A program made the position numbers and the translations under genes. The notes below the pieces were generated by a model. It was given only the letters and a program-made list of their open reading frames with translations, had not been told where the DNA came from and searched no databases. Source: Methanothermococcus sp. Ax23 (lineage in GTDB: Archaea; AGJL01; Methanococci; Methanococcales; Methanococcaceae). Taken from it: a stretch of DNA of 64,000 bases. This document shows, piece after piece, positions 1-64,000 of the stretch (the first letter of the stretch is position 1; each line of letters begins with the position of its first letter). The stretch covers positions 352,001 to 416,000 of the forward strand of contig NZ_CP157522.1 of NCBI RefSeq assembly GCF_049075655.1. The letters run 5' to 3'.

Positions 1-124
1 TGTAATGGGCATGGCTATGGGAGCAAAAGAAGTTGTTAAAGAGATTGAAGGCGTAAAGGATGTAAAGGTAACTGTAAAAGGGCATATGATGGAAGAAGAC
101 ATAAACAAAATCATTAACGGATAA
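1..124 (+). CDS. 3' end of DUF59/MIP18-like metal-sulfur cluster assembly protein (partial)
   Basis: Frame 2 reads VMGMAMGAKEVVKEIEGVKDVKVTVKGHMMEEDINKIING*, resembling the DUF59 C-terminus; the start is outside the window. Confidence 0.6.
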   Translation, partial: VMGMAMGAKEVVKEIEGVKDVKVTVKGHMMEEDINKIING

Positions 125-230
125 ATTTTTTATTTATTTTTTATTTTTCATATATACAATATTTTTTATATAATTATTTTTATTATTTTTATCACTATTT
201 TAGATTATAATTATAAATTTATCTGGTGAA

Positions 231-1481
231 ATGATGTTTAAAAAACCAAAAGGAACAAGGGACTTTACACCTATTGAGATGAAAAAAAGAAGAATTATTG
301 AAGATAAGCTAAGAACTGTATTTGACAGCTACAATTTCAAGGAAATAAACACCCCAACATTTGAGAGCTTCGAGCTTCTATCAAAAAAAACTGGTGAAGA
401 TATAAGAAAGCAGTTGTTTGTTTTCAAAGACCATGGAAACAGAGAGATGGGACTTAGACCGGAGCTCACATCATCAGTTGTAAGATTCTATATAAATGAG
501 CTTAAAAACCTTCCAAAGCCGTTAAAATTATACTACTTTGCAAACTGTTTTAGATACGAGAACCCGCAGGCTGGTAGATACAGAGAATTCTGGCAAATGG
601 GATGTGAATTAATAGGTAGTAAATACCCAATAGCAGATGCAGAGATTATAAATTTGGCAATGGATGGGCTGAATAAAATAAATATGGATTATGAAATACA
701 CATAGGACATTTAGGAGTATTAAAAGGAATATTTAAGGAATTTGAACTTCCAGAGGAAGAAGAATTAAAAATAAGAAGATTGATTGATAAGGAAGATTAC
801 GAAGGTTTGGAAAATTATTTATCCGAACTTAAATCATCCGATGATTTAAAGGACATAATATTTAAAATACTAAATTCAAAAGGAGATAAATCTGTAATAT
901 CTGATTTAAAAGAAGTTTTAAAGGATTATCCAACATCAATTGAAGCATTGAATAATTTAGAGGAAATTCTCGAATTTGTAAAGCACGATAATATTGTAAT
1001 AAATTTCGGTATAGCCAGAGGATTGGATTATTATACTGGGATGGTATTTGAAATCTACGGAAAGAGGGAAGGAGCTCGGCAGGTGTGCGGTGGTGGAAGA
1101 TACGACAATTTAATTGAGTTATTTGGAGAACAACCCACACCAGCAGTTGGTTTTGCCTACGGATTTGACAGAGTTATGCTGAATATCGATGATTTTGAAG
1201 TTGAAGATGAAAGCATACTAATAATACCAATTAAAAAAGATAAAAAACTTTTAAAAGAGTGCTTAAATATTGCAGATGTGCTTAGAGAAAGCGGAAAGAG
1301 TGTAGAAGTTGATTTAATGAACAGAAAATTAAATAAAGCTCTGAATTATGCCAATACCGTTGGAATTAATAAGGTAATTATAGTTGGTGAGAAGGAGCTC
1401 AGCGAAGGTAAGGTTTCATTGAAGAATATGAAAACAGGTGAACAAATATTAATTGATTTGGAGGATTTGAGCAGCATTTAA
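231..1481 (+). CDS. hisS: Histidyl-tRNA synthetase
   Basis: [38 protein letters not shown] and GGGRYD motifs; C-terminal anticodon domain. Confidence 0.97.
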
Positions 1482-1652
1482 TTTTTTAATTATCTTTTTT
1501 AACCTTTACTTTTTAGTTATTACTTGTTTTTAAAATAGTCAAATCATATTATCCCACAATGATTAGAAAAATAGAACGAAGAAGGGACAACTCATTCATT
1601 TAAAATAATTTACTGTAATTTAAATAAGTATCGACGATATTTAGGTGAGCTC

Positions 1653-4600
1653 ATGGTATATTACGATTATCAATTTTTAAAGGAAAGAGGATTTTTTGAA
1701 AATCAGGGGAAATTTAATGAAGATAGGAAGGATATAATCGTAGATACTGATAACTATCTTGCATATATGGAAGTAAATAACAACAATGAAGTAGAAGAAT
1801 TAAAAAAACTTATTTTAAACAAGTATCCAAAAATAGAATTATTATACTTCCATTATCAAACTGACAACAAAATAAAAGTATTTAGAAGAACTGGAGGGAT
1901 TAAATGGTTTTATTACTCTGATACTATATCAAAACTTGAAAGAAAAAAGAGCAAACAAGATAAACTTAAAAAATTTTCACCAGATGATGTAGATACATTA
2001 TTTGATATTAAAGATGTAATGGATAAATTTTATAAGGACCTATGGGCTCACAGGTTAGAAATGGCTAAAAGCATAACTGAATCACTCACTGACAATGATA
2101 AATTATTCATTGCTCAACATTTTATTGACAGGCTAGTATTCTTTTACTTTTTAGCACAATTAGGAGTTATTGAAGTTAATATTGATAATAACGGAAGAAC
2201 CTACAATTACAAACTAAACAAAACTGGAACAAAAGACTTTTTTAACTTATTACTCAGCAGTTTTGAAGATGATAAATTACACCAGCTATTAAATAAAATA
2301 TTCTTTGAAGGATTGGGAAATAATGAGAATGCAGTTGATGGTTTTGTTGAGCTCACAATTCCAATGAATAATATGAATATTATAATTAAAGCCCCATACT
2401 TAAACGGTGGATTATACCGGGTAAAAAAATTTAACGGCATTGATGAGACCAATATAAAATTTGATGGAATTAAAAACTTAATAGAAACACTAAACCAGTA
2501 TGATTGGGTAATTGGTGAGTATGCAGAAGAGGATGACGATTCCGTAGGCAGTTTAACGCCAGAAGTAATGGGGTATGTTTATGAAAAATTTGTTGTTGGT
2601 TTAGAGAATATTGGGGAAATAAAATTAGATGAAATAGAGGTTGGTAAAGAAGTTAAAATCGGTAGGAAAAAAGTTGGTGCATTCTATACTCCAGAAGAAA
2701 TAACCAAATACATTTCAGAGAATACTATTACACCATACTTATTTGATAGGTTGAAAGTCAGCGAAAAGTATGATGATTTTAACGAGTTTGTAGATAACGG
2801 AACACCTGAGCTCCTAAAAAAATCATTGGAAGTTTTGAATGATATTAAGATTTTAGACCCTGCATGTGGTAGTGGGCATTTTTTAGTATGTGCAGGGGAG
2901 CTCCTATTTAATATGAAGAATACTATTTGTGAAAAGTTAGAAAAAAAGGATGATTCATTTAATAGAAAGCATAATGCCTATATTGAGATTAAAAATATTA
3001 TAGTGGATAATTTGTATGGGGTGGATATTTGTGATAGTGCTGTTGAGATTACTAAATTAAGATTATGGTTATGGTTGATAAGCCAGTTAAATGATAGTTC
3101 CTCTAAATTAGAACCATTGCCTAATTTGGAGTATAATATCAAATGTGGGAATAGTCTTATTGGCTGGGTTGATGAGGAATTAGCACAGATTTCATTAAAC
3201 AACCCTTACAATGATGAAGTAAAGGGTATTTTAAAAGGTTTAAGAGTAGCATTTAAAGGAAAAGATAGGGAAGATATTGATAACGCCAAAGATTTTTTTA
3301 ATAGTCATGATTTAAATAAATATATTGACTGCTATTGCCTATTATATAAACTTTATAGGAAATCTCACGGTGAGGAAGCTAACTATTTAAAAAAAATACT
3401 AGAAACAATAAGAGTTTCAATGTATAATAGCATAACTTCTGCATTTTTAGATTATATAAATATGAAAATAAAGCCCAAATACAGCAAAAATAAACCGCCA
3501 ATTGCAAAAGAAGAGTTTGATAAACTTCAAGTGTTCCATTGGAAAGTTGATTTTGGTTGGATTATTAAAAACGGAGGATTTGATATTGTAATTGGTAATC
3601 CACCTTATGGTAATATATTAAAAGGTATTGAAAAAAAGATTCTGGAAGAAGGAAAAATATTGGATGTAATTAAAACTGATAAAAAAGGAAAGGGGACGAA
3701 GAATGCTGCTGCAATATTTATCGAAAGGTCAAAAAGTCTTTTAAATAGTAGCGGCTATTTTGGTTTTATTGTCCCAAAAGCAATTTTATATGTTTCTGAA
3801 TGGGAAAAGACTAGAAAATTTCTATTGGAAAAAGTTAATATTAAAAGGGTTGTGGATAATGGTAAGGCGTTCAAAGATGTTAAATTAGAAATGGCTACTA
3901 TAATTTTTAAAAATAATAGTGGCTATAAAAATACCAATAATGTTGTTGTTCATAGTTTATATCTTGATAATTATTCCAAATATTCCACTAATCCATACTC
4001 CATTAATATAAAATATCTCACGAGCAAAAGATTTATTACTGAAATGGATGAGGAAAAAGAAAAAATAATATCTATCATTTTAAAAGATTCTGTATTGTTA
4101 GGAGATATTTCGGAAAATTATAAGGGATTGTCAGTAAATAATAAAGTTTCCAGTGAAAAAACTGAAAATTCGGTTGAGATATTGAGGGGAAATGATATAC
4201 AGAGGTGTTATTTGCGTTCAAAATCATATATTGACAAAAAATATTTAGAAAATATTAATTTTAAAGGTTCAAACCTACAATTTCAAGAAATACTTGCCCA
4301 TATTCAAAATCCAAAACCTCATATAAAAATAACCGGAGTTTATTTAGAGGAACCGTTATTAAATTTAAATACAATTACAAATATCAAATTAACATCTGAT
4401 GAAATTAACGATAAATACTTATTATTACTTCTTCATTCAGAATTAATTAATTGGTATGTGTATAAATATATATACATTAATTCAATAAGAACCATGCACT
4501 TTTCTGGGTCATATATAGAGGATATTCCAATTAAGTTATCAGATAACCAAGATATGTTTGTTAAATTGTGCAATTGCCTTATACTATTAAATCAGACAGA

Positions 4601-4862
4601 ATATAGATATAAATATAATGAAATAATAACATATATTGAAAATATAGCAAACCTCTTAATATATGAGCTCTACTTGGGGGAGGAGGTTATTGGTCATGAA
4701 TTAACTAAATTATTAAGTGGGAAGATATTAAAACTAAAACTTGAGGATATATCATCGATTGAAAAATTTATTTTGGAGTTAAAAGATAATCAAGATATTC
4801 AAAGAATAATAAATGATATAAAAAACAATAATTATGTTAAAATCATAAGGGGGTTATTGTAA
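1653..4862 (+). CDS. Large N6-adenine DNA methyltransferase (Eco57I/type IIG-like, gamma class) with C-terminal target-recognition region
   Basis: GAFYTPEEI, motif I ILDPACGSGHFL, motif IV IGNPPY, FGFIVP, TaqI-C-like tail (LLHSELINWY). Confidence 0.88.
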   Translation: MVYYDYQFLKERGFFENQGKFNEDRKDIIVDTDNYLAYMEVNNNNEVEELKKLILNKYPKIELLYFHYQTDNKIKVFRRTGGIKWFYYSDTISKLERKKSKQDKLKKFSPDDVDTLFDIKDVMDKFYKDLWAHRLEMAKSITESLTDNDKLFIAQHFIDRLVFFYFLAQLGVIEVNIDNNGRTYNYKLNKTGTKDFFNLLLSSFEDDKLHQLLNKIFFEGLGNNENAVDGFVELTIPMNNMNIIIKAPYLNGGLYRVKKFNGIDETNIKFDGIKNLIETLNQYDWVIGEYAEEDDDSVGSLTPEVMGYVYEKFVVGLENIGEIKLDEIEVGKEVKIGRKKVGAFYTPEEITKYISENTITPYLFDRLKVSEKYDDFNEFVDNGTPELLKKSLEVLNDIKILDPACGSGHFLVCAGELLFNMKNTICEKLEKKDDSFNRKHNAYIEIKNIIVDNLYGVDICDSAVEITKLRLWLWLISQLNDSSSKLEPLPNLEYNIKCGNSLIGWVDEELAQISLNNPYNDEVKGILKGLRVAFKGKDREDIDNAKDFFNSHDLNKYIDCYCLLYKLYRKSHGEEANYLKKILETIRVSMYNSITSAFLDYINMKIKPKYSKNKPPIAKEEFDKLQVFHWKVDFGWIIKNGGFDIVIGNPPYGNILKGIEKKILEEGKILDVIKTDKKGKGTKNAAAIFIERSKSLLNSSGYFGFIVPKAILYVSEWEKTRKFLLEKVNIKRVVDNGKAFKDVKLEMATIIFKNNSGYKNTNNVVVHSLYLDNYSKYSTNPYSINIKYLTSKRFITEMDEEKEKIISIILKDSVLLGDISENYKGLSVNNKVSSEKTENSVEILRGNDIQRCYLRSKSYIDKKYLENINFKGSNLQFQEILAHIQNPKPHIKITGVYLEEPLLNLNTITNIKLTSDEINDKYLLLLLHSELINWYVYKYIYINSIRTMHFSGSYIEDIPIKLSDNQDMFVKLCNCLILLNQTEYRYKYNEIITYIENIANLLIYELYLGEEVIGHELTKLLSGKILKLKLEDISSIEKFILELKDNQDIQRIINDIKNNNYVKIIRGLL

Positions 4863-5512
4863 TGACTCAAAGTAGATTTGAACACGGATCTGAAAATAAT
4901 GAAATGGAGTTATTTAAATTGTCCTTGGAATATTTGGAGGGATGCAAAGATTTTAAAGGAATTAAAAATCTAATTGAGAAATACGATAAAATTAAAACCA
5001 ATAAGGAGGATATGCAACATCCTAATAAAGATATACTCGTAAAATTTAAGGATACAACGAAACCTATTATTATGGAACTTCAACAATCCTCCATAGATGA
5101 TTTTAGAAAGTATGGGGATATAAGACTCGATTATGTCTCAGCATATATTCCATATATTAAAATTTGGGGAGGTTTAAAAAATTTCAATAAGAAAATAAAC
5201 AATAAAGAAATAACTATTAATAAATGGGGAAAATTAAAAGAATGTGATGCAGATATTTTAATTTATGTTATTTGTGAGTACGAGAATAATACCAAGACAT
5301 ATAAAAATGTTGATAAAATTTTGATATTGGATATAGAAGAATTACAAAACCATTTGAATTATTGGGAGAATACCTATGGATATAATCTAAAAACAAATAA
5401 TAAAAAGGATGAATACTGGGGTTCAGCGTTTATCCCCATACCTGAGAATGATGAAGTTTTACAACAATGCAAAATCAGGTCATTACAGGATTTAAAAACA
5501 AAGTTTTTATAA
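4862..5512 (+). CDS. Hypothetical protein, putative PD-(D/E)xK-type restriction endonuclease
   Basis: Translationally coupled to the MTase (TAATG overlap); D...ExQ spacing in KDILVKFKDTTKPIIMELQQS and a downstream DADILIYV strand. Confidence 0.5.
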   Translation: MTQSRFEHGSENNEMELFKLSLEYLEGCKDFKGIKNLIEKYDKIKTNKEDMQHPNKDILVKFKDTTKPIIMELQQSSIDDFRKYGDIRLDYVSAYIPYIKIWGGLKNFNKKINNKEITINKWGKLKECDADILIYVICEYENNTKTYKNVDKILILDIEELQNHLNYWENTYGYNLKTNNKKDEYWGSAFIPIPENDEVLQQCKIRSLQDLKTKFL

Positions 5513-5583
5513 ATCCGCAACTTTTGTTGCAGGCTATGAAAATCCTTCGGATTTTCATTTAATTAGTCGTTGGGCTAGGTCAA
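5513..5583 (+). repeat. Short hairpin mosaic ending in an IS200/IS605 right-end-like sequence
   Basis: Hairpins GCAAC-TTTT-GTTGC and ATGAAAATCC-TTC-GGATTTTCAT, then AATTAGTCGTTGGGCTAGGTCAA, homologous to 13241-13289. Confidence 0.65.
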
Positions 5584-5584
5584 A

Positions 5585-6934
5585 TTATCCATTCAACCCT
5601 TCAATAATCCTTTTTATCTCTTCGATTTTTTCGTTCATAAGCTCCTCAGTATCAGCCTCCAAATTCAATCTTAAAAGCGGTTCTGTGTTTGAAGGTCGGA
5701 CATTAAACCACCAATTGTCGCAGTATATAGATATTCCATCGATTTCTTCAATTTTGCATTTACTGTATCTATTTTTTAGCTCATCCATTATCAATTTTTG
5801 GTCTTTTACCTTAAAGTTTATCTCTCCGCTGTGGAAGTATTTTTTATACTCCTTCGATAATTCAGAAAGTGGCTTTCCCATATCCTTTATAGCACATAAT
5901 ATGTAATTTAAAGCAAGCAGTGGGCTTTCAAAATATCCAACTTCTTTAAAGTAAAAGTGATTTGAGAGCTCACCTGCAAATTCTGCATCTACTTCGTGCA
6001 TAAGTTTTTTTATAAAATAATGCCCAACTCGTGTTTTTATCGGAGCTCCGCCATATTTTTCAATCATTTCAGGAACAATCTTACTACATCTTAAATCATA
6101 AACTATTTTTATTTCCTTTTCATTTCCATTCTTAGTTTCCTTTTTCTCCTTCAATATCTCTATGGCTATTAAGACCGTTAATATATCCCCCTGCAAGACA
6201 TTGCCTTTTTCATCAATTATTCCAATTCTATCTCCGTCTCCATCAAATATTACTCCAATATCGCAATTTTCATTTTTAACGGCATTTATTATATCCACTA
6301 AGCAGGATTTTTTCAATGTGTCAGGCTGATGTGCAGGAAATGTTCCATCTGGGTAGTCGTTTATAAATACATGATTAGGTGCTAAATTCTTCAATATCTC
6401 CTTTTCTGCAATAGCTGTGCTTCCATTTGCAAAATCAACTGCTATTTTTATATCGCAGGATACACACCTGTTTAAAAAGAATTTTTTATAATCTGTGATT
6501 ATATCCACCTTTAATTTATCCAAATCGATTTCTTCAATTTCCTTTTTCTGAGCTTCATTTAGTTCATGTTCTTCAAAAATTGGTTTTATTTCATCTATTG
6601 GAGATATTGGAATAGCTTTTTTATCACACATTTTAAATCCAGTATATTCCGGCGGATTGTGGGATGCCGTTAAAATTACCCCCAAATCATAATTATCCTT
6701 TGTTCCAAAATACATCAATGGTGTGGATATTGTTCCAGCATAGGATACTTTTGCACCTGATTCAAGTAGTCCATATATAAATGGCTTGGTGAGCTCCTTT
6801 GAACCTATCCTTACGTCGTTTCCAACCAGTATATTTTTATACTTTTTTCCAAGGGATTTTCCAAGAGAATATGCAAAATTTTCGTCAATTTGTTCTTTAA
6901 AAACGCCCCTAATATCATAAGCTTTAAATACCAC
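5585..6934 (-). CDS. Phosphomannomutase/phosphoglucomutase
   Basis: FKAYDIRG, TASHNP phosphoserine motif, FDGDGDR metal loop, GELSNH, VRPSNTEP. Confidence 0.95.
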   Translation of the reverse strand: MVFKAYDIRGVFKEQIDENFAYSLGKSLGKKYKNILVGNDVRIGSKELTKPFIYGLLESGAKVSYAGTISTPLMYFGTKDNYDLGVILTASHNPPEYTGFKMCDKKAIPISPIDEIKPIFEEHELNEAQKKEIEEIDLDKLKVDIITDYKKFFLNRCVSCDIKIAVDFANGSTAIAEKEILKNLAPNHVFINDYPDGTFPAHQPDTLKKSCLVDIINAVKNENCDIGVIFDGDGDRIGIIDEKGNVLQGDILTVLIAIEILKEKKETKNGNEKEIKIVYDLRCSKIVPEMIEKYGGAPIKTRVGHYFIKKLMHEVDAEFAGELSNHFYFKEVGYFESPLLALNYILCAIKDMGKPLSELSKEYKKYFHSGEINFKVKDQKLIMDELKNRYSKCKIEEIDGISIYCDNWWFNVRPSNTEPLLRLNLEADTEELMNEKIEEIKRIIEGLNG

Positions 6935-7161
6935 ATTATCACCACTTGGTAAGAATTATAAGATTTATATTTTTTATTCCCAATTAATTATTGTTAATAT
7001 GTTATTTTAATATATTATTTCTTTTTATTTTTATATGTCTTTATTTATCTTAATTATCTCTTAACTATCTTAGTTAATTGGAATATATCGTGAATAATAG
7101 AAATCTTTAAATAATTTATAATCAAATTAATTAAAGGTTAATTTTTATGGAGGTCTAAGCG

Positions 7162-8172
7162 ATGACATGCACCATAGTAGTAGGTGGCCAGTGGGGCGAC
7201 GAAGGAAAAGGTAAAATTATTAGTTATTTATGCGATAAAGACAATCCCTCAATAGTTGCAAGAGGGGGCGTAGGTCCTAATGCAGGGCATACTGTTGAAG
7301 TTGATGGTGAAAAGTACGGTATAAGAATGATTCCAACAGGATTTCCAAACAAGAGCTCCAAACTTGCAATCGGTGCAGGAGTGTTGGTTGACCCTGAGGT
7401 ACTTTTGAAAGAGATTGAAATGCTCGATAAGTTTAATATAAAGGATAGATTGATTGTTGATAAAAATTGTGGAATAATCGAGGAAAAACATAAGGAAATG
7501 GACAAATCAAACAGCCATTTATCAAAGGAAATCGGCTCCACTGGAACAGGATGCGGTCCAGCAAATGTTGATAGGGCAATGAGAACATTAAAACTTGCTA
7601 AGGATATTGATGCTTTAAAACCATTTTTAGGCGATGTATCAGATGCAGTAAATGATGCACTTGACAATGACGAGAATGTTTTGATTGAAGGAACACAGGG
7701 AACACTTTTATCTTTATACTATGGAAGCTACCCTTATGTTACCTCAAAAGACACAACTGCATCATCCTTTGCTGCTGATGTTGGTGTCGGACCTACAAAG
7801 ATTGATGAAGTTGTAGTTGTTTTTAAATCATACCCTACAAGAGTTGGAGAAGGTCCATTCCCTACTGAGATGTCATTTGAAGAATCTGAAAAATTAGGAC
7901 TTGTGGAGTATGGAACAGTTACAGGTAGGAGAAGAAGAATAGGGTTCTTTGACTATGAGCTCGCAAAAAGAGTATGTAGATTAAACGGTGCTACTCAGAT
8001 AGCATTAACCTGTTTGGATAAATACGACGAAGAATGCTACGGAATCACCAACTACGATGATTTAACTGAAAAAGGAAAGGCATTTATAAAAGAAATCGAA
8101 GAAAAAGTAGGAGTTCCTGTTACTCTTATATCCACAGGACCTGAGCTCCACCAGACAATAGATTTAAGATAA
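7162..8172 (+). CDS. purA: Adenylosuccinate synthetase (archaeal short form)
   Basis: [35 protein letters not shown]. Confidence 0.97.
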
Positions 8173-8323
8173 ATACATCCATATGCAGTAATACATTTAC
8201 TTTATTTTTTATATTATTTAGTTTTGCATTATTTTTTTACTGTTAATATTGATTAATTTTTTATAGATTATTTTTTATATATGGATTAGTTTAGTTTTTA
8301 ATAAAATATTATAAAGGGATATT

Positions 8324-9271
8324 ATGAATTTTAAAACCATAACGGATAAAATAATCGTGATTGATAAAAATTATGAGATGCCCTTTTCCAAAGGTCTTCT
8401 TGCAAGGTCACTAACAGCTGCGGGAATGAAGCCAAGTGAGGCATATATGGTGGCAAAGGAAATTGAAAAAACATTGGAAGATGAGGGGCTTGACACCATT
8501 ACAAAGGATGACCTTAGAAAAAGAGTATATTACTACTTGCTAGTTAAAAATTATGAGCATATCGCTGAGAAATATCTTCTATGGAGACGAATTTTGAAAA
8601 AACACCCAATTGTTATATTAATTGGGGGGGCAAGTGGTGTTGGAACATCGACGATAGCTTTTGAACTGGCTTCACGATTGGGTATCCCTAGCGTTATGGG
8701 GACTGATTCAATTAGGGAGGTAATGAGGAGAAGCATATCAAAAGATTTAGTTCCAATGCTTTACGAATCTTCATATACCGCATGGAAGGCTCTAAGAATT
8801 CCAAGTATGGATGATAAAGAAACCTGCGATAAACATATATTGGGATTCGAAAGGCATATAGAACCTGTATTAATTGGAATTGAAAGTTTAATTGATAGAA
8901 GCTTAACTGAGGGATTGAGCATTATCATAGAGGGAACACACATAGTCCCCGGATTTATGAAGGAGAAATATACATCAATGCCAAATATCATTACCATTAT
9001 ATTAACACTGAGCTCTGAAAAAATGCATAAAAAGAGATTTTCAGCAAGGGCAAAGGTTAGTGCAAGACCTATGGAGAGATATTTAAAAAACTTTAAAATA
9101 ATAAGAAAGATAAACCAATATATTGTTGAACGGGCGGAAGAAAATGATGTTCCAGTAATTGAGAATGTTTCCATAAGCCAGAGTGTAGAGAAATGTTTGG
9201 AAATTATAACTGAGAGATTTAATTATTTGGATAAAACCGAAAACGAAGATAATGACGAGGATATTTATTAA
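8324..9271 (+). CDS. pgk2: 2-phosphoglycerate kinase (ATP-cone plus kinase domain)
   Basis: [14 protein letters not shown]-cone, [10 protein letters not shown]-loop, [19 protein letters not shown]. Confidence 0.88.
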
Positions 9272-9406
9272 AATAAGGTATAAATAAATTTATAATTAAA
9301 ATCCTGATAAATCACGGTAAATTGTGATTAAACTTATAATAATTTATAACCTTGGAAAATAAACTTAAAAAGGTTATCTATTAGCTTTGGCATTATTTGG
9401 GATAGT

Positions 9407-10843
9407 ATGGAAGTATTTAAAAAAAAGGACATTTTGGGTATTCTCCATGAGCTCGGTATATTAATATCATCTATTGGGCTCATTATGATGATGCCGGTGT
9501 TTGTTGGATTGTATTTCAACGAACCTATTTATTATTTTTTTTATCCCAGTTTAATATTTACTTTACTGGGAATTTTAATAAATAAATTTACAAAACCGAT
9601 ATCTATTAAATTAAAACATGCTATGGTTGTATCTGCGCTAGCATGGTTATTTGCATCATTAATTGGAGCAATTCCTTTTTATTTAGGAATAACCCATTTT
9701 GGATATATAGATGGCGTTTTTGAAAGCATGTCCGCATGGACTACAACGGGATTTACGCTGATAAATGATGTGGAAGCCCTTCCCCACACACTGCAATTTT
9801 GGAGGAGTTTGGAGCAATGGGTTGGGGGAATAGGGGTTCTTGTAATGGTAATTACCATTCTATCAAAAACAGGAGCTTCGGCATATTATCGAGCTGAGGC
9901 TAGAGAGGAAAAGATACTTCCAAGCACATCAAGCACAGTTAAAAAAATCTGGCAGATTTATTTATTATATACCTCCATAGGAATAAGTCTCCTTTATTTA
10001 AGCGGATTATCACTTTGGGAGGCAGTGAATATCTGTATGTGCGGCATATCAACTGGTGGAATGAGTATAAGCAATTCAAGTTTTCCATATAATGATTTTG
10101 CAAAGATTGTAATGATATTAATTATGACAATTGGAGGTATTGTTTCATTTGCAGTTCATCACAAAATTTTAACTGGAAGATGGATAGATGATATTCAAAC
10201 TAAGGTGGCAATCCCAATTATTATTGTAGCCTCTTTTATTCTTGTGGCATCATCCAATATTAATCCAATTGATGCAATTTTTACAGTAGTTTCTGCTATG
10301 ACAAGCACTGGATACTCCACAGTTAATATTCCAAATTTAAGCAACCTATCTCTTGCTATTTTAATAATTATTATGATGATTGGAGGTTCCACAGGAACAA
10401 CAACGGGAGGTATAAAACTTATAAGATTCGTGATAATGGTAAAAAGTTTTTACTATAAACTAAAAGAAGCTGTGTATCCCCACAATGCAGTTATATATAA
10501 AAAACTTGGAAATAATCCACTAACACCAAATCTTATTGTGGATGCCTATATTGTGGGTTTTATTTATGTATTGCACTATGTGCTTGGAACACTTTTTCTT
10601 ATATCTCTTGGATACGACCCCTTCAAATCAATCTTTGAATCGGTTTCACTTGTGGCAAATATGGGTCTTTCTGTGAATATAGTAAATCATGATTTAAATC
10701 CAATTGGAAAACTATTTGGCATATTTTCCATGTGGGTTGGAAGATTGGAGATAATCCCAGTATATGTTCTTATAATATTGCCGATGATACTAAAAATAAA
10801 AGACTCAAAAAAAGTAATATCTAAAAAAGATATTGTCAAATAA
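9407..10843 (+). CDS. trkH: TrkH-family potassium uptake protein
   Basis: Multi-TM protein; FESMSAWTTTG, QWVGGIG, GGSTGTTTGGIK, MWVGRLEI. Confidence 0.93.
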   Translation: MEVFKKKDILGILHELGILISSIGLIMMMPVFVGLYFNEPIYYFFYPSLIFTLLGILINKFTKPISIKLKHAMVVSALAWLFASLIGAIPFYLGITHFGYIDGVFESMSAWTTTGFTLINDVEALPHTLQFWRSLEQWVGGIGVLVMVITILSKTGASAYYRAEAREEKILPSTSSTVKKIWQIYLLYTSIGISLLYLSGLSLWEAVNICMCGISTGGMSISNSSFPYNDFAKIVMILIMTIGGIVSFAVHHKILTGRWIDDIQTKVAIPIIIVASFILVASSNINPIDAIFTVVSAMTSTGYSTVNIPNLSNLSLAILIIIMMIGGSTGTTTGGIKLIRFVIMVKSFYYKLKEAVYPHNAVIYKKLGNNPLTPNLIVDAYIVGFIYVLHYVLGTLFLISLGYDPFKSIFESVSLVANMGLSVNIVNHDLNPIGKLFGIFSMWVGRLEIIPVYVLIILPMILKIKDSKKVISKKDIVK

Positions 10844-10860
10844 TTATCAAATGCTGAAAT

Positions 10861-11228
10861 CTGACCTACTCCAACGAGTGAACTCGTTGGGTTCTCGCTT
10901 ACGGTAGTAAGCGAGCAACGAAATCACGAAGTGATTTCGTCTAATTTTAGCAGGGTTTAACCCTACATGGGTGGCCAAGCCCACTACCCCTATCCCCGTT
11001 TAGGAGATTCAGGGCTACGCTGTATCACTAAGATTACTCTATCAAAACAAACCACGATACCAACCACTACCAGCGGTAGAGTTTTCACTAACCCTACCCA
11101 TTAGAACTTGGACTGGTAGCGTTACTTACTATTAATCTTCTCATATTTATATTTTACTACTTACTAGCCGATATAATGTCCGCCTCTCATCCAACGATTA
11201 AAATCGTTGGCTTTCTCGGCGGTTTATC
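10861..11228 (-). mobile_element. Non-autonomous IS200/IS605 MITE (PATE), copy A
   Basis: Near-identical to 12432-12806 and 63274-63595. On the minus strand it follows TTAC (11232-11229), has guide AAAG before the left-end hairpin CCAACGAT-TTTA-ATCGTTGG and GAAC before the right-end hairpin CCAACGAG-TTCA-CTCGTTGG, and ends in TCAG. No ORF. Confidence 0.85.
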
Positions 11229-11344
11229 GTAAAATCCCAAAATTCTAAATTTATAAGTAAAATTTTAGCATAAGGTCATGCAATTGGTTTCATTTGTTTC
11301 AAAGTATATCATTTGATAGTATCAAATTAACCAATTGCTTTATA

Positions 11345-11435
11345 AGTCCCATTGCTGGTTTCGTTGCCGTCCCCAACTCGACTTAATGGGTGTGACCCGC
11401 ACCCCCCTACCCGCTACTGGATTCGCGGTTTGCTT
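11345..11435 (-). ncRNA. GC-rich island; candidate ncRNA or tnpB 3'-end remnant
   Basis: About 55-60% GC (by eye) in an AT-rich spacer. A TATA-like AAAAATATATAC lies just upstream on the minus strand. Translation PVAGRGVRVTPIK resembles TnpB C-terminal tails. Confidence 0.35.
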
Positions 11436-11806
11436 ACTTTGTATATATTTTTCATTTAAAGTCGGAAGAAATAGTATTAAAGTGATACTTACTATAAAAC
11501 ATAGTTCGTAATAGTATTTAAAACTTATGATATTATTATTTGACAATATTTGAAACATTTGGTTCAAAAGTGTAGATGATATTATTTTTACAATAATATA
11601 GGATAATAAGTTATTTCAAAGAATTCATATTTCAACAACCTCTAACATATCATAACATTTATATATGTGTAGTATATACACAAATGTAATATCAAAGAAA
11701 TCTTTAAAAATGCGGTAGTTGATGCAGTTCCATCAAATTTAAGAATTAAACTTAAAGGGCACGGAAAAGGGTTTGAATTAGGCGATAATATAAAAAGGTG
11801 ATATTT

Positions 11807-12412
11807 ATGGAAAATATACTGCCCAACATTGAGGGAAAAACTCCAAAAATAGATAAAAATGTGTTTGTTGATAAAAGTGCAGTAATTATAGGAGATGTTA
11901 TCATAGAAAAAGATGTTTATGTAGGTCCAAACGCTGTTATAAGATGTGATGAACCTCCAACTAAGAACATATTAATAAAGGAAGGAGCTAATATTCAAGA
12001 TTTAGTGGTGATACACTGCCTTAGAAACGCACCAATAGTTGTTGGAAGAGAAACTTCAATTGCCCATTCCTCAGTAATTCATGGCCCTGCAAAAATTGGA
12101 GATAATGCATTTATTGGATTTAATTCAGTCATATTTGGAGCTGAAATTGGAAATAATGCCGTAGTAGGGCATAACTCAGTTATAGATGGAGTTGGTGGCA
12201 ATTTAAAAATACCGGATAATAAATGGATCCCTCCAAACACTTCCATATATAAAGACTCAGATGGTGTAATAAGAGCATTTTTGCCCGATGGAACTGTTCT
12301 AACGGATTTTAATAATCTTCCCGATATCCCAGAATGGTACAGGGAAGTTCCCGGGGAGGTTGTGAAAGTAAATAAGGAATTAAATTTAGGATATAAAAAA
12401 TTTATTAAATAA
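11807..12412 (+). CDS. Gamma-class carbonic anhydrase-like protein (hexapeptide repeat)
   Basis: SAVIIGDVII, NAVIRCDE, NIQDLVVIH, IAHSSVIHGP (three Zn-ligand His); RBS AGGTGA before ATG 11807. Confidence 0.85.
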   Translation: MENILPNIEGKTPKIDKNVFVDKSAVIIGDVIIEKDVYVGPNAVIRCDEPPTKNILIKEGANIQDLVVIHCLRNAPIVVGRETSIAHSSVIHGPAKIGDNAFIGFNSVIFGAEIGNNAVVGHNSVIDGVGGNLKIPDNKWIPPNTSIYKDSDGVIRAFLPDGTVLTDFNNLPDIPEWYREVPGEVVKVNKELNLGYKKFIK

Positions 12413-12431
12413 TTTTTAGTTTCAAGTTAAG

Positions 12432-12806
12432 CTGACCTACTCCAACGAGTGAACTCGTTGGGTTCTCGCTTACGGTAGTAAGCGAGCAACGAAATCACGA
12501 AGTGATTTCGTCTAATTTTAGTAGGGTTTAACCCTACAAGGGTGGCCAAGCCCACTACCCCTATCTCCGTTTAGGAGATTCAGGGCTACCTTTTGAACTT
12601 CCAACCACTACCAGCGGTAGAGTTTTCGATAACCCTACCCATAGATACTTGGACTGGTAGCGTTACTTACTACTAATCTTCACATATTTATATTTTACTA
12701 CTTACTAGCCGATATAATGTCCGCCTCTAATCCAATCTCATAAGAGATTTTACAAAACTATGTTTTGTATAACGATTAAAATCGTTGGCTTTCTCGGCGG
12801 TTTATC
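12432..12806 (-). mobile_element. Non-autonomous IS200/IS605 MITE, copy B
   Basis: Same ends as copy A (CTGACCTACTCCAACGAG...CGGCGGTTTATC|GTAA); has an extra 37-nt module at 12736-12772. Confidence 0.85.
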
Positions 12807-12989
12807 GTAAAATGTTTTTAAATAAGCATGTCGAATATATAATGTTATCATATAATCGCAAAAACCTGAGCTCGCACTATGGCAACATAAAAATCAAATG
12901 GATTAGGGATATAGTCTGTATTAATTAATATTACTTTTAATATAATTTATTCAATATATCATCGTTAAATTAACAGGTTTATTTTTTAC

Positions 12990-13289
12990 CGGCCATGTGG
13001 ATTTAACAAAAACCTACGGTTTTTATTACTGTCCTTCGCTATCGCTCGGACATCAGATAAAATTCCTTGGAATTTTATTACGTTCTTCACTACGTTCAGA
13101 AATCTCAAAACCTTCGGATTTTTTCGATTTACTCATTTCACTCATAAATTAGATGAAAACCTTCGGTTTTCATTACTTTCCTAGCTATCGCTCGGAAATG
13201 CTACAAAAACGAGGTTTGTTCAACCACGAGTGGCGAGTGAGCTACAAATTCCAAAGGAATTTGTTCAATTAGTCGTTGGAATAGGTCAG
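12990..13289 (+). repeat. Mosaic array of about 10 short palindromes (REP/BIME-like) ending in an IS605-like right end
   Basis: AT-rich perfect hairpins alternate with TCC/TTCT-(TTCGCTATCGCTC-like loop) hairpins; ends TTAGTCGTTGGAATAGGTCAG. Left boundary is uncertain. Confidence 0.7.
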
Positions 13290-13425
13290 TTATTTATATA
13301 TTGTTTATTTTCTAATTAACAACTGAAAATTTCATGATAAATAATATATATTATTTTATAAGTTTTATATAATACCACTTATTAATAGTATATTATATAT
13401 TCAAATATAAAAAGAGGGGGATATT

Positions 13426-14952
13426 ATGCATTACATCCATAAAGAAGTTAATGAACCTTTCAAAGACGGTATGGAATTGGCAAGAGAATTGAAAAATAAA
13501 ATAAAGAATCCGTCTTTAATGATATTATTAACATCCATCACAAAAAAAGACGATATTGAAGAATTAATAAATGGATTAAAAACCCACGTAGATGTTAATA
13601 ATTTAATAGGCTGCACCACAGCAGGAGAGTTTTCAAAGGAAAGATGCACCATGCAAAATGGCGTTTTATTAATGGCATTTGATGAAACATGTAAAGTAGC
13701 CATAGGGCATAAAAAAGTAGAAGGGAACCCTACAAATGTGGGCATCTCCTTAGCAGAGGATATTAAAGAAAAATTAAAAGCTAAATACCCAAAAATAAAT
13801 ATAGATGAAAAATTTTTGGGATTTGTATTCCATGATTGGAATGCAGATAATGAGAATGGTATTATAAATGGTTTAGCTGAAAGACTTTCATTTCCTATGA
13901 TTGGAGGAACCGCGGGTGATGATTTAAAATTTAATAAAACATATCAAATATATCAAGATAAGGTATTATCCGGTCACGTTTTATTGGGCGTAATTTCCCA
14001 TAAAAAAAGATTTGAAATATTATATGGTCATGGATACGAACCAACAGAATATTATGCAAGAGTAACTAAGGCAAAAGGAAATATAATTTATGAACTGGAT
14101 GGAAAACCTGCATACGATGTATATCAAGAGATGATAAGCAAAGTTTCAGGAATCCCACTGGACGATGTTAAGAACTATGCACCCTGTGATTTTAAAAATC
14201 TCGACTTTAAAATATTATATCCTTTGGGTGTTCAAGATGCCTATGGAAATTATAGAATTTTATTCTTGAATAATGTTGATGATGACCATCTCAGATTTAA
14301 ACATGAGGTAAATGAAGGAACATTCTTAGTACTAATGAAAACCTCCCCTGAAAAAACTGTTGATTCATTATATCGAGAAATTTCTAAACTAAAAAATTTC
14401 AAAAAACCATTTATATTTATTGCTGAATGTGTATGTAGAGAATTTATAAAGAATTCAAAATATGGTAATGAATTGGTTTCAAAAGATTTTGAAAGATGGT
14501 TTAACAATAAATCACATAATTCGAATATTATTAATAATTGCGTAGGATTTCTATGTTATGGAGAAAGCATCGTAAAAGATATTTTAAGATTCCATAATAC
14601 TCTAACATTTGTTGGGGTGGCATTTGATTTAGAAAGCGATGACAATATTAATTGGAAAAAAGCCTTACAGTATTTTGAATTTTCTGAGGAAGAGCTCAGC
14701 ATAATATTGGAGTTAATGAATTCAAGACTAAGTGCAAAAGAGTTATTACATAGGCTGAATATTTCTCAAACTAAATTATATGCAACATTGAATCATTTGG
14801 AAGAAAAAGGAATAATAAAATCATATGGCAAGAAACCAAAGATGTATTATATAGACAATATAAAGGAAGTTTTGAAAAAAATACATGTCGAACTGGAAAG
14901 TCAATATCGATTTAAAAAAGAAAAAAGAGAGGAGTTATTGTCCCTTCTCTAA
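13426..14952 (+). CDS. FIST-domain sensor protein with C-terminal TrmB-like winged HTH
   Basis: LIGCTTAGEF, IGGTAGDDLKF, IYELDGKPA, ECVCRE, GFLCYGE, FHNTLT FIST motifs; tail SQTKLYATLNHLEEKGII...PKMY. Confidence 0.85.
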   Translation: MHYIHKEVNEPFKDGMELARELKNKIKNPSLMILLTSITKKDDIEELINGLKTHVDVNNLIGCTTAGEFSKERCTMQNGVLLMAFDETCKVAIGHKKVEGNPTNVGISLAEDIKEKLKAKYPKINIDEKFLGFVFHDWNADNENGIINGLAERLSFPMIGGTAGDDLKFNKTYQIYQDKVLSGHVLLGVISHKKRFEILYGHGYEPTEYYARVTKAKGNIIYELDGKPAYDVYQEMISKVSGIPLDDVKNYAPCDFKNLDFKILYPLGVQDAYGNYRILFLNNVDDDHLRFKHEVNEGTFLVLMKTSPEKTVDSLYREISKLKNFKKPFIFIAECVCREFIKNSKYGNELVSKDFERWFNNKSHNSNIINNCVGFLCYGESIVKDILRFHNTLTFVGVAFDLESDDNINWKKALQYFEFSEEELSIILELMNSRLSAKELLHRLNISQTKLYATLNHLEEKGIIKSYGKKPKMYYIDNIKEVLKKIHVELESQYRFKKEKREELLSLL

Positions 14953-15402
14953 TTCTGTATATTATATCATTATATCCATATTTTATTATTTTTAAAATAA
15001 AAAAAATAGAAAAGTATATATATGCGAGAGTATATAATTAAATGTGGGTGGCGTATACACTAATTTTAAAAAATATTATTAATAGGGGTATTAAGTCCTA
15101 TAATGGACAAAATTAATCCAGGGAGGGTTAATTTAAAACTATAAGGGATTATTTACTATCCCACTTAATACTTTAACTATTTTTAAAATAATAATATAAT
15201 TATTTTAATTAATGTTTAGAATGATTTTGCCGTTTAAAACTGTTTAGTTTTTTGTGAGTATTTGTGAGTGTATGGGAGCATTTAGTTTTCGAAATGTTTA
15301 TATAGTATTTTCATGCATAGTTTATAGTGTCAATCTAATCAACCCCAAGACTTTCCTAAACCTCTTTTAAACATGTTAAAACATCCAACAAATTGTCGAA
15401 TT

Positions 15403-15533
15403 GATGGGTGGAGCTGGGGTCCCCACGACAGGGGAGGAGACTGATGACATGCTCCCAATGAACCCAGAGGGAGATGAAGTTGATGACGCCCAAGTCCAAT
15501 GTGAGCATTTACTCACCAACGCTCACATTGGAC
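15403..15533 (+). ncRNA. Candidate standalone ncRNA (HgcC/sotRNA/omegaRNA-like)
   Basis: GC-rich non-coding island with TGATGA boxes, an upstream TTTATATA (15297-15304) and a terminal perfect 13-bp stem. Confidence 0.5.
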
Positions 15534-15572
15534 AGACCCCATAAAGGGCATATATTAATTTTTTAGTTTAAT

Positions 15573-16544
15573 TCACAATGTTAGTTCTTTAAGCTTTGAT
15601 ACTACTTCATAAAAGTCTTCCTCAGAAATGTTTAAAACATCCATTTTCTTTATTTCAACCACAATGCCACTTTTTAATATTCTTTCATATATTGGACATT
15701 TGGTAATTACGGATTTTCCATTGTCTAATTTTATAACTGAGTTTATATTTTTAGATATTTCTTTTGGGTTGTTATATTCTAAAAATACGCATACTCCTTC
15801 ATTATCTTTAAAATAGGCATTTTCAAATTCATTTTTTAAAATATTTGAAAATCTAACACATTTTTTATACGTTTTTTTTGCTTTGATGGTTTCTTCCTTC
15901 ATTAAACCATAGATATTTGGAACTTTATATGTTTTCAACAGGTTTTTTAAATCATTTATTTTGTTTTTTTCAATTAACTGTTCACTTATTTTATCACTTA
16001 TTCCTATGAATCCACCATACTCACAATTTATTATTTTTGGGGAGCCCGTTGAACAAACTACCATGTCTCCATACCCACAATCTCCACCAATACCTCCTGA
16101 AATGTCCTCCACGAATATAACCTCGTTTTCTTCACAGATTTTTTTTATTTCCTTCAATGGTTGATGTGCTAAGTATCCTGCAAGGGATGTTAAAAACAAC
16201 GCATGTATATTATTTTTTTTAATTTCTTCATCCAATGTATTTATATCAACAATACCATAATTTGTTCGGAGCTCTACAATATTAAAATTAAACATTTTTG
16301 GATAAGTCATAAAACCTTTCCATCCCCCCATATCTGGAACAAGAACATTACAGTTGCTTGAAGATGTGTCTATAATGTTGTATAATATATTTGAAGCAAC
16401 ATATATTCCAGCATTCCCAGAGGGAAGAATGGATATATTTTTTTTAGAATACATTAAATCATTTATTGCATGCTTTAACTCTTCAATATTTCCTTCAACA
16501 TTTAATCTTCCTTCTAAACATGGTTTTCTATGAGGGACTATCAT
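15573..16544 (-). CDS. PLP-dependent transferase-fold protein (DegT-like, uncharacterised methanogen family)
   Basis: LPSGNAGI, FVEDISGGIG, CSTGSPKII (Schiff-base Lys), YGGFIG. Confidence 0.7.
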   Translation of the reverse strand: MIVPHRKPCLEGRLNVEGNIEELKHAINDLMYSKKNISILPSGNAGIYVASNILYNIIDTSSSNCNVLVPDMGGWKGFMTYPKMFNFNIVELRTNYGIVDINTLDEEIKKNNIHALFLTSLAGYLAHQPLKEIKKICEENEVIFVEDISGGIGGDCGYGDMVVCSTGSPKIINCEYGGFIGISDKISEQLIEKNKINDLKNLLKTYKVPNIYGLMKEETIKAKKTYKKCVRFSNILKNEFENAYFKDNEGVCVFLEYNNPKEISKNINSVIKLDNGKSVITKCPIYERILKSGIVVEIKKMDVLNISEEDFYEVVSKLKELTL

Positions 16545-16735
16545 TAAATCACCTTTTCATACATTTTATTTAGTATTGATATAATGTATAAAATTTATTA
16601 GAAAAATTCATACCAAGTTTTCATTTAAATAGTAGTTAGTATTCAATAACTATATATATTAGTTTTTTTAATAATATATACAACATTTTGAATAGGTTTC
16701 AATTTAAAGTTTTAACTACATAATTTGGTGATTAT

Positions 16736-17623
16736 ATGGACCCAAAGATAAGTTATTTTAAAACATTTATATCGGCTACAAGGACAAAAAGTTTTTCAAA
16801 AGCTGCGAAAAAACTAGGAGTTACCCAAGGGACCGTTAGCAACCACATATCAGCTCTTGAAAAGTATTTTGATGCCCAGTTGTTTTTAAGAACGCCCGAA
16901 GGTGTGGATTTGACTCCGGAGGGTAAGATACTATATGAAAAGGCTGAAAAAATACTCGACCATATAAACGATGCAAAACAGTATATGAGAATACTTCACG
17001 AGCATCCAGAAGGTATTGTTAGGATTGCTGCAAGTACAACACCTGGGGAACATTTACTACCTAGCATCATAAGCGAATATAAGAAAGAATTTAAAGATGT
17101 TGATTTTAATATAGAAATAACCGATTCAGAAAAGTGTTTTAAATTACTGGAAACAGGTGCAGTGGATATTATTGCAGTAGGAAATATTTATGATAAAAGC
17201 TATGAAAGTGTAGTTATAGGCAAGGATAGGTTAGTTTTAATAGTGCCACCTAATCACAATCTCGCTAAAAAAGGCATAGCAAAACTTTCAGATATTTTGA
17301 AAGAGGATTATATAGATAGAGAAGAAGGTTCAGGAACAAGGGAAATATTGATGAAGGCACTAACTGATAAAGGCTATTCAATGATGGATTTACACACCAT
17401 AATGAGTTTAGGTAGTCACTCATCAGTAATTACTGCGGTTTCAGAAGGATATGGCGTAAGTATAGTATCGGAAATTCCTGCAAAAAAAGCTGCGGAAGCA
17501 GGTTTGGTAAAAATCGTTCCAATCGAAGATTTGGACTTAACGAGGTATTTATATTTGGTTAAAGGTAGAAAACCTAGAAATCCAAGTGCCGTAAAATCAT
17601 TCTGGGATTTTGTGGGCGAATAA
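16736..17623 (+). CDS. LysR-family transcriptional regulator (selenium metabolism-associated, HrsM-like)
   Basis: LysR HTH SFSKAAKKLGVTQGTVSNHISALE; ASTTPGEHLLP; REEGSGTRE. Confidence 0.85.
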   Translation: MDPKISYFKTFISATRTKSFSKAAKKLGVTQGTVSNHISALEKYFDAQLFLRTPEGVDLTPEGKILYEKAEKILDHINDAKQYMRILHEHPEGIVRIAASTTPGEHLLPSIISEYKKEFKDVDFNIEITDSEKCFKLLETGAVDIIAVGNIYDKSYESVVIGKDRLVLIVPPNHNLAKKGIAKLSDILKEDYIDREEGSGTREILMKALTDKGYSMMDLHTIMSLGSHSSVITAVSEGYGVSIVSEIPAKKAAEAGLVKIVPIEDLDLTRYLYLVKGRKPRNPSAVKSFWDFVGE

Positions 17624-17806
17624 ATATTATCGATTTATTTTTATAATATAAACATATAATATTTTTTTAGTTTTAGATTATATAAATTATATAATATTAT
17701 GCTATGTTATATTGTATTTTTCACTGCAACACCCAAATGATTTATAGGGGATGTAAAGGATAGATATATGCATTAGATAGGATATAAATAATTTTTTGGT
17801 GAAATA

Positions 17807-18550
17807 ATGTTTAAAGCCACAATTAATGCAAAGGATTTTAAAAAAATCATAGATGCAACAAGCAATTTGGTAGATGAAATCTGTTTTGAAGTAGATGAAA
17901 ATAATATAAAGGCTAGTGCAATGGACCCATCTCATGTTGCATTGGTAAGCGTGGATATTCCAAAAGAGGCTTTCGAAGAATATATCTCCGATATCCATGA
18001 TATAGGAGTTGATTTGGAGGCACTTAAAAAAATAATGGGAAGGGCAAAAACTAATGAAAAACTTACATTGGAATTGGATGAAGAAAGAAATAAACTAAAT
18101 CTTATTCTTAAAAATGATGCCATAAGGAAGTTTTCAGTTTCACTTTATGATGTGAGCTCTACAAATCTTAAAGTTCCTGACATAGAATATCCTAATGAAG
18201 TAATGATTAAAGCAGGGGCATTTGTCGAAGCATTAAAGGATGCTGAATTAGTTAATGACCATGTTTCCTTGAAAATAAGTGAAGATGGTAAGTTTATAGT
18301 TTATTCAAAAGGAGACATAAACCAAAGTGAAACAACCTATGATAATGATAGCGAGTCCATATTAGATTTGAAAATTACAGAATCTTCAAGAAGCACATTT
18401 AATTTAGCCTATTTGAAAGATATCACAAAGGCGACATCATCAGATGATGTTTTACATATCCATCTTGGTTCAGACATGCCTGTAAAAATAGAGTATAACA
18501 TAGGAAACGCAAAGATATTATTCCTTCTCGCTCCAAGAATAGAAACATAA
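17807..18550 (+). CDS. pcn: DNA polymerase sliding clamp PCNA
   Basis: [27 protein letters not shown]. Confidence 0.96.
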
Positions 18551-18598
18551 ACTAAATAATTAATTTTGTTTTTTACTATTATACAAACGTGTGAAATT

Positions 18599-19195
18599 AT
18601 GTATAAAAAAATAATGAATACATTTTTTAATGAGCTAAAAAGCGATGATTTACTGAAGCTATCTGATGATTTCTATGATATGGTTAAAAATTACATAAAA
18701 AATCAGGAATATGAGGATGAAACAGAACTTGAACGGATAAAATATTACATTAAAGAATTAAGAAAGTTAAGATTGTATAAGGCATTTTTTGGAGATAGAA
18801 AGAACCTTCTTGAAGAGGAAAAGGAGCTCCTAAAATTAATTGAAGATATAGAATATTATGATAATTTTAAAAGTAATATAAAAAATGCAGAATGTAGATT
18901 AAAAGAAGATAGTATTTTGGATAAATATCATGAGCTCATATCTAAGAACCAAGAATTATCACATTCAGAACCAAAACCTATAAATACCCAAAAAGATATT
19001 GATATTGTAAGAGTCATTACAAGGTTCCCAGAATTTACAGATGGGAAATTCACTTATGTATTGAATAAAAACGATATAATTACATTAAACAAAAAATTTT
19101 CGAGAATTCTGGAAAAACACAACATAGTTAAAAAAATAAATGGTGGATATCATGAAGATGAAAAAGAAGATAAAAAGATATTGTCCATACTGTAA
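18599..19195 (+). CDS. GINS-family (Gins51-like) replication protein
   Basis: LLKLSDDFY...LRKLRLYK A-domain, [10 protein letters not shown]...[10 protein letters not shown]-domain; conserved PCNA-GINS-L44e-S27e gene order. Confidence 0.7.
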
Positions 19196-19433
19196 AAAAC
19201 ACACACTTCACACAGTAGAAAGAGCAAAAAAGAGAAAAGCAAGTGAATTAACTTGGGGTCAGAGGCAGTTCAGAAGAGTTACTGCTGGATACGGAGGTTA
19301 TCCAAGACCTTTACCAAGTGGTGCTAAGCCAGTTAAAAAATTGGATTTAAGATACAAATGTTCAGAATGCGGAAAAATGCACGTAAGAAGCAACGGCGGA
19401 TTTAGAGCAAGAATATTTGAATTAGTAGAATAA
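19152..19433 (+). CDS. rpl44e: 50S ribosomal protein L44e
   Basis: [38 protein letters not shown]. Confidence 0.95.
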
Positions 19434-19474
19434 TTTAAAAAATATTTTAATTATTTAAATATAGAGGTGGAATA

Positions 19475-19660
19475 ATGGCATTAGTGCAAAAACCAAGAAG
19501 TAGGTTTTTAAGAATCCAGTGTCCAGATTGCGGTACAGAGCAGGTAATATTCGGATGTCCAGCAACAGTTGTAAAATGTATAACATGCGGAAAAACACTT
19601 GCTGAACCAAAAGCTTCAAAAGGATTAATTAAAGCAAAAATATTAGAAGTTTTAGAATAA
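19475..19660 (+). CDS. rps27e: 30S ribosomal protein S27e
   Basis: [20 protein letters not shown]...[10 protein letters not shown]. Confidence 0.95.
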
Positions 19661-20238
19661 AATCTTTTTAACTCTCTTTTTTATTTATCCAATCGAGCGA
19701 AGCTAGTATCGGATTTTCGAAATCCCCATGACTTTACGAAGTAATTTGTAAGATTTTTAAAGGTTTCGTTTGAATCTTCGCCTCACTACTTTTTATCTTT
19801 ATAGTATAATATTTATTAATTCAAATTAATAAATTTAATATATTAAAAATAATTAAAAAATAAAAAGAATAAATTATTTATTTTTATCTCCGCAGGTGCA
19901 TACAACATTTCCTTTTTTAAGTGGCGTGTGAGTTCCAAATACGATTGGTATTTCCAATTCTTTCATTAACTTCTCAGCTACTTCTTCAAAGTTTATATGC
20001 GGACATTCAGGAACTAAGAATGTGCAGTTTGCTATATGAACAGCTTCCGCACCGCTTGCGTTTTTAAGGAGTTTTACCCTCATTGGAAACCTTCTTCCAG
20101 GGCATCCGCCACATGTTGCAAATGCAACTAATTCAACATCTTTATATCTTTCAAATGTTCCGCTTTTTTCATTTATTGCCTTAAAACATGAAAAACATGC
20201 CTCTTTTCCAGGACATCCCATTTGAACCATTTTTTCAC

Positions 20239-21553
20239 GACTCATTAGGCAGGAAGCCCACGATTTCAATCGTTATACAAAACAATGTTTTGTAAAATCT
20301 CTTACGAGATGGGAGGAATGCCGTTTTTTAGCATACATCATACTTAAAACCACCAAAAACTTTTTATATATTGAATGATATACTCAATAGTATGGTGATA
20401 CCATGCTATTAACACTAAAATCTAAACTAATAACAACACCAGAACAAAAAACCACACTATTAAAAACAATGGAACGATTCAATTCAGCATGCAATTACAT
20501 ATCAAAAATAGCATTCAAAACCAAAACCTTTGGAAAAGTAAAACTACAAAAACTCGTATATTATGATGTAAGAGAAAAATACGGTTTATCATCTCAAATG
20601 GTGGTAAGAGCAATAGGAAAAGTATCAGAAAGTTATAAAACAGATAAAAAAACACTTCATAAATTCAAACCACACGGTGCAATAATATACGATGAAAGAA
20701 TACTAACAATCAAAACACCAGACACAATATCAATACTAACAATAAACGGTAGAATAAAACTACCAATCAAATTTGGAGATTATCTACCATTGGAAAATAA
20801 AAGAGTGAGAGGGCAGGCGGATTTAATCTACAAAAACGGTGAATTTTACCTAATGCTTGTTGTAGATATTCCAGAAGAGCCTCCAAACTCTTCATTTTCT
20901 AATGTGTTAGGTGTTGATTTAGGTATTGTTAATTTAGCAACTACGAGCGATGGAGTAAAATACTCGGGAGAAAAATGCACGAAAGTAAGAAAACGATACG
21001 AGAGATTAAGAGCAGAATTACAAAAGAAGAACACTTGGAGTGCTAAAAGAAAGCTTAAAAAAATAAGTGGTAGAGAAAGACGATTTAAACGGGATATAAA
21101 CCATTGTATTTCTAAACAAATCGTCATAACTGCCAAAGGCACGAACCGAGCGATTGCCTTAGAAGATTTGAAAGGCATTCGAAACGGTGGCACGGTTAAT
21201 AAGGCAGTTAAAAAACTTATTGACAGATGGGCATTCTATGAGTTAGCACAATTTATCCAGTATAAAGCAAAATTATACGGTGTTCCAGTATTCTTTGTTA
21301 ATCCACGATACACGAGCCAAACTTGCAGTAATTGCGGTCATGTGTCTAAAAATAACCGTAAAAGTCAGTCAGTATTCGTTTGTGAAAAATGTGGTTTTTC
21401 AGAGAATGCTGATGTTAATGCCGCTTTGAACATTGCCCACCGAGCAGAACAATACTATTTAGGGCTGTCCTGTCAGCCAGCCTAATGTCCTCCGCCCTAA
21501 TTATTAAGGGAGTTGGAAGGACAAGCCAACGGATTTATCCGTTGGTAGCTGAC
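20239..21553 (+). mobile_element. IS200/IS605-family (IS1341-type, tnpB-only) element
   Basis: Inserted after TCAC. Left-end guide GAAG plus hairpin; right end CAAG-CCAACGGA-TTTA-TCCGTTGG-TAGC-TGAC. No target duplication; removal restores the host ORF. Confidence 0.9.
20403..21485 (+). CDS. tnpB: RNA-guided endonuclease TnpB
   Basis: RuvC-I GVDLG, RuvC-II ALEDL, zinc finger TSQTCSNC...CEKC, RuvC-III NADVNAALNI; catalytic D-E-D intact. Confidence 0.95.
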   Translation: MLLTLKSKLITTPEQKTTLLKTMERFNSACNYISKIAFKTKTFGKVKLQKLVYYDVREKYGLSSQMVVRAIGKVSESYKTDKKTLHKFKPHGAIIYDERILTIKTPDTISILTINGRIKLPIKFGDYLPLENKRVRGQADLIYKNGEFYLMLVVDIPEEPPNSSFSNVLGVDLGIVNLATTSDGVKYSGEKCTKVRKRYERLRAELQKKNTWSAKRKLKKISGRERRFKRDINHCISKQIVITAKGTNRAIALEDLKGIRNGGTVNKAVKKLIDRWAFYELAQFIQYKAKLYGVPVFFVNPRYTSQTCSNCGHVSKNNRKSQSVFVCEKCGFSENADVNAALNIAHRAEQYYLGLSCQPA

Positions 21554-21603
21554 ATGCAATTATGGCAACTTTCATTTTATCACTTATTTTGTTATTTTTA
21601 TAA

Positions 21604-21846
21604 TTATTTTATGTAATCTTCTAATTCTTTTTTAATCTCTTCAACGGTCGGCAGTTTTCCTTCAAATACTATTTCATCATCAAAAGCAACACCGGGGGCT
21701 ACGAAAATCCATTCAGATATTTCATTTATGTCGGTGACTTTCACAACCTCGGCATCAATACCCAATTCTTCAACAGCTTTTTTAACATTTTCGTATGTTT
21801 GGTTACATTTTGGACATCCTGTTCCAAATACTCTAATTATCATCAT
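21604..21846 (-). CDS. Small redox-active disulfide protein (thioredoxin-like, MTH895 type)
   Basis: IRVFGTGCPKC, VVKVTD, PGVAFDDEIVFEGKLP; RBS GGTGA before ATG 21846. Confidence 0.88.
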   Translation of the reverse strand: MMIIRVFGTGCPKCNQTYENVKKAVEELGIDAEVVKVTDINEISEWIFVAPGVAFDDEIVFEGKLPTVEEIKKELEDYIK

Positions 21847-21977
21847 ATCACCGTTTTTTTTATAATATAGGATAATCCCCATATAATTTATAATTTTCGA
21901 TTAATTGATAGATTTTAATATATTTTAAGAATATTTGAATATACTGTAATATGGTTATATTTAAAGAATTTGAAGAT

Positions 21978-23066
21978 TTATAAAATTATTCCAGTAATTA
22001 CTCCTGCAATAGTTGAGAATGCCACTACAATTCCAAGATAGGTTAATGCTTTTTTAGAGCCGAGCACCCTTGAAATTGTGAGCACCGTTGGAATACTAAG
22101 ACTTGGACCTGCAAGAAGTAATGCCATTGCTGGACCAACGCCCATACCGAGCTCCATTAAAGACTTTATAATTGGAACCTCAGTAAGTGTTGCGAAATAC
22201 ATGAGAGCTCCTATAAACGATGCAATAAAGTTTGACATTATGGAGTTTCCACCAACATATTGGCCAACATATTCAGGAGGAACAAATGCGTTTATCAACC
22301 CTGCAATTGCTACACCAAGTATCAATAGTGGAAATACGATTTTACCAAGTGTAAATGTCTCTCTAAGCCATGCTTTTGTTTCTTCCGGTTTAAACCATTT
22401 TTTAACCACAACTATAAGAATGGCACCCAATATTGCAGTTAATATATGTTTAACAAGAATTCCCCCATAAACTGGAACACTCAGTGCAGGTATTAATTTT
22501 GGTGAGGCAGTTATTGTAAGCAACATCCCCAACTGTATTAGGAAAAATATTGCGGTTTGATACGCCGGTCTAACTGAGATATGGTCTGCCTTTCCAACTC
22601 TGAAATTTCTCTTTTTTTCATCTGATTTGAATATAAATGCCATTGATAAACCAATTAATACGGACATTGTCACTGCGAAAAATGCCCTTGTGAAACCAAT
22701 GTCCCATCCAAGAAGTGCCGCAGAGTAGAATACCGCAAGCACATTTATGGCAGGACCTGAGAATAAAAATGTCGTAGCAGGACCTATCCCGGCACCCCTT
22801 CGGTATATTCCTGCAAATAACGGCAGAATTGTGCATGAACATACTGCAAGAAGACATCCGCTTATAGATGCCACTAAATAAGATATATGCTTTGGAGTAT
22901 TTGGACCAAAATATTTTATTATAAAGTTTTTATTTATCATGGAGGATATGCCCCCTGCCATAAAAAATGCTATTATAAGGGCTATGGTTCTATTTACATT
23001 TAAATAATCCACAAGAGTATTAATCATTATATTTACTGCGTAAATTATTGTTCCCATTACATCCAC
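21978..23066 (-). CDS. DUF318/ArsP-family permease
   Basis: LAVCSCTILPLF, FLFSGPAIN, MYFATLTEVPI, LLAGPSLSIP. Confidence 0.88.
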   Translation of the reverse strand: MDVMGTIIYAVNIMINTLVDYLNVNRTIALIIAFFMAGGISSMINKNFIIKYFGPNTPKHISYLVASISGCLLAVCSCTILPLFAGIYRRGAGIGPATTFLFSGPAINVLAVFYSAALLGWDIGFTRAFFAVTMSVLIGLSMAFIFKSDEKKRNFRVGKADHISVRPAYQTAIFFLIQLGMLLTITASPKLIPALSVPVYGGILVKHILTAILGAILIVVVKKWFKPEETKAWLRETFTLGKIVFPLLILGVAIAGLINAFVPPEYVGQYVGGNSIMSNFIASFIGALMYFATLTEVPIIKSLMELGMGVGPAMALLLAGPSLSIPTVLTISRVLGSKKALTYLGIVVAFSTIAGVITGIIL

Positions 23067-23233
23067 TATTTCACCCTTCTTCTACCTTTTAGAGCTCCTA
23101 CATCATAGGTCATTTTTTCACCACAATTTGGACATTCTGGCAAAGGCACCTCAGAAGCCATACATGGACATACATCTACTTCATATCTCATTCTTTTATC
23201 ACATTTTGGACATTTTAAATTCCATATAATCAT
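23066..23233 (-). CDS. Small zinc-ribbon protein, 55 aa (not in ORF track)
   Basis: MIIWNLKCPKCDKRMRYEVDVCPCMASEVPLPECPNCGEKMTYDVGALKGRRRVK*; GGTGG RBS; stop overlaps the permease start (TAGTG). Confidence 0.8.
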   Translation of the reverse strand: MIIWNLKCPKCDKRMRYEVDVCPCMASEVPLPECPNCGEKMTYDVGALKGRRRVK

Positions 23234-23398
23234 TTAACCACCACCATTTTAACATAATACTTAACATAATAATATATATAAAATAATAAATTATTATATT
23301 TATACTTTTCGATTAATTAATAAATCGAAATATATTTTAAAAATATGTGAATATATTAATGTAATATAATAAAATAAAATTAAAACAGTATTTATTTA

Positions 23399-23800
23399 TT
23401 ATTCATTTTTAAAAATCTTAACTATTCCCTTGTTTCCATCGATTAATACTCTATCCCCAGTTTTTATATCATCCATATCTATTTTATCAATCATTGGAAT
23501 CTTTCCAAGTATTGCACCTGTGGCAACAATCGGCTCGCATTCTTTGTTTATTATGCCTTTTAAAATTCCCTTTTTTGCAAGTCCGTATATTACATAAGAC
23601 CCCACAGTGCTTCCTTTACCTGTTGGGAAAACAAATATTTTGTCTTTAATGCTTTGTCCGTATAATTCGTTTTCTTTATCGGTGATAATGCCGTCCTCAT
23701 TTACACCACCTAAAAATGATATTGGAGCATCTGAAACAATAGCTTCCGCCTCAACCTGTCCTTTTGATATAATTCTTCCCTTTAATTCGATAACTTCCAT
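23399..23800 (-). CDS. DUF126 protein (aconitase X / phosphomevalonate dehydratase small subunit)
   Basis: PISFLGGV, FPTGKGSTVGSYV, EPIVATGAIL. Confidence 0.88.
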   Translation of the reverse strand: MEVIELKGRIISKGQVEAEAIVSDAPISFLGGVNEDGIITDKENELYGQSIKDKIFVFPTGKGSTVGSYVIYGLAKKGILKGIINKECEPIVATGAILGKIPMIDKIDMDDIKTGDRVLIDGNKGIVKIFKNE

Positions 23801-23906
23801 AATTTCACCTAATTACAACATTCACATTTATAATTTATAAAAACTACATATTTATAATATTATTTACAGTTATAATTTAGTATATTATTTATAAATTGGT
23901 GAGCTC

Positions 23907-24074
23907 ATGGTAAAGGACGTAAATTTACAAGATGATGAATTGTGCAAATGGACAATTATTGATTTGGACGAATTAAAAACAAAAAAAGTCAAATGCAACT
24001 GCGGATATGTGTTTAACTGCGTCGGTAAAAGAATATTATGTCCCAAATGCAAAAAAATTTTTGAAGTGGAATAG
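23907..24074 (+). CDS. Small zinc-ribbon protein, 55 aa (not in ORF track)
   Basis: MVKDVNLQDDELCKWTIIDLDELKTKKVKCNCGYVFNCVGKRILCPKCKKIFEVE*; GGTGA RBS. Confidence 0.7.
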   Translation: MVKDVNLQDDELCKWTIIDLDELKTKKVKCNCGYVFNCVGKRILCPKCKKIFEVE

Positions 24075-24089
24075 ATTTGTTGATTCATA

Positions 24090-24986
24090 TTAGATTATTA
24101 TTTTATCAATTACAAATCCAATTAACCCACTTGCTAAAATAACGCTAAATAAATATTTTAGTGTTAGTTTTTTACCGTAGCATTTTTTCATAGACAGCAG
24201 TAGCGGAAGCCCGAGAGTTGGGGCTGAAATTAAAAATGAAATTATTAATCCCCTTGAAACTCCATCTATTGCAACCGATTTTATAATTGGAATTAAAGCA
24301 TGGGGGCATAAAAATATAAATATCCTTATTATAGAAACATAAAAATACGAAGCTATATCGTTGGAAAGAATAAGCAAAATGGTATCTTTTGGAATATATG
24401 TCATTATAAATCCTGAAATAATAAATCCCAACACCATTGAAGGAAATAACTTTTTAAACTGGTTAATGAATATGCTGAAAAAATCATTTTTATGGATATT
24501 TTCCTCAAATCCGCAAAATATTACTTTATTATTGTAAAATACCAAACCAATAAGCATTGATAATATAAGGGATGCAATTATTTGCATGATAACCAATTTA
24601 TAACCTAACAATGAGTAGGACAGCATTATACCGATGGGATTTATAGAAGATGCAGACACAATAAATGCCATGGCAACTCCTAAATTTGCACCTCTTGAAT
24701 TTAAGGCATTTGCCACTGGAACCCCACTTGCAGAGCACAACGGCAGAGCTCCGCCAATAAGTGATGCCAATACTATGGATTTTTTGCTACTGCTTAACCT
24801 ATGAACAAATTTTTTTCTTAAATCTCCCTTTAATTTTACCTTCAAATATGCGGATAAAATAAACCCAAATAGAATATATGGAAGGGCATCTAAAAAGAAA
24901 TTAAGAGAATGCTCCAATGCTATGCCAATTGTAGATATTGTTATATTGGATATAAGTGGGCTAATCATTTTTTTCACACATAGCAC
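24090..24986 (-). CDS. DUF318-family permease
   Basis: LPLCSASGVPVA, SASSINP, FLCPHALIP, FLISAPTL; multi-TM. Confidence 0.75.
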   Translation of the reverse strand: MLCVKKMISPLISNITISTIGIALEHSLNFFLDALPYILFGFILSAYLKVKLKGDLRKKFVHRLSSSKKSIVLASLIGGALPLCSASGVPVANALNSRGANLGVAMAFIVSASSINPIGIMLSYSLLGYKLVIMQIIASLILSMLIGLVFYNNKVIFCGFEENIHKNDFFSIFINQFKKLFPSMVLGFIISGFIMTYIPKDTILLILSNDIASYFYVSIIRIFIFLCPHALIPIIKSVAIDGVSRGLIISFLISAPTLGLPLLLSMKKCYGKKLTLKYLFSVILASGLIGFVIDKIII

Positions 24987-25623
24987 ATTTTTGACATGTT
25001 TGCTGTTTTGTAAGTTTTATACCTTTTTTTGTCAGTTGAATTCCAGTTCCCAATGGACATATATATCTGCACCAAAACCTTGGGATTAATATACCCAATA
25101 GCAGAGCTCCGATTATGATATACAATCTGGTAAAATATGCATTTCCAGCAGTTAGGTAGATTAACTTTATAGATGCCATCAACTCAGATGTGTGAATTGG
25201 AATATAATATCTCGGGTTACCATATAATAACGCCAGTATGGCAAATAGAAACACCACATACTTTAAAAATTCCAGTATTAATTTTGACTCATGGGACAGT
25301 TTAAGGGGTTTTTTTGAAATCTTCCTTCTAACTCTGTAAATTAAATCATTCAGAGTTCCAAATGGGCAAATCTTACTGCAAAAATCTTTTCTAAAAACTA
25401 TCATATATCCAACGATAAATGCAACAAATGGCTTTCTGTAATATTTAGATGGGCAATCTACCACTGGACACATATCACAGGCTAAAAATGGCAGTATATA
25501 TGGACACCTAAATATCGCTAGAATTATGGTTTCAAGTGCCACAATGAAAATTCCATACTTCATAACAATTGGAAACCATTTTTTTAATTTTTTCATCGAC
25601 TCTTTAAATTCCATAAATCTCAC
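24961..25623 (-). CDS. Membrane 4Fe-4S-binding protein (NapH/MauN-like)
   Basis: CDMCPVVDCP, FCSKICPFG, RFWCRYICPLG, C-terminal CQKCAMC. Confidence 0.8.
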   Translation of the reverse strand: MRFMEFKESMKKLKKWFPIVMKYGIFIVALETIILAIFRCPYILPFLACDMCPVVDCPSKYYRKPFVAFIVGYMIVFRKDFCSKICPFGTLNDLIYRVRRKISKKPLKLSHESKLILEFLKYVVFLFAILALLYGNPRYYIPIHTSELMASIKLIYLTAGNAYFTRLYIIIGALLLGILIPRFWCRYICPLGTGIQLTKKGIKLTKQQTCQKCAMCEKND

Positions 25624-25684
25624 CAGTGAAACACCAGATAATAATAAAAAACATAAAACTCATTAAAAAATAAAAAAGAAGATT

Positions 25685-26563
25685 TCATTGGCTGATTGGA
25701 GCCAAATCTTTGTATTCTGGATAATAGTTGTTTAATATTTCCTGACCTTTTTCAGATTTTACAGGGTAGAACCCATGTTTTGCTAAAATTGCCTGTCCTT
25801 CATCAGAGAGCACAAATTCCTTATATTTGTATGCTAAGTCTTTTTCTTTTGAGTTTTTCATAACACCTATTGTGAAAACACAATCCTGTTTTTTAAGATA
25901 TTCTCTTGGAATTTCTACAATCTCAACATTCCCTTTTATTCCATCCAATGTCGTGCATCTTCTTTCAACAATTGCCGCATCGCAATTTCCATCTGCAACA
26001 TCTTTTAACATCTTTCTATAACAGTCAAAATCCTTCGCACTTTTTTCATATATTTTATTTATTAATTCTTTTTCTGAGTTCAGCACTCTTATTTCTGGGA
26101 TTGCCGCTTTTGAATTTGTATAAACTTTAACATCGTCTCTTAACAAATCCTCTAATTTAGTTATATTCTTTGGATTACCTTTTGGAGTTACTATTACCCA
26201 TCCGGTAAATTGGTAGATATTATAATCAGGCTCCATTAAACTTTTGTTTGTTAATATTTCTGAATGTTTGGTGCTTCTAGGTAAAAATACATCGCAATAT
26301 GCACCATTTTCTATTGCTTTCCTTAATGTTCCAGCGGAAGCTCCTGTAAAATCTACCTTGCAATTGTATTTTTTTTCAAACTCTTTATTCACTTCTTGAA
26401 GAGCTTCTGTTGGACCTCCACAACTATAAACCACCAATGTTTTCTGAGCTCCTGCTGTTGCTGTTGAAACATCTGCTGATGCTGAACTATTGGTGGATGT
26501 GCATCCACAAAGCATTACACTCAATCCTATAATCCCTATCAATATAAGAGTTAATTTTTTCAT
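25685..26563 (-). CDS. ModA-like substrate-binding lipoprotein
   Basis: Lipobox LCGC, YSCGGP, GASAGTLRKAIENG, KGNPKNI, SDEGQAILAKHGF. Confidence 0.8.
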   Translation of the reverse strand: MKKLTLILIGIIGLSVMLCGCTSTNSSASADVSTATAGAQKTLVVYSCGGPTEALQEVNKEFEKKYNCKVDFTGASAGTLRKAIENGAYCDVFLPRSTKHSEILTNKSLMEPDYNIYQFTGWVIVTPKGNPKNITKLEDLLRDDVKVYTNSKAAIPEIRVLNSEKELINKIYEKSAKDFDCYRKMLKDVADGNCDAAIVERRCTTLDGIKGNVEIVEIPREYLKKQDCVFTIGVMKNSKEKDLAYKYKEFVLSDEGQAILAKHGFYPVKSEKGQEILNNYYPEYKDLAPISQ

Positions 26564-26755
26564 AATTTCACCATATTAGATTTTTTAATATCTATTTGGT
26601 ATGAAACATAAGTATTTTAACAAAATCCTTATAAAAATCTTTTTATTTAGAAATTTTTATAGTTATACTATATATTAATTAAATTAATATGAGATAGATT
26701 AAAATAAATTAAAAAGATAATCATTAATAAAAAGAAAAAAATAAAAAAATAAAAA

Positions 26756-26785
26756 AGCATTCCTCCTAAAAAGGTTCGGAATGCT
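26756..26785 (-). promoter_or_regulatory. Archaeal SECIS element in the selD 3' UTR
   Basis: AGCATTCC-GAA-CCT-TTTT-AGG-A-GGAATGCT: 8-bp stem, GAA/A internal loop and 3-bp apical stem, followed by a U-run. Confidence 0.85.
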
Positions 26786-26792
26786 GCCAAAG

Positions 26793-27851
26793 TTAAATCT
26801 CTAAAATCTTTACATCTTCACTTAAATAAGCCTTCCCAACACCTGATTTTTTAACTTTTCCAACTTCAAATGCGTAGCATCCGTTTTTATGAAGTTTTTC
26901 TATTAAATTCTGAGCATATTCTTGTTTTATGGAAATAAACAGCCCACCAGCAGTTTCAGCACCATATCCTTTTAACAGGGCATGTCCAAATAAAGAAGCT
27001 AATTCACCAGTTCCTTTAATTATAGGAAGTGTATTGATTTCAATTTCAACTGAGCTCTGCTCCGCCATTTCATTACTATGCCCCAAAATACCAAAGCCGG
27101 TAATATCTGTCATGGCATTGGCAACTTTTTCTCCGAGCTCATCTTCAAGTTCCCGAAGTGCTAAAAGGGGTTTTCTATTGGATGAAGTCATCAGTTCAAT
27201 AGCTTTGTTTATTATTCTATCCTTTTCTGATTTTTCAATGTCAAGTAAATCGTCATATTCAGGACCTACTCTTGATAGTGCCATTGCCGTCTGGGTGCCC
27301 AATGGTTTTGTTAATATTAAAACATCCCCTTCTTTTGCACCGCTTTTTGTTAAAATATCTTCTTTTTTTCCAACCCCTGAAACAGCACCGCCTATCAATG
27401 GCCATGGATTTAAGATTGTGTGCCCGCCTATAATGGTTGTTTCATTTTCCCTGCAAAAGTCCTGAAATCCCTTTAACATCTCTCTTGAAATATCTATTGG
27501 AAGAGTTTCTGGAATTCCCATAATTACCAATACGCCTATTATATCCAATATACCCATAGCATACACATCACTTGTGGAATTGCACGCCGCAATCCTTCCC
27601 TGCAAATATGGGTCATCTACTATTGGAGTGAATACATCGACGGTTTTCACTATTGCCATATCGTTTCTGATAATTACTGCGGCATCATCACCTAATCCAA
27701 CATATGCTTTTTTTAAGTCCTCTTCTGAAACTATTCCTTTTACTAAAAATTCTAATTCGGTGTTGGGAAGTTTGCATGCTCATCCGTGAAGTTGCACCAT
27801 TTCGGTGAGTTTTATATCTCTCTTTTCTGTTGTATTCTCATTTATTTCCAT
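26793..27851 (-). CDS. selD: Selenophosphate synthetase, selenoprotein (UGA at codon 24, 27782-27780)
   Basis: The frame extends upstream of the ORF-track call: ...LTEMVQLHG-U-ACKLP...GDDAAV...KTVDVFTPIVDDP; GGTGA RBS; downstream SECIS. Confidence 0.95.
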
Positions 27852-28019
27852 AGATTATCACCGTTAATATATGGCATATTTATATAATATATTATCAAAA
27901 ATATTTATAATTACATATACCTACTACTTATTAATTTATGGATAAGTATAATTTATAGATATTCATTTAAAAATTTAATAATCACTCAAAGATATTAATT
28001 TTTTTAATATAGTGATATT

Positions 28020-28469
28020 ATGATAAGCATTCCAAACTACAAAGATATAAATGCTAAAACTGTTGTTTTTGATTTAAACGGCACCCTTGCAGTAGATGGA
28101 AAAGTAGATAATGAAATAAAGGAGCTCCTAAATGAATTGAATAAAAAGTATGATATAGTTGTATTAACCGCAGATACATTTGGAACTATAAGGAAAGAAT
28201 TTGAAGGATACAATGTAGTTATTGAAATAATAAAAAATACCGAAGAAAAGATGAATAAAGCAAAAGAGCATGCTCCATATATTGGAGTTGGTAATGGAAA
28301 TAACGACATAGATATGCTTAAAAATGCTGAGCTCGGAATAGCAGTAATTGGAAAAGAAGGATGCAGTGTTAAAACCCTGTTATCCGCAGATATTGTTGTA
28401 AATAATATTATAGATGCCATAAATTTACTGTTAAACGAAAAAAGAATGATAGCAACCCTTAGAAAGTAA
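28020..28469 (+). CDS. HAD-superfamily phosphatase (soluble P-type ATPase-like)
   Basis: FDLNGTLA, LTADTFG, GVGNGNNDIDML. Confidence 0.85.
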   Translation: MISIPNYKDINAKTVVFDLNGTLAVDGKVDNEIKELLNELNKKYDIVVLTADTFGTIRKEFEGYNVVIEIIKNTEEKMNKAKEHAPYIGVGNGNNDIDMLKNAELGIAVIGKEGCSVKTLLSADIVVNNIIDAINLLLNEKRMIATLRK

Positions 28470-28497
28470 ATGTATAAGAAAAATTAAATTATACCTA

Positions 28498-29094
28498 TTA
28501 CTCTTCATCTATTTTCTTTTTATCTCTCGGCATGCAGATGAGCTCCCTCAGTTCGATATTAAAGAAGTTGTTTAAATTTGCCGGTTTGATTACAACCGCA
28601 GTATCTGCCCCCCTGCTTCTTCCACCTATTGCTATCACTTCGTTTTTTGTTTTAATCAATCCTGCATCTGCTGCCATTAATGTGATTTCATAGCAAACCT
28701 TTAATCCATGTCCAAATGTCCTAAGGGTGTGTGCGATTATTTCAACTGGATATGCTCCTCCAAACTTATTGGATATCGCTCTTTCAACACCACTTAGTGC
28801 ATGAGCTCCCATGAATACCTTTGCCCCTCTTTCCTTCAACTCATTCATTGTTTCTTCGCTCATTGTAATTACATCTTCACCATGAAATCCTTGATGGTAG
28901 GAAACCACAACCACATTTAAATCAAGATTTTTACTTTCAACTACATCCAATAATTTTTTTGCAGTATCCCCGTAGGATGATGCCACAACAATATCTTTTA
29001 TATTCAATTCCTGAGCTCTCTCAACAGCAAGTTTTAAAGTTTCCTCTGTGTTTTGAACTCCTGCCTTTTCAAAGTATGTAATTGATTTTTCCAC
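28498..29094 (-). CDS. Pyruvate kinase alpha/beta-domain protein (conserved archaeal family)
   Basis: [40 protein letters not shown]. Confidence 0.8.
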
Positions 29095-29202
29095 AATATC
29101 ACCTCATTTTGTTTTTTAGTTTTAGTTTATTAGTTTTTTATTTTATTTTTTTATTGTATTTTCCTATTATTTTCCTTATTTCTTATTTTTTTGTTATATT
29201 AA

Positions 29203-30144
29203 TTACTTTTTTGGTTTTAAAGGATATTCCATAAAATCCTCAGCAATAATGATATTAAGATTATCGTTTTCTGCATTAAGGTTATTAACCTCATTTATAT
29301 AATCATCCATTTTGTCATCATACCTTGCAGATATGTGGGTAAGTATGAGCTCCTCAACCCCCGCAATTTTTGCAATATTTACTGCATCCCCCACTGTTGA
29401 GTGCATTGTTTCTATGGCATTATTTTTTCTTGAACTGTCGAAAGTTGCCTCATGGATTAATATCCTACATCCCAATGATTTTAAAAATTCTCCAAAATCT
29501 TCAAGTGGTGTTGAATCTCCACTGTATCCTATACAAATTCCTTTTTTTGGTGGAAGAAGGACATCCTCTGGATACACTATTTTTCCATCCTTTGTTTTTA
29601 CTGGATTCCCATCCTTCAATCTTTTTAAATTTGGACCAACTTCAACTCCCAGTTCAATGGCTTTTTTTAAGTTTAACTGTGGTTTCTTTTTTTCTCTAAA
29701 AACATACCCTACTGTTGGAACTGAATGATTCATTGGATAGCAGTATATTTCGTATTTCTCAGTATCTACTATTTTCATAGGTGTTTCAGTAGATAATTCA
29801 TGCACTTGTATATTAAAATTTATTGAATGATACCCTATTTTTAAAATATTTTCAATGGTTTCCTTTGTTTCAGGTGGGCCATATATGTTAATAGGTTCCG
29901 TTCTTCCATTAAACCCTATTGATTGAAGAAGCCCCGGAAGTCCTAAAATATGGTCTCCATGAAGGTGGGTAATAAATATGTTGCTTATTTTCATGGGGGA
30001 TATATCTGTATATATTATTTGTCGCTGAGCTCCTTCACCGCAGTCAAATAAAAATATTTCTCCATCAAATTTAAGACCTATTGATGAATGATTCCTATTC
30101 TTCGTAGGAACAGCCGCCCCAGTCCCTAAAAAAACAATTTTCAT
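29203..30144 (-). CDS. rnz: Ribonuclease Z
   Basis: [22 protein letters not shown], exosite, HEATF, THISARY. Confidence 0.95.
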
Positions 30145-30194
30145 AGTATCCCACTTTGTTGATAGTGATGATGATAACGATAATAATATTTCAT

Positions 30195-30587
30195 TTACAG
30201 CATATCCTTAGTAATGTTTTCTAAATCCTCTTCATTCATCTCATCAATCCATCCCGTAACTTCTTTACACCATTTTTCCATTGTATCCTTTATAACCTCT
30301 TTCACTTCTGAAAAAGGAACTGCTTCATATTTGTAAAAATATCCGCCTTCTTTGAGATTTATCTGTTTTCTTTTTACAAGCCCTGCATTTACTAAGCTTT
30401 GGACAGACCTTTGGATGGTGCTTCTATCTCTATTGAGTAATTCTGCTATATCATTTACCCTTGATGCACCATTTTTTAACAGTGAGAGATACACTGCTAC
30501 ATCAAATGTTTTAATACCGAACATACAACACATTATACTCTCCAATGTAAATGTGGAGCAGGGTGTTTTAATCATTAATTTAGCCAC
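30195..30587 (-). CDS. wHTH transcriptional regulator (TrmB-like)
   Basis: [25 protein letters not shown]...GGYFYKY. Confidence 0.8.
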
Positions 30588-30737
30588 AATATCACCAAAA
30601 CTTAATTTATACTTAATAATTTAGTATATGATTGAATAATTTAGTATTATGGAAATTTATATATATTATTTTTTATAATATATAGATATAATACAATAAA
30701 ATGTTTAATTATATTCAATTGTAAATTGGGGGAAATT

Positions 30738-31127
30738 ATGAAAGTAAAAGAAGTTATGAATCCCATGATATATAAAATAAATGAAAATGAATCATTATAT
30801 GACGCATTTAAACTTATGAATGATAAGGGAATTAAAAGAATTTTTGTGGAAAATAAAGGCGAAATTGTAGGGGTTATAAGTTATAGGGATTTAGTAAATA
30901 TAATCATGAATAAAAGTATATCTGAATTACTAAATATAAACAGTAAAATTGAAGATATTGCTACAAAGGAAATTTTAAAGATAAATGAAAATGAAGATAT
31001 AAAAGACGTAGCTAAAATAATGGTTCATGCAGATGTATCCGCCATTCTTGTTGTAGATAATGATGATAATCCTGTGGGAGTAATATCTCAAACTGATATT
31101 TTACGTTCAATAGTTAAAGAATATTAA
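30738..31127 (+). CDS. CBS-domain pair protein
   Basis: KVKEVMN...VGVISYRDL and VGVISQTDI. Confidence 0.88.
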   Translation: MKVKEVMNPMIYKINENESLYDAFKLMNDKGIKRIFVENKGEIVGVISYRDLVNIIMNKSISELLNINSKIEDIATKEILKINENEDIKDVAKIMVHADVSAILVVDNDDNPVGVISQTDILRSIVKEY

Positions 31128-31220
31128 TAAAAAATAATTAAGAAATAATGAACAAAAAATTAAGAAATAAAAAATAAAAACCATAGAATTTTTAACATTA
31201 TAAAAAGAAAAGATGGAATT

Positions 31221-31694
31221 ATGGATTTGTATTTAATTGCACAAAATTTAATAAATGATTATGGATATTGGGGGATATTTCTCATAGCTTTTACTGAGTC
31301 ATTTATTCAACCTGTGCCACCGGATATATTTATAATGGGAGCTCCTGCATTTGGTTTAGACCCATTAACTTGTGCCATTATATCAACTATTGGTTCAATG
31401 TTTGGTGGGTTAACTGGACATTTTTTAGGCTATCGACTTGGAACACCTGCATTTATTAAACTTTTTGGAGAAAAATATTTAATAAAGGGAGAGGAATTCT
31501 TTGACAAATACGGCATTTGGGGTGTTTTAATAGCTGGATTTTCACCACTACCTTATAAAGTTGTGGCATGGCTTGCTGGAATCTTTGAAATGAAGATTTT
31601 GCATTTTAGTATAGGGACACTCATTGGTAGATTTCCAAGATTTTTACTTGTAGCATACTTCGGACATAGTGTTGCAGTATTCTTTGGGCTTTAA
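31221..31694 (+). CDS. DedA/YqaA (SNARE-associated) membrane protein
   Basis: [27 protein letters not shown]. Confidence 0.88.
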
Positions 31695-31868
31695 AAAAAT
31701 ATACGATTATAAGATGATAAAATTCATATAATCTCTTTTTACAGTCTTTTCCTTTTAAACATAACTTTTATTCTATTTTACACATTTCATTTTATCACAA
31801 AAATATGCCTATATCATCAATAGCAACAATATTTATATAAAATATTTAAACAAGTTGTTAGGGGTATC

Positions 31869-32942
31869 ATGGAAAAAATAAAAATAGATACTGCGATATT
31901 TTTAATGTTTATAATTGTTGCAGTTTTGTTTTTACTGACAATAATTGAACCTTATAAGGTTGTATCCATAGTGGAGTGGAAAACCATATTTACATTATTC
32001 TACATATTGGTAGTTGTAAATCTATTAAAAGATTCAAAATTTTTAGAATGGATTTCATTGTCCATATTAAGCTACACCAATAGGATTTATATAATGTTGA
32101 TTGTTTTAACCTTGTTTTTGTCTTCAATAATTACAAATGACATTGCATTATTCGTAATTATTCCAATTACCGGAATAGTGTCTAAATATATTCAAATGAG
32201 CAGTAGGGATTTAGAGAAGCTCTTTATATTAGAAGGAATCTCTGCAAATATTGGAAGTGCATTAACTCCTATTGGCAATCCTCAGAATCTTTTTATATTT
32301 CATTATTATCAGTTGGACAGTTTTGAGTTTATAAAAAATATGATACCATATGAGCTCTGCGGAATATTGGTTCTACTACCATTTTTAAATTTCAAGGGAA
32401 TAAACTCCATTCATTTTAAAAAGATGGAATTTAAGTATGAATGGATAGCATATATTTTAATATTTATTTTAGTGGTTCTTTCAGCGTTAAATATTATAAA
32501 TTATATTTATTTATTTCCAATAATGGCAATTATTTTAATTTTAAAAAGAGTTAAAGTTGATTATCTGTTTCTTTTAACATTTTGTGCCTTATTTATCGAT
32601 ATTGAGGGGATTAAACATTTGGGAATTATGGACTTATTTTATATACCTTGCAATGGCATTATCTTAATGGTATATTCGTCTATTCTTTCCCAAATTCTAT
32701 CAAATGTCCCTACAACAATTCTACTATCGAATTTATATCCTGACTGGATTTCAATTGCCTATGGAGTTAATGTTGGGGGAAACGGAACACTAATTGCATC
32801 CTTTGCAAATTTGATAACATTGAGATTATCCAATGGAAAGATTGGCGTGATTAGGTTTTTAATATTTGGAGGGCTGATATATTTATTACATTTAATTTTG
32901 TTAATTATATATGTATCTGTGATAAATAAATGGACAATATAA
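31869..32942 (+). CDS. SLC13/ArsB-NhaD-type anion transporter
   Basis: IITNDIAL, ANIGSALTPIGNPQNL, SQILSNVP, GVNVGGNGTLIASFANLI. Confidence 0.85.
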   Translation: MEKIKIDTAIFLMFIIVAVLFLLTIIEPYKVVSIVEWKTIFTLFYILVVVNLLKDSKFLEWISLSILSYTNRIYIMLIVLTLFLSSIITNDIALFVIIPITGIVSKYIQMSSRDLEKLFILEGISANIGSALTPIGNPQNLFIFHYYQLDSFEFIKNMIPYELCGILVLLPFLNFKGINSIHFKKMEFKYEWIAYILIFILVVLSALNIINYIYLFPIMAIILILKRVKVDYLFLLTFCALFIDIEGIKHLGIMDLFYIPCNGIILMVYSSILSQILSNVPTTILLSNLYPDWISIAYGVNVGGNGTLIASFANLITLRLSNGKIGVIRFLIFGGLIYLLHLILLIIYVSVINKWTI

Positions 32943-32972
32943 ATTAAATTAATAAAATAAATTAATACATTA

Positions 32973-34319
32973 ATGAGGGATACTATGGATAAGGATAATA
33001 ATAAAAATATGGATTTAATGGACGAAACTATAAAAATATCATCAGATTTAATTAAAATAAATTCAGTTAATCCGGCATTTGGTGGATTGGGGGAAATGGA
33101 AAAGGCAGAATACGTATTAACTAAATTGAATGAGTATATACAAAAGTATAATATAAAAAATTATTCAATAAAGCAATACAATACAAAGGATGATAAGGAC
33201 ATAATACGACCAAATATTGTGGCAAAGTTCGATTTTGGAAAAGATAGAACACTCCATATAATTTCTCATCTTGATACTGTTCCAGAGGGAGATTTAAATC
33301 TTTGGAACACGAATCCTTATGAGCCAGTAATTAAGGATGGGATGATATATGGAAGAGGAAGCGAAGACAACCATAAAGCAATAGTTTCATCCCTGTTATT
33401 GTTAAAAATGATTTTTGAAGATGAAAATAAAGATAAAATTCCAAAATATAATTTGTGCCTAATATTTGTATCAGATGAAGAATGCGGCAGTAATTATGGT
33501 ATTCAACATATATTAAAACTTGACAAAAACCCAAAGGGCTTTTGTAAGTCAGCGAATCCGAAGGATTCGCTTCGATATGAAAAAGAGATTTTTGATGAAA
33601 ATGATTTAATAATAATCCCAGATTTTGGAACACCTGATGGAAATTATATAGAAATAGCAGAAAAAAATATACTATGGATTAAATTTAAAATTAAAGGAAA
33701 ACAATGTCATGGAAGCACACCAAACGATGGAATAAATACCGATGTTCTAATGTTCAATTTTGCAAATAACCTTTACAATATGCTCTATACTAAATACGAC
33801 AAAAAGGATGAGTTATTTTCTCCGTCATACTCAACCTTTGAGCCTACCATGATTTTTAACAATGTTGAAAATGTGAATACCATTCCGGGATATGTGGAAT
33901 TATGCTTTGATTGTAGAATACTCCCAGATTATGATGTCGATGAGGTTTTAAAAGATATTGATGAATTTATTGGTGATTTTAAAAATAATATTGATAAATA
34001 TTTAAAATACTACGATAAAGAGGAAGAGAAAAACATATCAATTGAATATGAAATCCTACAAAAGGAGCTCTCACAAAAAACACCTGAAAACTCTGAAATA
34101 GTTGTCGAGCTCGGGGATGCCATAAAAAAGGTATTAAACAAAGAACCGATTTTATGCGGTATGGGAGGAGGCACAGTTGGAGCATTTTTAAGGGCAAAAA
34201 ACTATGATACGGTTGTTTGGGGCATTGGTGAAGAAACTGCCCATCAACCAAATGAACATATAAAACTCGAAGATTTAATAAAGATGGCTAAAACATACTA
34301 CGAAATTTTAAAAGAATGA
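32973..34319 (+). CDS. M20 metallohydrolase (DapE-like) carrying a 19-aa palindrome-derived insertion
   Basis: SHLDTVP, GRGSEDN, SDEECGS, GKQCHGS, AHQPNE. Confidence 0.88.
   Translation: MRDTMDKDNNKNMDLMDETIKISSDLIKINSVNPAFGGLGEMEKAEYVLTKLNEYIQKYNIKNYSIKQYNTKDDKDIIRPNIVAKFDFGKDRTLHIISHLDTVPEGDLNLWNTNPYEPVIKDGMIYGRGSEDNHKAIVSSLLLLKMIFEDENKDKIPKYNLCLIFVSDEECGSNYGIQHILKLDKNPKGFCKSANPKDSLRYEKEIFDENDLIIIPDFGTPDGNYIEIAEKNILWIKFKIKGKQCHGSTPNDGINTDVLMFNFANNLYNMLYTKYDKKDELFSPSYSTFEPTMIFNNVENVNTIPGYVELCFDCRILPDYDVDEVLKDIDEFIGDFKNNIDKYLKYYDKEEEKNISIEYEILQKELSQKTPENSEIVVELGDAIKKVLNKEPILCGMGGGTVGAFLRAKNYDTVVWGIGEETAHQPNEHIKLEDLIKMAKTYYEILKE
33519..33575 (+). repeat. 57-nt double-hairpin element inserted in frame in the DapE-like gene
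   Basis: Nearly identical intergenic copy at 41577-41633. Confidence 0.85.
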
Positions 34320-34373
34320 AATAATAAATAATAAAAGTAAATAAAATTAATTAATTAAACCTACGGTGATTAA

Positions 34374-34970
34374 ATGAAAATCTACTTTGCAACGGGAAAT
34401 CCAAACAAAATTAAAGAGGCTAATATTATTTTAAAGGATTTAAAGGATATATCAGTTGAGCAGATAAAATGTCCTTATCCTGAAATTCAAGGAACATTGG
34501 AAGAGGTTTCAGAATTTGGAGCAAAATATGTTTATGAAAAAATGAATTATGAAAATCATGGATTTTCAAATCCAGTGGGAAAACCAATAATTGTTGAAGA
34601 TAGTGGGTTTTTTGTGGAATCACTCAATGGATTTCCGGGGACATATTCAAAGTATGTTCAAGAAACATTAAGAAATGAAGGTATCTTAAAACTTTTGGAA
34701 GATAAGGAAGGCGACGACAGAAGAGCATATTTTAAAACAGTAATAGGATACTGTGATGAAAAGGGCGTAAAATTGTTTAAAGGAATTGTAAAAGGGATGG
34801 TTTCCTATGAAATAAGAAGCAAAGGATATGGTTTTGCATACGACAGTATTTTTATTCCAGACGGGGAAGATAGAACTTTCGCAGAGATGAAAACGGAAGA
34901 AAAAAGCGAAATATCCCATAGAAAAAAAGCGTTTGAAGAGTTTAAAAAGTTTTTATGCAATATGCAATAG
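34374..34970 (+). CDS. rdgB: dITP/XTP pyrophosphatase (Ham1/RdgB family)
   Basis: [36 protein letters not shown]. Confidence 0.92.
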
Positions 34971-35003
34971 TTTATAAATTATATACTATAATTTTTTGAT
35001 ACT

Positions 35004-35363
35004 ATGAAAACTTTTGAAATATATCCAATAGGAAGTATTAAACAGTTAGAGAATAGAACAGTTTTAAACATTTTTAAAGAATATCGTGATGGATTGGATG
35101 GATTAAAAGAAGGTATGGGGATTTTATTACTCCTATGGTTTGATAGAAGCGATACTCCAGAAAAAAGAAAGATATTGAAAGTCCATCCAAGTGGAAATCC
35201 TAACAATCCAATTAGGGGTGTGTTCTCCACAAGAGCTCCCGTTAGACCAAATCCAATAGCAGCATATACTGTCAAGATTTTAAAAATAGATGAAAATAAT
35301 ATATTTATCGAAAAAATCGATGCCTATGAGGATACGCCAATAATTGACATTAAAATAGCTTGA
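35004..35363 (+). CDS. tsaA: tRNA m6t6A37 methyltransferase TrmO/TsaA-like
   Basis: GVFSTRAPVRPNPI, DAYEDTPIIDIK. Confidence 0.85.
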   Translation: MKTFEIYPIGSIKQLENRTVLNIFKEYRDGLDGLKEGMGILLLLWFDRSDTPEKRKILKVHPSGNPNNPIRGVFSTRAPVRPNPIAAYTVKILKIDENNIFIEKIDAYEDTPIIDIKIA

Positions 35364-35399
35364 AATTAATATAATAATTATTTAATTATATTTTATTAT

Positions 35400-36056
35400 T
35401 TATTTTTCTGCACATATAACAACAAAACTTCCTTCATCATCCTTTTCATTTAATTTAACGCGATTATATACTATATTTTTATATCCAAGTTCTTTCAGCC
35501 AGTTTAAAACTTCATTTAAAGAATAAAACGTTGCATCTTTATAGAATTTACTTTTTTCTTTTTTAGATTCATAAAATTTTCCCAGTGGGCTGTCTTTATC
35601 AATCGTGCCTATAATTAGTGTCCCGTTAGGTTTCAAAATTCTTTTTATCTCTTTGAGCCCTTTGATAGGGTCTTTTAAAAAACACAGTGTTGTGGTCATC
35701 AATACATAATCAAAGAATTCATCTTTAAATGGAATATCCTCTGCAACCCCTTCATATACATTTATTCCTCGCTTTTTTGCAATTTCTGCCATGGATTTCG
35801 AAGGTTCCAATCCATACTCAATACCCAGCGGTTCTGCAAACCTCCCAGTTCCCACCCCAATTTCTAGACCCTTCTTTTTTTCTTTGGGTTTTACAAATCT
35901 CTGATTTGTATAACCTGTTTTCCTTTTGGATTTTGGAATAAATTTCTTAACGGCGTCGAGCTCTAACTCATACATTTTCTTATTTTCATCATACCATTTA
36001 TCATATTCTTCTGCATATTCATCAAATGAAGTTTTGGAATGAGTTTTATCTGTCAT
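35400..36056 (-). CDS. Class I SAM-dependent methyltransferase
   Basis: LEIGVGTGRF, GVAEDIPF, RILKPNG. Confidence 0.88.
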   Translation of the reverse strand: MTDKTHSKTSFDEYAEEYDKWYDENKKMYELELDAVKKFIPKSKRKTGYTNQRFVKPKEKKKGLEIGVGTGRFAEPLGIEYGLEPSKSMAEIAKKRGINVYEGVAEDIPFKDEFFDYVLMTTTLCFLKDPIKGLKEIKRILKPNGTLIIGTIDKDSPLGKFYESKKEKSKFYKDATFYSLNEVLNWLKELGYKNIVYNRVKLNEKDDEGSFVVICAEK

Positions 36057-36182
36057 ATTTTCATACTCTCTGCTTATAGTTTATTTTATTTTTTATTTAA
36101 CTTTTTATTTTTTATCAATATTATGTCTATATAACATTATATTTTTAAACTATAAACTTATAATTATCATTATGGTGATAGT

Positions 36183-36488
36183 TTGATTGAGGAAATCATT
36201 ACGGAATCAAAGGATAAGGACGGCGTTTTAATTGATGTGGAAATCTCGCCAAATGCAAAGAAGAATGAGATTGGCGGCATTAACGAATGGAGAAAAAGGC
36301 TTATCATAAAAATAAAAGCACAGCCGATAGAGGGCAAGGCAAACAAGGAGATTATAAAATTTCTCAAAAAGATATTTAAAAAAGATGTGGAGATAGTTTC
36401 TGGATTAACCTCTTCGCAAAAAACGGTTCTTGTAGTTGGAGGAAATAGGGAAGAAATAATAAATATAATTACTCGGCAGTTGAAATAA
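36183..36488 (+). CDS. DUF167/YggU family protein
   Basis: PNAKKN, AQPIEGKANKE, SGLTSSQK. Confidence 0.88.
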   Translation: MIEEIITESKDKDGVLIDVEISPNAKKNEIGGINEWRKRLIIKIKAQPIEGKANKEIIKFLKKIFKKDVEIVSGLTSSQKTVLVVGGNREEIINIITRQLK

Positions 36489-36601
36489 TAAGACGTGAAA
36501 ATAAACCTAATCTAACTAAAAACCGTAGAAAAAGATAAAAAAGATAATAAAAAAGATAAAAAATAGATTATAAATTAAATTGATTAAAATTATGTGATAT
36601 T

Positions 36602-37789
36602 ATGGAATCTATAAATTACGCCTTAGAAACATACAGGATATGCTCACCAAAGGAAACCTGGAAAAGAATAGAACATATATTAGATAAAATAAATATTATA
36701 AATATGGAGAGAATAGACAATCTGGACAGAATAGGGATTCCAGTTTATTCTGCAACAAGATTAACTAAAAGTGGAAATGTAAAAATCCACCCTGGAAAGG
36801 GGGCAACAGATATTCAAGCAAAGGTATCCTCTGCAATGGAAGCTATTGAAAGATATTCCGCGGAATTAAGTGAAGAAGATAAAGATAAAATTATAAAAAA
36901 TCCCAATAATCCTGTGGATTTAAAGGAGCTCGTGCTTTCAAATGAAGCATATAGAAATTTAAATAAATTAAACAATATTGAATGGATTAGCGCAACCGAT
37001 ATAATCAACGATGAAACTGTTGAGGTTCCAATAGATGCAGTATTTCACCCATATCCAGGGAAACTATTTAGAAGCCATACAAACGGTATTGCATCTGGAA
37101 ACTCATTGGAAGAGGCAATTTTTCATGCTACTTTTGAGGTTATAGAACGAGATTCTTGGAGCATTTCTGAGATTTCCAAAAACACCTATAAAAAAATAAA
37201 TATAGATGGAGCAAAAAATCCAATAATACATGAGCTCATGGAAAAGTTTGAAAATGCCAACATAAATGTAGTATTGAAAGATTTAACCAGTGAAGTGGGT
37301 ATTCCAACAGTGGCTGCTGTGTCGGATGAAGACGTTTTAAAAGACCCTGCTCTTTTATGTATTGGTGTAGGCTGTCATATCCATCCAGAGATTGCAGTAA
37401 TTAGAGCATTAACTGAGGTTGTTCAGAGTAGAGCAACGCAAATACAGAATAAGAGGGATGATACAATAAGGGGGGATATCGTAAGGAAAATAGATTACGA
37501 TAGGATGAAAAAGATACATAAAAAATGGTTTGAACATAACGATGAGATAAATATAGAGGATATGGAAAATAATGCGAAATTTAACCTAAAAAAAGACCTG
37601 AATACAATTAAAGAAAAGCTAATTGGTTCTGGGTTTGATAGATTAATTGTTGTGGACTTGAAAAAAACCGATGTAGATGTTGTGAGAGTCATAATTCCAA
37701 AAATGGAAGTCTATTGCATGGATAGGGATAGAGTATCTCCGTGGATAAGAGATAGAATTAAAAAGATAAAAAATGAAAATAAGAATTAA
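36602..37789 (+). CDS. ycaO: YcaO-family McrA glycine thioamidation protein
   Basis: LDRIGIPV, GKG, SAMEAIER, SHTNGIASGN, EVIERD, RALTEVVQSR. Confidence 0.9.
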   Translation: MESINYALETYRICSPKETWKRIEHILDKINIINMERIDNLDRIGIPVYSATRLTKSGNVKIHPGKGATDIQAKVSSAMEAIERYSAELSEEDKDKIIKNPNNPVDLKELVLSNEAYRNLNKLNNIEWISATDIINDETVEVPIDAVFHPYPGKLFRSHTNGIASGNSLEEAIFHATFEVIERDSWSISEISKNTYKKINIDGAKNPIIHELMEKFENANINVVLKDLTSEVGIPTVAAVSDEDVLKDPALLCIGVGCHIHPEIAVIRALTEVVQSRATQIQNKRDDTIRGDIVRKIDYDRMKKIHKKWFEHNDEINIEDMENNAKFNLKKDLNTIKEKLIGSGFDRLIVVDLKKTDVDVVRVIIPKMEVYCMDRDRVSPWIRDRIKKIKNENKN

Positions 37790-37815
37790 TTCAGCAAAAT
37801 TTTATCATTTTTTTA

Positions 37816-38262
37816 TTATTCCATTATTTTAATATCGAACTGGCAAAAATCATCTCCCAGTCCTGCACAGTGGGTTTCTTTTGCCTGAATACTTTTATTA
37901 AATACTTTTTCTAAACATCCTGCAATGAAACCACCTTCAAACCAGCAAAGGGATTCATTGCATTCGGGTAGCCCACTGCAACTTATACATTCATCAACCC
38001 TAATTTGTAATGGGTCTTCACTAACTATCTCGATTTTTCCTATTTTATAGTCTTCGCAAAATTTAACGATATCATCAATAGTTTTTGGGTTGAGGGATTT
38101 TCCCAATTCTTTTCCAGCATGGTATATTATACCGTTTGCCCCTCGACCCATGTATCTTTCCAAATCCATGAATCTTATCAATCTAAAAACTGTTATATCT
38201 ATGTCTCTGCCTAAATCTTTTCTATTCTCTGATGAAAGCTGATTTATATCAAATTTTACCAT
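37816..38262 (-). CDS. V4R-domain protein
   Basis: ECISCSGLP...LCWFEGGFIAG...ETHCAGLGDDFCQF; likely start ATG 38262. Confidence 0.88.
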   Translation of the reverse strand: MVKFDINQLSSENRKDLGRDIDITVFRLIRFMDLERYMGRGANGIIYHAGKELGKSLNPKTIDDIVKFCEDYKIGKIEIVSEDPLQIRVDECISCSGLPECNESLCWFEGGFIAGCLEKVFNKSIQAKETHCAGLGDDFCQFDIKIME

Positions 38263-38461
38263 GAAATCACACACTATTGTAAATTTGGTAGGGTTATTCT
38301 GAAAATTATGCACATGTGTAAAATTAACAGAAATAACTATGTTTAGGAGATATATAAATATTTCATTTTTTTTAATAATCATATTTAAATAATTAATAAT
38401 ATCTATCAAATATTAAAATACATCCATTAAAAAAATAAATTATAAATTGTATTAGTTAAAA

Positions 38462-39511
38462 TTAATTCATTTTACAATTAAATATTCCAATAACCTCTAA
38501 TTTTTTTAAACATTCCAACAAGTCCTCTTTTTTAACATCATCCACTAAAACTACCACAATCCCACCACCGCCCGCACCTGAGAGTTTTGCACCATACCCA
38601 TATTTTTTCCCAGCTTCTACAACCTCATCCATCTTTTCAGTAGATACACCCAATTGTTTTAATAATTCATGGTTTTTTACCATCAATTTGCCCAACTCTT
38701 CCACGCTGTTTATGAGCTCCGCCTTATCAACAATTTCACCAATGGACTTAAATATCTCATTCTTTTTTGGATGATTTGCAACCTCATTTACGAGCTCCGC
38801 TGTTTTTTTCTTTCGTTCCTCAACATGGACTATTAAGAAATTACATTTTTTAAGTAGATTGTATAGGTTGGAGTCATTCATTGGTTCGATGTTATTATTT
38901 TTAATTTTTAATATGGTGCCGTATGTGATAGTTGCAGTATCTGTTATGCTGGCTTTTCCCTGAACTTCCTTTTCAACAGAGTATGCTATTTTAGCTATTT
39001 CATCATCTGGTAGCGTTATATCGTTTGCATGCAAAAATGACTTAATCACTGTAATAATTACAGAAGCCGATGAACCTAAACCACAGCTTACGGGAATATT
39101 TGAAAAAATATTTAGCTTAAAGGATTTTAAACTACTACCACCTAAATCATTGAAATTTAACAAATTTTTTTCAATTAAATAATTTGCAACATTTTTTAAA
39201 GAACATACAACATATTTCAAATCATTTTCATAATCGTATATATTTATATTTGGAATATCTTTAATATTTACCTCAATACATCTGTTTAGGTCTTTCAAAT
39301 TTATAGTTATTTTTTCACTGTCGGAGCTCCTGCTAATTTCCCCCCTAGTTTTTAAATTAACTGCCATTGAAATTGCTCCATACCCATCAACTACTGCATG
39401 TTCTCCAAATAGTATAATTTTGGAAGGAGTTTCAATAATATTGTTTTTGTTGTTTTTGTTTTTATCCTCATCTTTATTTTTATTAATTTCACTATTAAAA
39501 ACGCTATCCAT
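38462..39511 (-). CDS. mvk: Mevalonate kinase
   Basis: PSKIILFGEHAVV, PVSCGLGSSA, GAKLSGAGGGG. Confidence 0.93.
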   Translation of the reverse strand: MDSVFNSEINKNKDEDKNKNNKNNIIETPSKIILFGEHAVVDGYGAISMAVNLKTRGEISRSSDSEKITINLKDLNRCIEVNIKDIPNINIYDYENDLKYVVCSLKNVANYLIEKNLLNFNDLGGSSLKSFKLNIFSNIPVSCGLGSSASVIITVIKSFLHANDITLPDDEIAKIAYSVEKEVQGKASITDTATITYGTILKIKNNNIEPMNDSNLYNLLKKCNFLIVHVEERKKKTAELVNEVANHPKKNEIFKSIGEIVDKAELINSVEELGKLMVKNHELLKQLGVSTEKMDEVVEAGKKYGYGAKLSGAGGGGIVVVLVDDVKKEDLLECLKKLEVIGIFNCKMN

Positions 39512-40917
39512 TATCCCCACCTTCTAAGCCTCTTCAATACAACAACATCTTTATTGCTCACTTCCCCATTAAATTCAGCGGTCAAATATCCTTTTGTTCC
39601 AAAGGAGCCTTTTATTTTGCCTTTTATGTTTTTTTCTGGAATAATTATTTCCTCTCCAATGAGTTTTTCAGCGGAAGGTTTTGAGTTTGCTAATCCTTCA
39701 ATAAATATTCTATTTTTATCTATTTTTATGGTTCCAGTTCTCTCAACCTCTTTTTTAATATTTAGGTCTTTTATTCCCACAAAATCAACTATTTCACCTT
39801 TACCACATATCCTAAGTGTTGTAGGCGGCAAATCCAACCGTGTTATAAGTATATTGTCCCCTAATTCTGCCATTACCTTTTCATCCAGTTCAAATGCACA
39901 GTAGCATTCATCCCCTTTTGCAATCTCCTTTAAAATTATATTTTCGGTTTTTCCGTTAATCTCCATCTTTTTAAATGGAACGGCAATTGCAGGAACAATT
40001 AACATTCCAACATTTAAATGAACCTTCATTTTTGGCTTTAAATTATACCTAAATATATCTGATATTTTTATTTTTGCCACGATTTTATCAACGATTTTTA
40101 ATTTAGTATCTTTTGATGTTAAGACGCAACCTCTAAACACCTGTTTTGCATCAACGCCGTGAAGTGCCATTCCAACCCTATCGCCCGCGTATGCCTCCTT
40201 CACATCCTTTTTGAATCTTTGAATACTTTTAACTTTTACATCCTCCATATTTAACGGCAAAATCTTCAATTCATCGCCAACTTTTACGCTACCTTTTAAT
40301 ATTGTTCCAGTGATTACAGTGCCTATACCCTTTATTGGAAAGGCATGGTCTATGGGCATTTTAAAATAATCTTCTGTATTTCTAACAATATCCATACTGT
40401 CAAGGGTTTCCTTTATAGTGTTTTTCAAGTCATCTATTCCTATATTCTCCTTTGCAGAAATCTTTAATATTTTGCTACCTTTTAGGTTTTCCGTTGAATT
40501 TAAAACAGCATTTACAAATGTTTCTGTCCTTTTTATATCTTCATCTGATGCTATATCCATCTTGGTTAAAACCACAATTGTAGGTATTTTAAAATAATCG
40601 AGTATAAGAAGATGCTCCCCAGTCTGCGTTTTTGGCCCCTCTCTTGCATCTACAACCAGAAGTGCCAAATCGATAATATCTGCGGCACTAACTACCGCCT
40701 TTATTAAATCCGCATGTCCTGGTGCATCTACAAGAGTGATTAGATAATCGTCTATGCTAAATGATGAAAAACCAATATCTATTGTAATTCCTCTCTTTTT
40801 AGATTCTGGAAGTCTATCAAGAGATGATGTGGAAGCTATTTCCGTTAAAACTCTCGCCAGTGATGTTTTCCCGTGGTCTATATGTCCAAATATTCCCAAG
40901 TTTATGTTCTTAACCAT
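39511..40917 (-). CDS. selB: Selenocysteine-specific elongation factor (archaeal SelB)
   Basis: GHIDHGKT, RGITIDIGFS, DAPGH, QTGEHL, TRLDLPPTTLRICG, KRLRRWG. Confidence 0.93.
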   Translation of the reverse strand: MVKNINLGIFGHIDHGKTSLARVLTEIASTSSLDRLPESKKRGITIDIGFSSFSIDDYLITLVDAPGHADLIKAVVSAADIIDLALLVVDAREGPKTQTGEHLLILDYFKIPTIVVLTKMDIASDEDIKRTETFVNAVLNSTENLKGSKILKISAKENIGIDDLKNTIKETLDSMDIVRNTEDYFKMPIDHAFPIKGIGTVITGTILKGSVKVGDELKILPLNMEDVKVKSIQRFKKDVKEAYAGDRVGMALHGVDAKQVFRGCVLTSKDTKLKIVDKIVAKIKISDIFRYNLKPKMKVHLNVGMLIVPAIAVPFKKMEINGKTENIILKEIAKGDECYCAFELDEKVMAELGDNILITRLDLPPTTLRICGKGEIVDFVGIKDLNIKKEVERTGTIKIDKNRIFIEGLANSKPSAEKLIGEEIIIPEKNIKGKIKGSFGTKGYLTAEFNGEVSNKDVVVLKRLRRWG

Positions 40918-41069
40918 GATATCCCTTAAATTTATATTTTATTAAAAATAATATAGAATAATATAGAATAGGAATAATTATAAAATAATAACCGTCTATT
41001 TATAGAGTGATTATTTATAAGGTAGTTTATAGTAATGTGCTTATATTAATTATAACTTATGGTGATATA

Positions 41070-41555
41070 TTGATACCTGATTCATTGAAAAAAGAAATAT
41101 TAATAATGGGATGTGGCAATTTATTATTTGCAGATGATGGATTTGGATATGAAGTAATTACACGACTGGAAAAAATGGAGCTCCCAGAAAATGTTGAAAT
41201 AATTGACGCTGGAACTGGCGGTTCGTTCTATTTGATGTCAATAATGGATGGAGAATGCAAGGTTAAAAAAATAATAATCGTTGATATTATTGATTTTGGT
41301 TTGCCCCCTGGAACATTGAAAAAGTTTGGTGTGGAGGAGCTCCCAAATATTGATAAATATAACTTTGATGCTCACGACCTTCCACTTGCACCTTATTTGA
41401 TAGATGCCGATAAAAAAGGTATAGATATCGTAATAATTGGATGTCAGGCAAAAGAAGTATCCAATCCCGACATTAAGATAGGTTTGACTGATGAAGTCAA
41501 AAATTCCCTTGATGATGCAATTAAAATGGTTTTAGAGGAAATTAACAAAAAATAG
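41070..41555 (+). CDS. frhD: Hydrogenase maturation protease (FrhD-like)
   Basis: GCGNLLFADDGFG, IDAGTG, DAHDLP; GGTGA RBS before TTG 41070. Confidence 0.8.
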   Translation: MIPDSLKKEILIMGCGNLLFADDGFGYEVITRLEKMELPENVEIIDAGTGGSFYLMSIMDGECKVKKIIIVDIIDFGLPPGTLKKFGVEELPNIDKYNFDAHDLPLAPYLIDADKKGIDIVIIGCQAKEVSNPDIKIGLTDEVKNSLDDAIKMVLEEINKK

Positions 41556-41576
41556 GATTTTTATTTTTTTATTTTA

Positions 41577-41633
41577 CTTGACAAAAACACTTCAAGTTTT
41601 TGTAAGTCAGCGAATCCGAAGGACTCGCTTCGA
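41577..41633 (+). repeat. Intergenic copy of the 57-nt double-hairpin element
   Basis: CTTGACAAAAAC...GTTTTTGTAAGTCAGCGAATCCGAAGGACTCGCTTCGA matches 33519-33575. Confidence 0.85.
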
Positions 41634-41657
41634 TATATTTATTTTTATTTTTTTCCA

Positions 41658-41742
41658 TTGTGTGATTAAATTATTCACACAATCGTAATGTTTATATACC
41701 ATTAAATTTACTTATTAATATGTGATTAAATTATTCACACAT
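41658..41742 (+). promoter_or_regulatory. fsr promoter with two identical palindromic operators flanking the TATA box
   Basis: TGTGATTAAATTATTCACACA at 41661 and 41721 (60 bp apart), with TTTATATA at 41691. Confidence 0.75.
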
Positions 41743-41807
41743 GACCCAATCTAGCTTATATTACTTACTGTATAAATATTTTTAATATTTAATATTTTCC
41801 AACAAAG

Positions 41808-43670
41808 GTGGTAAAAATGTACGAATGGAAGTTAAATGAAATCGTTGATAACGGACTATGTGCCAAATGTGGAACATGTGTTGTAGTATGTCCAAATAAC
41901 CTATTGGCATTTGAGGATACTCCAAAGCTAACTGATGAATGTTTAAGAAAAGGACACGGAATGTGTTATGACGTATGTCCAAGAGTTTCATCAGGAAAGT
42001 ATCAAATAAAAATCAGGGAAAACTTCAAAGAAGAGTATTTCTACGGAAAAGGAGATGTAGAAGGACAGGATGGTGGAGTAGTTTCAACATTTTTAAAGTA
42101 CCTATTGAAAAACAAAAAAATAGATGGGGCAATAGTAGTTGGGGATGAATGCTGGAAACCGGTATCATTAATTGTCCAAAATCCTGATGATATAGAAAAG
42201 GCGGCAAAATCAAAATACGCTATATCAACATTGGATGCTTTAAGGGAAGCAGGCGAAATGGGTATTGAAAAAGTAGCAGTCGTTGGACTACCATGCCAGA
42301 TAGCAGGTCTTAGAAAACTTCAATACTTCCCATACTTAGCAAAGTATGATGGAGAACTGGGTAAAAATGGAAAGTTGGCAAAATTACCAAAAATAGAATA
42401 TCTCATTGGATTACTTTGCACTGAGAAGTTTGAATACGATGGATTAAAAGAAACCCTTGCAAAAAACAACATAAACATTGAAGATGTAAAGAAATTCGAC
42501 ATTAAAAAGGGTAAATTAATAGTAATTACAGAAGATGAAGAGTATAAAATACCTTTAAAAGACATTGAAATGAATGCTGGCTGTAAGATGTGTAGGGACT
42601 TTGATGCAGAAATGGCTGATGTATCAGTTGGATGCGTTGGAAGTCCAGATGGATATTCAACAGTTATAATAAGAACTGAAAAAGGGGAAGAAATTAAAAA
42701 CGCAGTTGAATTAAAAGAAGGTGTAGATTTAGATGCAATTGAAAAATTGAGAGAATTGAAACTTAACAGATTTAAAAAGGAACTTGAAAGAAGAAAAGAA
42801 AATAACGAAAAGATATCATTCTACTGGGTTGCTGACTATGCTGGAGTTGGTAAAAGGGCAGATGGAACTCACTTCCTAAGAATCAGAGCAAAACCTGCTG
42901 GATGGTACTCAATTGATGAAGTTAAGGAGATTGTAAAAATAGCTGAGAAATATAACGGTAAAATAAAAATGACAAACAGAGGAGCCTTCGAAATCCACAA
43001 CATAAGTCCATTTGATGCTGAAGACATGGCATTAGAGCTCGCTGAAAAAGACCTCCTTACAGGTTCAGAGGGACCACTTGTAAGGGCAACCCTTGCATGT
43101 CCTGGGGAAGGAAACTGTGGAAGTGGGCTGATAAACACCACAGAGTTATGCTCAATTATTGAAGATAATTTCAAAGAGCATCCCGCACCATACAAATTCA
43201 AAATTGCAATAAGTGGATGTCCGAACAAATGTGTAAGACCTCAAATCCATGAAATAGGTATAGCAGGAGTTAAATTCCCAATAACTAATGAAAACTGTAA
43301 TGGATGCGGAAGATGTGCAGATGTTTGTAAGATTGAAGCCATAGACATTAGAGGGGAAACTTCATACACAAACTACAATGTATGTATAGGTTGTGGTAAA
43401 TGTATAAAGGCATGTCCAAATGAAGGTAGGGACATAAAAGAAGAAGGATACATGGTATATGTCGGCGGAAAATCAGGAAGGGAAGTAATTGAAGGAATAA
43501 GCATGAAATTAATGAGTGTAGAAGAAATACTTAACTTAATTGATAAAGTATTAATTGTATATCATAAATATGCTAAAAAACCACAGAGAGAGAGACTAGG
43601 GGCAGTTATGGCGAGAGTTGGAAAAGGAAAATTCTTAGAAGAAGTTAAAGAATTGATGGAAAAAGAATAA
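41808..43670 (+). CDS. fsr: F420-dependent sulfite reductase
   Basis: FrhB-like N-half (GQDGGVV, VGLPCQ) fused to a siroheme half (ACPGEGNC, SGCPNKC) with a ferredoxin insert. Confidence 0.93.
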   Translation: MVKMYEWKLNEIVDNGLCAKCGTCVVVCPNNLLAFEDTPKLTDECLRKGHGMCYDVCPRVSSGKYQIKIRENFKEEYFYGKGDVEGQDGGVVSTFLKYLLKNKKIDGAIVVGDECWKPVSLIVQNPDDIEKAAKSKYAISTLDALREAGEMGIEKVAVVGLPCQIAGLRKLQYFPYLAKYDGELGKNGKLAKLPKIEYLIGLLCTEKFEYDGLKETLAKNNINIEDVKKFDIKKGKLIVITEDEEYKIPLKDIEMNAGCKMCRDFDAEMADVSVGCVGSPDGYSTVIIRTEKGEEIKNAVELKEGVDLDAIEKLRELKLNRFKKELERRKENNEKISFYWVADYAGVGKRADGTHFLRIRAKPAGWYSIDEVKEIVKIAEKYNGKIKMTNRGAFEIHNISPFDAEDMALELAEKDLLTGSEGPLVRATLACPGEGNCGSGLINTTELCSIIEDNFKEHPAPYKFKIAISGCPNKCVRPQIHEIGIAGVKFPITNENCNGCGRCADVCKIEAIDIRGETSYTNYNVCIGCGKCIKACPNEGRDIKEEGYMVYVGGKSGREVIEGISMKLMSVEEILNLIDKVLIVYHKYAKKPQRERLGAVMARVGKGKFLEEVKELMEKE

Positions 43671-43764
43671 CCCTTCCAACCTTGCTTTTTCTTACTCTAC
43701 TATCTTCTTATTTTAATAACTTTATTTTAACTATTTATTATTTTTTTATTTTATAGGGGATTTT

Positions 43765-44110
43765 ATGAACTATAATGTTGTTTTTCATCTTGAAGATGGC
43801 GATTTAGAAAGGCTCAATATTGCCTCAACATGAGCTCTAACCTATTAAAGAATATAAAAACCGCTAAAATTGCAGTGGTTTCAACCCACAATGCTCCAAA
43901 GTTATTTTTAAAAAAGAACTTAACTGGGGATACATACGAAAGGATAAGATTTTTGGCATCTAAAAATGCAAAATTTTTTGTATGCCATAATGCCTTGGAG
44001 GACTTGGGCATTCATGAATCAGAACTTATTGTTGAATGTAGGTAATTCCCGCAGGAATAGTTAAGCTCATAGAACTTCAAAATAAGGGTTTTGCATACGT
44101 TAAACCTTAA
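43765..44110 (+). pseudogene. DsrE-family protein gene with two frameshifts
   Basis: MNYNVVFHLED... / MSSNLL...FFVCHNAL... / VIPAGIVKLIELQNKGFAYVKP* lie in three frames, with shifts near 43822 and 44040. Confidence 0.75.
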
Positions 44111-44227
44111 TACATGAGGGCGTATAAAATTCACATTAATTAAACTTTTGAATATATTAATTATCTTATTCTTTAACATAATACTACTTACTTATTTTTA
44201 AAAAATGTAAGAAATTACCAAGGTGAT

Positions 44228-44920
44228 ATGATGAAGAATATTAAGGAGCTCGGTAAGATGATGGAAGAACTATTAGGATTAAACTATCCAGCAGTTGCCG
44301 TAAAACTTGCAAAATCCCATGATGATATACCAGAAGGATACAGCGAGATAAACGATAAGATAAGACACTGTGAAATGATTCAAAAAGTAAGAAAAGAAGG
44401 CATAAAATTCTATGCCACAAATGAAAATCATTTATGTAAAGGGGGAGCTCATAATATTGGGGTCAATCAAAGTCCCAATATAGAAGACTTGGAAATAAAA
44501 TTACATGTGAAAATGGGAAATTTTAAAACCCATGAAAGTTCAAAGAAAACCATGGAATTGGTTCCGAAAATTAGAGAACAAATGTATGCAAGTGTTTATG
44601 CACCGCTAAGTGATGCAGATTTTAAACCTGATTCAATAGTTGTAATTACCACCCCAAAGATAGGGCTTAGGTTATCCCAAGCATTATTATACAAGAAAGG
44701 TGGGAGAATCCATGCAAGCTTTGCAGGAACTCAGTCTTTATGTGGCGATGCAGTTGCAGCAGTTAAACTCAATGGGACAGCAAATGCAACATTGGCATGT
44801 AATGGTTCAAGAAAATATGCAAAAATCGAAGATAATGAGATGGTGATTGCATTCCCTCCATCGGAATTAGAAAATATAATTGACGCATTGAAACATTTTA
44901 GAGAAGCATGGAACAAATAG
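44228..44920 (+). CDS. DUF169 family protein
   Basis: PAVAVKL, RHCEMIQ, HLCKGGA, QSLCGDAVA, LACNGSRKYA. Confidence 0.85.
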   Translation: MMKNIKELGKMMEELLGLNYPAVAVKLAKSHDDIPEGYSEINDKIRHCEMIQKVRKEGIKFYATNENHLCKGGAHNIGVNQSPNIEDLEIKLHVKMGNFKTHESSKKTMELVPKIREQMYASVYAPLSDADFKPDSIVVITTPKIGLRLSQALLYKKGGRIHASFAGTQSLCGDAVAAVKLNGTANATLACNGSRKYAKIEDNEMVIAFPPSELENIIDALKHFREAWNK

Positions 44921-45429
44921 TTAAAATTGCCTTTGATAAATTTTTTACATATATATTATTTTTCGTAAATGAAATTTTTTGTAGGTATTTGCCACCGTAT
45001 GTTTTATTCAATATTTACAGCAATATATATTAAACGTTTTTTCTTATTATTGTGTTATTTCCATAAATGTTGTGATAAGACTATATTCATTTATAACTTT
45101 ACAATATAAATGTGAGCTCCGCCAAAGAATTAAAATAGTAAAAAACATAGCTATGAACTTAACAATATAAAAACGTGCAAATATACAAATGTATATTATA
45201 TTTGAAATATCTTGAAATATAATCATCATAGCAAAATAACAATATTCATAATAATGATAAACAGAAATTGAAAATAAAATACACCATATTCACTATGGAA
45301 TATGGTTAAACAATTGCTCCTTATCCACTACGGAATAAGGATTAAACATATGAGAAAAGAAAATAAGGTTATTGCAATAAATAATATATTGCAATATTTA
45401 ATGGCTTATGCGGAATTAAATGCATAAAA

Positions 45430-45738
45430 TTAGCTTCTTAATTCAATTTCAATTTGAACAGCTTCTGGAATTCTTATTTTCATAATGTGTTTCATGGTTC
45501 TTTCGTCTGCTTCTATATCGATTACTCTTTTATGAACTCTCATTGTCCATCTATCAAAGGTTGATGAACCTTCACCATCTGTTGATTTTCTTGTTGTAAT
45601 TTTCAATGTTTTTGTTGGTAATGGGATTGGTCCTGCCATATCTACTCCAGTTTTTTCTGCGATTGCTCTTATCTGATTGCAAACTCCATCTAACTCCTTA
45701 TGGTCTGTGCTGCTTAATTTTATTCTTGCCTTTTGCAT
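45430..45738 (-). CDS. rpsJ: 30S ribosomal protein S10
   Basis: [25 protein letters not shown]. Confidence 0.97.
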
Positions 45739-45834
45739 AATATCTCCTTCGTAGTTTAAATTATGTTTGATAAAAATATAATAAATATATAATAAAAAAA
45801 TAAAAAAAGGAAGAAATAATTAATTTCTACCTAA

Positions 45835-47121
45835 TTATTTGTTTTTTGCTTTAACATCTATACACATACCAGCTGCAACTGTCATACCCATATCTCTGAT
45901 AGCGAATCTACCGAGCTGTGGGATTTCTCTTACGTTTTCAATAACCATTGGTTTTGTTGGAACGATTTTAACGATTGCAGCATCTCCTGCTTTCAAGAAG
46001 TCTGGGTTTTCTTCTTTAACTTCACCAGTTGCTGGGTTCAATTTTTTGAGGAGCTCTGTGAATGTACATGCTACCTGAGCTGTGTGAGCGTGGAATACTG
46101 GTGTGTATCCTGCTGTGATTACTGATGGGTGCTGTAAAACAACAATCTGTGCTGTGAATTCAGCAGCTACTGTTGGAGCGTTGTCTGGGTGTCCTACAAC
46201 ATCTCCTCTCTTGATGTCCTTCTTACCTACACCTCTTACGTTGAAACCAACGTTGTCACCAGGTTCTGCTTTTGGAAGCTGTTCGTGGTGAGCTTCGATT
46301 GTTTTAACTTCTCCTGAAACACCAGCAGGTTCAAATACAACTTTGTCTCCTGGTTTCATAACTCCTGTTTCTACTCTTCCTACTGGAACTGTACCTACAC
46401 CAGTGATTGTATATACATCCTGGATTGGGAGTCTCAATGGTAAGTCAACTGGTTTTTCAGGTGGCTGGAATGTATCGATAACTTCAACCAATGTTGGTCC
46501 TTTGTACCATGGCATGTTGTCTGATTTGTTAACTACGTTGTCTCCGTGGTATGATGCTACTGGAACGAAGTGTATGTTGTCAGGGTTGTATCCTAACATT
46601 TTCAATAACTGGTTTGAAAGCATATCTTTCATTGCTTTGTAATCTTCTTCGCTGTAATTTACTGTGTCCATTTTGTTAATTGCAACAGCTAACTGGTTTA
46701 CACCGAGTGTTCTAATTAAGAAGATGTGCTCTCTTGTTTGTGGTTGTAATCCTGTTTTAGCGTCGTTTACATCACATACTAAGATAGCAGCATCTGCCTG
46801 TGAAGCTCCTGTAATCATGTTTTTAATGAAGTCTCTGTGTCCTGGACAGTCCACAATTGTTACATCGTATTTTTTACTTTCGAATTTTTTGTGAGCTACG
46901 TCGATTGTAACTCCTCTTTCTCTTTCTTCTTTTAAACCATCCATAACGTAAGCGAATTCGAATCCTGCTTTACCTTTTTCAGCAGCTTCTCTTTTCAATC
47001 TTTCTAATACCTGTGGGTCAATAGCTCCACTGTCTAATAATAATCTACCAACTGTTGTGGATTTACCAGCATCTACGTGTCCGATAAATGCAACGTTTAG
47101 TACAGGTTTTTCTTTTGCCAT
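45835..47121 (-). CDS. tuf: Elongation factor 1-alpha
   Basis: [38 protein letters not shown]. Confidence 0.98.
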
Positions 47122-47309
47122 AATCTTACCTCCAAATATGTTTATTTTATTTATATTTTAAAAATTTTTTTAAAATATTTATAATATTTTAAGTATTCTG
47201 GAATTTAAGGGTTTTTAAAAGGAATAATTAAATTTATAAGGATTACAAAATTGTAATATTCATTATACCAAAGGGGTATATATATTTTGTGGTGATTTAC
47301 ACCACAACA

Positions 47310-49493
47310 TTAATCTGTTTTCAATCCTTTTCTTTCTCTTATCTCTTTTATAATTTTTGGTTGCAATTCGTTAGGGACTCTTTCGAATCCTCCAAACTCA
47401 ACACTCCATAAACATCTACCTTGGGTAGCTCCCCTAATTGCACCTGCAAATCCAAACATTTCTGAAACAGGAGCTTTTGATTTGATTAATGTCATATCCC
47501 CTTCCTGTTCCATATCCAATATCTGTCCTCTTCTGTTGCTGAGCTCTCTCATTGCATCTCCCATGTAGTCCTGTGGTGTGTTTATGAATACCTTCTGGAC
47601 AGGCTCCAATAACACTGGTTTTGCCTGCATAATTGCATCTCTGATACCAAATCTTACAGCAGGTATTAACTGAGAAGGACCTCTGTGGATTGCATCTTCG
47701 TGGAATACTGCATCTACTAATTTAACTTTTACTCCCTGACATTTTTCAGCTGCCAATGGACCGTTTCTTACAGCTTCTTTGAAACCTTCGATTATCAATT
47801 CTCTTGCTTCGTCCAATTGAACAATACCTCTTGTCATGTTGAGGAGCATGTTTCCTTCATAGATGGACATTACTCTCTTAGCTTCTTCCTTATCAAGTCC
47901 TGCTTCAACTAAAATTTTTTCTGTTTCCTGAGGTGTCTTTTTCTTGAAGTCTTCGTCTTTGATTTTTCCTTCCTTGTATGCTTCATATACTGTTTCTTCC
48001 AATGGCTCTACTACGAAGTATAATTTGTTGTGCTTGTTTGGTGATTTACCTTCTACCTCAGGTGATTTTCCAGTTACTGTTTCTCTATAAACAACGATAG
48101 GTTCCCCAACTTCTACCTCAATACCTGCATCTCTTCCTATCTTTGTATTTGTAATAACTTCAATGTGGAGCTCACCCATACCACTGATTAAGTGCTCTCC
48201 TGTTTCTTCGTTAATTTCAACTTTTACTGTGTTGTCTTCTTTTGCTATCTGTCTTAAAACTTCAATTAATTTTGGAAGGTCTTTTGTATTTTTAGCTTCA
48301 ATTGCTACGGTAATTACAGGCTCACTTACGTGTGTAATTGATTCAAATGGTGGTTCAAGTATGTTGCTTGGGCTACATACTGTTTCCCCTGCACTTGCTT
48401 CCTTCAATCCGGTTAAAGCACAGATGTTTCCTGCTGAAACGCTTGAAACTTGAACTCTTTCAGCACCCATGAACACAGCAACCTGCTGAGCTCTTGCTTT
48501 CTGCTTTGAACCTACCAAGTATAACTCTTCACCTTGTTTTATTCTACCACTGAACAATCTGCATGCAGATATAGCACCAGCGTGTTTATCTACGATGATT
48601 TTTGTAATTACACCAGCTAATGGACCATTAGGGTCACAATTAACCATTGCTTTACCAATTTCTGATTCCAAATCTCCTTTCCAGATGTTTGGAATTCTGT
48701 ATTTCTGTGCTTCTACTGGGTTTGGAAGGTGTTTAATTACCATGTCCAAAAGAACTTCATGAAGTGGTGCCTTTTGAGCGAGCTCCTTCTGGTTTTCATT
48801 TTCACAGTAGTCTATAATATCTTTAAATGAAATGCCTGTTTTTTTCATGTATGGAACGGAAATTGCCCAGTTGTGGTATGCTGAACCAAATGCAACACTT
48901 CCATCCATAACATTTACTACCCATTCATTTTTGAATTCTTCTGAAGCCATTTTTTGAATTAATTTATTTACATCGTTGATAATTTTTGTAAATCTATTCA
49001 TCAATTCTTCTGGGGTTAATTTTAACTCATTTAACAATCTATCTACTTTGTTGATGAATAAAACAGGTTTTACCTTTTCCTTTAAAGCCTGTCTTAAAAC
49101 TGTCTCTGTCTGAGGCATGATACCTTCAACAGCACATACAACAACAACAGCACCATCAATAGCTCTCATTGCTCTTGTAACGTCCCCACCAAAATCAACG
49201 TGTCCTGGTGTGTCGATTAAGTTAATTAAAAATTCTTTTCCATCATATTCGTGTACCATTGACACGTTTGCAGCATAGATTGTAATACCTCTTGCTGCTT
49301 CCTCTTCATCAAAATCAAGTGCTAACTGGTCTCCTGCAAGGTCTTTGGAAATCATTCCTGCCCCTGCTAAGAGGTTGTCTGATAATGTTGTTTTACCGTG
49401 GTCAATGTGTGCACAGATACCAATGTTTCTTATTCTATCGTGGGTTTCCATCAAGCTTTTAACTTTTTCAACCATTTTTGCTCTTCTTCCCAT
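47310..49493 (-). CDS. fusA: Elongation factor 2
   Basis: [30 protein letters not shown] (diphthamide His). Confidence 0.98.
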
Positions 49494-49643
49494 AATCTCA
49501 TCCTCATGATGAATTTATACAGTTCATAATTTGTGAATATATTTTCATTAAATTTGTTTAATTATATAATGAAATTGGTTTAAATACATTTCTAAGGAAT
49601 AGCTACTCATATAATAAAAATAATAAATAATAAATTAATTTTA

Positions 49644-50210
49644 TTATCTTGCAGATTGAGCAACTCTTTCTTTTTCTTCTTTCTTTCTTACTGCAAAGCT
49701 TCTCTGCATATCTGCTTTTGAAGCGAAGATTATTTCATCAGCTAAACACTGTGCAAAGCTCTTTTTGCTTTTATGTGCTGATTGCATTGCACCGAGTGCT
49801 ATATTTCTTAAAGCTGTATCCAATCTTCTTGATGGCGATACATCAACTGATTGAAGGAATGCAATACCTCCGTAGGAGATTCTTGTAGTTTCTTCCCTAG
49901 GTCCTGCATTTTCCAATGCATCAACAAGAACTTGAACAGGGTTCTGCTTTGTTCTCTGTTCAATTATATCAAATGCTTCTTCAATTGTGCTCAATACTAA
50001 ATGTTTTTTACCTGTGTTGTGTTCTTTTCTCATCAAGTTGTTTGCCAATCTTTCTACAATGTTCATTTTAGCCTTATCAAACATCTTTTTTGAGTTTCTT
50101 CCTGCACTGTGTGGCACAAATACTGGTGCTGTATTTATGTATCCTCTTAAACTTGGGTCTCTAACAACAACTTCTGTGGTATCCCATTTATTGAATAATT
50201 TAATTTCCAA
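49644..50210 (-). CDS. rps7: 30S ribosomal protein S7
   Basis: [33 protein letters not shown]. Confidence 0.97.
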
Positions 50211-50248
50211 TATCTCACCTTCTTTAATTTTTTTAGATATTATATATT

Positions 50249-50692
50249 TTATCTCTTAACTTTTTCTTGTCTTCCTCTAACAAGCTCTTTTAATGAGTTC
50301 TTACCTACCATAACCACTTTGTATCTAACTCCTGGAATATCCCCTTTTGCCTGTCCTTTTGGACCTCCAATTCCCTCAATTACAACTTCATCGTGCTCAT
50401 CTATGAAGTTTATAGCGTGGTTTCCAGGTGCAAATGCTGTAACAACTCTACCGTTTTTAATTAACTGAACTTTAACACATTTTCTGATAGCTGAGTTTGG
50501 CTGTTTTGCCTCCAATCCAACTTTCTCAACAACAATTCCTCTTGCCATCGGAGCTCCTTCCAATGGGTCTGATTTTTCTTTTAATTTTAAAACTCTATTT
50601 ACATATTTGTACTGGTGCCATCTGCTTTCTTTTCTTTTTAAGACTAATTTCCTTCCAGCAAATTCTCCTCTTGGGGATTTACTTCCTGACAT
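50249..50692 (-). CDS. rps12: 30S ribosomal protein S12
   Basis: [22 protein letters not shown]. Confidence 0.97.
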
Positions 50693-50740
50693 GCTATTAT
50701 CACCTTAATATTTTGTAAAGATATTTTAAGCATTTAATAT

Positions 50741-51304
50741 TTATTCATTACTTTCTGAAACTACTTTTTCTGTTTCAGGTTCTTTTGCTTCCGCACTGCT
50801 ATTTTCTGCTTGTGCGCTTTCAGGTTTTTCAGTTTTTTCAAATTTTTTAGGATATTTTCCTTTTGGTTTTTTCCTAGGTTCTGAAACCACTTTAATATTC
50901 TTTATATCTGAAAGTCTACTGACGATGCCTACTGCTCTATCGATATTTTTTCCTCTGTTTCCGATAATTGTTCTTCTCAATTTAGGATGTACTCTAATAT
51001 ATACGACCACGTCGTCCCCAAATTTTTTTATCCAGACATCTTCCAACTTCAATGGAGCGAATACATTCCTAACAAATTTTTTCAAATCTGTGGAGTATTC
51101 AATAATATCTATCTTTTTACCAAATTTTTCCATGGCAGTTTTTACATTCTCTCCACCTTTCCCGATTGCTGCACCAACATCTCCTTCCTTAACGATAAAA
51201 ACAATTCTTTCATCGTCAGAAATACAGTCCATTACATCCGCACCAGTCATTTTTTCAAAAAGGCTAATTTTCATCATGTCGTCTCTCGTAATCTTGACCT
51301 TCAT
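50741..51304 (-). CDS. nusA: Archaeal NusA-like factor with charged C-terminal tail
   Basis: Two KH domains (GAAIGKGGENVK; IIGNRGKNI); position between rpl30e and rps12. Confidence 0.92.
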   Translation of the reverse strand: MKVKITRDDMMKISLFEKMTGADVMDCISDDERIVFIVKEGDVGAAIGKGGENVKTAMEKFGKKIDIIEYSTDLKKFVRNVFAPLKLEDVWIKKFGDDVVVYIRVHPKLRRTIIGNRGKNIDRAVGIVSRLSDIKNIKVVSEPRKKPKGKYPKKFEKTEKPESAQAENSSAEAKEPETEKVVSESNE

Positions 51305-51318
51305 TAAATACCACCTAA

Positions 51319-51627
51319 TTATTCTTCGTTATTTTGTATTACATTTAAAATAGTTGAGTTCCCAGGTTCAATAACTACCAGTGCAGAAACAGGGAAAGGT
51401 TTTCCACAAATAGCGCCCAATTCTAATGATGTTGAGCTATGTTTGTAAATTGGAATATTAGATAATTCTGCATAATACATTATATCGTTCATAACATCCT
51501 TTGCACAGTTTCCTGCCAATATTATTAAGTTTCCTTCGCCGTGTTTCACAAGTTTCATTGTTTGTTTTGTTCCCAACACTACATTTCCAGTATCTACTGC
51601 TACTCTTATAGCTCTGTTTATATCCAT
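51319..51627 (-). CDS. rpl30e: 50S ribosomal protein L30e
   Basis: [27 protein letters not shown]. Confidence 0.95.
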
Positions 51628-51865
51628 AATAATACCTCCTTCTCATTTTTACTCCAGAGGTCCTTCCTGACTAAGTTTCGTTTTTTATTCAGTGAAGTCC
51701 TCAATATTGTATATAGTATTTTATATAAAGATTTATAACCATAGTAAATAGCTAAAAGTCATTTTTATACTTTTTGTATAATTGTATATTTAAATGTTAA
51801 AAAAGATTTAAAGTTTATTTGTATATTTAAAAATATATTAAAAATAAAATAATTAATTATTTATT

Positions 51866-53146
<1,281 letters not shown>

Positions 53147-53228
53147 TTATGATGAATAAAAAATATGTTAATTAAAATATGGGAGTTTAAATTCAAATTT
53201 GAATTTTATAGTTTCCATAATATCAAAT

Positions 53229-55895
53229 TTATTCATATTTTGATTTAACCTTTGTAAATATTTTATCCAAATCCACAGCTTTTCCATGGTCTGCTTTGGA
53301 TGGGTCCACATAATCCTCTCCATAAGCGAACTGAACAATGAGTCCTTTTGAATCTCTTACGGTACCATCATATTCTGCTTTTAAGTCTTGAAGAGCATTA
53401 ACGAGTCTTCTCTGCATATATCCTGACTGTGCAGTTCTGACCGCCTGGTCGACAAGCCCTTCTCTTCCCCCCATAGCGTGGAAGAAGTATTCTGTTGGTG
53501 AAAGACCTTTCTTATAACAGCTTCTAACGAAACCGTGTGATTTTGCAGATAAACTACCTTTTTCAAAGTGTGGAAGTGTTCTTCCTCTATAACCTCTGAA
53601 AACCCTGCCACCCCTGACAGCCTGCTGACCGACACATCCTGCCATCATTGTAATGTTCAACAATGAACCTCTTGCACCGGTCCTTGCCATCACTGCGGCA
53701 TGGTTATCTTCACCTAAATACCTCTCTGCAATCTTACCTGCTTCATCCCTTGCTTTACCAAGTATCTGCATAATATAAGCTTCCCTTGATTCTTCTAATC
53801 CTCTACCTGGCAGCGGTTCAAGAGTTCCCTCTTCATACTGTTTGATAATCTCTTCAACCTGCTCCTCTGCCTTGTCCAGTGATTTTTGAATCTCTTCAAT
53901 TGCCTCTTCTGGAATATCCTCATCATCGATACCTGTGGTGAATCCTTTTATCATCATTGCTCTGATGGACATTTTAGTTGCAGCATCCAAGAATTTTCTT
54001 GCCTCTTCTGAACCAAATTCCTTAACTATCATGTTTAATATAATTCCTGCCTCAGAACCGTATCCGTTTTTATCAACGACCCCTTTAATTAACTTACCAT
54101 TTTTGATGATTACATAGGCATCATAAGGGCAGTTTTCTTCCAGACATTCATCACACTTTTTACAGATTTTTGCCCTATATCTTAAATTCAAATCATTTGG
54201 TAGTGTCCTACTGAATAGATTTTTTCCACTGTATAATTCCTTATCATCTTCAACAATATCAGGTTCTCCTAAATCATCTTTAAGACCTGAACCTCTCAAT
54301 ATAATAGATGCCTCATCCTTTGTAAAGTAGGAGCTCGTCAATACATAAGCACCTGAGATGAAATCGTGAATTGCACCAATGATAGGTCCACCATATCTTG
54401 GAGATACTATGTGTTTTTCTACAAGCATTAGAGTTTCAGCCTCTGCCCTGGCTTCTTCTAACTGAGGAACGTGGAGGTTCATTTCGTCCCCATCGAAGTC
54501 AGCGTTATATGGGGGACAAACGCACAGGTTGTGCCTGAATGTTCTATATGGCAAAACTTTAACTTTATGTGCCATGATTGACATCCTGTGAAGTGAAGGT
54601 TGCCTGTTGTAAAGAACAATATCTCCGTCCATCAAATGCCTTTCAACAATCATTCCTTCTTCAATTTTATCAATCCAGACTTCTTTATTTTTATCAGTTA
54701 TTTTTATCTTTAATTCATCTTCCTTTCCATCCCTCGTCCTTACCTTTTTTATAAGATAATTTACACCCGGATGTTTTTCTGAACCATTTTTAAGGAGCTC
54801 CTTTATTTTGCCAATATTGTATCTTGTAACCTTTTCTGGAACTGTTAATTCCCTTGCAATTTTTTCTGGAACTCCAACTTCATTTATACTTAAACATGGG
54901 TCTGGCGAAATAACGGTCCTTGCAGAGAAATTAACCCTTTTACCAGCGAGATTATGCCTAAATCTTCCTTCTTTACCTTTTAACCTCTGTGCAATTGTCC
55001 TAAGAGGTCTTCCGCTTCTGTGTCTTGCAGGAGGCGTTCCCGGTGCTTCGTTGTCAAAGTATGTGTTTATGTGATATTGCAACAAATCCCAAAGGTCTTC
55101 TATGATTAAGTTCGGAGCTCCTCCTTCAATATTTTCCTCCAACCTTTGATTGATTCTAATAATATCCACTAATTTATGGGTTAAGTCATCTTCACTTCTT
55201 TCCCCGCTTTCAAGGGTAATGGATGGTCTTACAGTAACTGGCGGCACAGGAAGAACTGTTAAAATCATCCATTCTGGTCTTGCAACTTCTGGATTTATTC
55301 CCAATAATGTGCAATCCTCATTAGGTATTTTTTCAAGAATTTCCCTAACTTCTGAAGATGTAATCTGTCTTTGAGCTTTTCCATCTATTTGGTAGTAGGT
55401 TGTTGGTTTAGAGTATTTAACATCATATTTAACCTCACCGCAGTATGGGCATATATCTTTTCCTGCGGCTTCTTTTAAAATTTCATCAGCCAATGCCCAT
55501 TTATCTCCACCTTCTTCTTCCAATTTTTTCATCTTTTCAAGATAATCTGCCCTTTTTGTTTCATTTATGGCAACTTTTCCACAGTGCGGACATACTGCCT
55601 TTAAAATCTTATAGATATCCTTTGCAAATCCTATATGGACCACAGGTTTTGAGAGCTCGATATGTCCAAAATGCCCAGGACAGCTACCGACCCTACCACC
55701 GCATGTTTTACAAACTAATCCAGGGTCTATCACACCCAATCTTGTGTCCATCAATCCGCCATCAATTGGATAACCGTCATCATCATAGGTATCTGCTGTT
55801 ACGATTTTTGCAACAGATATTTTTCTAATATACTCAGGAGATAACAACCCAAATACAATCTCTCCAATTTCCTTTGGAACATCAAATTTATCCAT
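53229..55895 (-). CDS. rpoA1: RNA polymerase subunit A'
   Basis: CPGHFGHI, YNADFDGDEMN catalytic motif, TAQSGYMQRRL; no intein. Confidence 0.98.
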   Translation of the reverse strand: MDKFDVPKEIGEIVFGLLSPEYIRKISVAKIVTADTYDDDGYPIDGGLMDTRLGVIDPGLVCKTCGGRVGSCPGHFGHIELSKPVVHIGFAKDIYKILKAVCPHCGKVAINETKRADYLEKMKKLEEEGGDKWALADEILKEAAGKDICPYCGEVKYDVKYSKPTTYYQIDGKAQRQITSSEVREILEKIPNEDCTLLGINPEVARPEWMILTVLPVPPVTVRPSITLESGERSEDDLTHKLVDIIRINQRLEENIEGGAPNLIIEDLWDLLQYHINTYFDNEAPGTPPARHRSGRPLRTIAQRLKGKEGRFRHNLAGKRVNFSARTVISPDPCLSINEVGVPEKIARELTVPEKVTRYNIGKIKELLKNGSEKHPGVNYLIKKVRTRDGKEDELKIKITDKNKEVWIDKIEEGMIVERHLMDGDIVLYNRQPSLHRMSIMAHKVKVLPYRTFRHNLCVCPPYNADFDGDEMNLHVPQLEEARAEAETLMLVEKHIVSPRYGGPIIGAIHDFISGAYVLTSSYFTKDEASIILRGSGLKDDLGEPDIVEDDKELYSGKNLFSRTLPNDLNLRYRAKICKKCDECLEENCPYDAYVIIKNGKLIKGVVDKNGYGSEAGIILNMIVKEFGSEEARKFLDAATKMSIRAMMIKGFTTGIDDEDIPEEAIEEIQKSLDKAEEQVEEIIKQYEEGTLEPLPGRGLEESREAYIMQILGKARDEAGKIAERYLGEDNHAAVMARTGARGSLLNITMMAGCVGQQAVRGGRVFRGYRGRTLPHFEKGSLSAKSHGFVRSCYKKGLSPTEYFFHAMGGREGLVDQAVRTAQSGYMQRRLVNALQDLKAEYDGTVRDSKGLIVQFAYGEDYVDPSKADHGKAVDLDKIFTKVKSKYE

Positions 55896-56013
55896 GCAAT
55901 TTCACCCATTAGTATAAATTATTGGCGTTTTAGTGTATATAATAAATATTATGGTAAATATGACAAAAATATAAAATAAAAATATAAATAAAATTTTTTA
56001 TAATCAACGGCAA

Positions 56014-57858
56014 TTATGCCCTATCTTTTAGCTCTAATTTTGGATTGATACCCATACTTCTGAGCTCATCAAGCAATAGTTTAAATGCATAAGGAAGTTT
56101 AACCGGTGGTATCTTTCTATCACTTTGAATGTCTTCGGTTTCTCCACAAACTGGACAGTATTTAATACCTCTTTTATGGTCGTATATTGCAACTTCCCCA
56201 CATTTTGAACATATATAGCATTCGTAAGGGTCGGATTCATCAAACAGCCTTTCTTTCAACAACAATGCTGCACCATGCCCGATAAGAACATCTCTTTCCA
56301 TTTCCCCGAATCTTAAACCACCTTCTCTTGCCCTACCTTCTGTTGGCTGTCTTGTGAGCACCTGTATAGGACCTCTACTTCTTGCATGTATCTTCCCTGC
56401 AACCAAGTGGTGCAACTTCTGGTAGTATGCAATTCCAACGAATATTTCGCATTCCAATTTCTTTCCAGTTTTTCCATCATACATTACTTCTTTACCGTGA
56501 TGCTTAAAGCCGTATTTTTCAAATGTTCTTCTTAAATCCCATTCTTTTTCTCCGCTGAATATCGTTCCATCTACCCTTCTACACTCCATTGCCCCTACTT
56601 TACCACCAATCATCTCTAAAACCTGACCAATGGTCATCCTTGATGGAATTGCGTGAGGGTTGATAATTAAATCTGGAAATACTCCATTTTCTGTAAATGG
56701 CATGTCTTCCTGAGGGACTATAAGACCTATAACCCCCTTCTGACCGTGCCTTGAAGCAAATTTGTCTCCCAATTCTGGTATCCTCAAATCCCTTACTCTA
56801 ATTTTTGCCAGTCTGTTTCCTTCTTTTGTTTCTGACAGAATAACTGCATCTACAATACCTCCCTCTCCATGTCTTACAGTGACGGAGGTGTCCCTTCTCT
56901 GAGATTTTGTTCTTAAAGATATATCCTGTTCCTCCAAAAATCTCGGTGGTGAGGTTTTACCTATGATTACATCCCCTGATTTTACTTCGGATTCTACCTC
57001 TACGATACCATCGTCCCCTAAATTCCTATAAGCATCTTCTGCCCTATATCCTCTAACTCCCTGTTCTGGAACTTCAAATCTATCGAGTTGCCCACCAGGG
57101 TATCTCTTTTCAAAACCTTCATAACTTCTAAAAAAGCTACTTCTACCAAGACCTCTTTCAATGGATGCCTTGTTGATTATAAAAGCATCCTCCATATTAT
57201 AACCTTCATAACTCATTACAGCTACAACAAAATTCTGTCCAGCCGGTCTTTTATCAAATCCAAGTATTTCTTGGTGTTTTGTCCTTACAATTGGAACATG
57301 AGGATAGTGGAGAAGATGCCCTTTTGTATCCATCCTTAATTTTAAGTTCGACATTGGAATACCAAGGGACTGTTTCCCCATCGCCGCTGCCATTGTAATC
57401 CTTGGAGCAGAGTTGTGTTCTGGATATGGAGCAACCCCTGCACCAATACCTAATATAGACATAGGGTCAATTTCCAAATGAGTATGATTTTCATTTAATT
57501 CCTTTTCATAAACTGCAATATACGCATTTTCCTCTTCTTCTGCATCCAAATATTCAATAACTCCTTCATTAACTAAATCTGAGAAAGTAATTTCTCCATT
57601 CCTCAACTTCTCAATATGTTCTTCTGTTAATTTTGGTTTTCCATTTTCAACCACTATCAACGGTCTTATGGCTCTACCTGCGTCTGTTGATATGTGAATA
57701 TCGTTGCTCTCCTCATTATAGGATATCGAAGTATATGGTGAGAGCTCCCCATTTCTTCTTTTTTCCCTTAAATATTTTACAAATTCCTCAGGATTATCTA
57801 CTGAACCTACCAATTTTCCATTAACATACAAATTTGTCTGTTTTTCCAAGGTTTTCAC
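56014..57858 (-). CDS. rpoB1: RNA polymerase subunit B'
   Basis: [30 protein letters not shown]. Confidence 0.97.
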
Positions 57859-57966
57859 CTTTTAAATAAAATTTTTAAAGTTATTCTTCTTTTATTATCT
57901 TTATTTTATTATTTTATTTTTATTCTTTTATACTTTATTTTATCTCATATAGCTTATTTCGTTTAA

Positions 57967-59484
57967 TTAATACTCATCTTTAACTGATTTTACGAGGCCT
58001 GATTCCTTTAATAAATTTAATATTTTCTCATCATCTTCATCAGTTGTAACCTTACACATCACTGCAATGTTTTTAACAAGACCACAATTTGGACCTTCTG
58101 GTGTTTCTGATGGACAGATTTTTCCCCACTGAGTTGCGTGTAAATCCCTTGCCTCAAAGTGTGGTTGTGACCTTGACAACGGAGATACAAGCCTTCTTAA
58201 CTGGGAAACCGTAGCAAGATAACTTGTTCTATCCAATAACTGACTTACACCAGTTCTACCTCCCACCCAGTTTCCGGTAGCCATTGCATGCCTTATTCTT
58301 TCAGTTAAAACATCACTTCTAACTGCTGCCTGGATTGAAGGGGATTTGTTTCTTATTGCCTGCCTCTCCAATTGATATTTTATATCTTTCATTAATTGGT
58401 TGAATGAATATCTAAATAAATCTTCCATTAAGTCCCCTGCCAATTTCAATCTCTTGTTTGCGTAGTGGTCTTTATCATCCTCTACCCTAAGACCCAAATA
58501 TAATTCAATAGCGTTTTTTGCCATTCTTCCTAAAAATATGCATTTTTCAATTAAATCTTCTTTTTCTACGCCCATGTGTGGCAATAAATAATTACATAAT
58601 ATTGTTTCAGCCCTTTTAAGTCGGTACTCTTTTGGCTGTCCAGGAGCTACTCTTTTTCCAATATATTCCAGTGCATCCTCTCTTGTAATAATATTGTGTT
58701 CTTCTCTGATTTCCAAAATGTTTGCGATTAACTGCATGGTTATTGTTGGGTCTTCGGATATCATTTTAAATATATCACTATCGTTTTCTGCTCCAAGAGC
58801 CTTCATTAAAATTATCAGTGGAATATTTCCTGACATTCCCGGGAATGTTGCATTTAATCTTCCATCTTCATGTCTTTCCACAGTACATAATGCCCTAAAT
58901 CCATGTCTTGTTGAAAATACTTTTGCAATATAAACTGTTTTACCACTCTTCACTACTTTTTCACATAAAATCCTATTTGGAATTAAATCTTCCTGAGCTA
59001 CTACTGCCTTCTCAGAACCATTAACTATAAAATAACCTAATGGGTCTTCCGGGTCTTCACCCATGCTTATTAATTCCTCTCTGGTTTTTCCATATAAGTG
59101 GCATGCCTTTGAACCGAGCATTACAGGGAGCTCCCCTATATATACTTCAACGGTCTCACCAAGTGTTTCTTCGGTACCATCTTCTCCACCAATAATCGGG
59201 GTCATCTCCAAATAAACAGGGGCTGAATAAGATAGATTTCTTATTCTAGCTTCCATAGGAGTTATTTCTTTAACTGAACCGTCTGCTTCCTTATTTATCG
59301 GTTTTCCTACTCTAATCTTTCCAAATTTTACTTTATATCCGCCTTTAACTTCGGTTTCTACAAGACCTACTTCATCAAGTATTTTTTGGATGCTACTTTC
59401 TATAAATTTGTTATATGAGTCTATATGGTGCTTCACCAAACTATTTTCTTTAAAAAATGAATCAACAATTATTCGGGATTCCAT
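57967..59484 (-). CDS. rpoB2: RNA polymerase subunit B''
   Basis: GYFIVNGSE, KRLKLAGDL, CPSETPEGPNCGLVKN. Confidence 0.97.
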   Translation of the reverse strand: MESRIIVDSFFKENSLVKHHIDSYNKFIESSIQKILDEVGLVETEVKGGYKVKFGKIRVGKPINKEADGSVKEITPMEARIRNLSYSAPVYLEMTPIIGGEDGTEETLGETVEVYIGELPVMLGSKACHLYGKTREELISMGEDPEDPLGYFIVNGSEKAVVAQEDLIPNRILCEKVVKSGKTVYIAKVFSTRHGFRALCTVERHEDGRLNATFPGMSGNIPLIILMKALGAENDSDIFKMISEDPTITMQLIANILEIREEHNIITREDALEYIGKRVAPGQPKEYRLKRAETILCNYLLPHMGVEKEDLIEKCIFLGRMAKNAIELYLGLRVEDDKDHYANKRLKLAGDLMEDLFRYSFNQLMKDIKYQLERQAIRNKSPSIQAAVRSDVLTERIRHAMATGNWVGGRTGVSQLLDRTSYLATVSQLRRLVSPLSRSQPHFEARDLHATQWGKICPSETPEGPNCGLVKNIAVMCKVTTDEDDEKILNLLKESGLVKSVKDEY

Positions 59485-59598
59485 ACTTTCCCCCTTGTAT
59501 TAATGTGATTAAAATAATTTAAGATTATTAATTATTAATAATTTAATATATCTATAATGAATTAAAATTGTAAATCGTTTAAAAATAACATATATTCT

Positions 59599-59835
59599 TT
59601 AAATTGTTTTTTTAATGACTAATCTATAATATATACTCTCTTCTGCGGTGGGGCTTTTTCTAGTTATTTTAACAACGTCACCAGCTTTTGCCCCAATTTC
59701 TTCAATAACTGGGTCGGTATCAAATATTTTCGGTAGTTGCTGTAGTTTTATACCATATTTTTCAAGTAATTTTGGAATTTCTTCTTTTGGTATAACTTCA
59801 TGTTTAGGAACCATTTGGTGTGATGACACTTTCAC
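59599..59835 (-). CDS. rpoH: RNA polymerase subunit H
   Basis: [23 protein letters not shown]. Confidence 0.95.
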
Positions 59836-60122
59836 AATATGGCCTCCGTAGATTTAAAATAGAATAAACTTATCATGTGCATCATACAAAATAATTCCTA
59901 CTACTATTTATTTTTTTCGCTTAATTGCAATTCCTAAAAAAAATTTTTAATAAAAAATATGATAAACATATAATAGGAATATAATAAGAATACAATATAC
60001 TGCCATAATCATTGATAATTATCTTTACTTAAATTCTTTATATTTAATTAATTGTATCCAATATATTTATATATTAGGTTGTTAATAAGCTATAAAAATA
60101 AATTCATAAGGATGATGATATT

Positions 60123-61661
60123 ATGAAAACTATCAAAGAAATTAATGAAAAGATAAAAAACGGAGAAGCTGTGGTAGTGACTTCCGAAGAAATGATTAAA
60201 ATTGTAGATGAAGTCGGTGCAAAAAATGCAGCGAAAGAAGTGGATGTAGTTACAACAGGAACTTTCGGAGCTATGTGTTCTAGTGGAGTATTTTTAAACT
60301 TTGGACATTCAGACCCCCCAATAAAAATGATAAAAACATATTTAAATGGTGTAGAAGCATATTCTGGGCTTGCCGCAGTAGATGCCTATTTAGGAGCTAC
60401 CCAGCCAAATTCAGATGATGATATAGATATTGATTATGGCGGAGCTCATGTGATAGAGGACTTGGTGGCAGGTAAAGAGATTGAGCTCATTGCGGAAGGA
60501 TATACAACAGACTGCTATCCTAGAAAAAGGGTATCTACTACAATAACAATAGATGATTTAAATCAGGCCATACTTCTTAATCCAAGAAACTGCTACCAAA
60601 CCTATGCAGCAGCAACAAACAGCAGGGACGAAAAGATATATACCTACATGGGAACTCTCCTCCCAGAATTTGGAAATATAAACTACTCAGGGGCTGGACA
60701 GTTAAATCCACTTCAAAACGATTATAACAAGGCGACCAAGTCATACAATACCATAGGTATTGGAACGAGAATATTCCTAGGTGGCGGAATTGGATATATA
60801 GTGGGCGAAGGTACCCAGCACAATCCAGACACCGCATTTGGAACATTTATGGTGAAAGGAGATTTAAAAACAATGAACAGCGAATATCTCAGAGGAGCCA
60901 CAATTCCAAAATATGGAAGCACATTATTTGTAGGCATTGGAGTTCCAATTCCTGTTTTAAATGAAGATATTGCAAAAGCATGTGCCATAAGGGATGAAGA
61001 TATTGAAGTTCCAATAGTTGATTATGGAGTTCCAAGAAGGGAACGACCTATTGTAGCAAAAACCAACTATAAAGAATTAAGAAAGGGGGAGCTCACCCTT
61101 GAATTAAATGGTAATGGAACTAAAAAAATCGAAAAGACCATAAAAACTGCGCCCGTATCTAGCTATAAAAAATCTAGGGAAGTTGCAGAGGAACTTAAAA
61201 ATTGGATATTAAATGGAGAATTTTTATTAACTGAGAGAGTCGATGTTTTCGGAAAAGGTTCTGCCAAACCAATGAAAGCAAAGGCGAAACTTGTGGGAGA
61301 TATCATAAGCAAACCTCCAATTGTGGGAAAATCTGACATAACAATTGATGAAGCTTCAAAAATATTAATTGAAAATGATATTAACCACCTGCCAATCGTC
61401 GATGAGAATAATATATTAATAGGTATTTTAACCTCATGGGACATAGCAAGGGCAGTAGCGCAGAATAAAAAATCAATATCCGAAATAATGACAAGACACA
61501 TTATCAGTTCAACAGTTGATGAACCAATCGATGTTGTGGCAAGGAAAATGAGTAGAAACAATATATCTGGCGTTCCAGTCGTGGATAAAAACGGCAAGGT
61601 TTTGGGTGTAGTAACCGCAGAAGACCTATCAAAGCTCATAGGGATGAGAATGAAGATATAA
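60123..61661 (+). CDS. Homocysteine biosynthesis protein (DUF39 plus CBS pair; aspartate semialdehyde sulfurtransferase)
   Basis: VDVVTTGTFGAMCSSG, NPRNCYQ, two C-terminal CBS domains; paired with a NIL-ferredoxin gene. Confidence 0.88.
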   Translation: MKTIKEINEKIKNGEAVVVTSEEMIKIVDEVGAKNAAKEVDVVTTGTFGAMCSSGVFLNFGHSDPPIKMIKTYLNGVEAYSGLAAVDAYLGATQPNSDDDIDIDYGGAHVIEDLVAGKEIELIAEGYTTDCYPRKRVSTTITIDDLNQAILLNPRNCYQTYAAATNSRDEKIYTYMGTLLPEFGNINYSGAGQLNPLQNDYNKATKSYNTIGIGTRIFLGGGIGYIVGEGTQHNPDTAFGTFMVKGDLKTMNSEYLRGATIPKYGSTLFVGIGVPIPVLNEDIAKACAIRDEDIEVPIVDYGVPRRERPIVAKTNYKELRKGELTLELNGNGTKKIEKTIKTAPVSSYKKSREVAEELKNWILNGEFLLTERVDVFGKGSAKPMKAKAKLVGDIISKPPIVGKSDITIDEASKILIENDINHLPIVDENNILIGILTSWDIARAVAQNKKSISEIMTRHIISSTVDEPIDVVARKMSRNNISGVPVVDKNGKVLGVVTAEDLSKLIGMRMKI

Positions 61662-61707
61662 TTTAATTAATTTCATATTTTATTATTTATTATATATTGG
61701 TGGTATT

Positions 61708-62106
61708 ATGAAAAAAAGGATATACTACTGGGTAGCCGAGGAATTTATAAACAAACCCATAATCTCAGAAGTGGTATTAAAAACAAAAATTATGGTAAAT
61801 ATACTAATGGCAAAAATAAAACCGCAGGAAAGCTTTTTAATGCTTGAACTAAAAGGAGACGAAAAGCAATTAAACGATGCTTTGGAAATCTTAACAACGT
61901 ATGGGGAAGTTGAAGATATCCCTAAAATAATACAAAAAAATGATGATAAGTGCATAGATTGTGGAGCCTGTTTAGTTCATTGTCCTGTTAAGGCAATAAC
62001 CATGGATGATGATTTCAAAATAGTATTTGATGAGAATGAATGTATTGGATGTAAGAATTGTGTCAAAGTCTGTCCCGTTAAAGCGATAGATGTCTTCGAT
62101 TTATAA
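61708..62106 (+). CDS. NIL-domain 2x[4Fe-4S] ferredoxin (partner of the DUF39 enzyme)
   Basis: VNILMAKI NIL motif; CIDCGACLVHCP and CIGCKNCVKVCP. Confidence 0.88.
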   Translation: MKKRIYYWVAEEFINKPIISEVVLKTKIMVNILMAKIKPQESFLMLELKGDEKQLNDALEILTTYGEVEDIPKIIQKNDDKCIDCGACLVHCPVKAITMDDDFKIVFDENECIGCKNCVKVCPVKAIDVFDL

Positions 62107-62241
62107 TTTATAATTTAATAATTCAATTTAAATTTTGATATTTAATAAAAATAAAATAAAATATTCTATTTTTTAAGAATAAATCATCATATTGCATATT
62201 ATCCGGCAATCTCTTGCAACATAAACTTTTTTGGTGATATT

Positions 62242-63162
62242 ATGAAATGCAGCATTTGTAAAAAAAACATAACTATCTATCATCAACGCCATTCTGGCTT
62301 AAACTTCTGTAAGGAGTGTTTTATAAGCTATGTAAAAAAGAAAGTTAGAAAAACTCTTGGTAAGAATATAATAAAGCAGAACATCAAAATAGGTATGGGA
62401 TTAAGCGGTGGAAAAGACAGTTTAGTAATGGCACATATCTTAAACGAATTTTACAAGCCAATACCTAACTCAAATATAGTTGGTCTTATCGTTGATGAAG
62501 GTATTGAAGGGTTTAGAAGGGATGGAATAGATGCAGCAATTAAATTTTGTGAAGAATACAACATAGAGTATAAAATAGCAACCTTTGAAGACCATATTGG
62601 GTATAATTTAGATGAAATTGTCAAAATAGCGAAAGATAAAAACCTTACAATGAACCCATGTTCATTCTGTGGAGTGATTAGAAGAAAAATATTGAATAAA
62701 ATGGCATTAAATGAAAAATGCAGCTATTTGGCAATAGGTCATAATTTAGATGATATATCCCAGGCTGTAATGATGAACTACATTGAGGGAGATATTAAAA
62801 AATTGGCAATTTTGGGGAAAAATGTAGATAATCCAATGTTTGTTAAAAGAATAAAGCCATTAAAAAACATTCCAGAAGATGAAGTTTTATTATTTGCTGA
62901 TTTGCTTGGAATGAAATATCATAAAGCACCCTGTCCATATTCCTCAATTTCATATAGGGCAGAGGTATCTGATATAGTTGATAAACTTGAAGAAAACCAT
63001 CCCGGAGCAAAATACTCCATTGTTTCAGGTTTTGAAAAACTTTTAGAATATTTGCCTGTTGAGAAGGAAATGAATGTATGTAAATACTGTAAAGACCCAT
63101 CAGCTTCTGAAATATGTAAAGTTTGCATGTTTTTAGAAAAGTTGGGCATACTTGACGTTTAA
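62242..63162 (+). CDS. ncsA: tRNA 2-thiolation protein (NcsA/TtuA family)
   Basis: SGGKDS PP-loop, CSFCGVIRR, GHNLDD, CPY, terminal Zn fingers. Confidence 0.82.
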   Translation: MKCSICKKNITIYHQRHSGLNFCKECFISYVKKKVRKTLGKNIIKQNIKIGMGLSGGKDSLVMAHILNEFYKPIPNSNIVGLIVDEGIEGFRRDGIDAAIKFCEEYNIEYKIATFEDHIGYNLDEIVKIAKDKNLTMNPCSFCGVIRRKILNKMALNEKCSYLAIGHNLDDISQAVMMNYIEGDIKKLAILGKNVDNPMFVKRIKPLKNIPEDEVLLFADLLGMKYHKAPCPYSSISYRAEVSDIVDKLEENHPGAKYSIVSGFEKLLEYLPVEKEMNVCKYCKDPSASEICKVCMFLEKLGILDV

Positions 63163-63273
63163 TCATATATATACATTAGTTTATTATTTAATTTTTTATA
63201 TGCTAATATCAAATACTCCTTATAGGGCATTATATAATTTTAGTTAATGATTATTTTGCTTATTTATTTTTAC

Positions 63274-63595
63274 GATAAACCGCCGGGAAAGCCAACGACT
63301 TCAGTCGTTATACAAAACATAGTTTTGTAAAATCTCTTACGAGATTGGATGAGAGGCGGACATTATATCGGCTAGTAAGTAGTAAAATATAAATATGTGA
63401 AGATTAGTAGTAAGTAACGCTACCAGTCCAAGTATCTATGGGTAGGGTTAGTGAAAACTCTACCGCTGGTAGTGGTTGGAAGTGCATAGCGTAGCCCTGA
63501 ACCCATTAATGGGTAGGGATAGTGGGCTTGGCCACCCGTGTAGGGTTAAACCCTACTAAAAGAACCCAACGAGTTCACTCGTTGGAGTAGGTCAG
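63274..63595 (+). mobile_element. Non-autonomous IS200/IS605 MITE, copy C, inserted in the 3' end of thiI
   Basis: TTAC|GATAAACCGCCGGGAAAG-hairpin ... GAAC-hairpin-AGTAGGTCAG|; reverse complement of copies A and B. Confidence 0.88.
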
Positions 63596-64000
63596 TGCTT
63601 AACATTTCCTCAATCCTTTCAATCTCTTCAATATCTGCATTGGTGATGGGATATTTTGGAACTGCAAAGCATTTTATTTCCTTGCTTGTTGATATTCCAT
63701 AGGTGCCAATTTCTTTTGCGATATTGATGATTTCGTTTTTATCCATTCCAATAAGTGGCCTTAATATAGGGTATGTTATTCCATTGCTTATTACAGATAT
63801 GTTTTTCAATGTTTGAGATGCAACCTGTCCTAAATTATCTCCATTTACAATAGCTTCACATTTTAGTTCTTCCGCATATTTTTCGGCAATTTTAAGCATG
63901 GTTTTTTTACAGAATATGCATATGTATTTTTCCTTTCCAATATCCTCTAAATTGCTTTTTATATTTTGTAATTCCTCTTTGTAATCCTTAACTATAAGTT
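63546..64000 (-). CDS. thiI: tRNA 4-thiouridine synthase ThiI, 3' part (partial; last 16 aa MITE-derived)
   Basis: YICIFCKKTM, GDNLGQVASQT, ILRPLIGMDK, GTYGIS. Confidence 0.9.
   Translation of the reverse strand, partial: LIVKDYKEELQNIKSNLEDIGKEKYICIFCKKTMLKIAEKYAEELKCEAIVNGDNLGQVASQTLKNISVISNGITYPILRPLIGMDKNEIINIAKEIGTYGISTSKEIKCFAVPKYPITNADIEEIERIEEMLSTDLLQRVNSLGSFSRV

Follow-up and report, generated by a model that had tools for sequence, protein, structure and literature searches.

The window analysed here, a stretch of 64,000 nt from Methanothermococcus sp. Ax23 (GCF_049075655.1; NZ_CP157522.1, forward-strand positions 352,001–416,000), carries genes for translation factors, RNA polymerase subunits, a carbonic-anhydrase-like protein, a CGGC-domain protein and TnpB, plus a repeated MITE-like element and a dispersed set of the palindromic hexamer GAGCTC. 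The features are, in window coordinates:

462–61094, strandless (palindromic): dispersed set of 73 GAGCTC sites, the first at 462–467 and the last at 61089–61094
1647–1652, strandless: intergenic GAGCTC site, with the HisRS gene on one side and a PglX-like methyltransferase gene on the other
9455–12867, strandless: longest site-free stretch in the window (from the GAGCTC site list and gene calls)
10858–11235 and 12429–12813: MITE-like element of ~380 bp in two direct copies, flanking the gamma-carbonic-anhydrase-like gene
11798–12412: hexapeptide-repeat (gamma-carbonic-anhydrase-like) gene, inside the site-free stretch 9455–12867
12868–12873, strandless: intergenic GAGCTC site, just beyond the second copy of the MITE-like repeat
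18938–22148, strandless: second site-free stretch, holding the CGGC-domain and TnpB genes
19874–20269, minus strand: CGGC-domain gene
20403–21485, plus strand: TnpB gene
23092–23097, strandless: intergenic GAGCTC site (own gene calls)
45835–49493, minus strand: EF-1alpha and EF-2 genes, with 5 sites (46051, 47541, 48168, 48488 and 48780)
53229–59484, minus strand: RNA polymerase A′, B′ and B′′ genes, with 7 sites (54331, 54795, 55115, 55653, 56062, 57742 and 59128)

A total of 73 exact GAGCTC sites were counted in the window, against 4.63 expected (s.d. 1.97, maximum 10) from 100 dinucleotide-preserving shuffles, none of which reached 73. The preliminary description had put these figures at about 70 and at 4–5, respectively, and both estimates hold, with all 12 of its example coordinates being true sites. 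Its report of sites in several codon phases and between genes is likewise borne out: by our own gene calls, 70 of the 73 lie in ORFs (45 as GAG-CTC, 16 as xGA-GCT-Cxx and 9 as xxG-AGC-TCx), and three (1647, 12868 and 23092) are intergenic.

Across the 1.67-Mb source genome (G000, Methanococcales), 2,089 sites were found versus 124.7 expected, an observed/expected ratio (O/E) of 16.8. Under Markov orders 0 to 4 the O/E was 16.8, 19.7, 13.1, 4.9 and 1.6, respectively; its fall at orders 3–4 reflects circularity, GAGCTC itself containing 81% of all GAGCT pentamers. At each of these orders the z-score of GAGCTC was the highest of all 4,096 hexamers, and no unrelated hexamer was comparably enriched, the runners-up being the overlapping GGAGCT/AGCTCC (7.8) and the next palindrome CCATGG (2.6); similar hexamers thus do not share the enrichment, which is stronger than first described. 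The word GATC is nearly absent from this genome (O/E 0.03). A second contig of 7.7 kb, presumed to be a plasmid, holds 4 sites versus 0.31 expected.

In G000, coding DNA had an O/E of 16.4 (1,955–1,956 sites versus 119.1 expected), non-coding DNA one of 17 (130 versus 7.6), and the coding sites are divided among the codon phases as 1,101/630/225. Codon shuffling left 118±10 sites, and shuffling among synonymous codons 194±13 (maximum 231 in 30 shuffles), versus the 1,955–1,956 seen; the enrichment thus survives both nulls with an excess of ~10-fold or greater (10-fold over the synonymous one), which upholds the earlier view that amino-acid usage alone is an unlikely cause. Among 3,959 Glu-Leu dipeptides, 1,101 are spelled GAG-CTC (67 expected), while outside the motif GAG and CTC are minor codons (25 and 7%, respectively). 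The one-transition synonymous neighbours GAA-CTC and GAG-CTT were found at 0.29 and 0.31 of expectation, or at 0.62 and 0.46 after the motif's own codons were taken out of the codon frequencies. If the sites were a by-product of codon, codon-pair or dipeptide bias, or passive survivors of slower deamination at methylated cytosines, the prominence of the Glu-Leu codon pair (45 of the window's 70 coding sites; 1,101 of 1,956 across the genome) would be expected; yet this reading is refuted by the equal fold enrichment in non-coding DNA, the use of two other phases and the 10-fold excess over the synonymous shuffle in codons that are otherwise minor. Moreover, gains are elevated besides retention (below), and passive protection cannot yield gains, so that we give it next to no credence. 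The excess is unexplained by amino-acid or codon usage and therefore points to a process at the DNA level.

GAGCTC is a bare six-base, duplex-symmetric word outside any longer repeat: in G000 its flanks carry at most 0.22 bit of information per position, without conservation, and its one-off words are not enriched genome-wide. Placement is Poisson-like, with a variance/mean ratio of ~1 from 1 to 50 kb and 692 site-free genes versus 658 expected under Poisson. No periodicity above random was detected by a test simpler than that published for HIP1, the top spectral peak (14,870) lying above the random mean (14,440) but below the random 95th percentile (18,990).

The trait is confined to 5 of the 41 related genomes (G000, G003, G010, G012 and G013), which hold 1,321–2,089 sites versus 4–490 in the others. 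In the congener G010 the word is an extended palindrome, the octamer GGAGCTCC, with 1,259 copies versus ~2.2 expected (571-fold), accompanied by 215 copies of GGGAGCTCCC.

Gain and retention were compared between the two closest genomes, G000 and G012 (126 orthologues, 69% identity at fourfold sites), in which 120 GAGCTC are held in common and 37 and 39, respectively, are private. Whole-word conservation was 0.764 for GAGCTC, whereas one-off words scored 0.371, GC-matched hexamers 0.352 and other palindromes 0.366. At conserved Glu-Leu positions GAGCTC was kept in 76 of 84 cases and other spellings in 80 of 170 (Fisher P value=2e-12), and the same codons were better conserved inside the word than outside it (GAG 80/89 versus 255/543; CTC 79/89 versus 33/117; GCT 40/42 versus 340/452). 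Standing sites are lost at a rate several-fold below that of comparable words. Among the G012-private sites that can be polarized, 32 of 33 are non-sites in G010 and therefore point to gains; gains of GAGCTC went on in both sister lineages after their split. Around private sites, flanking divergence (0.231) does not exceed that of Hamming-matched controls (0.265±0.016) and gave no sign of imported tracts. Between G000 and G010 the odds ratio of position sharing, 5.2, is no greater than that of control codon pairs (2.0–6.9), therefore that distance is uninformative.

Sites arise mainly by synonymous A>G and T>C changes, and also by amino-acid replacement in highly conserved proteins. Two of the five EF-1alpha/EF-2 sites coincide with Glu-Ile to Glu-Leu changes relative to non-enriched relatives: at alignment columns 1947 (EF2) and 1065 (EF1a), GAAATC in non-enriched genomes is replaced by GAGCTC in G000, G012 and G010. 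Nearly all of the RNA polymerase sites are common to G012, and few to G010 or G013. Over 540 orthologue triples, Glu-Leu dipeptides number 1,366 in G000, 1,379 in G010 and 1,114 in G005, and Gly-Ala-Pro tripeptides 146 in G010, 58 in G000 and 21 in G005. The word thus even shifts the make-up of the proteome, and the DNA-level force behind it is strong enough to alter amino acids in EF-2, EF-1alpha and RNA polymerase.

Recently arrived DNA lacks the word. The tnpB element, the MITE-like copies and the carbonic anhydrase gene, described earlier as bare, indeed fall in the two longest site-free stretches of the window, and the CGGC-domain/TnpB block is absent from G012 between the same flanking genes. 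Genome-wide, the 15 TnpB genes of G000, whose copies are mutually related, harbour no site versus 18.7 expected, and those of G010 one versus 6.4. The O/E is 19.8 in core genes of G000 and 12.3 in accessory genes, that is, those without a match in G010.

The preliminary description had proposed that a methylation- or repair-driven process creates the sites, or that they act as chromatin, recombination or uptake signals; the DNA-level origin stands, whereas the link to methyltransferases and Vsr is not supported. Vsr (PF03852) was found in none of the 41 genomes, although control genomes did match; PF00145 C5 methyltransferases gave no match in G000 and only sub-threshold ones in its genus; and MutS_V and NucS_C were found in none of the five genomes tested. 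No DNA methyltransferase is common to G000 and G010, nor any to the enriched genomes together, and G012, although fully enriched and 99% complete, encodes no DNA methyltransferase of either PF01555 or PF00145. The suggested search for an MTase or Vsr-like gene that tracks the enrichment thus came out negative; the link is unsupported because neither a C5 methyltransferase nor Vsr was found and none is common to the enriched genomes. The only small type-II-like methyltransferase of G000 (L012) does not track the trait: close orthologues occur in G003 as well as in seven non-enriched genomes, and searches of G010, G012 and G013 found none.

In the classic model, a cytosine methyltransferase acting on GAGCTC or AGCT is coupled to Vsr-type repair that turns T:G mismatches back into the site. 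It would suit the finding that the depleted neighbours are those one transition away, by T>C at word position 4 or 6 (equivalently, A>G at 3 or 1), and methyltransferases do accompany HIP1 in cyanobacteria (PMC4390886). However, with no Vsr, no PF00145 in G000, an L012 that does not track the trait, no PF01555 in G012 and nothing shared by G000 and G010, the model is largely refuted for known families and seems very improbable. The Dcm/Vsr system of Escherichia coli, acting on CCWGG-related words, resembles the present case in that near-sites are pushed to one word and transition neighbours are depleted, yet it requires Vsr together with a C5 methyltransferase, and neither enzyme was found here; its effect is also small. 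In Helicobacter, CCGG is over-represented ~1.4–1.5-fold alongside a cognate restriction-modification system, an excess that, according to the published account, has no accepted explanation (PMC4687349). Like GAGCTC, CCGG is a restriction-type palindrome in excess rather than avoided, but the excess of GAGCTC is more than tenfold that of CCGG, and it came with no cognate system that could be found.

A close likeness is to HIP1 (GCGATCGC) of cyanobacteria: each is a short perfect palindrome at roughly one per kb, dispersed, in all frames and between genes. Published O/E values for HIP1 are 15–300 (PMC4390886, PMC5861425), versus 17 (6-mer) and 571 (8-mer) here. As in HIP1, conservation of the word exceeds that of control palindromes and of the same codons outside it, its presence is patchy among relatives, and lineage variants or extensions remain palindromic, as they do in alternative HIPs (PMC4390886, PMC5861425). 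The descriptive marks of a highly iterated palindrome, namely over-representation, dispersal and conservation (the last at the G000–G012 but not the G000–G010 distance), are all found for GAGCTC, and its proposed comparability to HIP1 holds in kind.

The differences are also marked. HIP1 is another word, with nested GATC and CGATCG, in cyanobacteria, whereas GAGCTC and its octamer form belong to archaea with an AT-rich genome. HIP1 has orphan methyltransferases that recognize sequences inside the word, and none tracks GAGCTC; its methyl-directed repair model needs MutS, which was not found here; it is periodic along the chromosome (10–90 kb reported) and GAGCTC is not; and its one-off variants are abundant and conserved, whereas those of GAGCTC are neither. 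We regard GAGCTC as almost certainly a genuine highly iterated palindrome that is actively maintained at the DNA level.

One alternative is selection for a function of each site, such as binding of a lineage-specific nucleoid or chromatin protein, a ‘self' watermark against nucleases or defence, or a strand or timing signal in replication or repair, with a tiny benefit per site and no transmission bias. It would account for sites conserved far above control words and for codons better kept inside the motif than outside, and the same kind of evidence has been argued to reflect selection on HIP1 (PMC5861425). Foreign and mobile DNA lacks the word, as a self-mark needs, and the failure to find MutS and NucS, the two mismatch-repair systems known, makes an unknown repair signal conceivable. 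However, Poisson-like placement at all scales without periodicity shows none of the spacing or coverage control that a repair signal or an architectural role would favour, amino-acid sequence gives way to the word in EF-2, EF-1alpha and RNA polymerase, one-off words are conserved no better than controls, unlike those of HIP1, and no GAGCTC-binding protein is known. Such selection is possible but rather doubtful. The divergence data do not separate it from biased conversion, because plain selection also predicts site conservation. Chi sites of RecBCD/AddAB are, similarly, an over-represented short ‘self' word for a helicase-nuclease, and G000 has a UvrD/AddA-like helicase adjoining a PD-(D/E)XK nuclease; Chi is, however, asymmetric and strand-skewed, which is impossible for a palindrome. 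The helicase-nuclease pair tracks the trait imperfectly: it is present in three of the five enriched genomes (G000, G013 and G010) and in the non-enriched G032, and was not found in G003 or in the site-gaining G012.

A second alternative is an archaeal DNA-uptake or recombination signal, in which competence or a post-entry step prefers GAGCTC-bearing fragments and homologous replacement spreads the sites by molecular drive. The uptake sequences of Pasteurellaceae (USS) and Neisseriaceae (DUS) lie within genes, shift protein composition, form lineage dialects, are poorer in recent DNA and are thought to spread by molecular drive. GAGCTC is like them in its comparable density (~1 site per 0.8 kb, in all frames), in-gene accumulation and shift of the proteome, its 6-mer/8-mer dialects, and a core richer than accessory and mobile DNA. 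USS and DUS are, however, 9–12 nt long and non-palindromic, have common one-off variants and show an uptake bias proven by experiment. The archaeal transformation machinery differs from that of these bacteria, natural transformation in Methanococcus requires a TctA-like transporter, and the failure to find ComEC is uninformative for archaea (PMC10133366); for HIP1 itself, a role as uptake watermark has recently been put forward (PMC13756078). All five enriched genomes carry a TctA-family gene, but its near-universal presence (36 of 41 genomes) does not track the trait, and in G012 it is frameshifted (possibly a sequencing error), yet that genome kept gaining sites. The presumed plasmid being enriched like the chromosome, new-site flanks without excess divergence and one-off words depleted rather than enriched also count against an uptake signal, which we consider unlikely.

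The explanation that we regard as the best overall, with confidence a little short of even, is a HIP-like palindrome under a lineage-specific directional force at each site. This force would act on the DNA site by site and on all resident replicons, both creating GAGCTC and shielding it from decay. A putative symmetric (dimeric) protein would read the word as double-stranded DNA, with a specificity that differs among lineages; such a reader with evolving specificity is suggested by the octamer of G010 and its 215 copies of GGGAGCTCCC. The engine may be biased fixation: where mismatches or heteroduplexes join a perfect site to a near-site among the numerous chromosome copies in a polyploid cell (polyploidy being our assumption from other Methanococcales), they would be resolved toward the perfect word in a sequence-specific gene-conversion or short-patch repair drive, by a reader or repair protein outside known families. 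Such intracellular biased repair or gene conversion is quite plausibly the engine, at somewhat less than even odds; known repair-driven word biases, such as that of Dcm/Vsr, are far weaker than the 17- to 571-fold seen here. More speculatively, an undescribed archaeal system may drive its own target word, either by gene conversion or short-patch repair in polyploid cells or as a first archaeal uptake or self-recognition sequence, through proteins outside the methyltransferase, Vsr, MutS and NucS families, rewriting conserved proteins and gained or lost at least two times in one methanogen family; this wider proposal is tentative.

To our knowledge, work on highly iterated palindromes has for thirty years been all but confined to cyanobacteria. 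Whether repair, DNA uptake or selection for nucleoid structure causes them is disputed, and an independent archaeal case offers a second, sharply contrasted system for separating these, with a different word, no methyltransferase that tracks it, no match for MutS or NucS in the five genomes tested, a trait that is on or off among near relatives, and a specificity that differs between 6-mer and 8-mer. In these genomes the word also serves as a sensitive marker that tells resident DNA from recent acquisitions. GAGCTC is the SacI site and therefore matters for cloning and for restriction analyses of these organisms.

Exactly 73 copies of GAGCTC, a palindrome that is also the SacI site, are present in the window, as compared with a mean of 4.63 and a maximum of 10 in 100 dinucleotide-preserving shuffles; all twelve positions quoted in the preliminary description are among them. 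The window corresponds to positions 352001–416000 of contig C1. Genome-wide, strain Ax23 (1,662,948 bp plus a second contig of 7,732 bp; G+C content 31.9%) harbours 2,089 copies against 124.7 expected, an observed/expected ratio (O/E) of 16.75. By a wide margin, no hexamer is as over-represented as GAGCTC; GGAGCT/AGCTCC, which overlap it, come second at 7.8, and among palindromes CCATGG follows with an O/E of only 2.6. Under Markov models of order 0, 1, 2, 3 and 4, the O/E of GAGCTC was 16.8, 19.7, 13.1, 4.9 and 1.6, respectively; the drop at orders 3 and 4 reflects circularity, as GAGCTC itself accounts for 4,170 of the 5,130 GAGCT pentamers. Its z-score exceeded those of all other hexamers (4,096 in total) at each of these orders, so that the enrichment noted earlier stood against the Markov nulls and no rival hexamer equalled it. 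The second contig, presumed to be a plasmid, carries four copies against 0.31 expected.

The word is not a by-product of coding. Based on 1,604 open reading frames called by a crude in-house procedure (86.5% coding), O/E was 16.4 in coding DNA (1,955 vs 119.1 expected) and 17 in non-coding DNA (130 vs 7.6 expected). Coding copies occupy all three phases, with 1,101 as GAG-CTC (Glu-Leu), 630 as xGA-GCT-Cxx and 225 as xxG-AGC-TCx. Shuffling synonymous codons within genes (30 runs) left 194±13 copies (maximum 231), and shuffling whole codons 118±10, vs 1,956 observed. GAG-CTC spells 28% of the 3,959 Glu-Leu dipeptides, where 67 such spellings are expected, and GAG and CTC are otherwise minor codons in this genome. 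Amino-acid and codon usage are therefore insufficient, and the force acts on DNA; the phase, non-coding, shuffle and Markov results together reject an artefact of codons, dipeptides or composition, and explanations at the level of translation are essentially excluded.

Nor is GAGCTC a fragment of some longer repeat or a member of an RNA family: its flanks are unconserved (no flanking base exceeds 0.22 bit, and G on the 5′ side and C on the 3′ side are weakly favoured), and an Rfam search of the window gave no match. Sites lie 797 bp apart on average (coefficient of variation 1.09), the variance-to-mean ratio of counts was about 1 for bins from 1 kb to 50 kb, 692 genes were site-free vs 658 under Poisson, and spectral analysis revealed no peak above random expectation. 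Sites are scarcer over the opening tenth of genes, the sole positional effect. Placement looks random, without spacing control.

Ax23 is a Methanococcales methanogen, as judged from its archaeal RNA polymerase A′, aEF-2, F420-type sulfite reductase and methanogenesis marker protein. Across 41 related genomes, GAGCTC counts are sharply bimodal: five genomes are enriched (Ax23, 2,089; its closest relative G012, 2,070; G010, 1,645; G013, 1,515; G003, 1,321) and the remaining 36 carry 4–490 copies each. The same five stand out among the 38 genomes of the phylum that are each at least 80% complete. Among the non-enriched are congeners of Ax23 with counts far under expectation (G007, 4; G008, 9; G005, 14; G002, 16). 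In an orthologous 20-kb RNA polymerase/EF-2 region, four enriched genomes hold 17–25 copies and ten others 1–5. On an RpoA′ tree, which represents one gene and does not include G003, the enriched genomes do not make up a single clade: G013 joins a non-enriched genus (support 90/88), and the branching order among G010, Ax23 plus G012, and a clade of nine non-enriched genomes is an unresolved trichotomy. The scatter of the enriched genomes on this tree therefore implies at least two changes of state.

The specificity of the word varies by lineage, between six and eight bases. In G010, 1,259 of the 1,645 sites are extended to GGAGCTCC (about 2.2 expected; O/E 571) and 215 to GGGAGCTCCC; the effective iterated word there is an octamer. 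Genus g5 of the sister family may show a mild excess of the word: among its 17 genomes, raw counts not normalised for composition give 16–35 copies of GGAGCTCC vs 0–4 of the reversed control, and raw counts of GAGCTC are 49–229. In the first 800 kb of the congener G005, hexamers containing AGCT are all depleted (O/E 0.04–0.26; AAGCTT 0.04, GAGCTT 0.08, GAGCTC 0.05), the pattern usually left by a restriction system of the AluI type; a PF00145 (C5) methyltransferase was not found in this genome.

Codon alignments of conserved genes reveal how sites arise. Ax23 and G012 have nearly all sites in common, and those of G010 and G013 lie mainly at different positions. The gain at synonymous positions raised in the preliminary description was seen for most sites in these alignments, and some arose via amino-acid replacement, such as Glu-Ile to Glu-Leu in EF-2 and EF-1alpha and Lys/Arg-Leu to Glu-Leu in RpoA′. 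The force behind GAGCTC alters proteins too: among 540 orthologue triples, Gly-Ala-Pro (encoded by GGA-GCT-CCn) occurs 146 times in G010, 58 in Ax23 and 21 in G005, and is thus 7-fold commoner in G010 proteins than in their G005 orthologues, while Glu-Leu occurs 1,379, 1,366 and 1,114 times, respectively. Between Ax23 and G010 (1,209 reciprocal best hits; median amino-acid identity 75.6%), 412 of 1,636 aligned Ax23 sites are also GAGCTC in G010. Sharing at the 1,858 conserved Glu-Leu positions had an odds ratio of 5.2, which is inside the range of control codon pairs (2.0–6.9), so extra positional conservation is not in evidence at this distance.

At the shorter distance between Ax23 and G012 (126 orthologues; nucleotide identity 85%, and 69% at 4-fold sites), 120 sites are common, 37 are private to Ax23 and 39 to G012. 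At conserved Glu-Leu positions, GAGCTC was kept in 76 of 84 cases and other spellings in 80 of 170 (p = 2e-12). Conservation of the whole word was 0.764 for GAGCTC vs 0.371 for words differing from it by one base, and in the controls it was 0.352 for hexamers with four G/C and 0.366 for palindromes of that kind. Furthermore, each codon is better conserved inside than outside the word: 80/89 vs 255/543 for GAG, 79/89 vs 33/117 for CTC and 40/42 vs 340/452 for GCT. When polarised by G010, the private sites are non-sites there in 32 of 33 cases (G012) and 28 of 34 (Ax23); gains therefore went on in both lineages, and the process creating the sites was still running after these lineages split. The most frequent interchange is that of GAACTT and GAGCTC. 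Words one base away from GAGCTC are at or under expectation across the genome, and its one-transition synonymous neighbours GAA-CTC and GAG-CTT are at 0.29 and 0.31 of expectation, respectively (0.62 and 0.46 once the codons of GAGCTC itself are taken out of the frequencies). Such retention would equally follow from selection alone, were the sites to serve some function, an explanation regarded as less probable than biased repair or conversion; the divergence data cannot tell apart conversion, selection and an uptake signal.

Certain DNA escapes the enrichment. In Ax23, O/E is 19.8 in core genes and 12.3 in genes without any match in G010. The 15 TnpB-family genes (13.8 kb) hold no site vs 18.7 expected at coding density, a deficit whose Poisson P value is overstated because many copies are 75–100% identical and not independent; the ten TnpB genes of G010 hold one vs 6.4 expected. 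The longest site-free gaps of Ax23 are low-GC islands or islands of genes without G010 counterparts, one of which contains type III restriction-modification genes. The elements and stretches concerned are as follows.

Window 19874–21485: CGGC-domain gene plus TnpB gene, a block of ~1.9 kb, site-free, missing in G012 at the site bounded by the same two genes.
Window 10858–11235 and 12429–12813: ~380-bp element in two direct copies, 93–100% identical in three blocks.
Window 11798–12412: hexapeptide-repeat gene between the two ~380-bp copies; the unit is site-free.
Window 33518–33578 and 41576–41636: 61-nt element in two copies, 87% identical, with internal inverted repeats.
Ax23 contig C1, 113848–124946 (11.1 kb): longest site-free stretch, 26–27% G+C, genes poorly conserved in G010.
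Ax23 contig C1, 1342927–1355393 (12.5 kb): long stretch with a single site inside, 26–27% G+C, genes poorly conserved in G010.

The preliminary description had seen no GAGCTC in the tnpB element, the MITEs or the carbonic anhydrase gene, which was borne out for the CGGC–TnpB block and the repeat-flanked hexapeptide-repeat unit. The absence of the former from G012 makes it a recent insertion, or else a deletion in G012; the latter looks like a composite, MITE-bounded unit. The 61-nt element may represent a small MITE or else a structured RNA. A 64-nt segment at window 20254–20317 is found again at 63289–63352 (identity 89%).

An uptake or recombination signal, among the roles suggested earlier, was weighed against these data. 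The flanks of newly gained sites diverge by 0.231 vs 0.265±0.016 in Hamming-matched controls; they are not extra divergent, and thus bear no sign of arrival on imported divergent DNA. Natural transformation in Methanococcus requires a TctA-like transporter, according to PMC10133366. The transporter gene is present in 36 of the 41 genomes, and being nearly universal it is rejected as the determinant of the trait. ComEC was found in none of five genomes (Ax23, G012, G010, G013 and G005), an absence that is uninformative for archaea. Such a signal is considered rather improbable. In G012 the TctA-like gene is split:

G012 contig C1, 516935–518076: TctA-like gene, interrupted by the net loss of 1 nt from a run of T (frameshift); it may be a true pseudogene, or the sequence may be wrong in this homopolymer.

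A methyltransferase- or repair-driven origin had also been proposed, with a methyltransferase or Vsr-like gene tracking the enrichment; none does, as L012 is distributed otherwise and other candidates have no G010 homologue. The DNA methyltransferase candidates of Ax23 are L002, L003, L007, L010, L012 and a PglX-like gene in the window:

Window 1653–4862, + strand: PglX/BREX-like type IIG adenine methyltransferase of 1,069 aa, adjoining the histidyl-tRNA synthetase gene.

The Eco57I-type L002 and L003, HsdM L007, type III Mod L010 and the PglX-like gene were rejected for want of a G010 homologue. The close orthologues of L012 (300 aa, PF01555, SPPY motif) are confined to G003 and seven g5 genomes that are not enriched, and G012, which is complete and fully enriched, has no PF01555 enzyme, only type I and type IIG ones. 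Three further proteins have an SPPY or NPPY motif and belong to no Pfam family. Homologues of L005 and L006 exist in the non-enriched G005, and L014 is a core gene (39 of 41 genomes). PF00145 has no match in Ax23 and only sub-threshold matches in its genus, and Vsr was found in none of the 41 genomes; with neither partner of a C5 methyltransferase–Vsr pair detected, the classic model is essentially excluded. The RE_SacI endonuclease profile matched none of the five genomes and likewise none of the control genomes, hence is uninformative. MutS_V and NucS_C profiles also matched none of the five, while the control genome of Methanocaldococcus jannaschii matched the NucS profile; by these profile searches, the family of Ax23 may lack both known mismatch-repair systems, MutS and NucS/EndoMS. 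Subtraction of gene content (present in Ax23 and G010, not in G005), which used about half of G005 and met with poor synteny, left 484 candidates, only four of them syntenically flanked.

One further locus was considered as driver:

Ax23 contig C1, 1536507–1541061 (L168, L013): four-gene cluster of a Bud32/MAD6-like kinase, a DUF6884/DpdC-like protein, a UvrD/PcrA/AddA-like helicase (772 aa) and a Cas4/AddA-type PD-(D/E)XK nuclease (311 aa).

It is present only in Ax23, G013, G010 and the non-enriched G032, a 20-kb sample of which showed no iterated palindrome, and was not found in the enriched G012 or G003. It is therefore rejected unless loss was very recent, and is a candidate patchy defence or repair module.

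Taken together, a word with duplex symmetry is both generated and maintained, one site at a time, in all resident DNA, irrespective of coding. A symmetric protein would read GAGCTC and bias fixation toward the perfect word. The engine could tentatively be a biased repair process inside the cell, or biased gene conversion among its genome copies, on the assumption of polyploidy. Other Methanococcales are polyploid, and the gene-conversion reading depends on this condition. Biased repair or conversion is favoured because the presumed plasmid and accessory genes are enriched too, because words one base away are drained rather than piled up, because an import signature is missing at new sites and because placement shows no density homeostasis.

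In the descriptive sense GAGCTC qualifies as a highly iterated palindrome, and the parallel with cyanobacterial HIP1 drawn earlier holds in this sense and in conservation, as GAGCTC passes both published conservation tests for HIP1 (PMC5861425). The parallel fails in other respects: the word is another one, it has no periodicity, and no methyltransferase tracks it, unlike those that define HIP1 (PMC4390886). Among the papers listed by the literature search, and in word searches within PMC4390886 and PMC4687349, neither an enrichment of GAGCTC or GGAGCTCC nor an iterated palindrome in any archaeon was found, though subscription journals and supplementary tables could hold one. Two genomes of another phylum (G044 and G045; 1,911 and 1,992 GAGCTC, with 3–4 CTCGAG) were withdrawn as a second case because sampled stretches of 2.7–3.6 kb are 55–60% GC with a rough O/E of 4.5–5, like G047 and G053; their excess may be ordinary codon usage of GC-rich genomes.

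As for other palindromes, Ax23 strongly avoids GATC, GTAC, CTAG and CGCG, and O/E is 0.04–0.14 for all four CTNNAG and 0.03–0.06 for all four GTNNAC words. CTCGAG, which is GAGCTC reversed, is nearly missing from all five enriched genomes (6–45 copies; 83 in G005). It is depleted ~100-fold in G044 and G045, suggesting an XhoI-type restriction system in these two.

Follow-up and report, generated by a model that had tools for sequence, protein, structure and literature searches.

Protein-free IS605-type mini-elements of Methanothermococcus sp. Ax23 join a mid-tnpB RNA module to an omegaRNA-type right end

Three mini-elements in the window

The window analysed here is a stretch of 64,000 nucleotides from the genome of Methanothermococcus sp. 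Ax23 (contig NZ_CP157522.1, positions 352,001 to 416,000). It contains three short elements, copies A, B and C, and a tnpB gene of another clade (Table 1). An earlier note on this DNA had placed the three copies, all following TTTTAC and all ending in TCAG, had quoted their flanks as guides and had pointed to a TATAAA at 63388 in copy C, and we found each of these just as it had been described. The strand, which had been left unstated for A and B, is minus for these two and plus for C. The sequence of copy A has an exact twin elsewhere in the genome (G000:C1:993048-993415). AAAG lies ahead of the left hairpin and GAAC ahead of the right hairpin.

Table 1. Features of the three mini-elements and of the tnpB gene in the window
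Feature	Position	Strand	Remark
Mini-element copy A	10861..11228	-	368 nt
A: TTAC target / left cleavage site, predicted TAM	11229..11232	-	
A: AAAG left guide tetranucleotide and left-end hairpin	11191..11214	-	
A: TATA box	11144..11151	-	31 nt ahead of module
A: two-helix RNA module	11066..11120	-	homologous to mid-tnpB
A: right-end omegaRNA scaffold	10861..11018	-	contains 50-nt double-hairpin insert 10896-10945
A: flank, predicted guide	10845..10860	-	predicted from TnpB biology
Mini-element copy B	12432..12806	-	375 nt
B: TTAC target	12807..12810	-	
B: optional 37-nt double-hairpin insert, left end	12736..12772	-	insert present in 21/27 short copies
B: TATA box	12685..12692	-	
B: two-helix RNA module	12607..12661	-	
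B: right-end omegaRNA scaffold	12432..12589	-	50-nt insert 12467-12516
B: flank, predicted guide	12416..12431	-	predicted
Mini-element copy C	63274..63595	+	322 nt
C: TTAC target	63270..63273	+	
C: AAAG, left-end hairpin and 37-nt insert (63308-63344)	63288..63344	+	
C: TATA box (TATAAA from 63388)	63388..63395	+	predicted start near 63418, from archaeal spacing
C: two-helix RNA module	63419..63473	+	14-nt bulge
C: right-end scaffold	63491..63595	+	
C: stem A of scaffold	63491-63521	+	
C: pseudoknot hairpin	63524-63537	+	
C: further scaffold stem	63540-63556	+	
C: GAAC right guide tetranucleotide	63562-63565	+	
C: right-end hairpin	63566-63585	+	
C: pseudoknot partner	63590-63595	+	
C: flank, predicted guide	63596..63611	+	predicted
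tnpB of another clade, not cognate	20403..21485	+	no module match

Set against the longer tnpB elements with the same ends (the parents, below), a mini-element consists of a left end of 56 nt, which may also contain the 37-nt insert, roughly 50 nt found only in the mini-element and including the TATA box, a 43-nt core that corresponds to parent positions 532-574, a short linker and the element's last 105 nt. The nested stems that lead up to the right end had been put at about 180 nt; this length holds for copy C (178 nt) but not for A (261 nt) or B (231 nt), both of which are lengthened by the 50-nt hairpin insert and A also by an extended linker. The linker of copy A shows an antisense likeness to the parent mRNA (E value 0.003) that is not conserved. 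The folding energy of copy C gave a z score of -3.97 and its reverse strand one of -3.92; since both strands fold alike, folding energy alone leaves the strand unfixed.

The family in the Ax23 genome

The 1.67 Mb genome of Ax23 (G000) contains 27 complete short copies with both ends, 283-405 nt in length and free of ORFs, and 26 of the 27 are distinct in sequence. The right-end insert of about 50 nt seen in A and B is present in 18 of the 27. Two further short copies exist, one interrupted by another insertion sequence and one decayed. In the former (G000:C1:1542609-1544034) a 1.1-kb insertion sequence, whose 327-aa ORF lies on the opposite strand, splits the promoter region, while the latter (G000:C1:514047-514260; L029) lacks the right-end hairpin and adjoins an apparent tRNA gene on the other strand.

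All 27 complete short copies have TTAC directly on their 5' side (background 0.004 per position), and this is the fixed target; a T occupies position -5 in 23/27 and position -6 in 14/27. The earlier proposal of an IS200/IS605 mini-element with IS608-type pairing between guides and cleavage sites was supported, with AAAG/TTAC on the left and GAAC/TCAG on the right, and the right-end pairs covary across the clade (GAAT/TCAA in 21, GAAA/TCAT in 10 and GAAC/TCAG in 8 of 39 sequences). The right guide of IS608 is GAAT; unlike IS608, the family described here has GAAC/TCAG at its right end, in a genome without an intact tnpA. IS608 of Helicobacter pylori has the same left guide AAAG and target TTAC, and its cleavage sites are likewise read by pairing with guide tetranucleotides, according to the open text of PMC3201880.

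Sequence changes among the copies had been said to preserve pairing, and this was borne out across all 27, with paired bases in 459/459 cells of the module, 188/189 of the right-end hairpin and 162/162 of the pseudoknot, though most stem positions are invariant among such close copies. Drift among copies was 0.099 in the promoter and 0.245 in the linker, versus 0.062 in the module and 0.070 in the scaffold. Using TTAC plus the 16-nt guide as query (one mismatch allowed at most), we found no second genomic match for any of 36 elements, as expected if the empty site is the only target. A search for the empty sites of A and B met orthologous intergenic DNA in three relatives that was too diverged, and no paralogous empty site.

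Small double-hairpin units recur in and around this family. The 37-nt unit at 12736-12772 and 63308-63344, which interrupts the left-end hairpin of this family, is also found at about 20274-20310, where it interrupts that of the unrelated tnpB element in the window. Units of about 45-50 nt lie in the right ends of A and B (10896-10945 and 12467-12516), frameshift seven of the nine parent tnpB genes and, in relatives (L224, L229, L233, L011, L060), occupy the loop of the inner module helix, with the helix left intact. At 32973-34319 of the window, a 448-aa ORF has a short stretch resembling an in-frame hairpin-repeat insertion.

Parent elements, cognate TnpB and TnpA

Nine longer elements of 1.38-1.57 kb in the same genome have the ends of the mini-elements and carry tnpB alone, so that the parental tnpB with shared ends that the earlier note called for was found. 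Two of the nine reading frames are intact, one of them at G000:C1:1300979-1302447, and in the other seven a short double-hairpin insert shifts the frame. Because the ends are identical and two of these genes are intact, the putative cognate TnpB is present in the Ax23 genome itself. The tnpB in the window had been judged not to be the cognate, and we agree: its product has 33% identity over 239 aa, a canonical RuvC-II, other ends and no module. A tenth, diverged copy (L028, G000:C1:945500-948600) has a clade tnpB of 68% identity, other ends (TCAT) and a 24-aa tail of tnpA, and its module helix is kept through non-synonymous changes on both sides. Beyond this 24-aa tail we found no Y1 TnpA in the Ax23 genome, while an intact TnpA lies directly upstream of clade tnpB genes in G024, G032 and G015.

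The catalytic residues were compared in 54 clade proteins, a subset of 83 matches selected to be full-length and well spread. A RuvC triad of D194, alternative E331 and D367 was invariant in 54/54, and the usual RuvC-II position was a glycine in 54/54. A RuvC site rearranged in this way is reported to be active in TvTnpB (PMC10530073, open text). By its residues, the predicted cognate TnpB has a complete catalytic triad, rearranged like that of TvTnpB and Fanzor. A search of the PDB returned only distant TnpB and Cas12f chains (best E value 9e-19) and none of this clade. Named relatives of the clade TnpB belong to Methanocaldococcus, Methanothermococcus and Methanotorris and also to thermophilic bacteria; the metagenome loci of the clade carry no taxonomy. 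One metagenome member (L072), with a protein that is 57% identical, differs little from the Ax23 family in its left end and ends on the right in TCAG as that family does, unlike closer archaeal relatives, which suggests swapping of ends.

The right-end scaffold

Over its last 105 nt the element matches the parents at 86-96%. This part folds into a first stem, a small hairpin that pairs through its loop with the element's last bases, a further stem and the subterminal hairpin. Pairing of the loop with the 3' end amounts to 4-6 bp in 38/38 parsed parents (of 39). The pseudoknot energy was -4.95 kcal for native partners and -3.22 +/- 0.24 for swapped ones, with 0/2000 swaps as stable, although this test overstates the case since kin share both partners. 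The earlier description of the right end as an omegaRNA-type scaffold is thus upheld by its parental derivation and by a 3' pseudoknot that covaries. The pseudoknot partner is 55-60 nt away from the TnpA hairpin, and the pseudoknot is not among the parts that TnpA is known to recognise, which points to a function as RNA. Alone, the right end is 105-135 nt long with its own pseudoknot, compared with a scaffold of 116 nt in ISDra2, and the scaffold may be complete without the module.

The mid-gene module

The predicted RNA begins with 55 nt that form a two-helix module with a 14-nt bulge, which in the parent is located in the middle of tnpB, about 700 nt upstream. The reading of all 180 nt as right-end omegaRNA therefore stands for the last 105 nt, which do come from the right end, and fails for the first 55 nt, which come from mid-tnpB.

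To assess covariation of the module, we used 36 codon-anchored parent rows, hand-picked from 66 distinct clade rows at the module codon; seven rows with inserts, truncation or a frameshift were left out, the rest of those omitted being near-duplicates. Paired bases filled 96.5% of 684 cells, compared with 81.5% after shuffling, a comparison inflated by relatedness, and 38-44% after sliding; the alignment was anchored on codons and not fitted to structure. Changes on both sides of a pair numbered 120, in 13 of 19 pairs, and G-U pairs were common. Some two-sided changes within this coding region are non-synonymous. In a blind helix scan over 1273 columns of 33 elements, the two highest-ranking of 61 helices were those of the module. 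Identity at synonymous sites among 43 coding sequences (793 pairs) was 0.67 at the module and 0.66-0.68 at the omegaRNA overlap, versus 0.45 overall.

Evidence for contact between module and scaffold was also sought. Among the top MI pairs (39 pairs; 15 rows with inserts or truncations left out) none linked the module to the scaffold, and for pairing of the bulge with the whole scaffold 931/2000 swaps were as good. The bulge and the pseudoknot loop could form 3-6 bp in 38/38 parents, with 69/2000 swaps as good, and the helix scan gave one module-scaffold candidate among its 61 helices, 5 bp between the bulge and a strand of stem A. Short pairings between module and scaffold are possible on this evidence, at chance level.

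Promoter and transcript signals

The TATA box lies 31 nt ahead of the module in A, B and C, and 25-32 nt ahead at eight loci of relatives. Given the archaeal spacing between TATA box and start, this distance places the predicted start at the first bases of the module. The public data covered were four RNA runs, all from one vent study, and two further runs whose kind is unrecorded, as contigs only, which carry neither ends nor strand nor level. The junction of module and scaffold, which is specific to the mini-elements, was present in contigs of one RNA run and one run of unrecorded kind. Summed contig depth at the right versus the left end was 1129-6120 versus 326-418 in RNA run X2 and 256-406 versus 69-166 in RNA run X1, and the two runs of unrecorded kind had no right-end excess (X18, 125-210 right versus 244-369 left); contig depth cannot rank the parts in any of these. 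Across 62900-64000, vent contigs from runs X1, X2, X7 and X9 show the element with other flanks, a hint that related strains may have additional or polymorphic insertion sites.

Spread among relatives

Searching 40 genomes of the order with a model of the module gave matches in 12. ORF-less fusions of module and scaffold behind a TATA box were found in nine of the 40, namely in Ax23 and in G024 (3), G029 (3), G032 (6 matches, 3 inspected), G017, G027, G036 and G039 (1 each) and G015, and tnpB was absent at 11/11 fusion loci checked. Three of these genomes, G017 and G027 (both complete) and G036 (86%), have a module mini-element and no match to the clade TnpB. Among ten mini-element RNAs (including the decayed Ax23 copy) pairing holds in 91% of cells for one module helix and in 96% for the other, and five module pairs, with both helices represented, have changed on both sides; only helices 1-3 entered these counts.

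The fusion elements carry the ends of local parents, and all share a CCAG/CTGG closing stem that is distinct from that of the parents. This common stem argues for one old lineage and not for repeated independent choices, and it led us to drop the idea of separate fusion origins in G000 and G024. The fusions are best read as a single old lineage that has probably swapped its ends.

Elements without the module also occur: L009 is ORF-less and has the clade right end, and L004 is an internal-deletion copy. The module was absent from 11 TnpB loci of 32-54% best-segment identity and from another tnpB of Ax23. Sampling further genomes under strict filters returned the module in 0/150 of the G061 phylum and 0/133 of the G045 phylum. 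There was no exact pattern match to the module in viral contigs and no TnpB match at 1e-60 in plasmids.

Relation to known systems

In IS605 elements, TnpA excises and inserts the element at a tetranucleotide, and the site left empty is cut by TnpB with its omegaRNA, whereupon repair brings the element back; PATEs, as Meers et al. state, encode omegaRNAs that are used in trans (10.1101/2023.03.14.532601). Transcription of a haloarchaeal PATE was reported in 2015 (Gomes-Filho et al., PMC4615843). As in the elements described here, PATEs have no ORF, two intact ends, a right-end omegaRNA and are proposed to rely on TnpA and TnpB supplied in trans. Unlike them, PATEs in the available text of these two papers (10.1101/2023.03.14.532601, PMC4615843) carry no internal structured piece of the tnpB coding sequence fused ahead of the scaffold. 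From their ends and layout, copies A, B and C are identified as such protein-free IS605-type mini-transposons (PATEs), related to the tnpB elements with the same ends. The idea of a guide-only IS605 element is already in print, and the mid-gene module on PATEs is undescribed: open papers yielded no description of a mid-gene structured module kept by PATEs, while the 59-ortholog tables of PMC10278001 may list a clade member.

The ISDra2 omegaRNA resembles the right end described here in its 3'-terminal pseudoknot with an upstream loop, its subterminal hairpin and its use of the flank as guide; it differs in being a single continuous scaffold, with no mid-gene part needed according to the open text (PMC10097598). 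For AmaTnpB (Nety et al., PMC10278001) an internal region of the tnpB mRNA likewise affects the RNP, but that inhibitory stretch adjoins RuvC-II, and no conserved covarying fold is described for it there. The split reRNA of TranC is likewise a two-part guide RNA, yet TranC, in the open text of PMC13639567 where it is cited, needs a CRISPR array, and none lies within these elements.

HgcC (Rfam RF00062) represents a sister family, whose elements likewise combine a promoter with a guide RNA. Six of the eight loci inspected are made up of a left end, a TATA box and an omegaRNA-like RNA that ends in GTCAG, with a variable flank, no tnpB nearby and the RNA directly after the TATA box. Unlike the family described here, HgcC has another 5' fold and no module. 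The HgcC model scored copy C at 26.8 bits and the best Ax23 copies at 24-30 bits, all under the gathering threshold of 50. Searching the window against Rfam gave no match at gathering level and, at E-value level, only weak HgcC matches and chance matches of microRNA type. The ORF-less IS605 mini-elements among the Rfam HgcC loci are L252 and L254-L258 (in G031, G039, G033, G032, G017 and G029). Two of them, L254 and L255, have a left-end and promoter cassette in common with the module element L222 of G039, which suggests that cassettes may be swapped between guide families.

Interpretation

We propose that each mini-element would make one compact RNA from its predicted TATA promoter, composed of the mid-tnpB module, the right-end omegaRNA scaffold and a guide derived from the flank. 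Cognate TnpB from the longer copies would load this RNA in trans. TnpA would move the elements by peel-and-paste into TTAC and, once a copy has been excised, TnpB carrying its RNA would cut the empty site of TTAC plus flank, so that repair could restore the copy, as in other IS605 elements. The module would be a working 5' domain of the guide RNP of the clade, which is the least certain step of the scheme. In the parent mRNA, where it lies about 700 nt upstream, it might be looped out or cut free, and the mini-element would be a natural fused form. We give about even chances to this reading, in which a compact fused RNA is loaded in trans and the module works as the 5' domain of the guide RNP. 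Its bolder version can be offered only tentatively: a two-part guide RNA in a plain transposon, with a tracr-like domain in the middle of the coding sequence and a right-end scaffold 700 nt away, and with the mini-elements as single-guide fusion genes that have their own promoter and ride on the clade across genera.

The module-less L009 and L004, the missing covariation between module and scaffold, a right end that is possibly complete alone and the single lineage of the fusions count against the proposed scheme, as do the lack of an intact TnpA in Ax23, the frameshifts in seven of nine parents and the three genomes with no clade TnpB match. The next explanation in order, which we hold to be less likely, is that a trans-loaded omegaRNA is made while the module serves in regulation or biogenesis, is then trimmed off and stays outside the final RNP; it could be a site for TnpB loading or 5' processing, a 5' stabiliser, or an off-switch that blocks the pseudoknot loop with its bulge. 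TnpB trims the 5' end of its own RNA, and cleavage by AmaTnpB is inhibited by a stretch within its mRNA (PMC10278001), the right end looks structurally complete, and bulge and pseudoknot loop are able to pair in every parent parsed. This pairing, however, barely beats swapped partners, and a pure inhibitor at the start of the RNA, kept in nine genomes, would be hard to explain unless it also aided loading. That the RNA is a decoy, 28 copies of which titrate TnpB away from the RNAs of the parents while cutting of their own empty sites matters little, strikes us as very improbable: short copies outnumber intact parents 28 to 2 and the module could be a strong binding site for TnpB, yet the guide-adjacent pseudoknot, kept in 162/162 cells and re-formed with other bases in relatives, fits a working guide.

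Finally, the module and stems could act in single-stranded DNA during transposition by TnpA, or be passive remnants of a deletion favoured by hairpins, with no functional RNA at all. Expression data that lack ends and strand, the nearly equal folding of both strands and the single origin of the fusion are compatible with this. It is nevertheless improbable in view of the frequent G-U pairs and two-sided changes, some of them non-synonymous, in a coding region, the distance of the pseudoknot partner from the TnpA hairpin, the constant TATA spacing across genera, and a drift that is greater in promoter and linker than in module and scaffold. On sequence evidence, an extra RNA domain is likely, being well supported as a structure, and its guide role is predicted.

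If the module belongs to the guide RNP, the omegaRNA of this whole TnpB clade has been mis-delimited, and enzymes of the clade would look weak or dead in screens that supply the right end only. The family would then be a CRISPR-free example of a split guide, a step that has been proposed for the origin of tracrRNA, and the mini-element would offer its fused form as a ready RNA of 178 nt.

Follow-up and report, generated by a model that had tools for sequence, protein, structure and literature searches.

In the analysed DNA, a window of 64,000 nucleotides from Methanothermococcus sp. Ax23, a double hairpin of 37 nt interrupts the left-end (LE) hairpin of IS200/IS605-type elements that belong to two different families, and it does so at the same position in both. 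Comparison of the sequences points to a discrete unit that was gained at least twice at this position, and insertion of the module by its own means, on at least two occasions, is the best explanation that we can offer, with a probability of roughly 0.55. The module, TATACAAAAC-NNN-GTTTTGTAAAATCTCTTAYGAGAT, has three matches in the window with 0 mismatches in a pattern search, and the same pattern gave 0 matches in 100 of 100 shuffles. All three copies split the 3' arm of the LE hairpin directly after TCGT. This confirms an original prediction made from the window alone, whose coordinates were exact for the two copies on the plus strand (20274-20310 and 63309-63345) and off by one base for the minus-strand copy in MITE B (12735-12771). 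The features of the window on which the argument is built are as follows.

10861-11228, minus strand: MITE A, 368 nt, main-type IS200/IS605-derived, module absent
11191-11210, minus strand: empty site, intact LE hairpin CCAACGATTTTAATCGTTGG of MITE A
12432-12806, minus strand: MITE B, 375 nt including the module, main family
12735-12771, minus strand: module in the LE hairpin of MITE B, loop 1 ATA, loop 2 TTAT
20239-21553, plus strand: type-2 TnpB-only IS200/IS605-like element, inserted after TCAC, right end (RE) ...CCAACGGATTTATCCGTTGGTAGCTGAC
20257-20273 and 20311-20313, plus strand: halves of the LE hairpin of this element, CCCACGA-TTTCAA-TCGT and GGG
20274-20310, plus strand: module in the LE hairpin of the type-2 tnpB element, loops AAT and TTAC
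20403-21485, plus strand: tnpB gene, 360 aa, Pfam OrfB_IS605 and Cas12f1-like_TNB
63274-63595, plus strand: MITE C, 322 nt including the module, main family, without the 50-nt double-hairpin module described below
63309-63345, plus strand: module in the LE hairpin of MITE C, loops ATA and TTAC

The module consists of two hairpins, the first a perfect 8-3-8 palindrome with an 8-bp stem and a 3-nt loop, the second with a 5-bp stem and a 4-nt loop. Folded alone as single-stranded DNA it reaches -7.7 kcal/mol (z = -6.0; none of 200 shuffles folded as well), and the filled LEs are predicted to form, as single strands, three hairpins in a row inside the outer stem. Its junctions bear a repeat of 1-2 nt (TCG-TT-ATAC...GAGA-TT-GG). 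Alignment of the three MITEs showed that MITE A is without exactly these 37 nt and has the hairpin CCAACGATTTTAATCGTTGG intact, as expected of the empty allele that it had been taken for; the type-2 tnpB element minus the module would read CCCACGATTTCAATCGTGGG. Searches of the window against Rfam (gathering threshold) and for tRNAs were both empty.

The hosts of the module belong to the IS200/IS605 family by the nature of their ends, with hairpins, a fixed tetranucleotide and an associated TnpB. They have subterminal hairpins at both ends, of the form CC[A/C]ACGA-N6-TCGT[T/G]GG in LE and RE, and show neither inverted terminal repeats nor target duplication. To the main family belong tnpB-bearing elements about 1.4-1.5 kb long and MITEs of 280-370 nt; their LE hairpin is preceded by AAAG and their RE hairpin by GAAC, and their terminus is ...AGTAGGTCAG. 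In the genome that holds the window (G000; 1.66 Mb, 32% G+C, plus a second contig of 7.7 kb), TTAC precedes 38 of 38 main-type LEs. MITE A follows this scheme, with TTAC flanking its LE and the RE terminus ...AGTAGGTCAG. The type-2 family, made up of the tnpB element of the window and MITEs, has GAAG before the hairpin and the terminus ...TAGCTGAC, and TCAC precedes every type-2 LE seen. Between the two families TnpB identity is about 34%; the TnpB of the window scores 91.9 bits for PF07282, which has 21 matches in the genome, and 44.2 bits for PF01385. The interior of the host MITEs is RNA-scaffold-like and common to the 3' end of the tnpB elements. MITE A carries in its interior an extra stretch of 30 nt (alignment columns 246-275) that is absent from MITE B and MITE C and present in three other 368-nt copies of the genome. 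The type-2 tnpB element (20239) has gone into a CGGC-domain gene (19874-20269, minus strand) right at its beginning; the longest ORF call of this gene reaches into the LE, and the true start codon lies probably further in. Inspection of the list of IS copies by eye revealed no apparent two-arm orientation pattern along the chromosome.

A list of all genomic copies with their junctions, as the original prediction had suggested, yielded 33 module copies at up to six substitutions, all of them in LEs and 0 elsewhere. Thirty-two of the 33 are exact matches to the pattern, and the remaining copy differs by one change in a stem. Among main-type LEs, 30/38 are filled and 8/38 empty (MITE A and seven others); all three type-2a LEs are filled, and in three type-2b MITEs, sisters of these, the hairpin is another one and intact (CCAACGG-TTTTAG-CCGTTGG). 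The count leaves out four weak matches to the 18-nt LE pattern (C1:514047, 681337, 1120927 and 75376; up to three substitutions, RE not found). The RE hairpins, some of which share stem and loop with the LE, contain the module in 0 of 46 cases (38 main, 8 type 2). A search of the genome at up to six substitutions for the module outside LEs, or for each of its hairpins alone, returned chance-like partials and one solo hairpin, and the palindrome of hairpin 1 has no further exact copy elsewhere in the genome. A solo hairpin similar to hairpin 1, TATACAAATC-AGA-GATTTGTA, was seen at 35888-35912 (minus strand) of the window, in frame within a 218-aa ORF (35400-36056, minus strand), where it encodes ..YTNQRFVK... 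Loop 1 of the genomic copies differs by host lineage (ATA, AAG, AAT, TAT), loop 2 is TTAC or TTAT, and all four combinations at the two variable loop sites are present.

At up to three mismatches the module has 0 matches in 40 related genomes, and exact-pattern scans gave 0 matches in public genome contigs (a scan from which its own genome was perhaps excluded) and 0 in viral contigs. Metagenomes yielded 35 contigs with the module, always in the same place, in 29 main-type and six type-2 ends; as the scan pattern held the stems fixed, these are silent on stem conservation. They add further hairpin variants (arms ACGG/CCGT; loops CTTTAG, CTTAG and TTGAAA) and further variants of loop 1 (AGG, AAA).

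The comparison between the two families indicates what kind of unit was moved. Between the hosts in the window the module has 2/37 mismatches and the 70 flanking bases have 34 (Fisher p = 3e-6), divided into 14/35 upstream and 20/35 downstream; the view that the hosts, with their different guides (AAAG and GAAG), have dissimilar interiors is thus sustained. The hairpin-proximal flanks taken by themselves are more alike (6/29 mismatches against 2/37 in the module; Fisher p = 0.12), so that short homology for templated copying does exist. The pair that borders the module is family-specific, A-T in the main family and C-G in type 2, and the filled type-2 hairpin keeps its own C-G. Empty alleles are known in both families: besides the eight main-type ends, a type-2 locus from a metagenome (L110) has the LE CCCACGA-CTTTAG-TCGTGGG, and the gap relative to the element of the window is exactly 37 nt. 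A further metagenome locus, L083, has an empty main-type end with the arms ACGG/CCGT, which occur also in the filled ends L090 and L111. In total five LE-pattern matches without the module were found in the metagenome, three of which are coding-like chance matches. The outgroups agree with this picture. Relatives of the type-2 TnpB in Methanolobus (56-62% identity) show the same LE layout with an uninterrupted hairpin, close relatives of this TnpB within the order were not found (best 35% identity), and the LE hairpin is uninterrupted as well in G024 and G032, in relatives of the main family that are complete with tnpA and tnpB. Since the C-G hairpin of type 2 is known in an empty form and the outgroups are uninterrupted, the module is not ancestral to both families. 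The likeness of LEs between the families is limited to the hairpin. This, together with the family-specific flanking pair and the uninterrupted outgroups, argues against a recently recombined common left end, the alternative raised with the original prediction. The moved unit is therefore the 37 nt with exact borders, in families with TnpB only about 34% identical and each with its own empty hairpin, rather than a block of main-type hairpin brought into type 2.

Within the main family the module was gained or lost recurrently. In a maximum-likelihood tree of 27 MITE cores, computed with the module removed, the label filled or empty needs at least four changes, and empty copies are nested among filled ones; the tree took 27 of the 38 elements, leaving out ten of at least 1.38 kb and the LE at C1:8389, which is without a right end. 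Sister pairs of an empty and a filled copy are nearly identical, with 0 mismatches over 338 nt, 1 over 251 nt and 2 over 368 nt. The empty copy C1:948335 has the family-specific markers of its filled sisters on both sides of the site, namely CCGGG and the loop CTTCAG upstream and ATATGAAG about 50 nt downstream. To judge from these sequences, the module was gained or lost at least four times within the main family. Polymorphism of filled and empty states at the same locus between strains was not found at the three shared loci, which are filled in both.

The nesting of empty copies in filled clades, and the greater frequency of filled ends, could also be read as a sign that the module is ancestral and was deleted in the empty copies. 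We regard this as highly improbable, given that the outgroups of both families are without the module, that none was found in 40 related genomes and that its removal restores a perfect hairpin matching the uninterrupted RE hairpins. The same low probability applies to an element acting at the RNA level, such as an archaeal bulge-helix-bulge intron, as the absence is in the DNA itself. The bulge-helix-bulge motif of archaea has two 3-nt bulges around a 4-bp helix formed by the 5' end of the intron and the downstream exon. RNA folds of both contexts gave three side-by-side hairpins and no helix between the 5' end of the module and the downstream sequence, and such an intron was rejected.

The module has travelled with its hosts. 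For 34 of the 35 metagenome contigs, the 150 nt upstream of the element (or the available length) were compared with G000. The flanks of 11 contigs are 98-100% identical to G000, and the corresponding places, seven sites that all end in TTAC, are element-free in G000; another three contigs correspond to sites where G000, too, has a filled element, and nine flanks had no match there. In addition, near-identical filled copies lie at different places within G000. Since module-bearing elements stand at at least seven sites that are empty in G000, the module hitch-hikes on its host. Of the two effects on the host that the original prediction had considered, immobilisation is contradicted by these seven sites, and hitchhiking is borne out by the same sites with their near-identical backgrounds; likewise, module-bearing copies kept transposing, as the near-identical filled copies at different places indicate. 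Empty ends also occur on apparently mobile copies. The Y1 transposase (PF01797) has 0 matches in G000, and Pfam detected no HUH protein on the 7.7-kb second contig, which had been considered as a source of such an enzyme. Within the order, 6 of 40 genomes have a Y1 transposase; the genes of G024, G032 and G015 are intact and 144 aa long. It is a separate observation that IS200/IS605-type ends are polymorphic relative to near-identical metagenome contigs although the Y1 gene was not found in G000.

The prevalence of filled ends raises the question of whether the module is a selected functional part of the LE that persists for its benefit to the IS, whatever its origin, for example a protein-binding palindrome or a structural spacer that aids end recognition or tnpB regulation. 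Filled ends are the majority (30/38) and the lineages that multiplied are filled; the stems are unchanged in 32/33 copies of G000, with four variants of loop 1 and two of loop 2; the module lies about 20-30 nt upstream of a TATA-like box preceding tnpB; and hairpin 1 is a perfect palindrome. We nevertheless consider a selected function unlikely. Apparently mobile copies have empty ends, and so has the only main-family tnpB with a full frame of 420 aa (C1:431571, minus strand). No other exact hairpin-1 palindrome exists in the genome, which also led us to reject the operator of a host regulon. Furthermore, the rest of the LE is about as conserved within the family, pointing to no special constraint on the module, and the metagenome copies, with stems fixed in the search pattern, are unusable for a statement on conservation.

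The search for related hairpin units led us to a repertoire that extends well beyond the ends of IS elements. Chaining of self-BLAST matches revealed further hairpin blocks of 45, 50, 56 and 94 nt that are present or absent in repeated elements. The block of 50 nt is a double hairpin with a TTAG leader, a TTC-loop hairpin and a second hairpin TCGCTT...AAGCGA, and it matches many related genomes as a free-standing element; in the window it precedes the RE hairpin in MITE A (10895-10944, minus strand) and MITE B (12466-12515, minus strand) and is absent from MITE C. A covariance model (R1) built from 18 distinct non-module copies of double hairpins, in the alignment of which 13 of 14 pairs show compensatory changes, detects copies in 25 of the 40 genomes examined from the order (threshold E <= 0.001) and describes a class of about 47 nt, to which the 50-nt block belongs. 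With 150 candidates scored per genome, the counts are lower bounds: at least 93 in G000, 88 in G013, 53 in G003, 52 in G017, 49 in G010 and 47 in G015. The module behaves like this order-wide class in being a block that is precisely present or absent. Its copies in the window, aligned at full length and in one orientation, score only 13.4, 11.2 and 10.6 bits with R1 (E 0.14-0.86), compared with 28-58 bits for true members, so that the module is at most a candidate member of the class. In G015 an R1-type block stands 7 nt after the LE hairpin of a full IS.

A second model (R2), built from the 37-nt module alone, recovered two 45-nt double hairpins in G000, with 34.3 and 33.1 bits (E about 1e-4):

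C1:1473620-1473664 (L137): R2 relative in G000
C1:1387523-1387567 (L136): R2 relative in G000

Both are in frame, in ORFs of 527 and 291 codons, and the copy at C1:1387523-1387567 is a 14-residue in-frame insertion relative to an 87%-identical ortholog in G003. A further relative is found in the congener G010 (C1:800237-800278; 32.2 bits, E 3.5e-4), so that R2 detects homologous units in unrelated contexts. Copies led by TAT are preceded by GT or AT (four in G000) or by TT (one in G010). Moreover, G010 contains units nearly identical to the two hairpins of the module in arrays, whose units differ in number and order between copies and which match R1 at 27-28 bits. Given the related units in ORFs and arrays, the module is not specific to hairpins by nature; it is, by these matches, a pair of units out of a genus-wide repertoire of small hairpin units at unrelated sites.

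The arrays of G010 lie within a repeated element (L115, L126-L130, L134, L135) and count 2-4 hairpin units, each about 20 nt long; copy L133 of the element is bounded by the inverted repeat TAGTTAATCTTCAATAACTGTCC.... Several further occurrences of such units were observed. At 12990-13290 (plus strand) of the window, an element of about 300 nt follows TTAC, has the right-end-like terminus ...GTCGTTGGAATAGGTCAG and consists almost wholly of 4-5 double-hairpin modules, with R1 matches at 13002-13050, 13053-13102, 13149-13197 and 13224-13268. A further single module lies at 5515-5562 (minus strand). Another double hairpin, of the type ACAAAAACCC..GGG.TTTTGT plus AGCGAATCC..GGATTCGCT, occurs at 33518-33578 and 41576-41636 in versions that are 87% alike, with more copies elsewhere in the genome. 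Double-hairpin modules are found also inside the tnpB frames of most main-family copies (C1:130889-130935 and six more copies; C1:1125815-1125862 and two more), and many such frames are shortened.

Taken as a whole, we propose that the 37-nt module is a discrete miniature insertion module from the genus's repertoire of hairpin units. It would have entered the 3' arm of the subterminal LE hairpin between TCG(T) and (T)GG, without target duplication, at a homologous position at least twice, once in the main family (TTAC, AAAG) and once in type 2 (TCAC, GAAG). The split hairpin would still be usable as a transposon end, transposition of the host would have carried the module to the 33 genomic places, and the module would now and then be gained or lost precisely. 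We infer that entry took place by a trans-acting mechanism of the module's own, preferring this structure or junction, rather than by repair copying, and that precise loss may be aided by the T/TT junction repeat together with the host stem that joins both junctions, through slippage. A mobility of its own is favoured by the exact borders in two hairpins, the family-specific flanking pair and the relatives at non-homologous sites.

The competing explanation that deserves most attention assumes a single original insertion of a module that is itself immobile, with spread and erasure by short-patch gene conversion or templated break repair, the passage from the main family to type 2 included; homologous hairpin arms would then serve as micro-homology in a polyploid archaeon. 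We hold it to be doubtful, a serious candidate all the same. Both families indeed have the left arm ACGAyTTyArTCGT and the right arm GG(A) in common, and in the long near-identical flanks of the main family conversion would be traceless. Copying, or recurrent mutation, would account for the presence of all four loop-variant combinations. Exchange of LEs between elements does occur: TnpB is 98% identical in L111 and in the region C1:946191 of G000, and the LEs of the two are quite different, that of L111 being main-type with the module and that at C1:946191 resembling the tnpA-bearing IS of G024, which implies that whole LEs have been exchanged. Against copying, the homology between the families on the right-hand side is only 2-3 nt, the next base is T in one and G in the other, and the loop 8 nt to the left differs; since the base after the module and the left loop differ, the transferred tract must end exactly at the module borders. 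In addition, the markers on both sides of the site in C1:948335 would limit any converting tract to less than about 60 nt, and the relatives inside ORFs stand at sites without any homology.

Of the claim that the module targets TnpA-binding hairpins, the same position in two families stands. The targeting itself is conjectural: only about two events between the families and at least four gains or losses within one of them are needed, which short-patch copying could give, the RE hairpins are free of the module (0/46), and the relatives lie in ORFs and arrays. As only two interfamily events are needed, a site preference rests on very few independent insertions. A more far-reaching form of the proposed own insertion would see the module and its relatives as micro-transposons, some 20-50 nt long, that a trans-acting enzyme (a visiting Y1 transposase or another activity) mobilises in the form of single-stranded hairpins, with the present lineage specialised on the 3' arm of the TnpA-binding LE hairpin as a seamless hyperparasite of IS200/IS605 whose host goes on transposing; we put this forward as speculative and rather improbable. 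A reading of the module itself as a miniature IS200/IS605 element was discarded, as its layout is unfit, with only 2 nt before hairpin 1 and two hairpins that are unlike each other.

A better knowledge of such units is of interest for the recognition of transposon ends. The insertion polymorphisms imply that transposition is still open to an LE split by 37 nt. If this is so, the transposase either needs only the loop-proximal 4-5 bp or tolerates a four-way junction, and either option is a directly testable statement on end recognition in IS200/IS605 (TnpA/TnpB) systems. The module offers a clean natural case of a tiny hairpin unit whose gain and loss respect exact borders, be it in IS ends, in ORFs or in hairpin arrays. 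Related double hairpins number from tens to about a hundred per genome across Methanococcales, where they add 14-15 residues to proteins and reshape the ends of TnpB elements and guide-RNA regions. We know of no mobilising enzyme for the double-hairpin modules of this order.

With respect to known systems, no report of a hairpin module inside the transposase-binding end hairpin of IS200/IS605 elements was found in the literature searched. Suyama, Lathe and Bork are said to have described in FEBS Letters in 2005 the palindromic repeats MJRE1-3 of Methanocaldococcus jannaschii, some of which reportedly lie in frame inside protein genes. By this description MJRE1-3 would resemble the 45-nt relatives and the class of about 47 nt as small hairpin repeats in frame in genes; insertion inside IS200/IS605 end hairpins is not known as a feature of MJRE elements. 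IS1397 and ISKpn1 are full IS that insert into REP hairpins, and here the size relation is reversed, a full IS entering a small hairpin. Small palindromic repeats of Methanococcales with coding potential, reported in 2005, are mentioned in PMC2229807. IStrons, group I introns in IS605/IS607, are comparable as selfish elements inside the structured end of another element; they are, however, reported to be large ribozymes that are removed at the RNA level (bioRxiv 10.1101/2023.11.20.567912). The REP, BIME and REPIN sequences with their RAYT (TnpA-REP) are like the module in being short hairpins with an unpaired leader by the stem, often paired and without target duplication, and their logic is related to that of IS200/IS605 end hairpins. 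They differ in their leader, GTAG or CGTC as against TAT or TTAG in the present units, and in having inverted rather than tandem hairpins. The TAT leader, the lack of PF01797 matches in G000 and the restriction of the module contexts to LEs set it apart from REP/REPIN-RAYT systems proper. MITE A, B and C for their part resemble PATEs and other IS200/IS605-derived MITEs in their subterminal hairpins, the lack of terminal inverted repeats and the TTAC on the left, a layout that is absent from the 37-nt module with its 2 nt before hairpin 1, its unlike hairpins and no room for guide and cleavage-site spacing. The REP/RAYT systems and the IS200/IS605-derived MITEs are the nearest of the kinds described so far.

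Follow-up and report, generated by a model that had tools for sequence, protein, structure and literature searches.

The window analysed here is a stretch of 64,000 nucleotides (G000:C1:352001-416000; coordinates given without a contig are positions in the window) from G000, the genome under study, which measures 1.67 Mb at 32% G+C; codes between G003 and G028 denote relatives. At the locus of interest, a hexapeptide-transferase gene (11798-12412) lies upstream of a MITE on the minus strand (12430-12812), whose right end is at 12433 and left end at 12808 and which carries remnants of the TnpB C-terminus (tblastn E down to 1.8e-11). The MITE is about 380 nt long, has more than 25 copies in the genome at 87-99% identity, and is a deletion derivative of a TnpB-only insertion sequence (IS) of the IS605 type. 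It lies outside the array that is the subject of this analysis (12990-13289), from which it is separated by 177 nt of unique AT-rich DNA. Beyond the array, a gene for a FIST/TrmB regulator starts at 13426, 136 nt downstream. The aligned right ends of the resident IS family all stop at ...AGTCGTGGGAGTAGGTCAG / GGTCAG and their flanks diverge beyond this point, while at the left ends a flanking TT is followed by AC in 38 of 39 copies, confirming TTAC as the conserved left flank of the family. Genome G000 holds 22 matches to the TnpB zinc-ribbon domain and, at 98.9% completeness, no match to Y1_Tnp (PF01797); a RAYT or TnpA gene, which a preliminary description of this DNA had envisaged as a partner of the array, was searched for and not found in G000.

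Upon re-reading of the sequence, all hairpins and loop modules and the TTAC and TCAG words named in the preliminary description were located where it had placed them. Each of three perfect AT-rich hairpins (13008-13024, 13057-13078 and 13153-13173) runs into (A)TTAC, after which a short stem, GTCC/GGAC, TTCT/AGAA or TTCC/GGAA, closes a loop of 12-13 nt (loop modules at 13031-13051, 13083-13101 and 13178-13197 respectively). These hairpins belong to four homologous units of ~50 nt that stand head to tail on the plus strand; in each, a lead of 5 nt precedes the hairpin, and TAC links the hairpin to a loop module. Unit 1 (13003-13055, plus strand) has the lead TTAAC, the hairpin AAAAACC-TAC-GGTTTTT, ATTAC, and the stem GTCC/GGAC around the loop TTCGCTATCGCTC. 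Unit 2 (13052-13105, plus strand) has ATCAG, the inverted repeat ATAAAATTCC-TT-GGAATTTTAT, TAC, and the stem TTCT/AGAA around the loop TCACTACGTTC, with its mini-stem in the A-T form. Unit 3 (13100-13151, plus strand), which was absent from the preliminary description and was found by alignment with units 1, 2 and 4, is decayed: ATCTC is followed by the imperfect hairpin AAAACC-TTC-GGATTTT, TTCGA and a degenerate loop module. Unit 4 (13146-13201, plus strand) has ATTAG, the inverted repeat ATGAAAACC-TTC-GGTTTTCAT, TAC, and the stem TTTCC/GGAAA around the loop TAGCTATCGCTC; its hairpin segment has nine matches in the genome and its loop-module segment five. A covariance model built from an alignment of 24 units (R1) matched units 1, 2 and 4 at 49-66 bits (66.4 bits with E 1.3e-10, 49.4 bits and 65.4 bits respectively), and unit 3 gave no R1 match at E<=0.01.

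Beyond unit 4 come the two segments at 13200-13223 and 13241-13268 that had been described as GCTACAAA...TTTGTTCAA units, both of which face the opposite way. The first is a minus-strand hairpin of the TTGA-hairpin-AGC type with a decayed ACAAA/TTTGT stem (13223-13200); it adjoins the loop module of unit 4, its orientation was read by eye, and it has no R1 match. The linker CCACGAGTGGCGAGTGA (13224-13240, minus strand) resembles, as its reverse complement, the loop module that follows TTGA-hairpin-AGC in other arrays; as an exact 17-mer it has one genome match, and it can be compared with the CCACGAGCAAAGCGAGTGGG linkers of the array at G000:C1:195850-196030. The second hairpin unit, GCT-ACAAATTCC-AAA-GGAATTTGT-TCAA (13241-13268, minus strand), has four genome matches, as well as copies 94-97% identical over 31-32 nt in G013, G027 and G012. 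The array closes with the 3' arm of a terminal hairpin plus AATAGGTCAG (13269-13289, plus strand), TCAG being at 13286-13289. The reading of TCAG as an IS605-like terminus proved correct, as 13269-13289 equals the last 21 nt of 34 IS/MITE right ends that end in GGTCAG (34 genome matches with up to 3 mismatches, versus 0 in a shuffled genome). The 5' arm of the host right-end hairpin is absent, also at the left edge of the array. This edge is abutted by TTAC (12986-12989, plus strand), the four-letter word found beside the left ends of the resident IS/MITE family, although its presence here is possibly due to chance (with this base composition, the estimated probability of a TTAC no more than 10 nt from the boundary is ~6%). 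Six of 12 array segments have further copies in the genome, versus 0 for all 12 in the shuffled genome, while the array as a whole is single-copy in G000.

The 306-nt stretch folds with z scores of -4.37 (RNA, plus strand), -4.82 (RNA, minus strand) and -4.20 (DNA), and in each of the three foldings 0 of 100 dinucleotide shuffles folded as well. Genome-wide, perfect hairpins (stem of at least 7 bp with at least two G/C pairs) numbered 1194 versus 360 and 368 in two block shuffles, an over-representation of ~3.3-fold. That stems vary in sequence and keep their pairing, as the preliminary description held, was borne out by the 24-unit alignment: 86% of cells were paired versus 71% in shuffles, and 52 cells showed two-sided changes versus 17.6 expected, helix 1 of this alignment having been selected for perfect hairpins, which leaves the 2-bp mini-stem of the loop module as the unbiased pairing test. 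In 50 unique occurrences this mini-stem was G-C in 38, A-T in 10, A-C in two and G-T in none.

Searches for other kinds of feature were negative. An Rfam scan of 10000-16000 had no match at E<=1, ARAGORN found no tRNA in the window, and Tandem Repeats Finder returned 0 rows for the array. The ORFs at 12997-13152 (plus strand) and 12986-13108 (minus strand) had no Pfam match and are taken to be by-products of the open frames of the units. The array was rightly set apart from CRISPR, since there is no tandem repeat and no Rfam CRISPR match, and the units are contiguous and 62-81% alike, with no constant repeat and no unique spacers. A TnpB guide RNA (omega or right-end RNA) was considered as a candidate and rejected, as the last 21 nt alone match the right end and 12989-13289 holds no tnpB remnant except hairpin-encoded peptides.

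The unit is the member of a repeat family. Its consensus opens with one of the leads ATTAG, ATCAG or ATTGA. A perfect, AT-rich hairpin comes next, with a stem sequence that varies from copy to copy; then three linker nucleotides (TAC, TGC or AGC) lead into another small stem, which closes a conserved loop. The consensus of this loop module is YTCRCT-N-CGYTC, with its own 2-bp mini-stem in which R and Y co-vary. Perfect hairpins across the genome share the stem pattern A-Y-R-A-A-A-..-C and are set in few flanking frames (TTAG..TGC, TCAG..TAC and TTGA..AGC), the last of which encloses 13 distinct hairpins. A perfect hairpin was found within 14 nt upstream of 36 of 50 unique loop-module matches, versus 710 of 20000 random positions (3.6%), showing that both halves of the unit go together. 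At E<=0.01 the genome contains at least 50 R1 copies, this and the other R1 counts being lower bounds as 150 of about 3400-3500 candidates were scored per genome. Of the 50 R1 matches, 13 fall in open frames of at least 150 codons and eight in shorter ones of 80-149 codons; the remaining 29 are outside frames of 80 codons or more. Thus the segment search, R1 and the open-frame count agree that modules of the mosaic are also present elsewhere, genes included, as the preliminary description had supposed. Its further proposal of the array as the reservoir of the genic modules found no evidence; it looks as though one element family gave rise to arrays and to genic copies in parallel.

The family extends well beyond this genome. 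R1 matches at E<=0.001 occurred in at least 15 of 30 relatives, from four of five genera and both families, with counts of at least 39 (G013), 25 (G017), 24 (G003) and 18 (G010); among the candidates scored, none of the three genomes of genus g3 had a match at this threshold. Units and TnpB were both present in 13 of the 30 relatives and both absent from 12, while two (both incomplete genomes) had units only and three had TnpB only, a co-occurrence to be read in the light of relatives that are not independent and of units that in part lie inside IS copies, which makes it partly trivial. A Y1 transposase was found in five of the 30 relatives, at one locus each (two of them truncated or with in-frame stops), and all five carry units, so that Y1_Tnp is present in five of 15 unit-bearing relatives. 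Taken singly, hairpin modules from the array have matches of 94-97% identity over 31-32 nt both in other genera and in the second family, and the FIST proteins of the families that share these modules are ~45-57% identical. As an exact pattern of 21-22 nt, the loop module was found at 21 loci in a species genome collection, a Methanothermococcus MAG accounting for five of them and DPANN archaea together with several bacterial phyla for 16; however, viral contigs gave two matches versus three for a mirror-image control, so the matches outside Methanococcales may be due to chance.

Five independent comparisons of filled and empty sites revealed the unit as a discrete insertion of 47-57 nt: i) 51 nt are present in the right end of the MITE and missing from that of the IS; ii) 47 nt in tnpB of seven IS copies cause a frameshift, while other copies are intact (...QRLTIAWDNFF...); iii) G020 and G028 have an empty site in the left end of a TnpA-bearing IS (junction GATGAATT-AGGGG), and G015 and G025 have a 49-nt unit exactly there, the hairpin stems of these two units being different and mutually compensated; iv) in three paralogous IS copies of G000, one or two units are found before, inside or after the GC hairpin of the left end; v) a 57-nt (19-codon) unit is inserted in frame in the catalytic domain of glutamyl-tRNA synthetase of G000 only, and is missing from seven of seven aligned relatives, including G003 at 94% identity. 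The left flanks of the five insertion sites (TAAA, AATT, AATT, GAAG and ATTG) gave no clear common target motif. Apparent flanking direct repeats of 4-5 nt are imperfect and ATTAG- or ATTGA-like, compatible with target duplication or with target-adjacent insertion. Moreover, at two other loci (G000:C1:1457700 and 1587400) the loop of an intact CCAACGGCT...AGCCGTTGG terminal hairpin holds a similar array, one of these two paralogous copies having a single unit more than the other.

At the array itself the picture is one of stability. In three data sets (X1, X6 and X7; one organism-labelled run and two metagenome runs), the array was recovered with 0, 1 and 3 differences over the spanning pieces. 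The sole difference inside it, 13018 G>A, breaks a stem pair and is uncompensated, and no gain or loss of a unit was found among the X1, X6 and X7 contigs; the array is fixed at the time depth of these near-identical strains. An orthologous or colinear array was not found in any of the 30 relatives. Polarised growth between strains or orthologues, as anticipated in the preliminary description, was therefore not observed, the X1, X6 and X7 arrays being unchanged in units and the 30 relatives having no orthologous array. In G012 and G003, whose FIST/TrmB protein is 83% identical, the gene comes after a roadblock/GTPase gene pair and ~150 nt of plain AT-rich DNA. In G000 this pair is at 220.9-221.8 kb, with no hairpins beside it and 144 kb from the FIST/TrmB locus, which places the array at a synteny break and leaves no informative empty site.

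Three side observations concern individual contigs. One X6 contig joins 12813 to 13337 through a side of 22 nt of AT-rich sequence, and most likely represents another MITE copy with a similar flank. A C put in behind 13183 came from a 58-nt contig with five further differences, which is probably a paralogous unit. Contigs of the X13 metatranscriptome span part of the MITE (12700-12823) and not the array, and have no bearing either way on transcription of the array.

From these findings, the array is probably a pile-up of ~50-nt mobile hairpin units on the broken end of an IS605-type transposon, non-coding and not a gene. The units insert as discrete pieces, have been mobile over evolutionary time, gather at the hairpin-rich ends of IS200/IS605-type elements and next to one another, and in some cases lie in frame in genes. 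On this reading the right-end terminal hairpin of a TnpB-type IS or MITE would have been struck repeatedly at its loop, a reconstruction in which the 5' arm is no longer found at the left edge. Four units in one orientation and two in the opposite one would have accumulated, leaving of the host element no more than its hairpin's 3' arm and the terminal AATAGGTCAG. While insertion events are documented at other loci, we infer that the present array grew in the same way. The serial accretion put forward in the preliminary description thus stands in part: single modules were added at other loci and the units of the array are closest to copies elsewhere, but ongoing growth at this array was not seen. 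At present the array would have no function of its own beyond that of T-runs and hairpins between two genes.

Local duplication is one alternative to serial insertion. Here, one 50-nt unit would have been duplicated in tandem and then diverged, with pairing restored by hairpin-templated correction or by selection. In favour of this, adjoining units follow one another in the same direction every 47-52 nt; true tandem arrays do exist elsewhere in the genome, e.g., seven 112-nt repeats at G000:C1:869135-869807. However, Tandem Repeats Finder was empty for the array and two of its units are in opposite orientation. Moreover, each of the four plus-strand units is closer to a copy elsewhere than to its neighbours (closest copy elsewhere versus within the array: 0.85/0.81 for unit 1, 0.78/0.72 for unit 2, 0.81/0.67 for unit 3 and 0.89/0.81 for unit 4; for units 1 and 2 the margins are narrow). 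Unit 3 falls in another subfamily, with in-frame copies at G000:C1:1373197 (its closest relative) and 1003488. The comparison thus favours separate insertions of the array units over local duplication, which we consider unlikely. Alternatively, the array could be one non-autonomous IS200/IS605-type element (PATE-like), with TTAC at the left and TCAG at the right, that moves whole by single-strand peel-and-paste. TTAC exactly at the left edge and the IS terminus GGTCAG at the right edge are what such an element would show, and passages of PMC3119063 describe PATEs that are without inverted terminal repeats and have near-terminal palindromes. This origin is, however, quite unlikely: beyond TTAC, which in an AT-rich flank may be fortuitous, there is no similarity to the left end of the family; the right end is represented by just 21 nt with a terminal hairpin that has no 5' arm; and X1, X6 and X7 do not differ in presence or absence of the array. 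Nor is the array a fixed-length element repeated at many loci, in agreement with the preliminary description, being single-copy in G000 and with no colinear copy in 30 relatives.

Very unlikely, in our assessment, is a functional element, i.e., a structured RNA (a FIST/TrmB leader or the relic of a TnpB guide-RNA scaffold) or a bidirectional stop of transcription. The strong predicted folding on both strands, 3' arms that are T-runs (T5 at 13020-13024 and T6 at 13117-13122), the position 136 nt upstream of the FIST/TrmB gene and the conservation in three data sets would fit such a role, and the TnpB guide RNA comes from the right end of IS605-type elements (PMC8612924). Yet there is no Rfam match at E<=1, the orthologous FIST/TrmB genes of G012 and G003 have a plain AT-rich upstream region of ~150 nt with no array, the guide-RNA region is reduced to its last 21 nt with no adjoining tnpB, and 13018 G>A breaks a stem pair with no compensation. 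The attC likeness of the preliminary description fared worst. Recombination sites of the integron attC type, or of another tyrosine recombinase that exchanges cassettes, share with the array imperfect hairpins with variable stems in one orientation, a resemblance only; but the units abut with no ORFs or cassettes between sites, and the three Phage_integrase (PF00589) matches are at 286, 291 and 313 kb, at least 52 kb from the array at 365 kb. We regard this origin as highly improbable.

If the array is a pile-up of mobile units, the question is what moves them. Movement may proceed via single-stranded hairpin DNA on which a structure-specific enzyme acts. Subterminal hairpins and short target words are what the Y1 TnpA of IS200/IS605 elements recognises, as is known from the IS608 literature, and such recognition is also mentioned in passages of PMC3119063. 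The same ACGAAAACC stem is part of the right end of one IS family here, which makes Y1 TnpA the obvious candidate; given its absence from G000, it would have to be supplied in trans, in the past or occasionally, or some other enzyme would take its place. A wider interpretation is conceivable, though we hold it as tentative and more doubtful than likely. The two-hairpin unit of ~50 nt may rank among the smallest of self-contained mobile DNAs. It would be recognised more through its shape than through its sequence (as the co-varying stems suggest), would home to IS605-type hairpins and to its own kind, giving rise to BIME-like arrays in archaea, and would spread in Methanococcales, horizontally included. 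Its mover might be a seldom-present Y1 TnpA that works in trans, or else an enzyme with no link to transposition so far, as at least 50 copies exist in a genome with no Y1 transposase. Since the unit strikes transposon ends and breaks tnpB, it could even act as a parasite of, or a brake on, RNA-guided transposons.

Should this interpretation be true, Methanococcales carry an order-wide family of mobile hairpin pairs of ~50 nt, whose members nest in the ends of TnpB/IS605-type elements, shift the reading frame of tnpB, pile up as BIME-like arrays and furnish essential enzymes, glutamyl-tRNA synthetase among them, with extra peptide loops. Archaea would then have their own equivalent of REP/BIME and of the small mobile repeats known from Haloquadratum, in hosts that are small, fully sequenced and cultivable, and the question would arise of what moves units when no Y1 transposase is present. 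For annotation, the units explain many odd short insertions and small spurious ORFs in such genomes, and they are a warning that foreign hairpins can enlarge the right-end (guide-RNA) regions of archaeal TnpB elements.

BIMEs are built of REP hairpins, with RAYT/TnpA-REP transposases, and REP units have a conserved GTAG-type head. The likeness to BIMEs that had been proposed for the array is therefore partial: it is a mosaic in both orientations with few linker types, but with no RAYT and no GTAG head. On the side of likeness, both are intergenic mosaics of palindromic units facing both ways with few short linker types, and the units also occur singly around the genome; in particular, the array has four plus-strand and two minus-strand units with TAC and AGC linkers and loop modules, and further such arrays exist in G000. 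On the other hand, the units here have AT-rich stems, form a hairpin pair of ~50 nt, have copies in frame in genes and in IS ends, and reside in an archaeal host. They also start with ATTAG, ATCAG or ATTGA followed by A-rich stems in place of the REP head, and G000 has no Y1/RAYT gene. The term BIME (bacterial interspersed mosaic elements) is used in passages of PMC2229807.

A literature search found no description of such arrays in Methanococcales, and a 2005 paper on MJREs may describe related units. In that work (FEBS Lett 579:5281), Suyama, Lathe and Bork reportedly described MJRE1-3 of Methanocaldococcus jannaschii as palindromic and mostly extragenic, with some fused in frame into protein genes; to our knowledge its abstract mentions neither mosaic arrays, nor insertion into IS605-type ends, nor co-variation of stems. 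By description only, the two are alike as palindromic repeats of Methanococcales that are mostly extragenic (29 of 50 R1 matches here) and in some cases in frame (glutamyl-tRNA synthetase here), and the units may be identical with the MJREs of M. jannaschii or related to them. Rickettsia palindromic elements (RPEs) are bacterial, 100-150 bp long, and found in frame inside essential genes. They share with the present units the property of small palindromic repeats tolerated in frame in essential genes, as in glutamyl-tRNA synthetase here; we know of no description of RPEs as forming mosaic arrays or as targeting transposon ends.

The closest parallels come from Haloquadratum walsbyi, for which passages of Dyall-Smith et al. 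(2011, PMC3119063) describe PATEs and SMR-A as transposase-free repeats tied to IS605-type (IS1341/TnpB) elements. According to the same passages, terminal-only PATEs measure 52 bp and may be mobile, and SMR-A (~110 bp, with terminal inverted repeats and a highly conserved sequence) insert within the near-terminal palindromes of IS605-type transposons and PATEs, building conglomerates (PMC3119063). Set beside PATEs, the array has its last 21 nt in common with the IS right end (34 matches), in a hairpin with no 5' arm, and at its left end the TTAC flank with no similarity to the left-end sequence of the IS. With SMR-A the likeness is one of behaviour: the units here also insert in or next to near-terminal palindromes of IS605-type elements, at left and right ends as seen in the filled and empty sites, and do so with no transposase gene. 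They differ from SMR-A in being 47-57 nt long, in having two internal hairpins with co-varying stems, in being spread order-wide, and in being also found in protein-coding genes. Mobility in Haloquadratum despite tnpA pseudogenes is likewise noted in these passages, where the movement of SMR-A is called enigmatic (PMC3119063), so the puzzle of a mover with no intact transposase is common to Haloquadratum and G000. Taken with these comparisons, we rate the array and its units as belonging among the small palindromic mobile repeats that form mosaics, a known kind.

The layout of the array at window 12990-13289 recurs in a second short hairpin array at window ~5400-5563, which is placed at the end of an ORF and has a variant IS right end (...TTAGTCGTTGGGCTAGGTCAA) as its terminus. 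Downstream of the former lies the FIST/TrmB regulator gene (starting at window 13426), which is preceded by a different neighbour in the two closest relatives (G012 and G003; loci L011 and L010) than at window 12990-13426; by comparison of gene order, this places a rearrangement breakpoint at the MITE-plus-array region upstream of the gene.

Hairpin units were also associated with the mobile elements. Two copies of the 380-nt MITE derived from the TnpB-only IS605-type element were found in the window (the first at 12430-12812, the second at 10860-11240), while over 25 are present across the genome, and its blast matches revealed a mosaic, modular make-up. The right end of the MITE carries an additional 51-nt two-hairpin insert that is missing from the full IS. 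Among 22 TnpB matches, the top-scoring one was the gene at window 21234-21434, with a 364-codon open frame. In the IS copy at G000:C1:130893 and in six more, tnpB is frameshifted by a 47-nt unit, with long open frames flanking the unit on both sides. This broken form is nevertheless the one found in seven copies; either its own TnpB plays no part in the spread of the IS, or the insert is somehow tolerated.

Other units lie in frame within open reading frames: i) a different two-hairpin unit (window ~33520-33575; G000:C1:385551), read as ...KNPKGFCKSANPKDSLR..., lies in frame in a 452-codon ORF, and no fewer than four further long ORFs (313974, 1121799, 1296062 and 1134572) carry its peptide-coding pair, likewise in frame; ii) a 57-nt hairpin unit lies in frame in the catalytic domain of glutamyl-tRNA synthetase (G000:C1:1008543-1008605; locus L062), and was missing in all seven aligned relatives.

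The conserved loop of the ~50-nt units recurs in a 112-nt repeat of seven tandem copies (G000:C1:869135-869807), which combines a GCAAC...GTTGC hairpin with a TCCAAAA/TTTTGGA stem enclosing the loop; this hairpin pair also occurs as ~10 scattered single copies with varying stem-tip inserts. Beyond Methanococcales, the loop module was matched exactly over 21-22 nt, e.g. in Woesearchaeota (contigs L086 and L095) and Clostridia (L081-L093) MAGs; the matches of two DPANN contigs were inside or adjoining tRNA-like sequence, and those of several Clostridia adjoined heptamer repeats. These matches may be due to chance, because in viral contigs a mirror-image control motif was matched as often as the loop-module motif.

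Further repeats were found within the window. One at 11270-11440 has four more copies (86-95% identity; G000:C1:232199, 1578091, 585739 and 93826), and a hairpin array is joined to it at G000:C1:232376-232500. Another, a G+C-rich repeat of 245 nt (window 15300-15545; 10 copies, 87-99% identity), had no match in Rfam. Positions 62-96 of the latter match DNA immediately 3' of two further TnpB genes, at G000:C1:48282 and 1510781, so it is probably a MITE with the right-end RNA region of that TnpB family.
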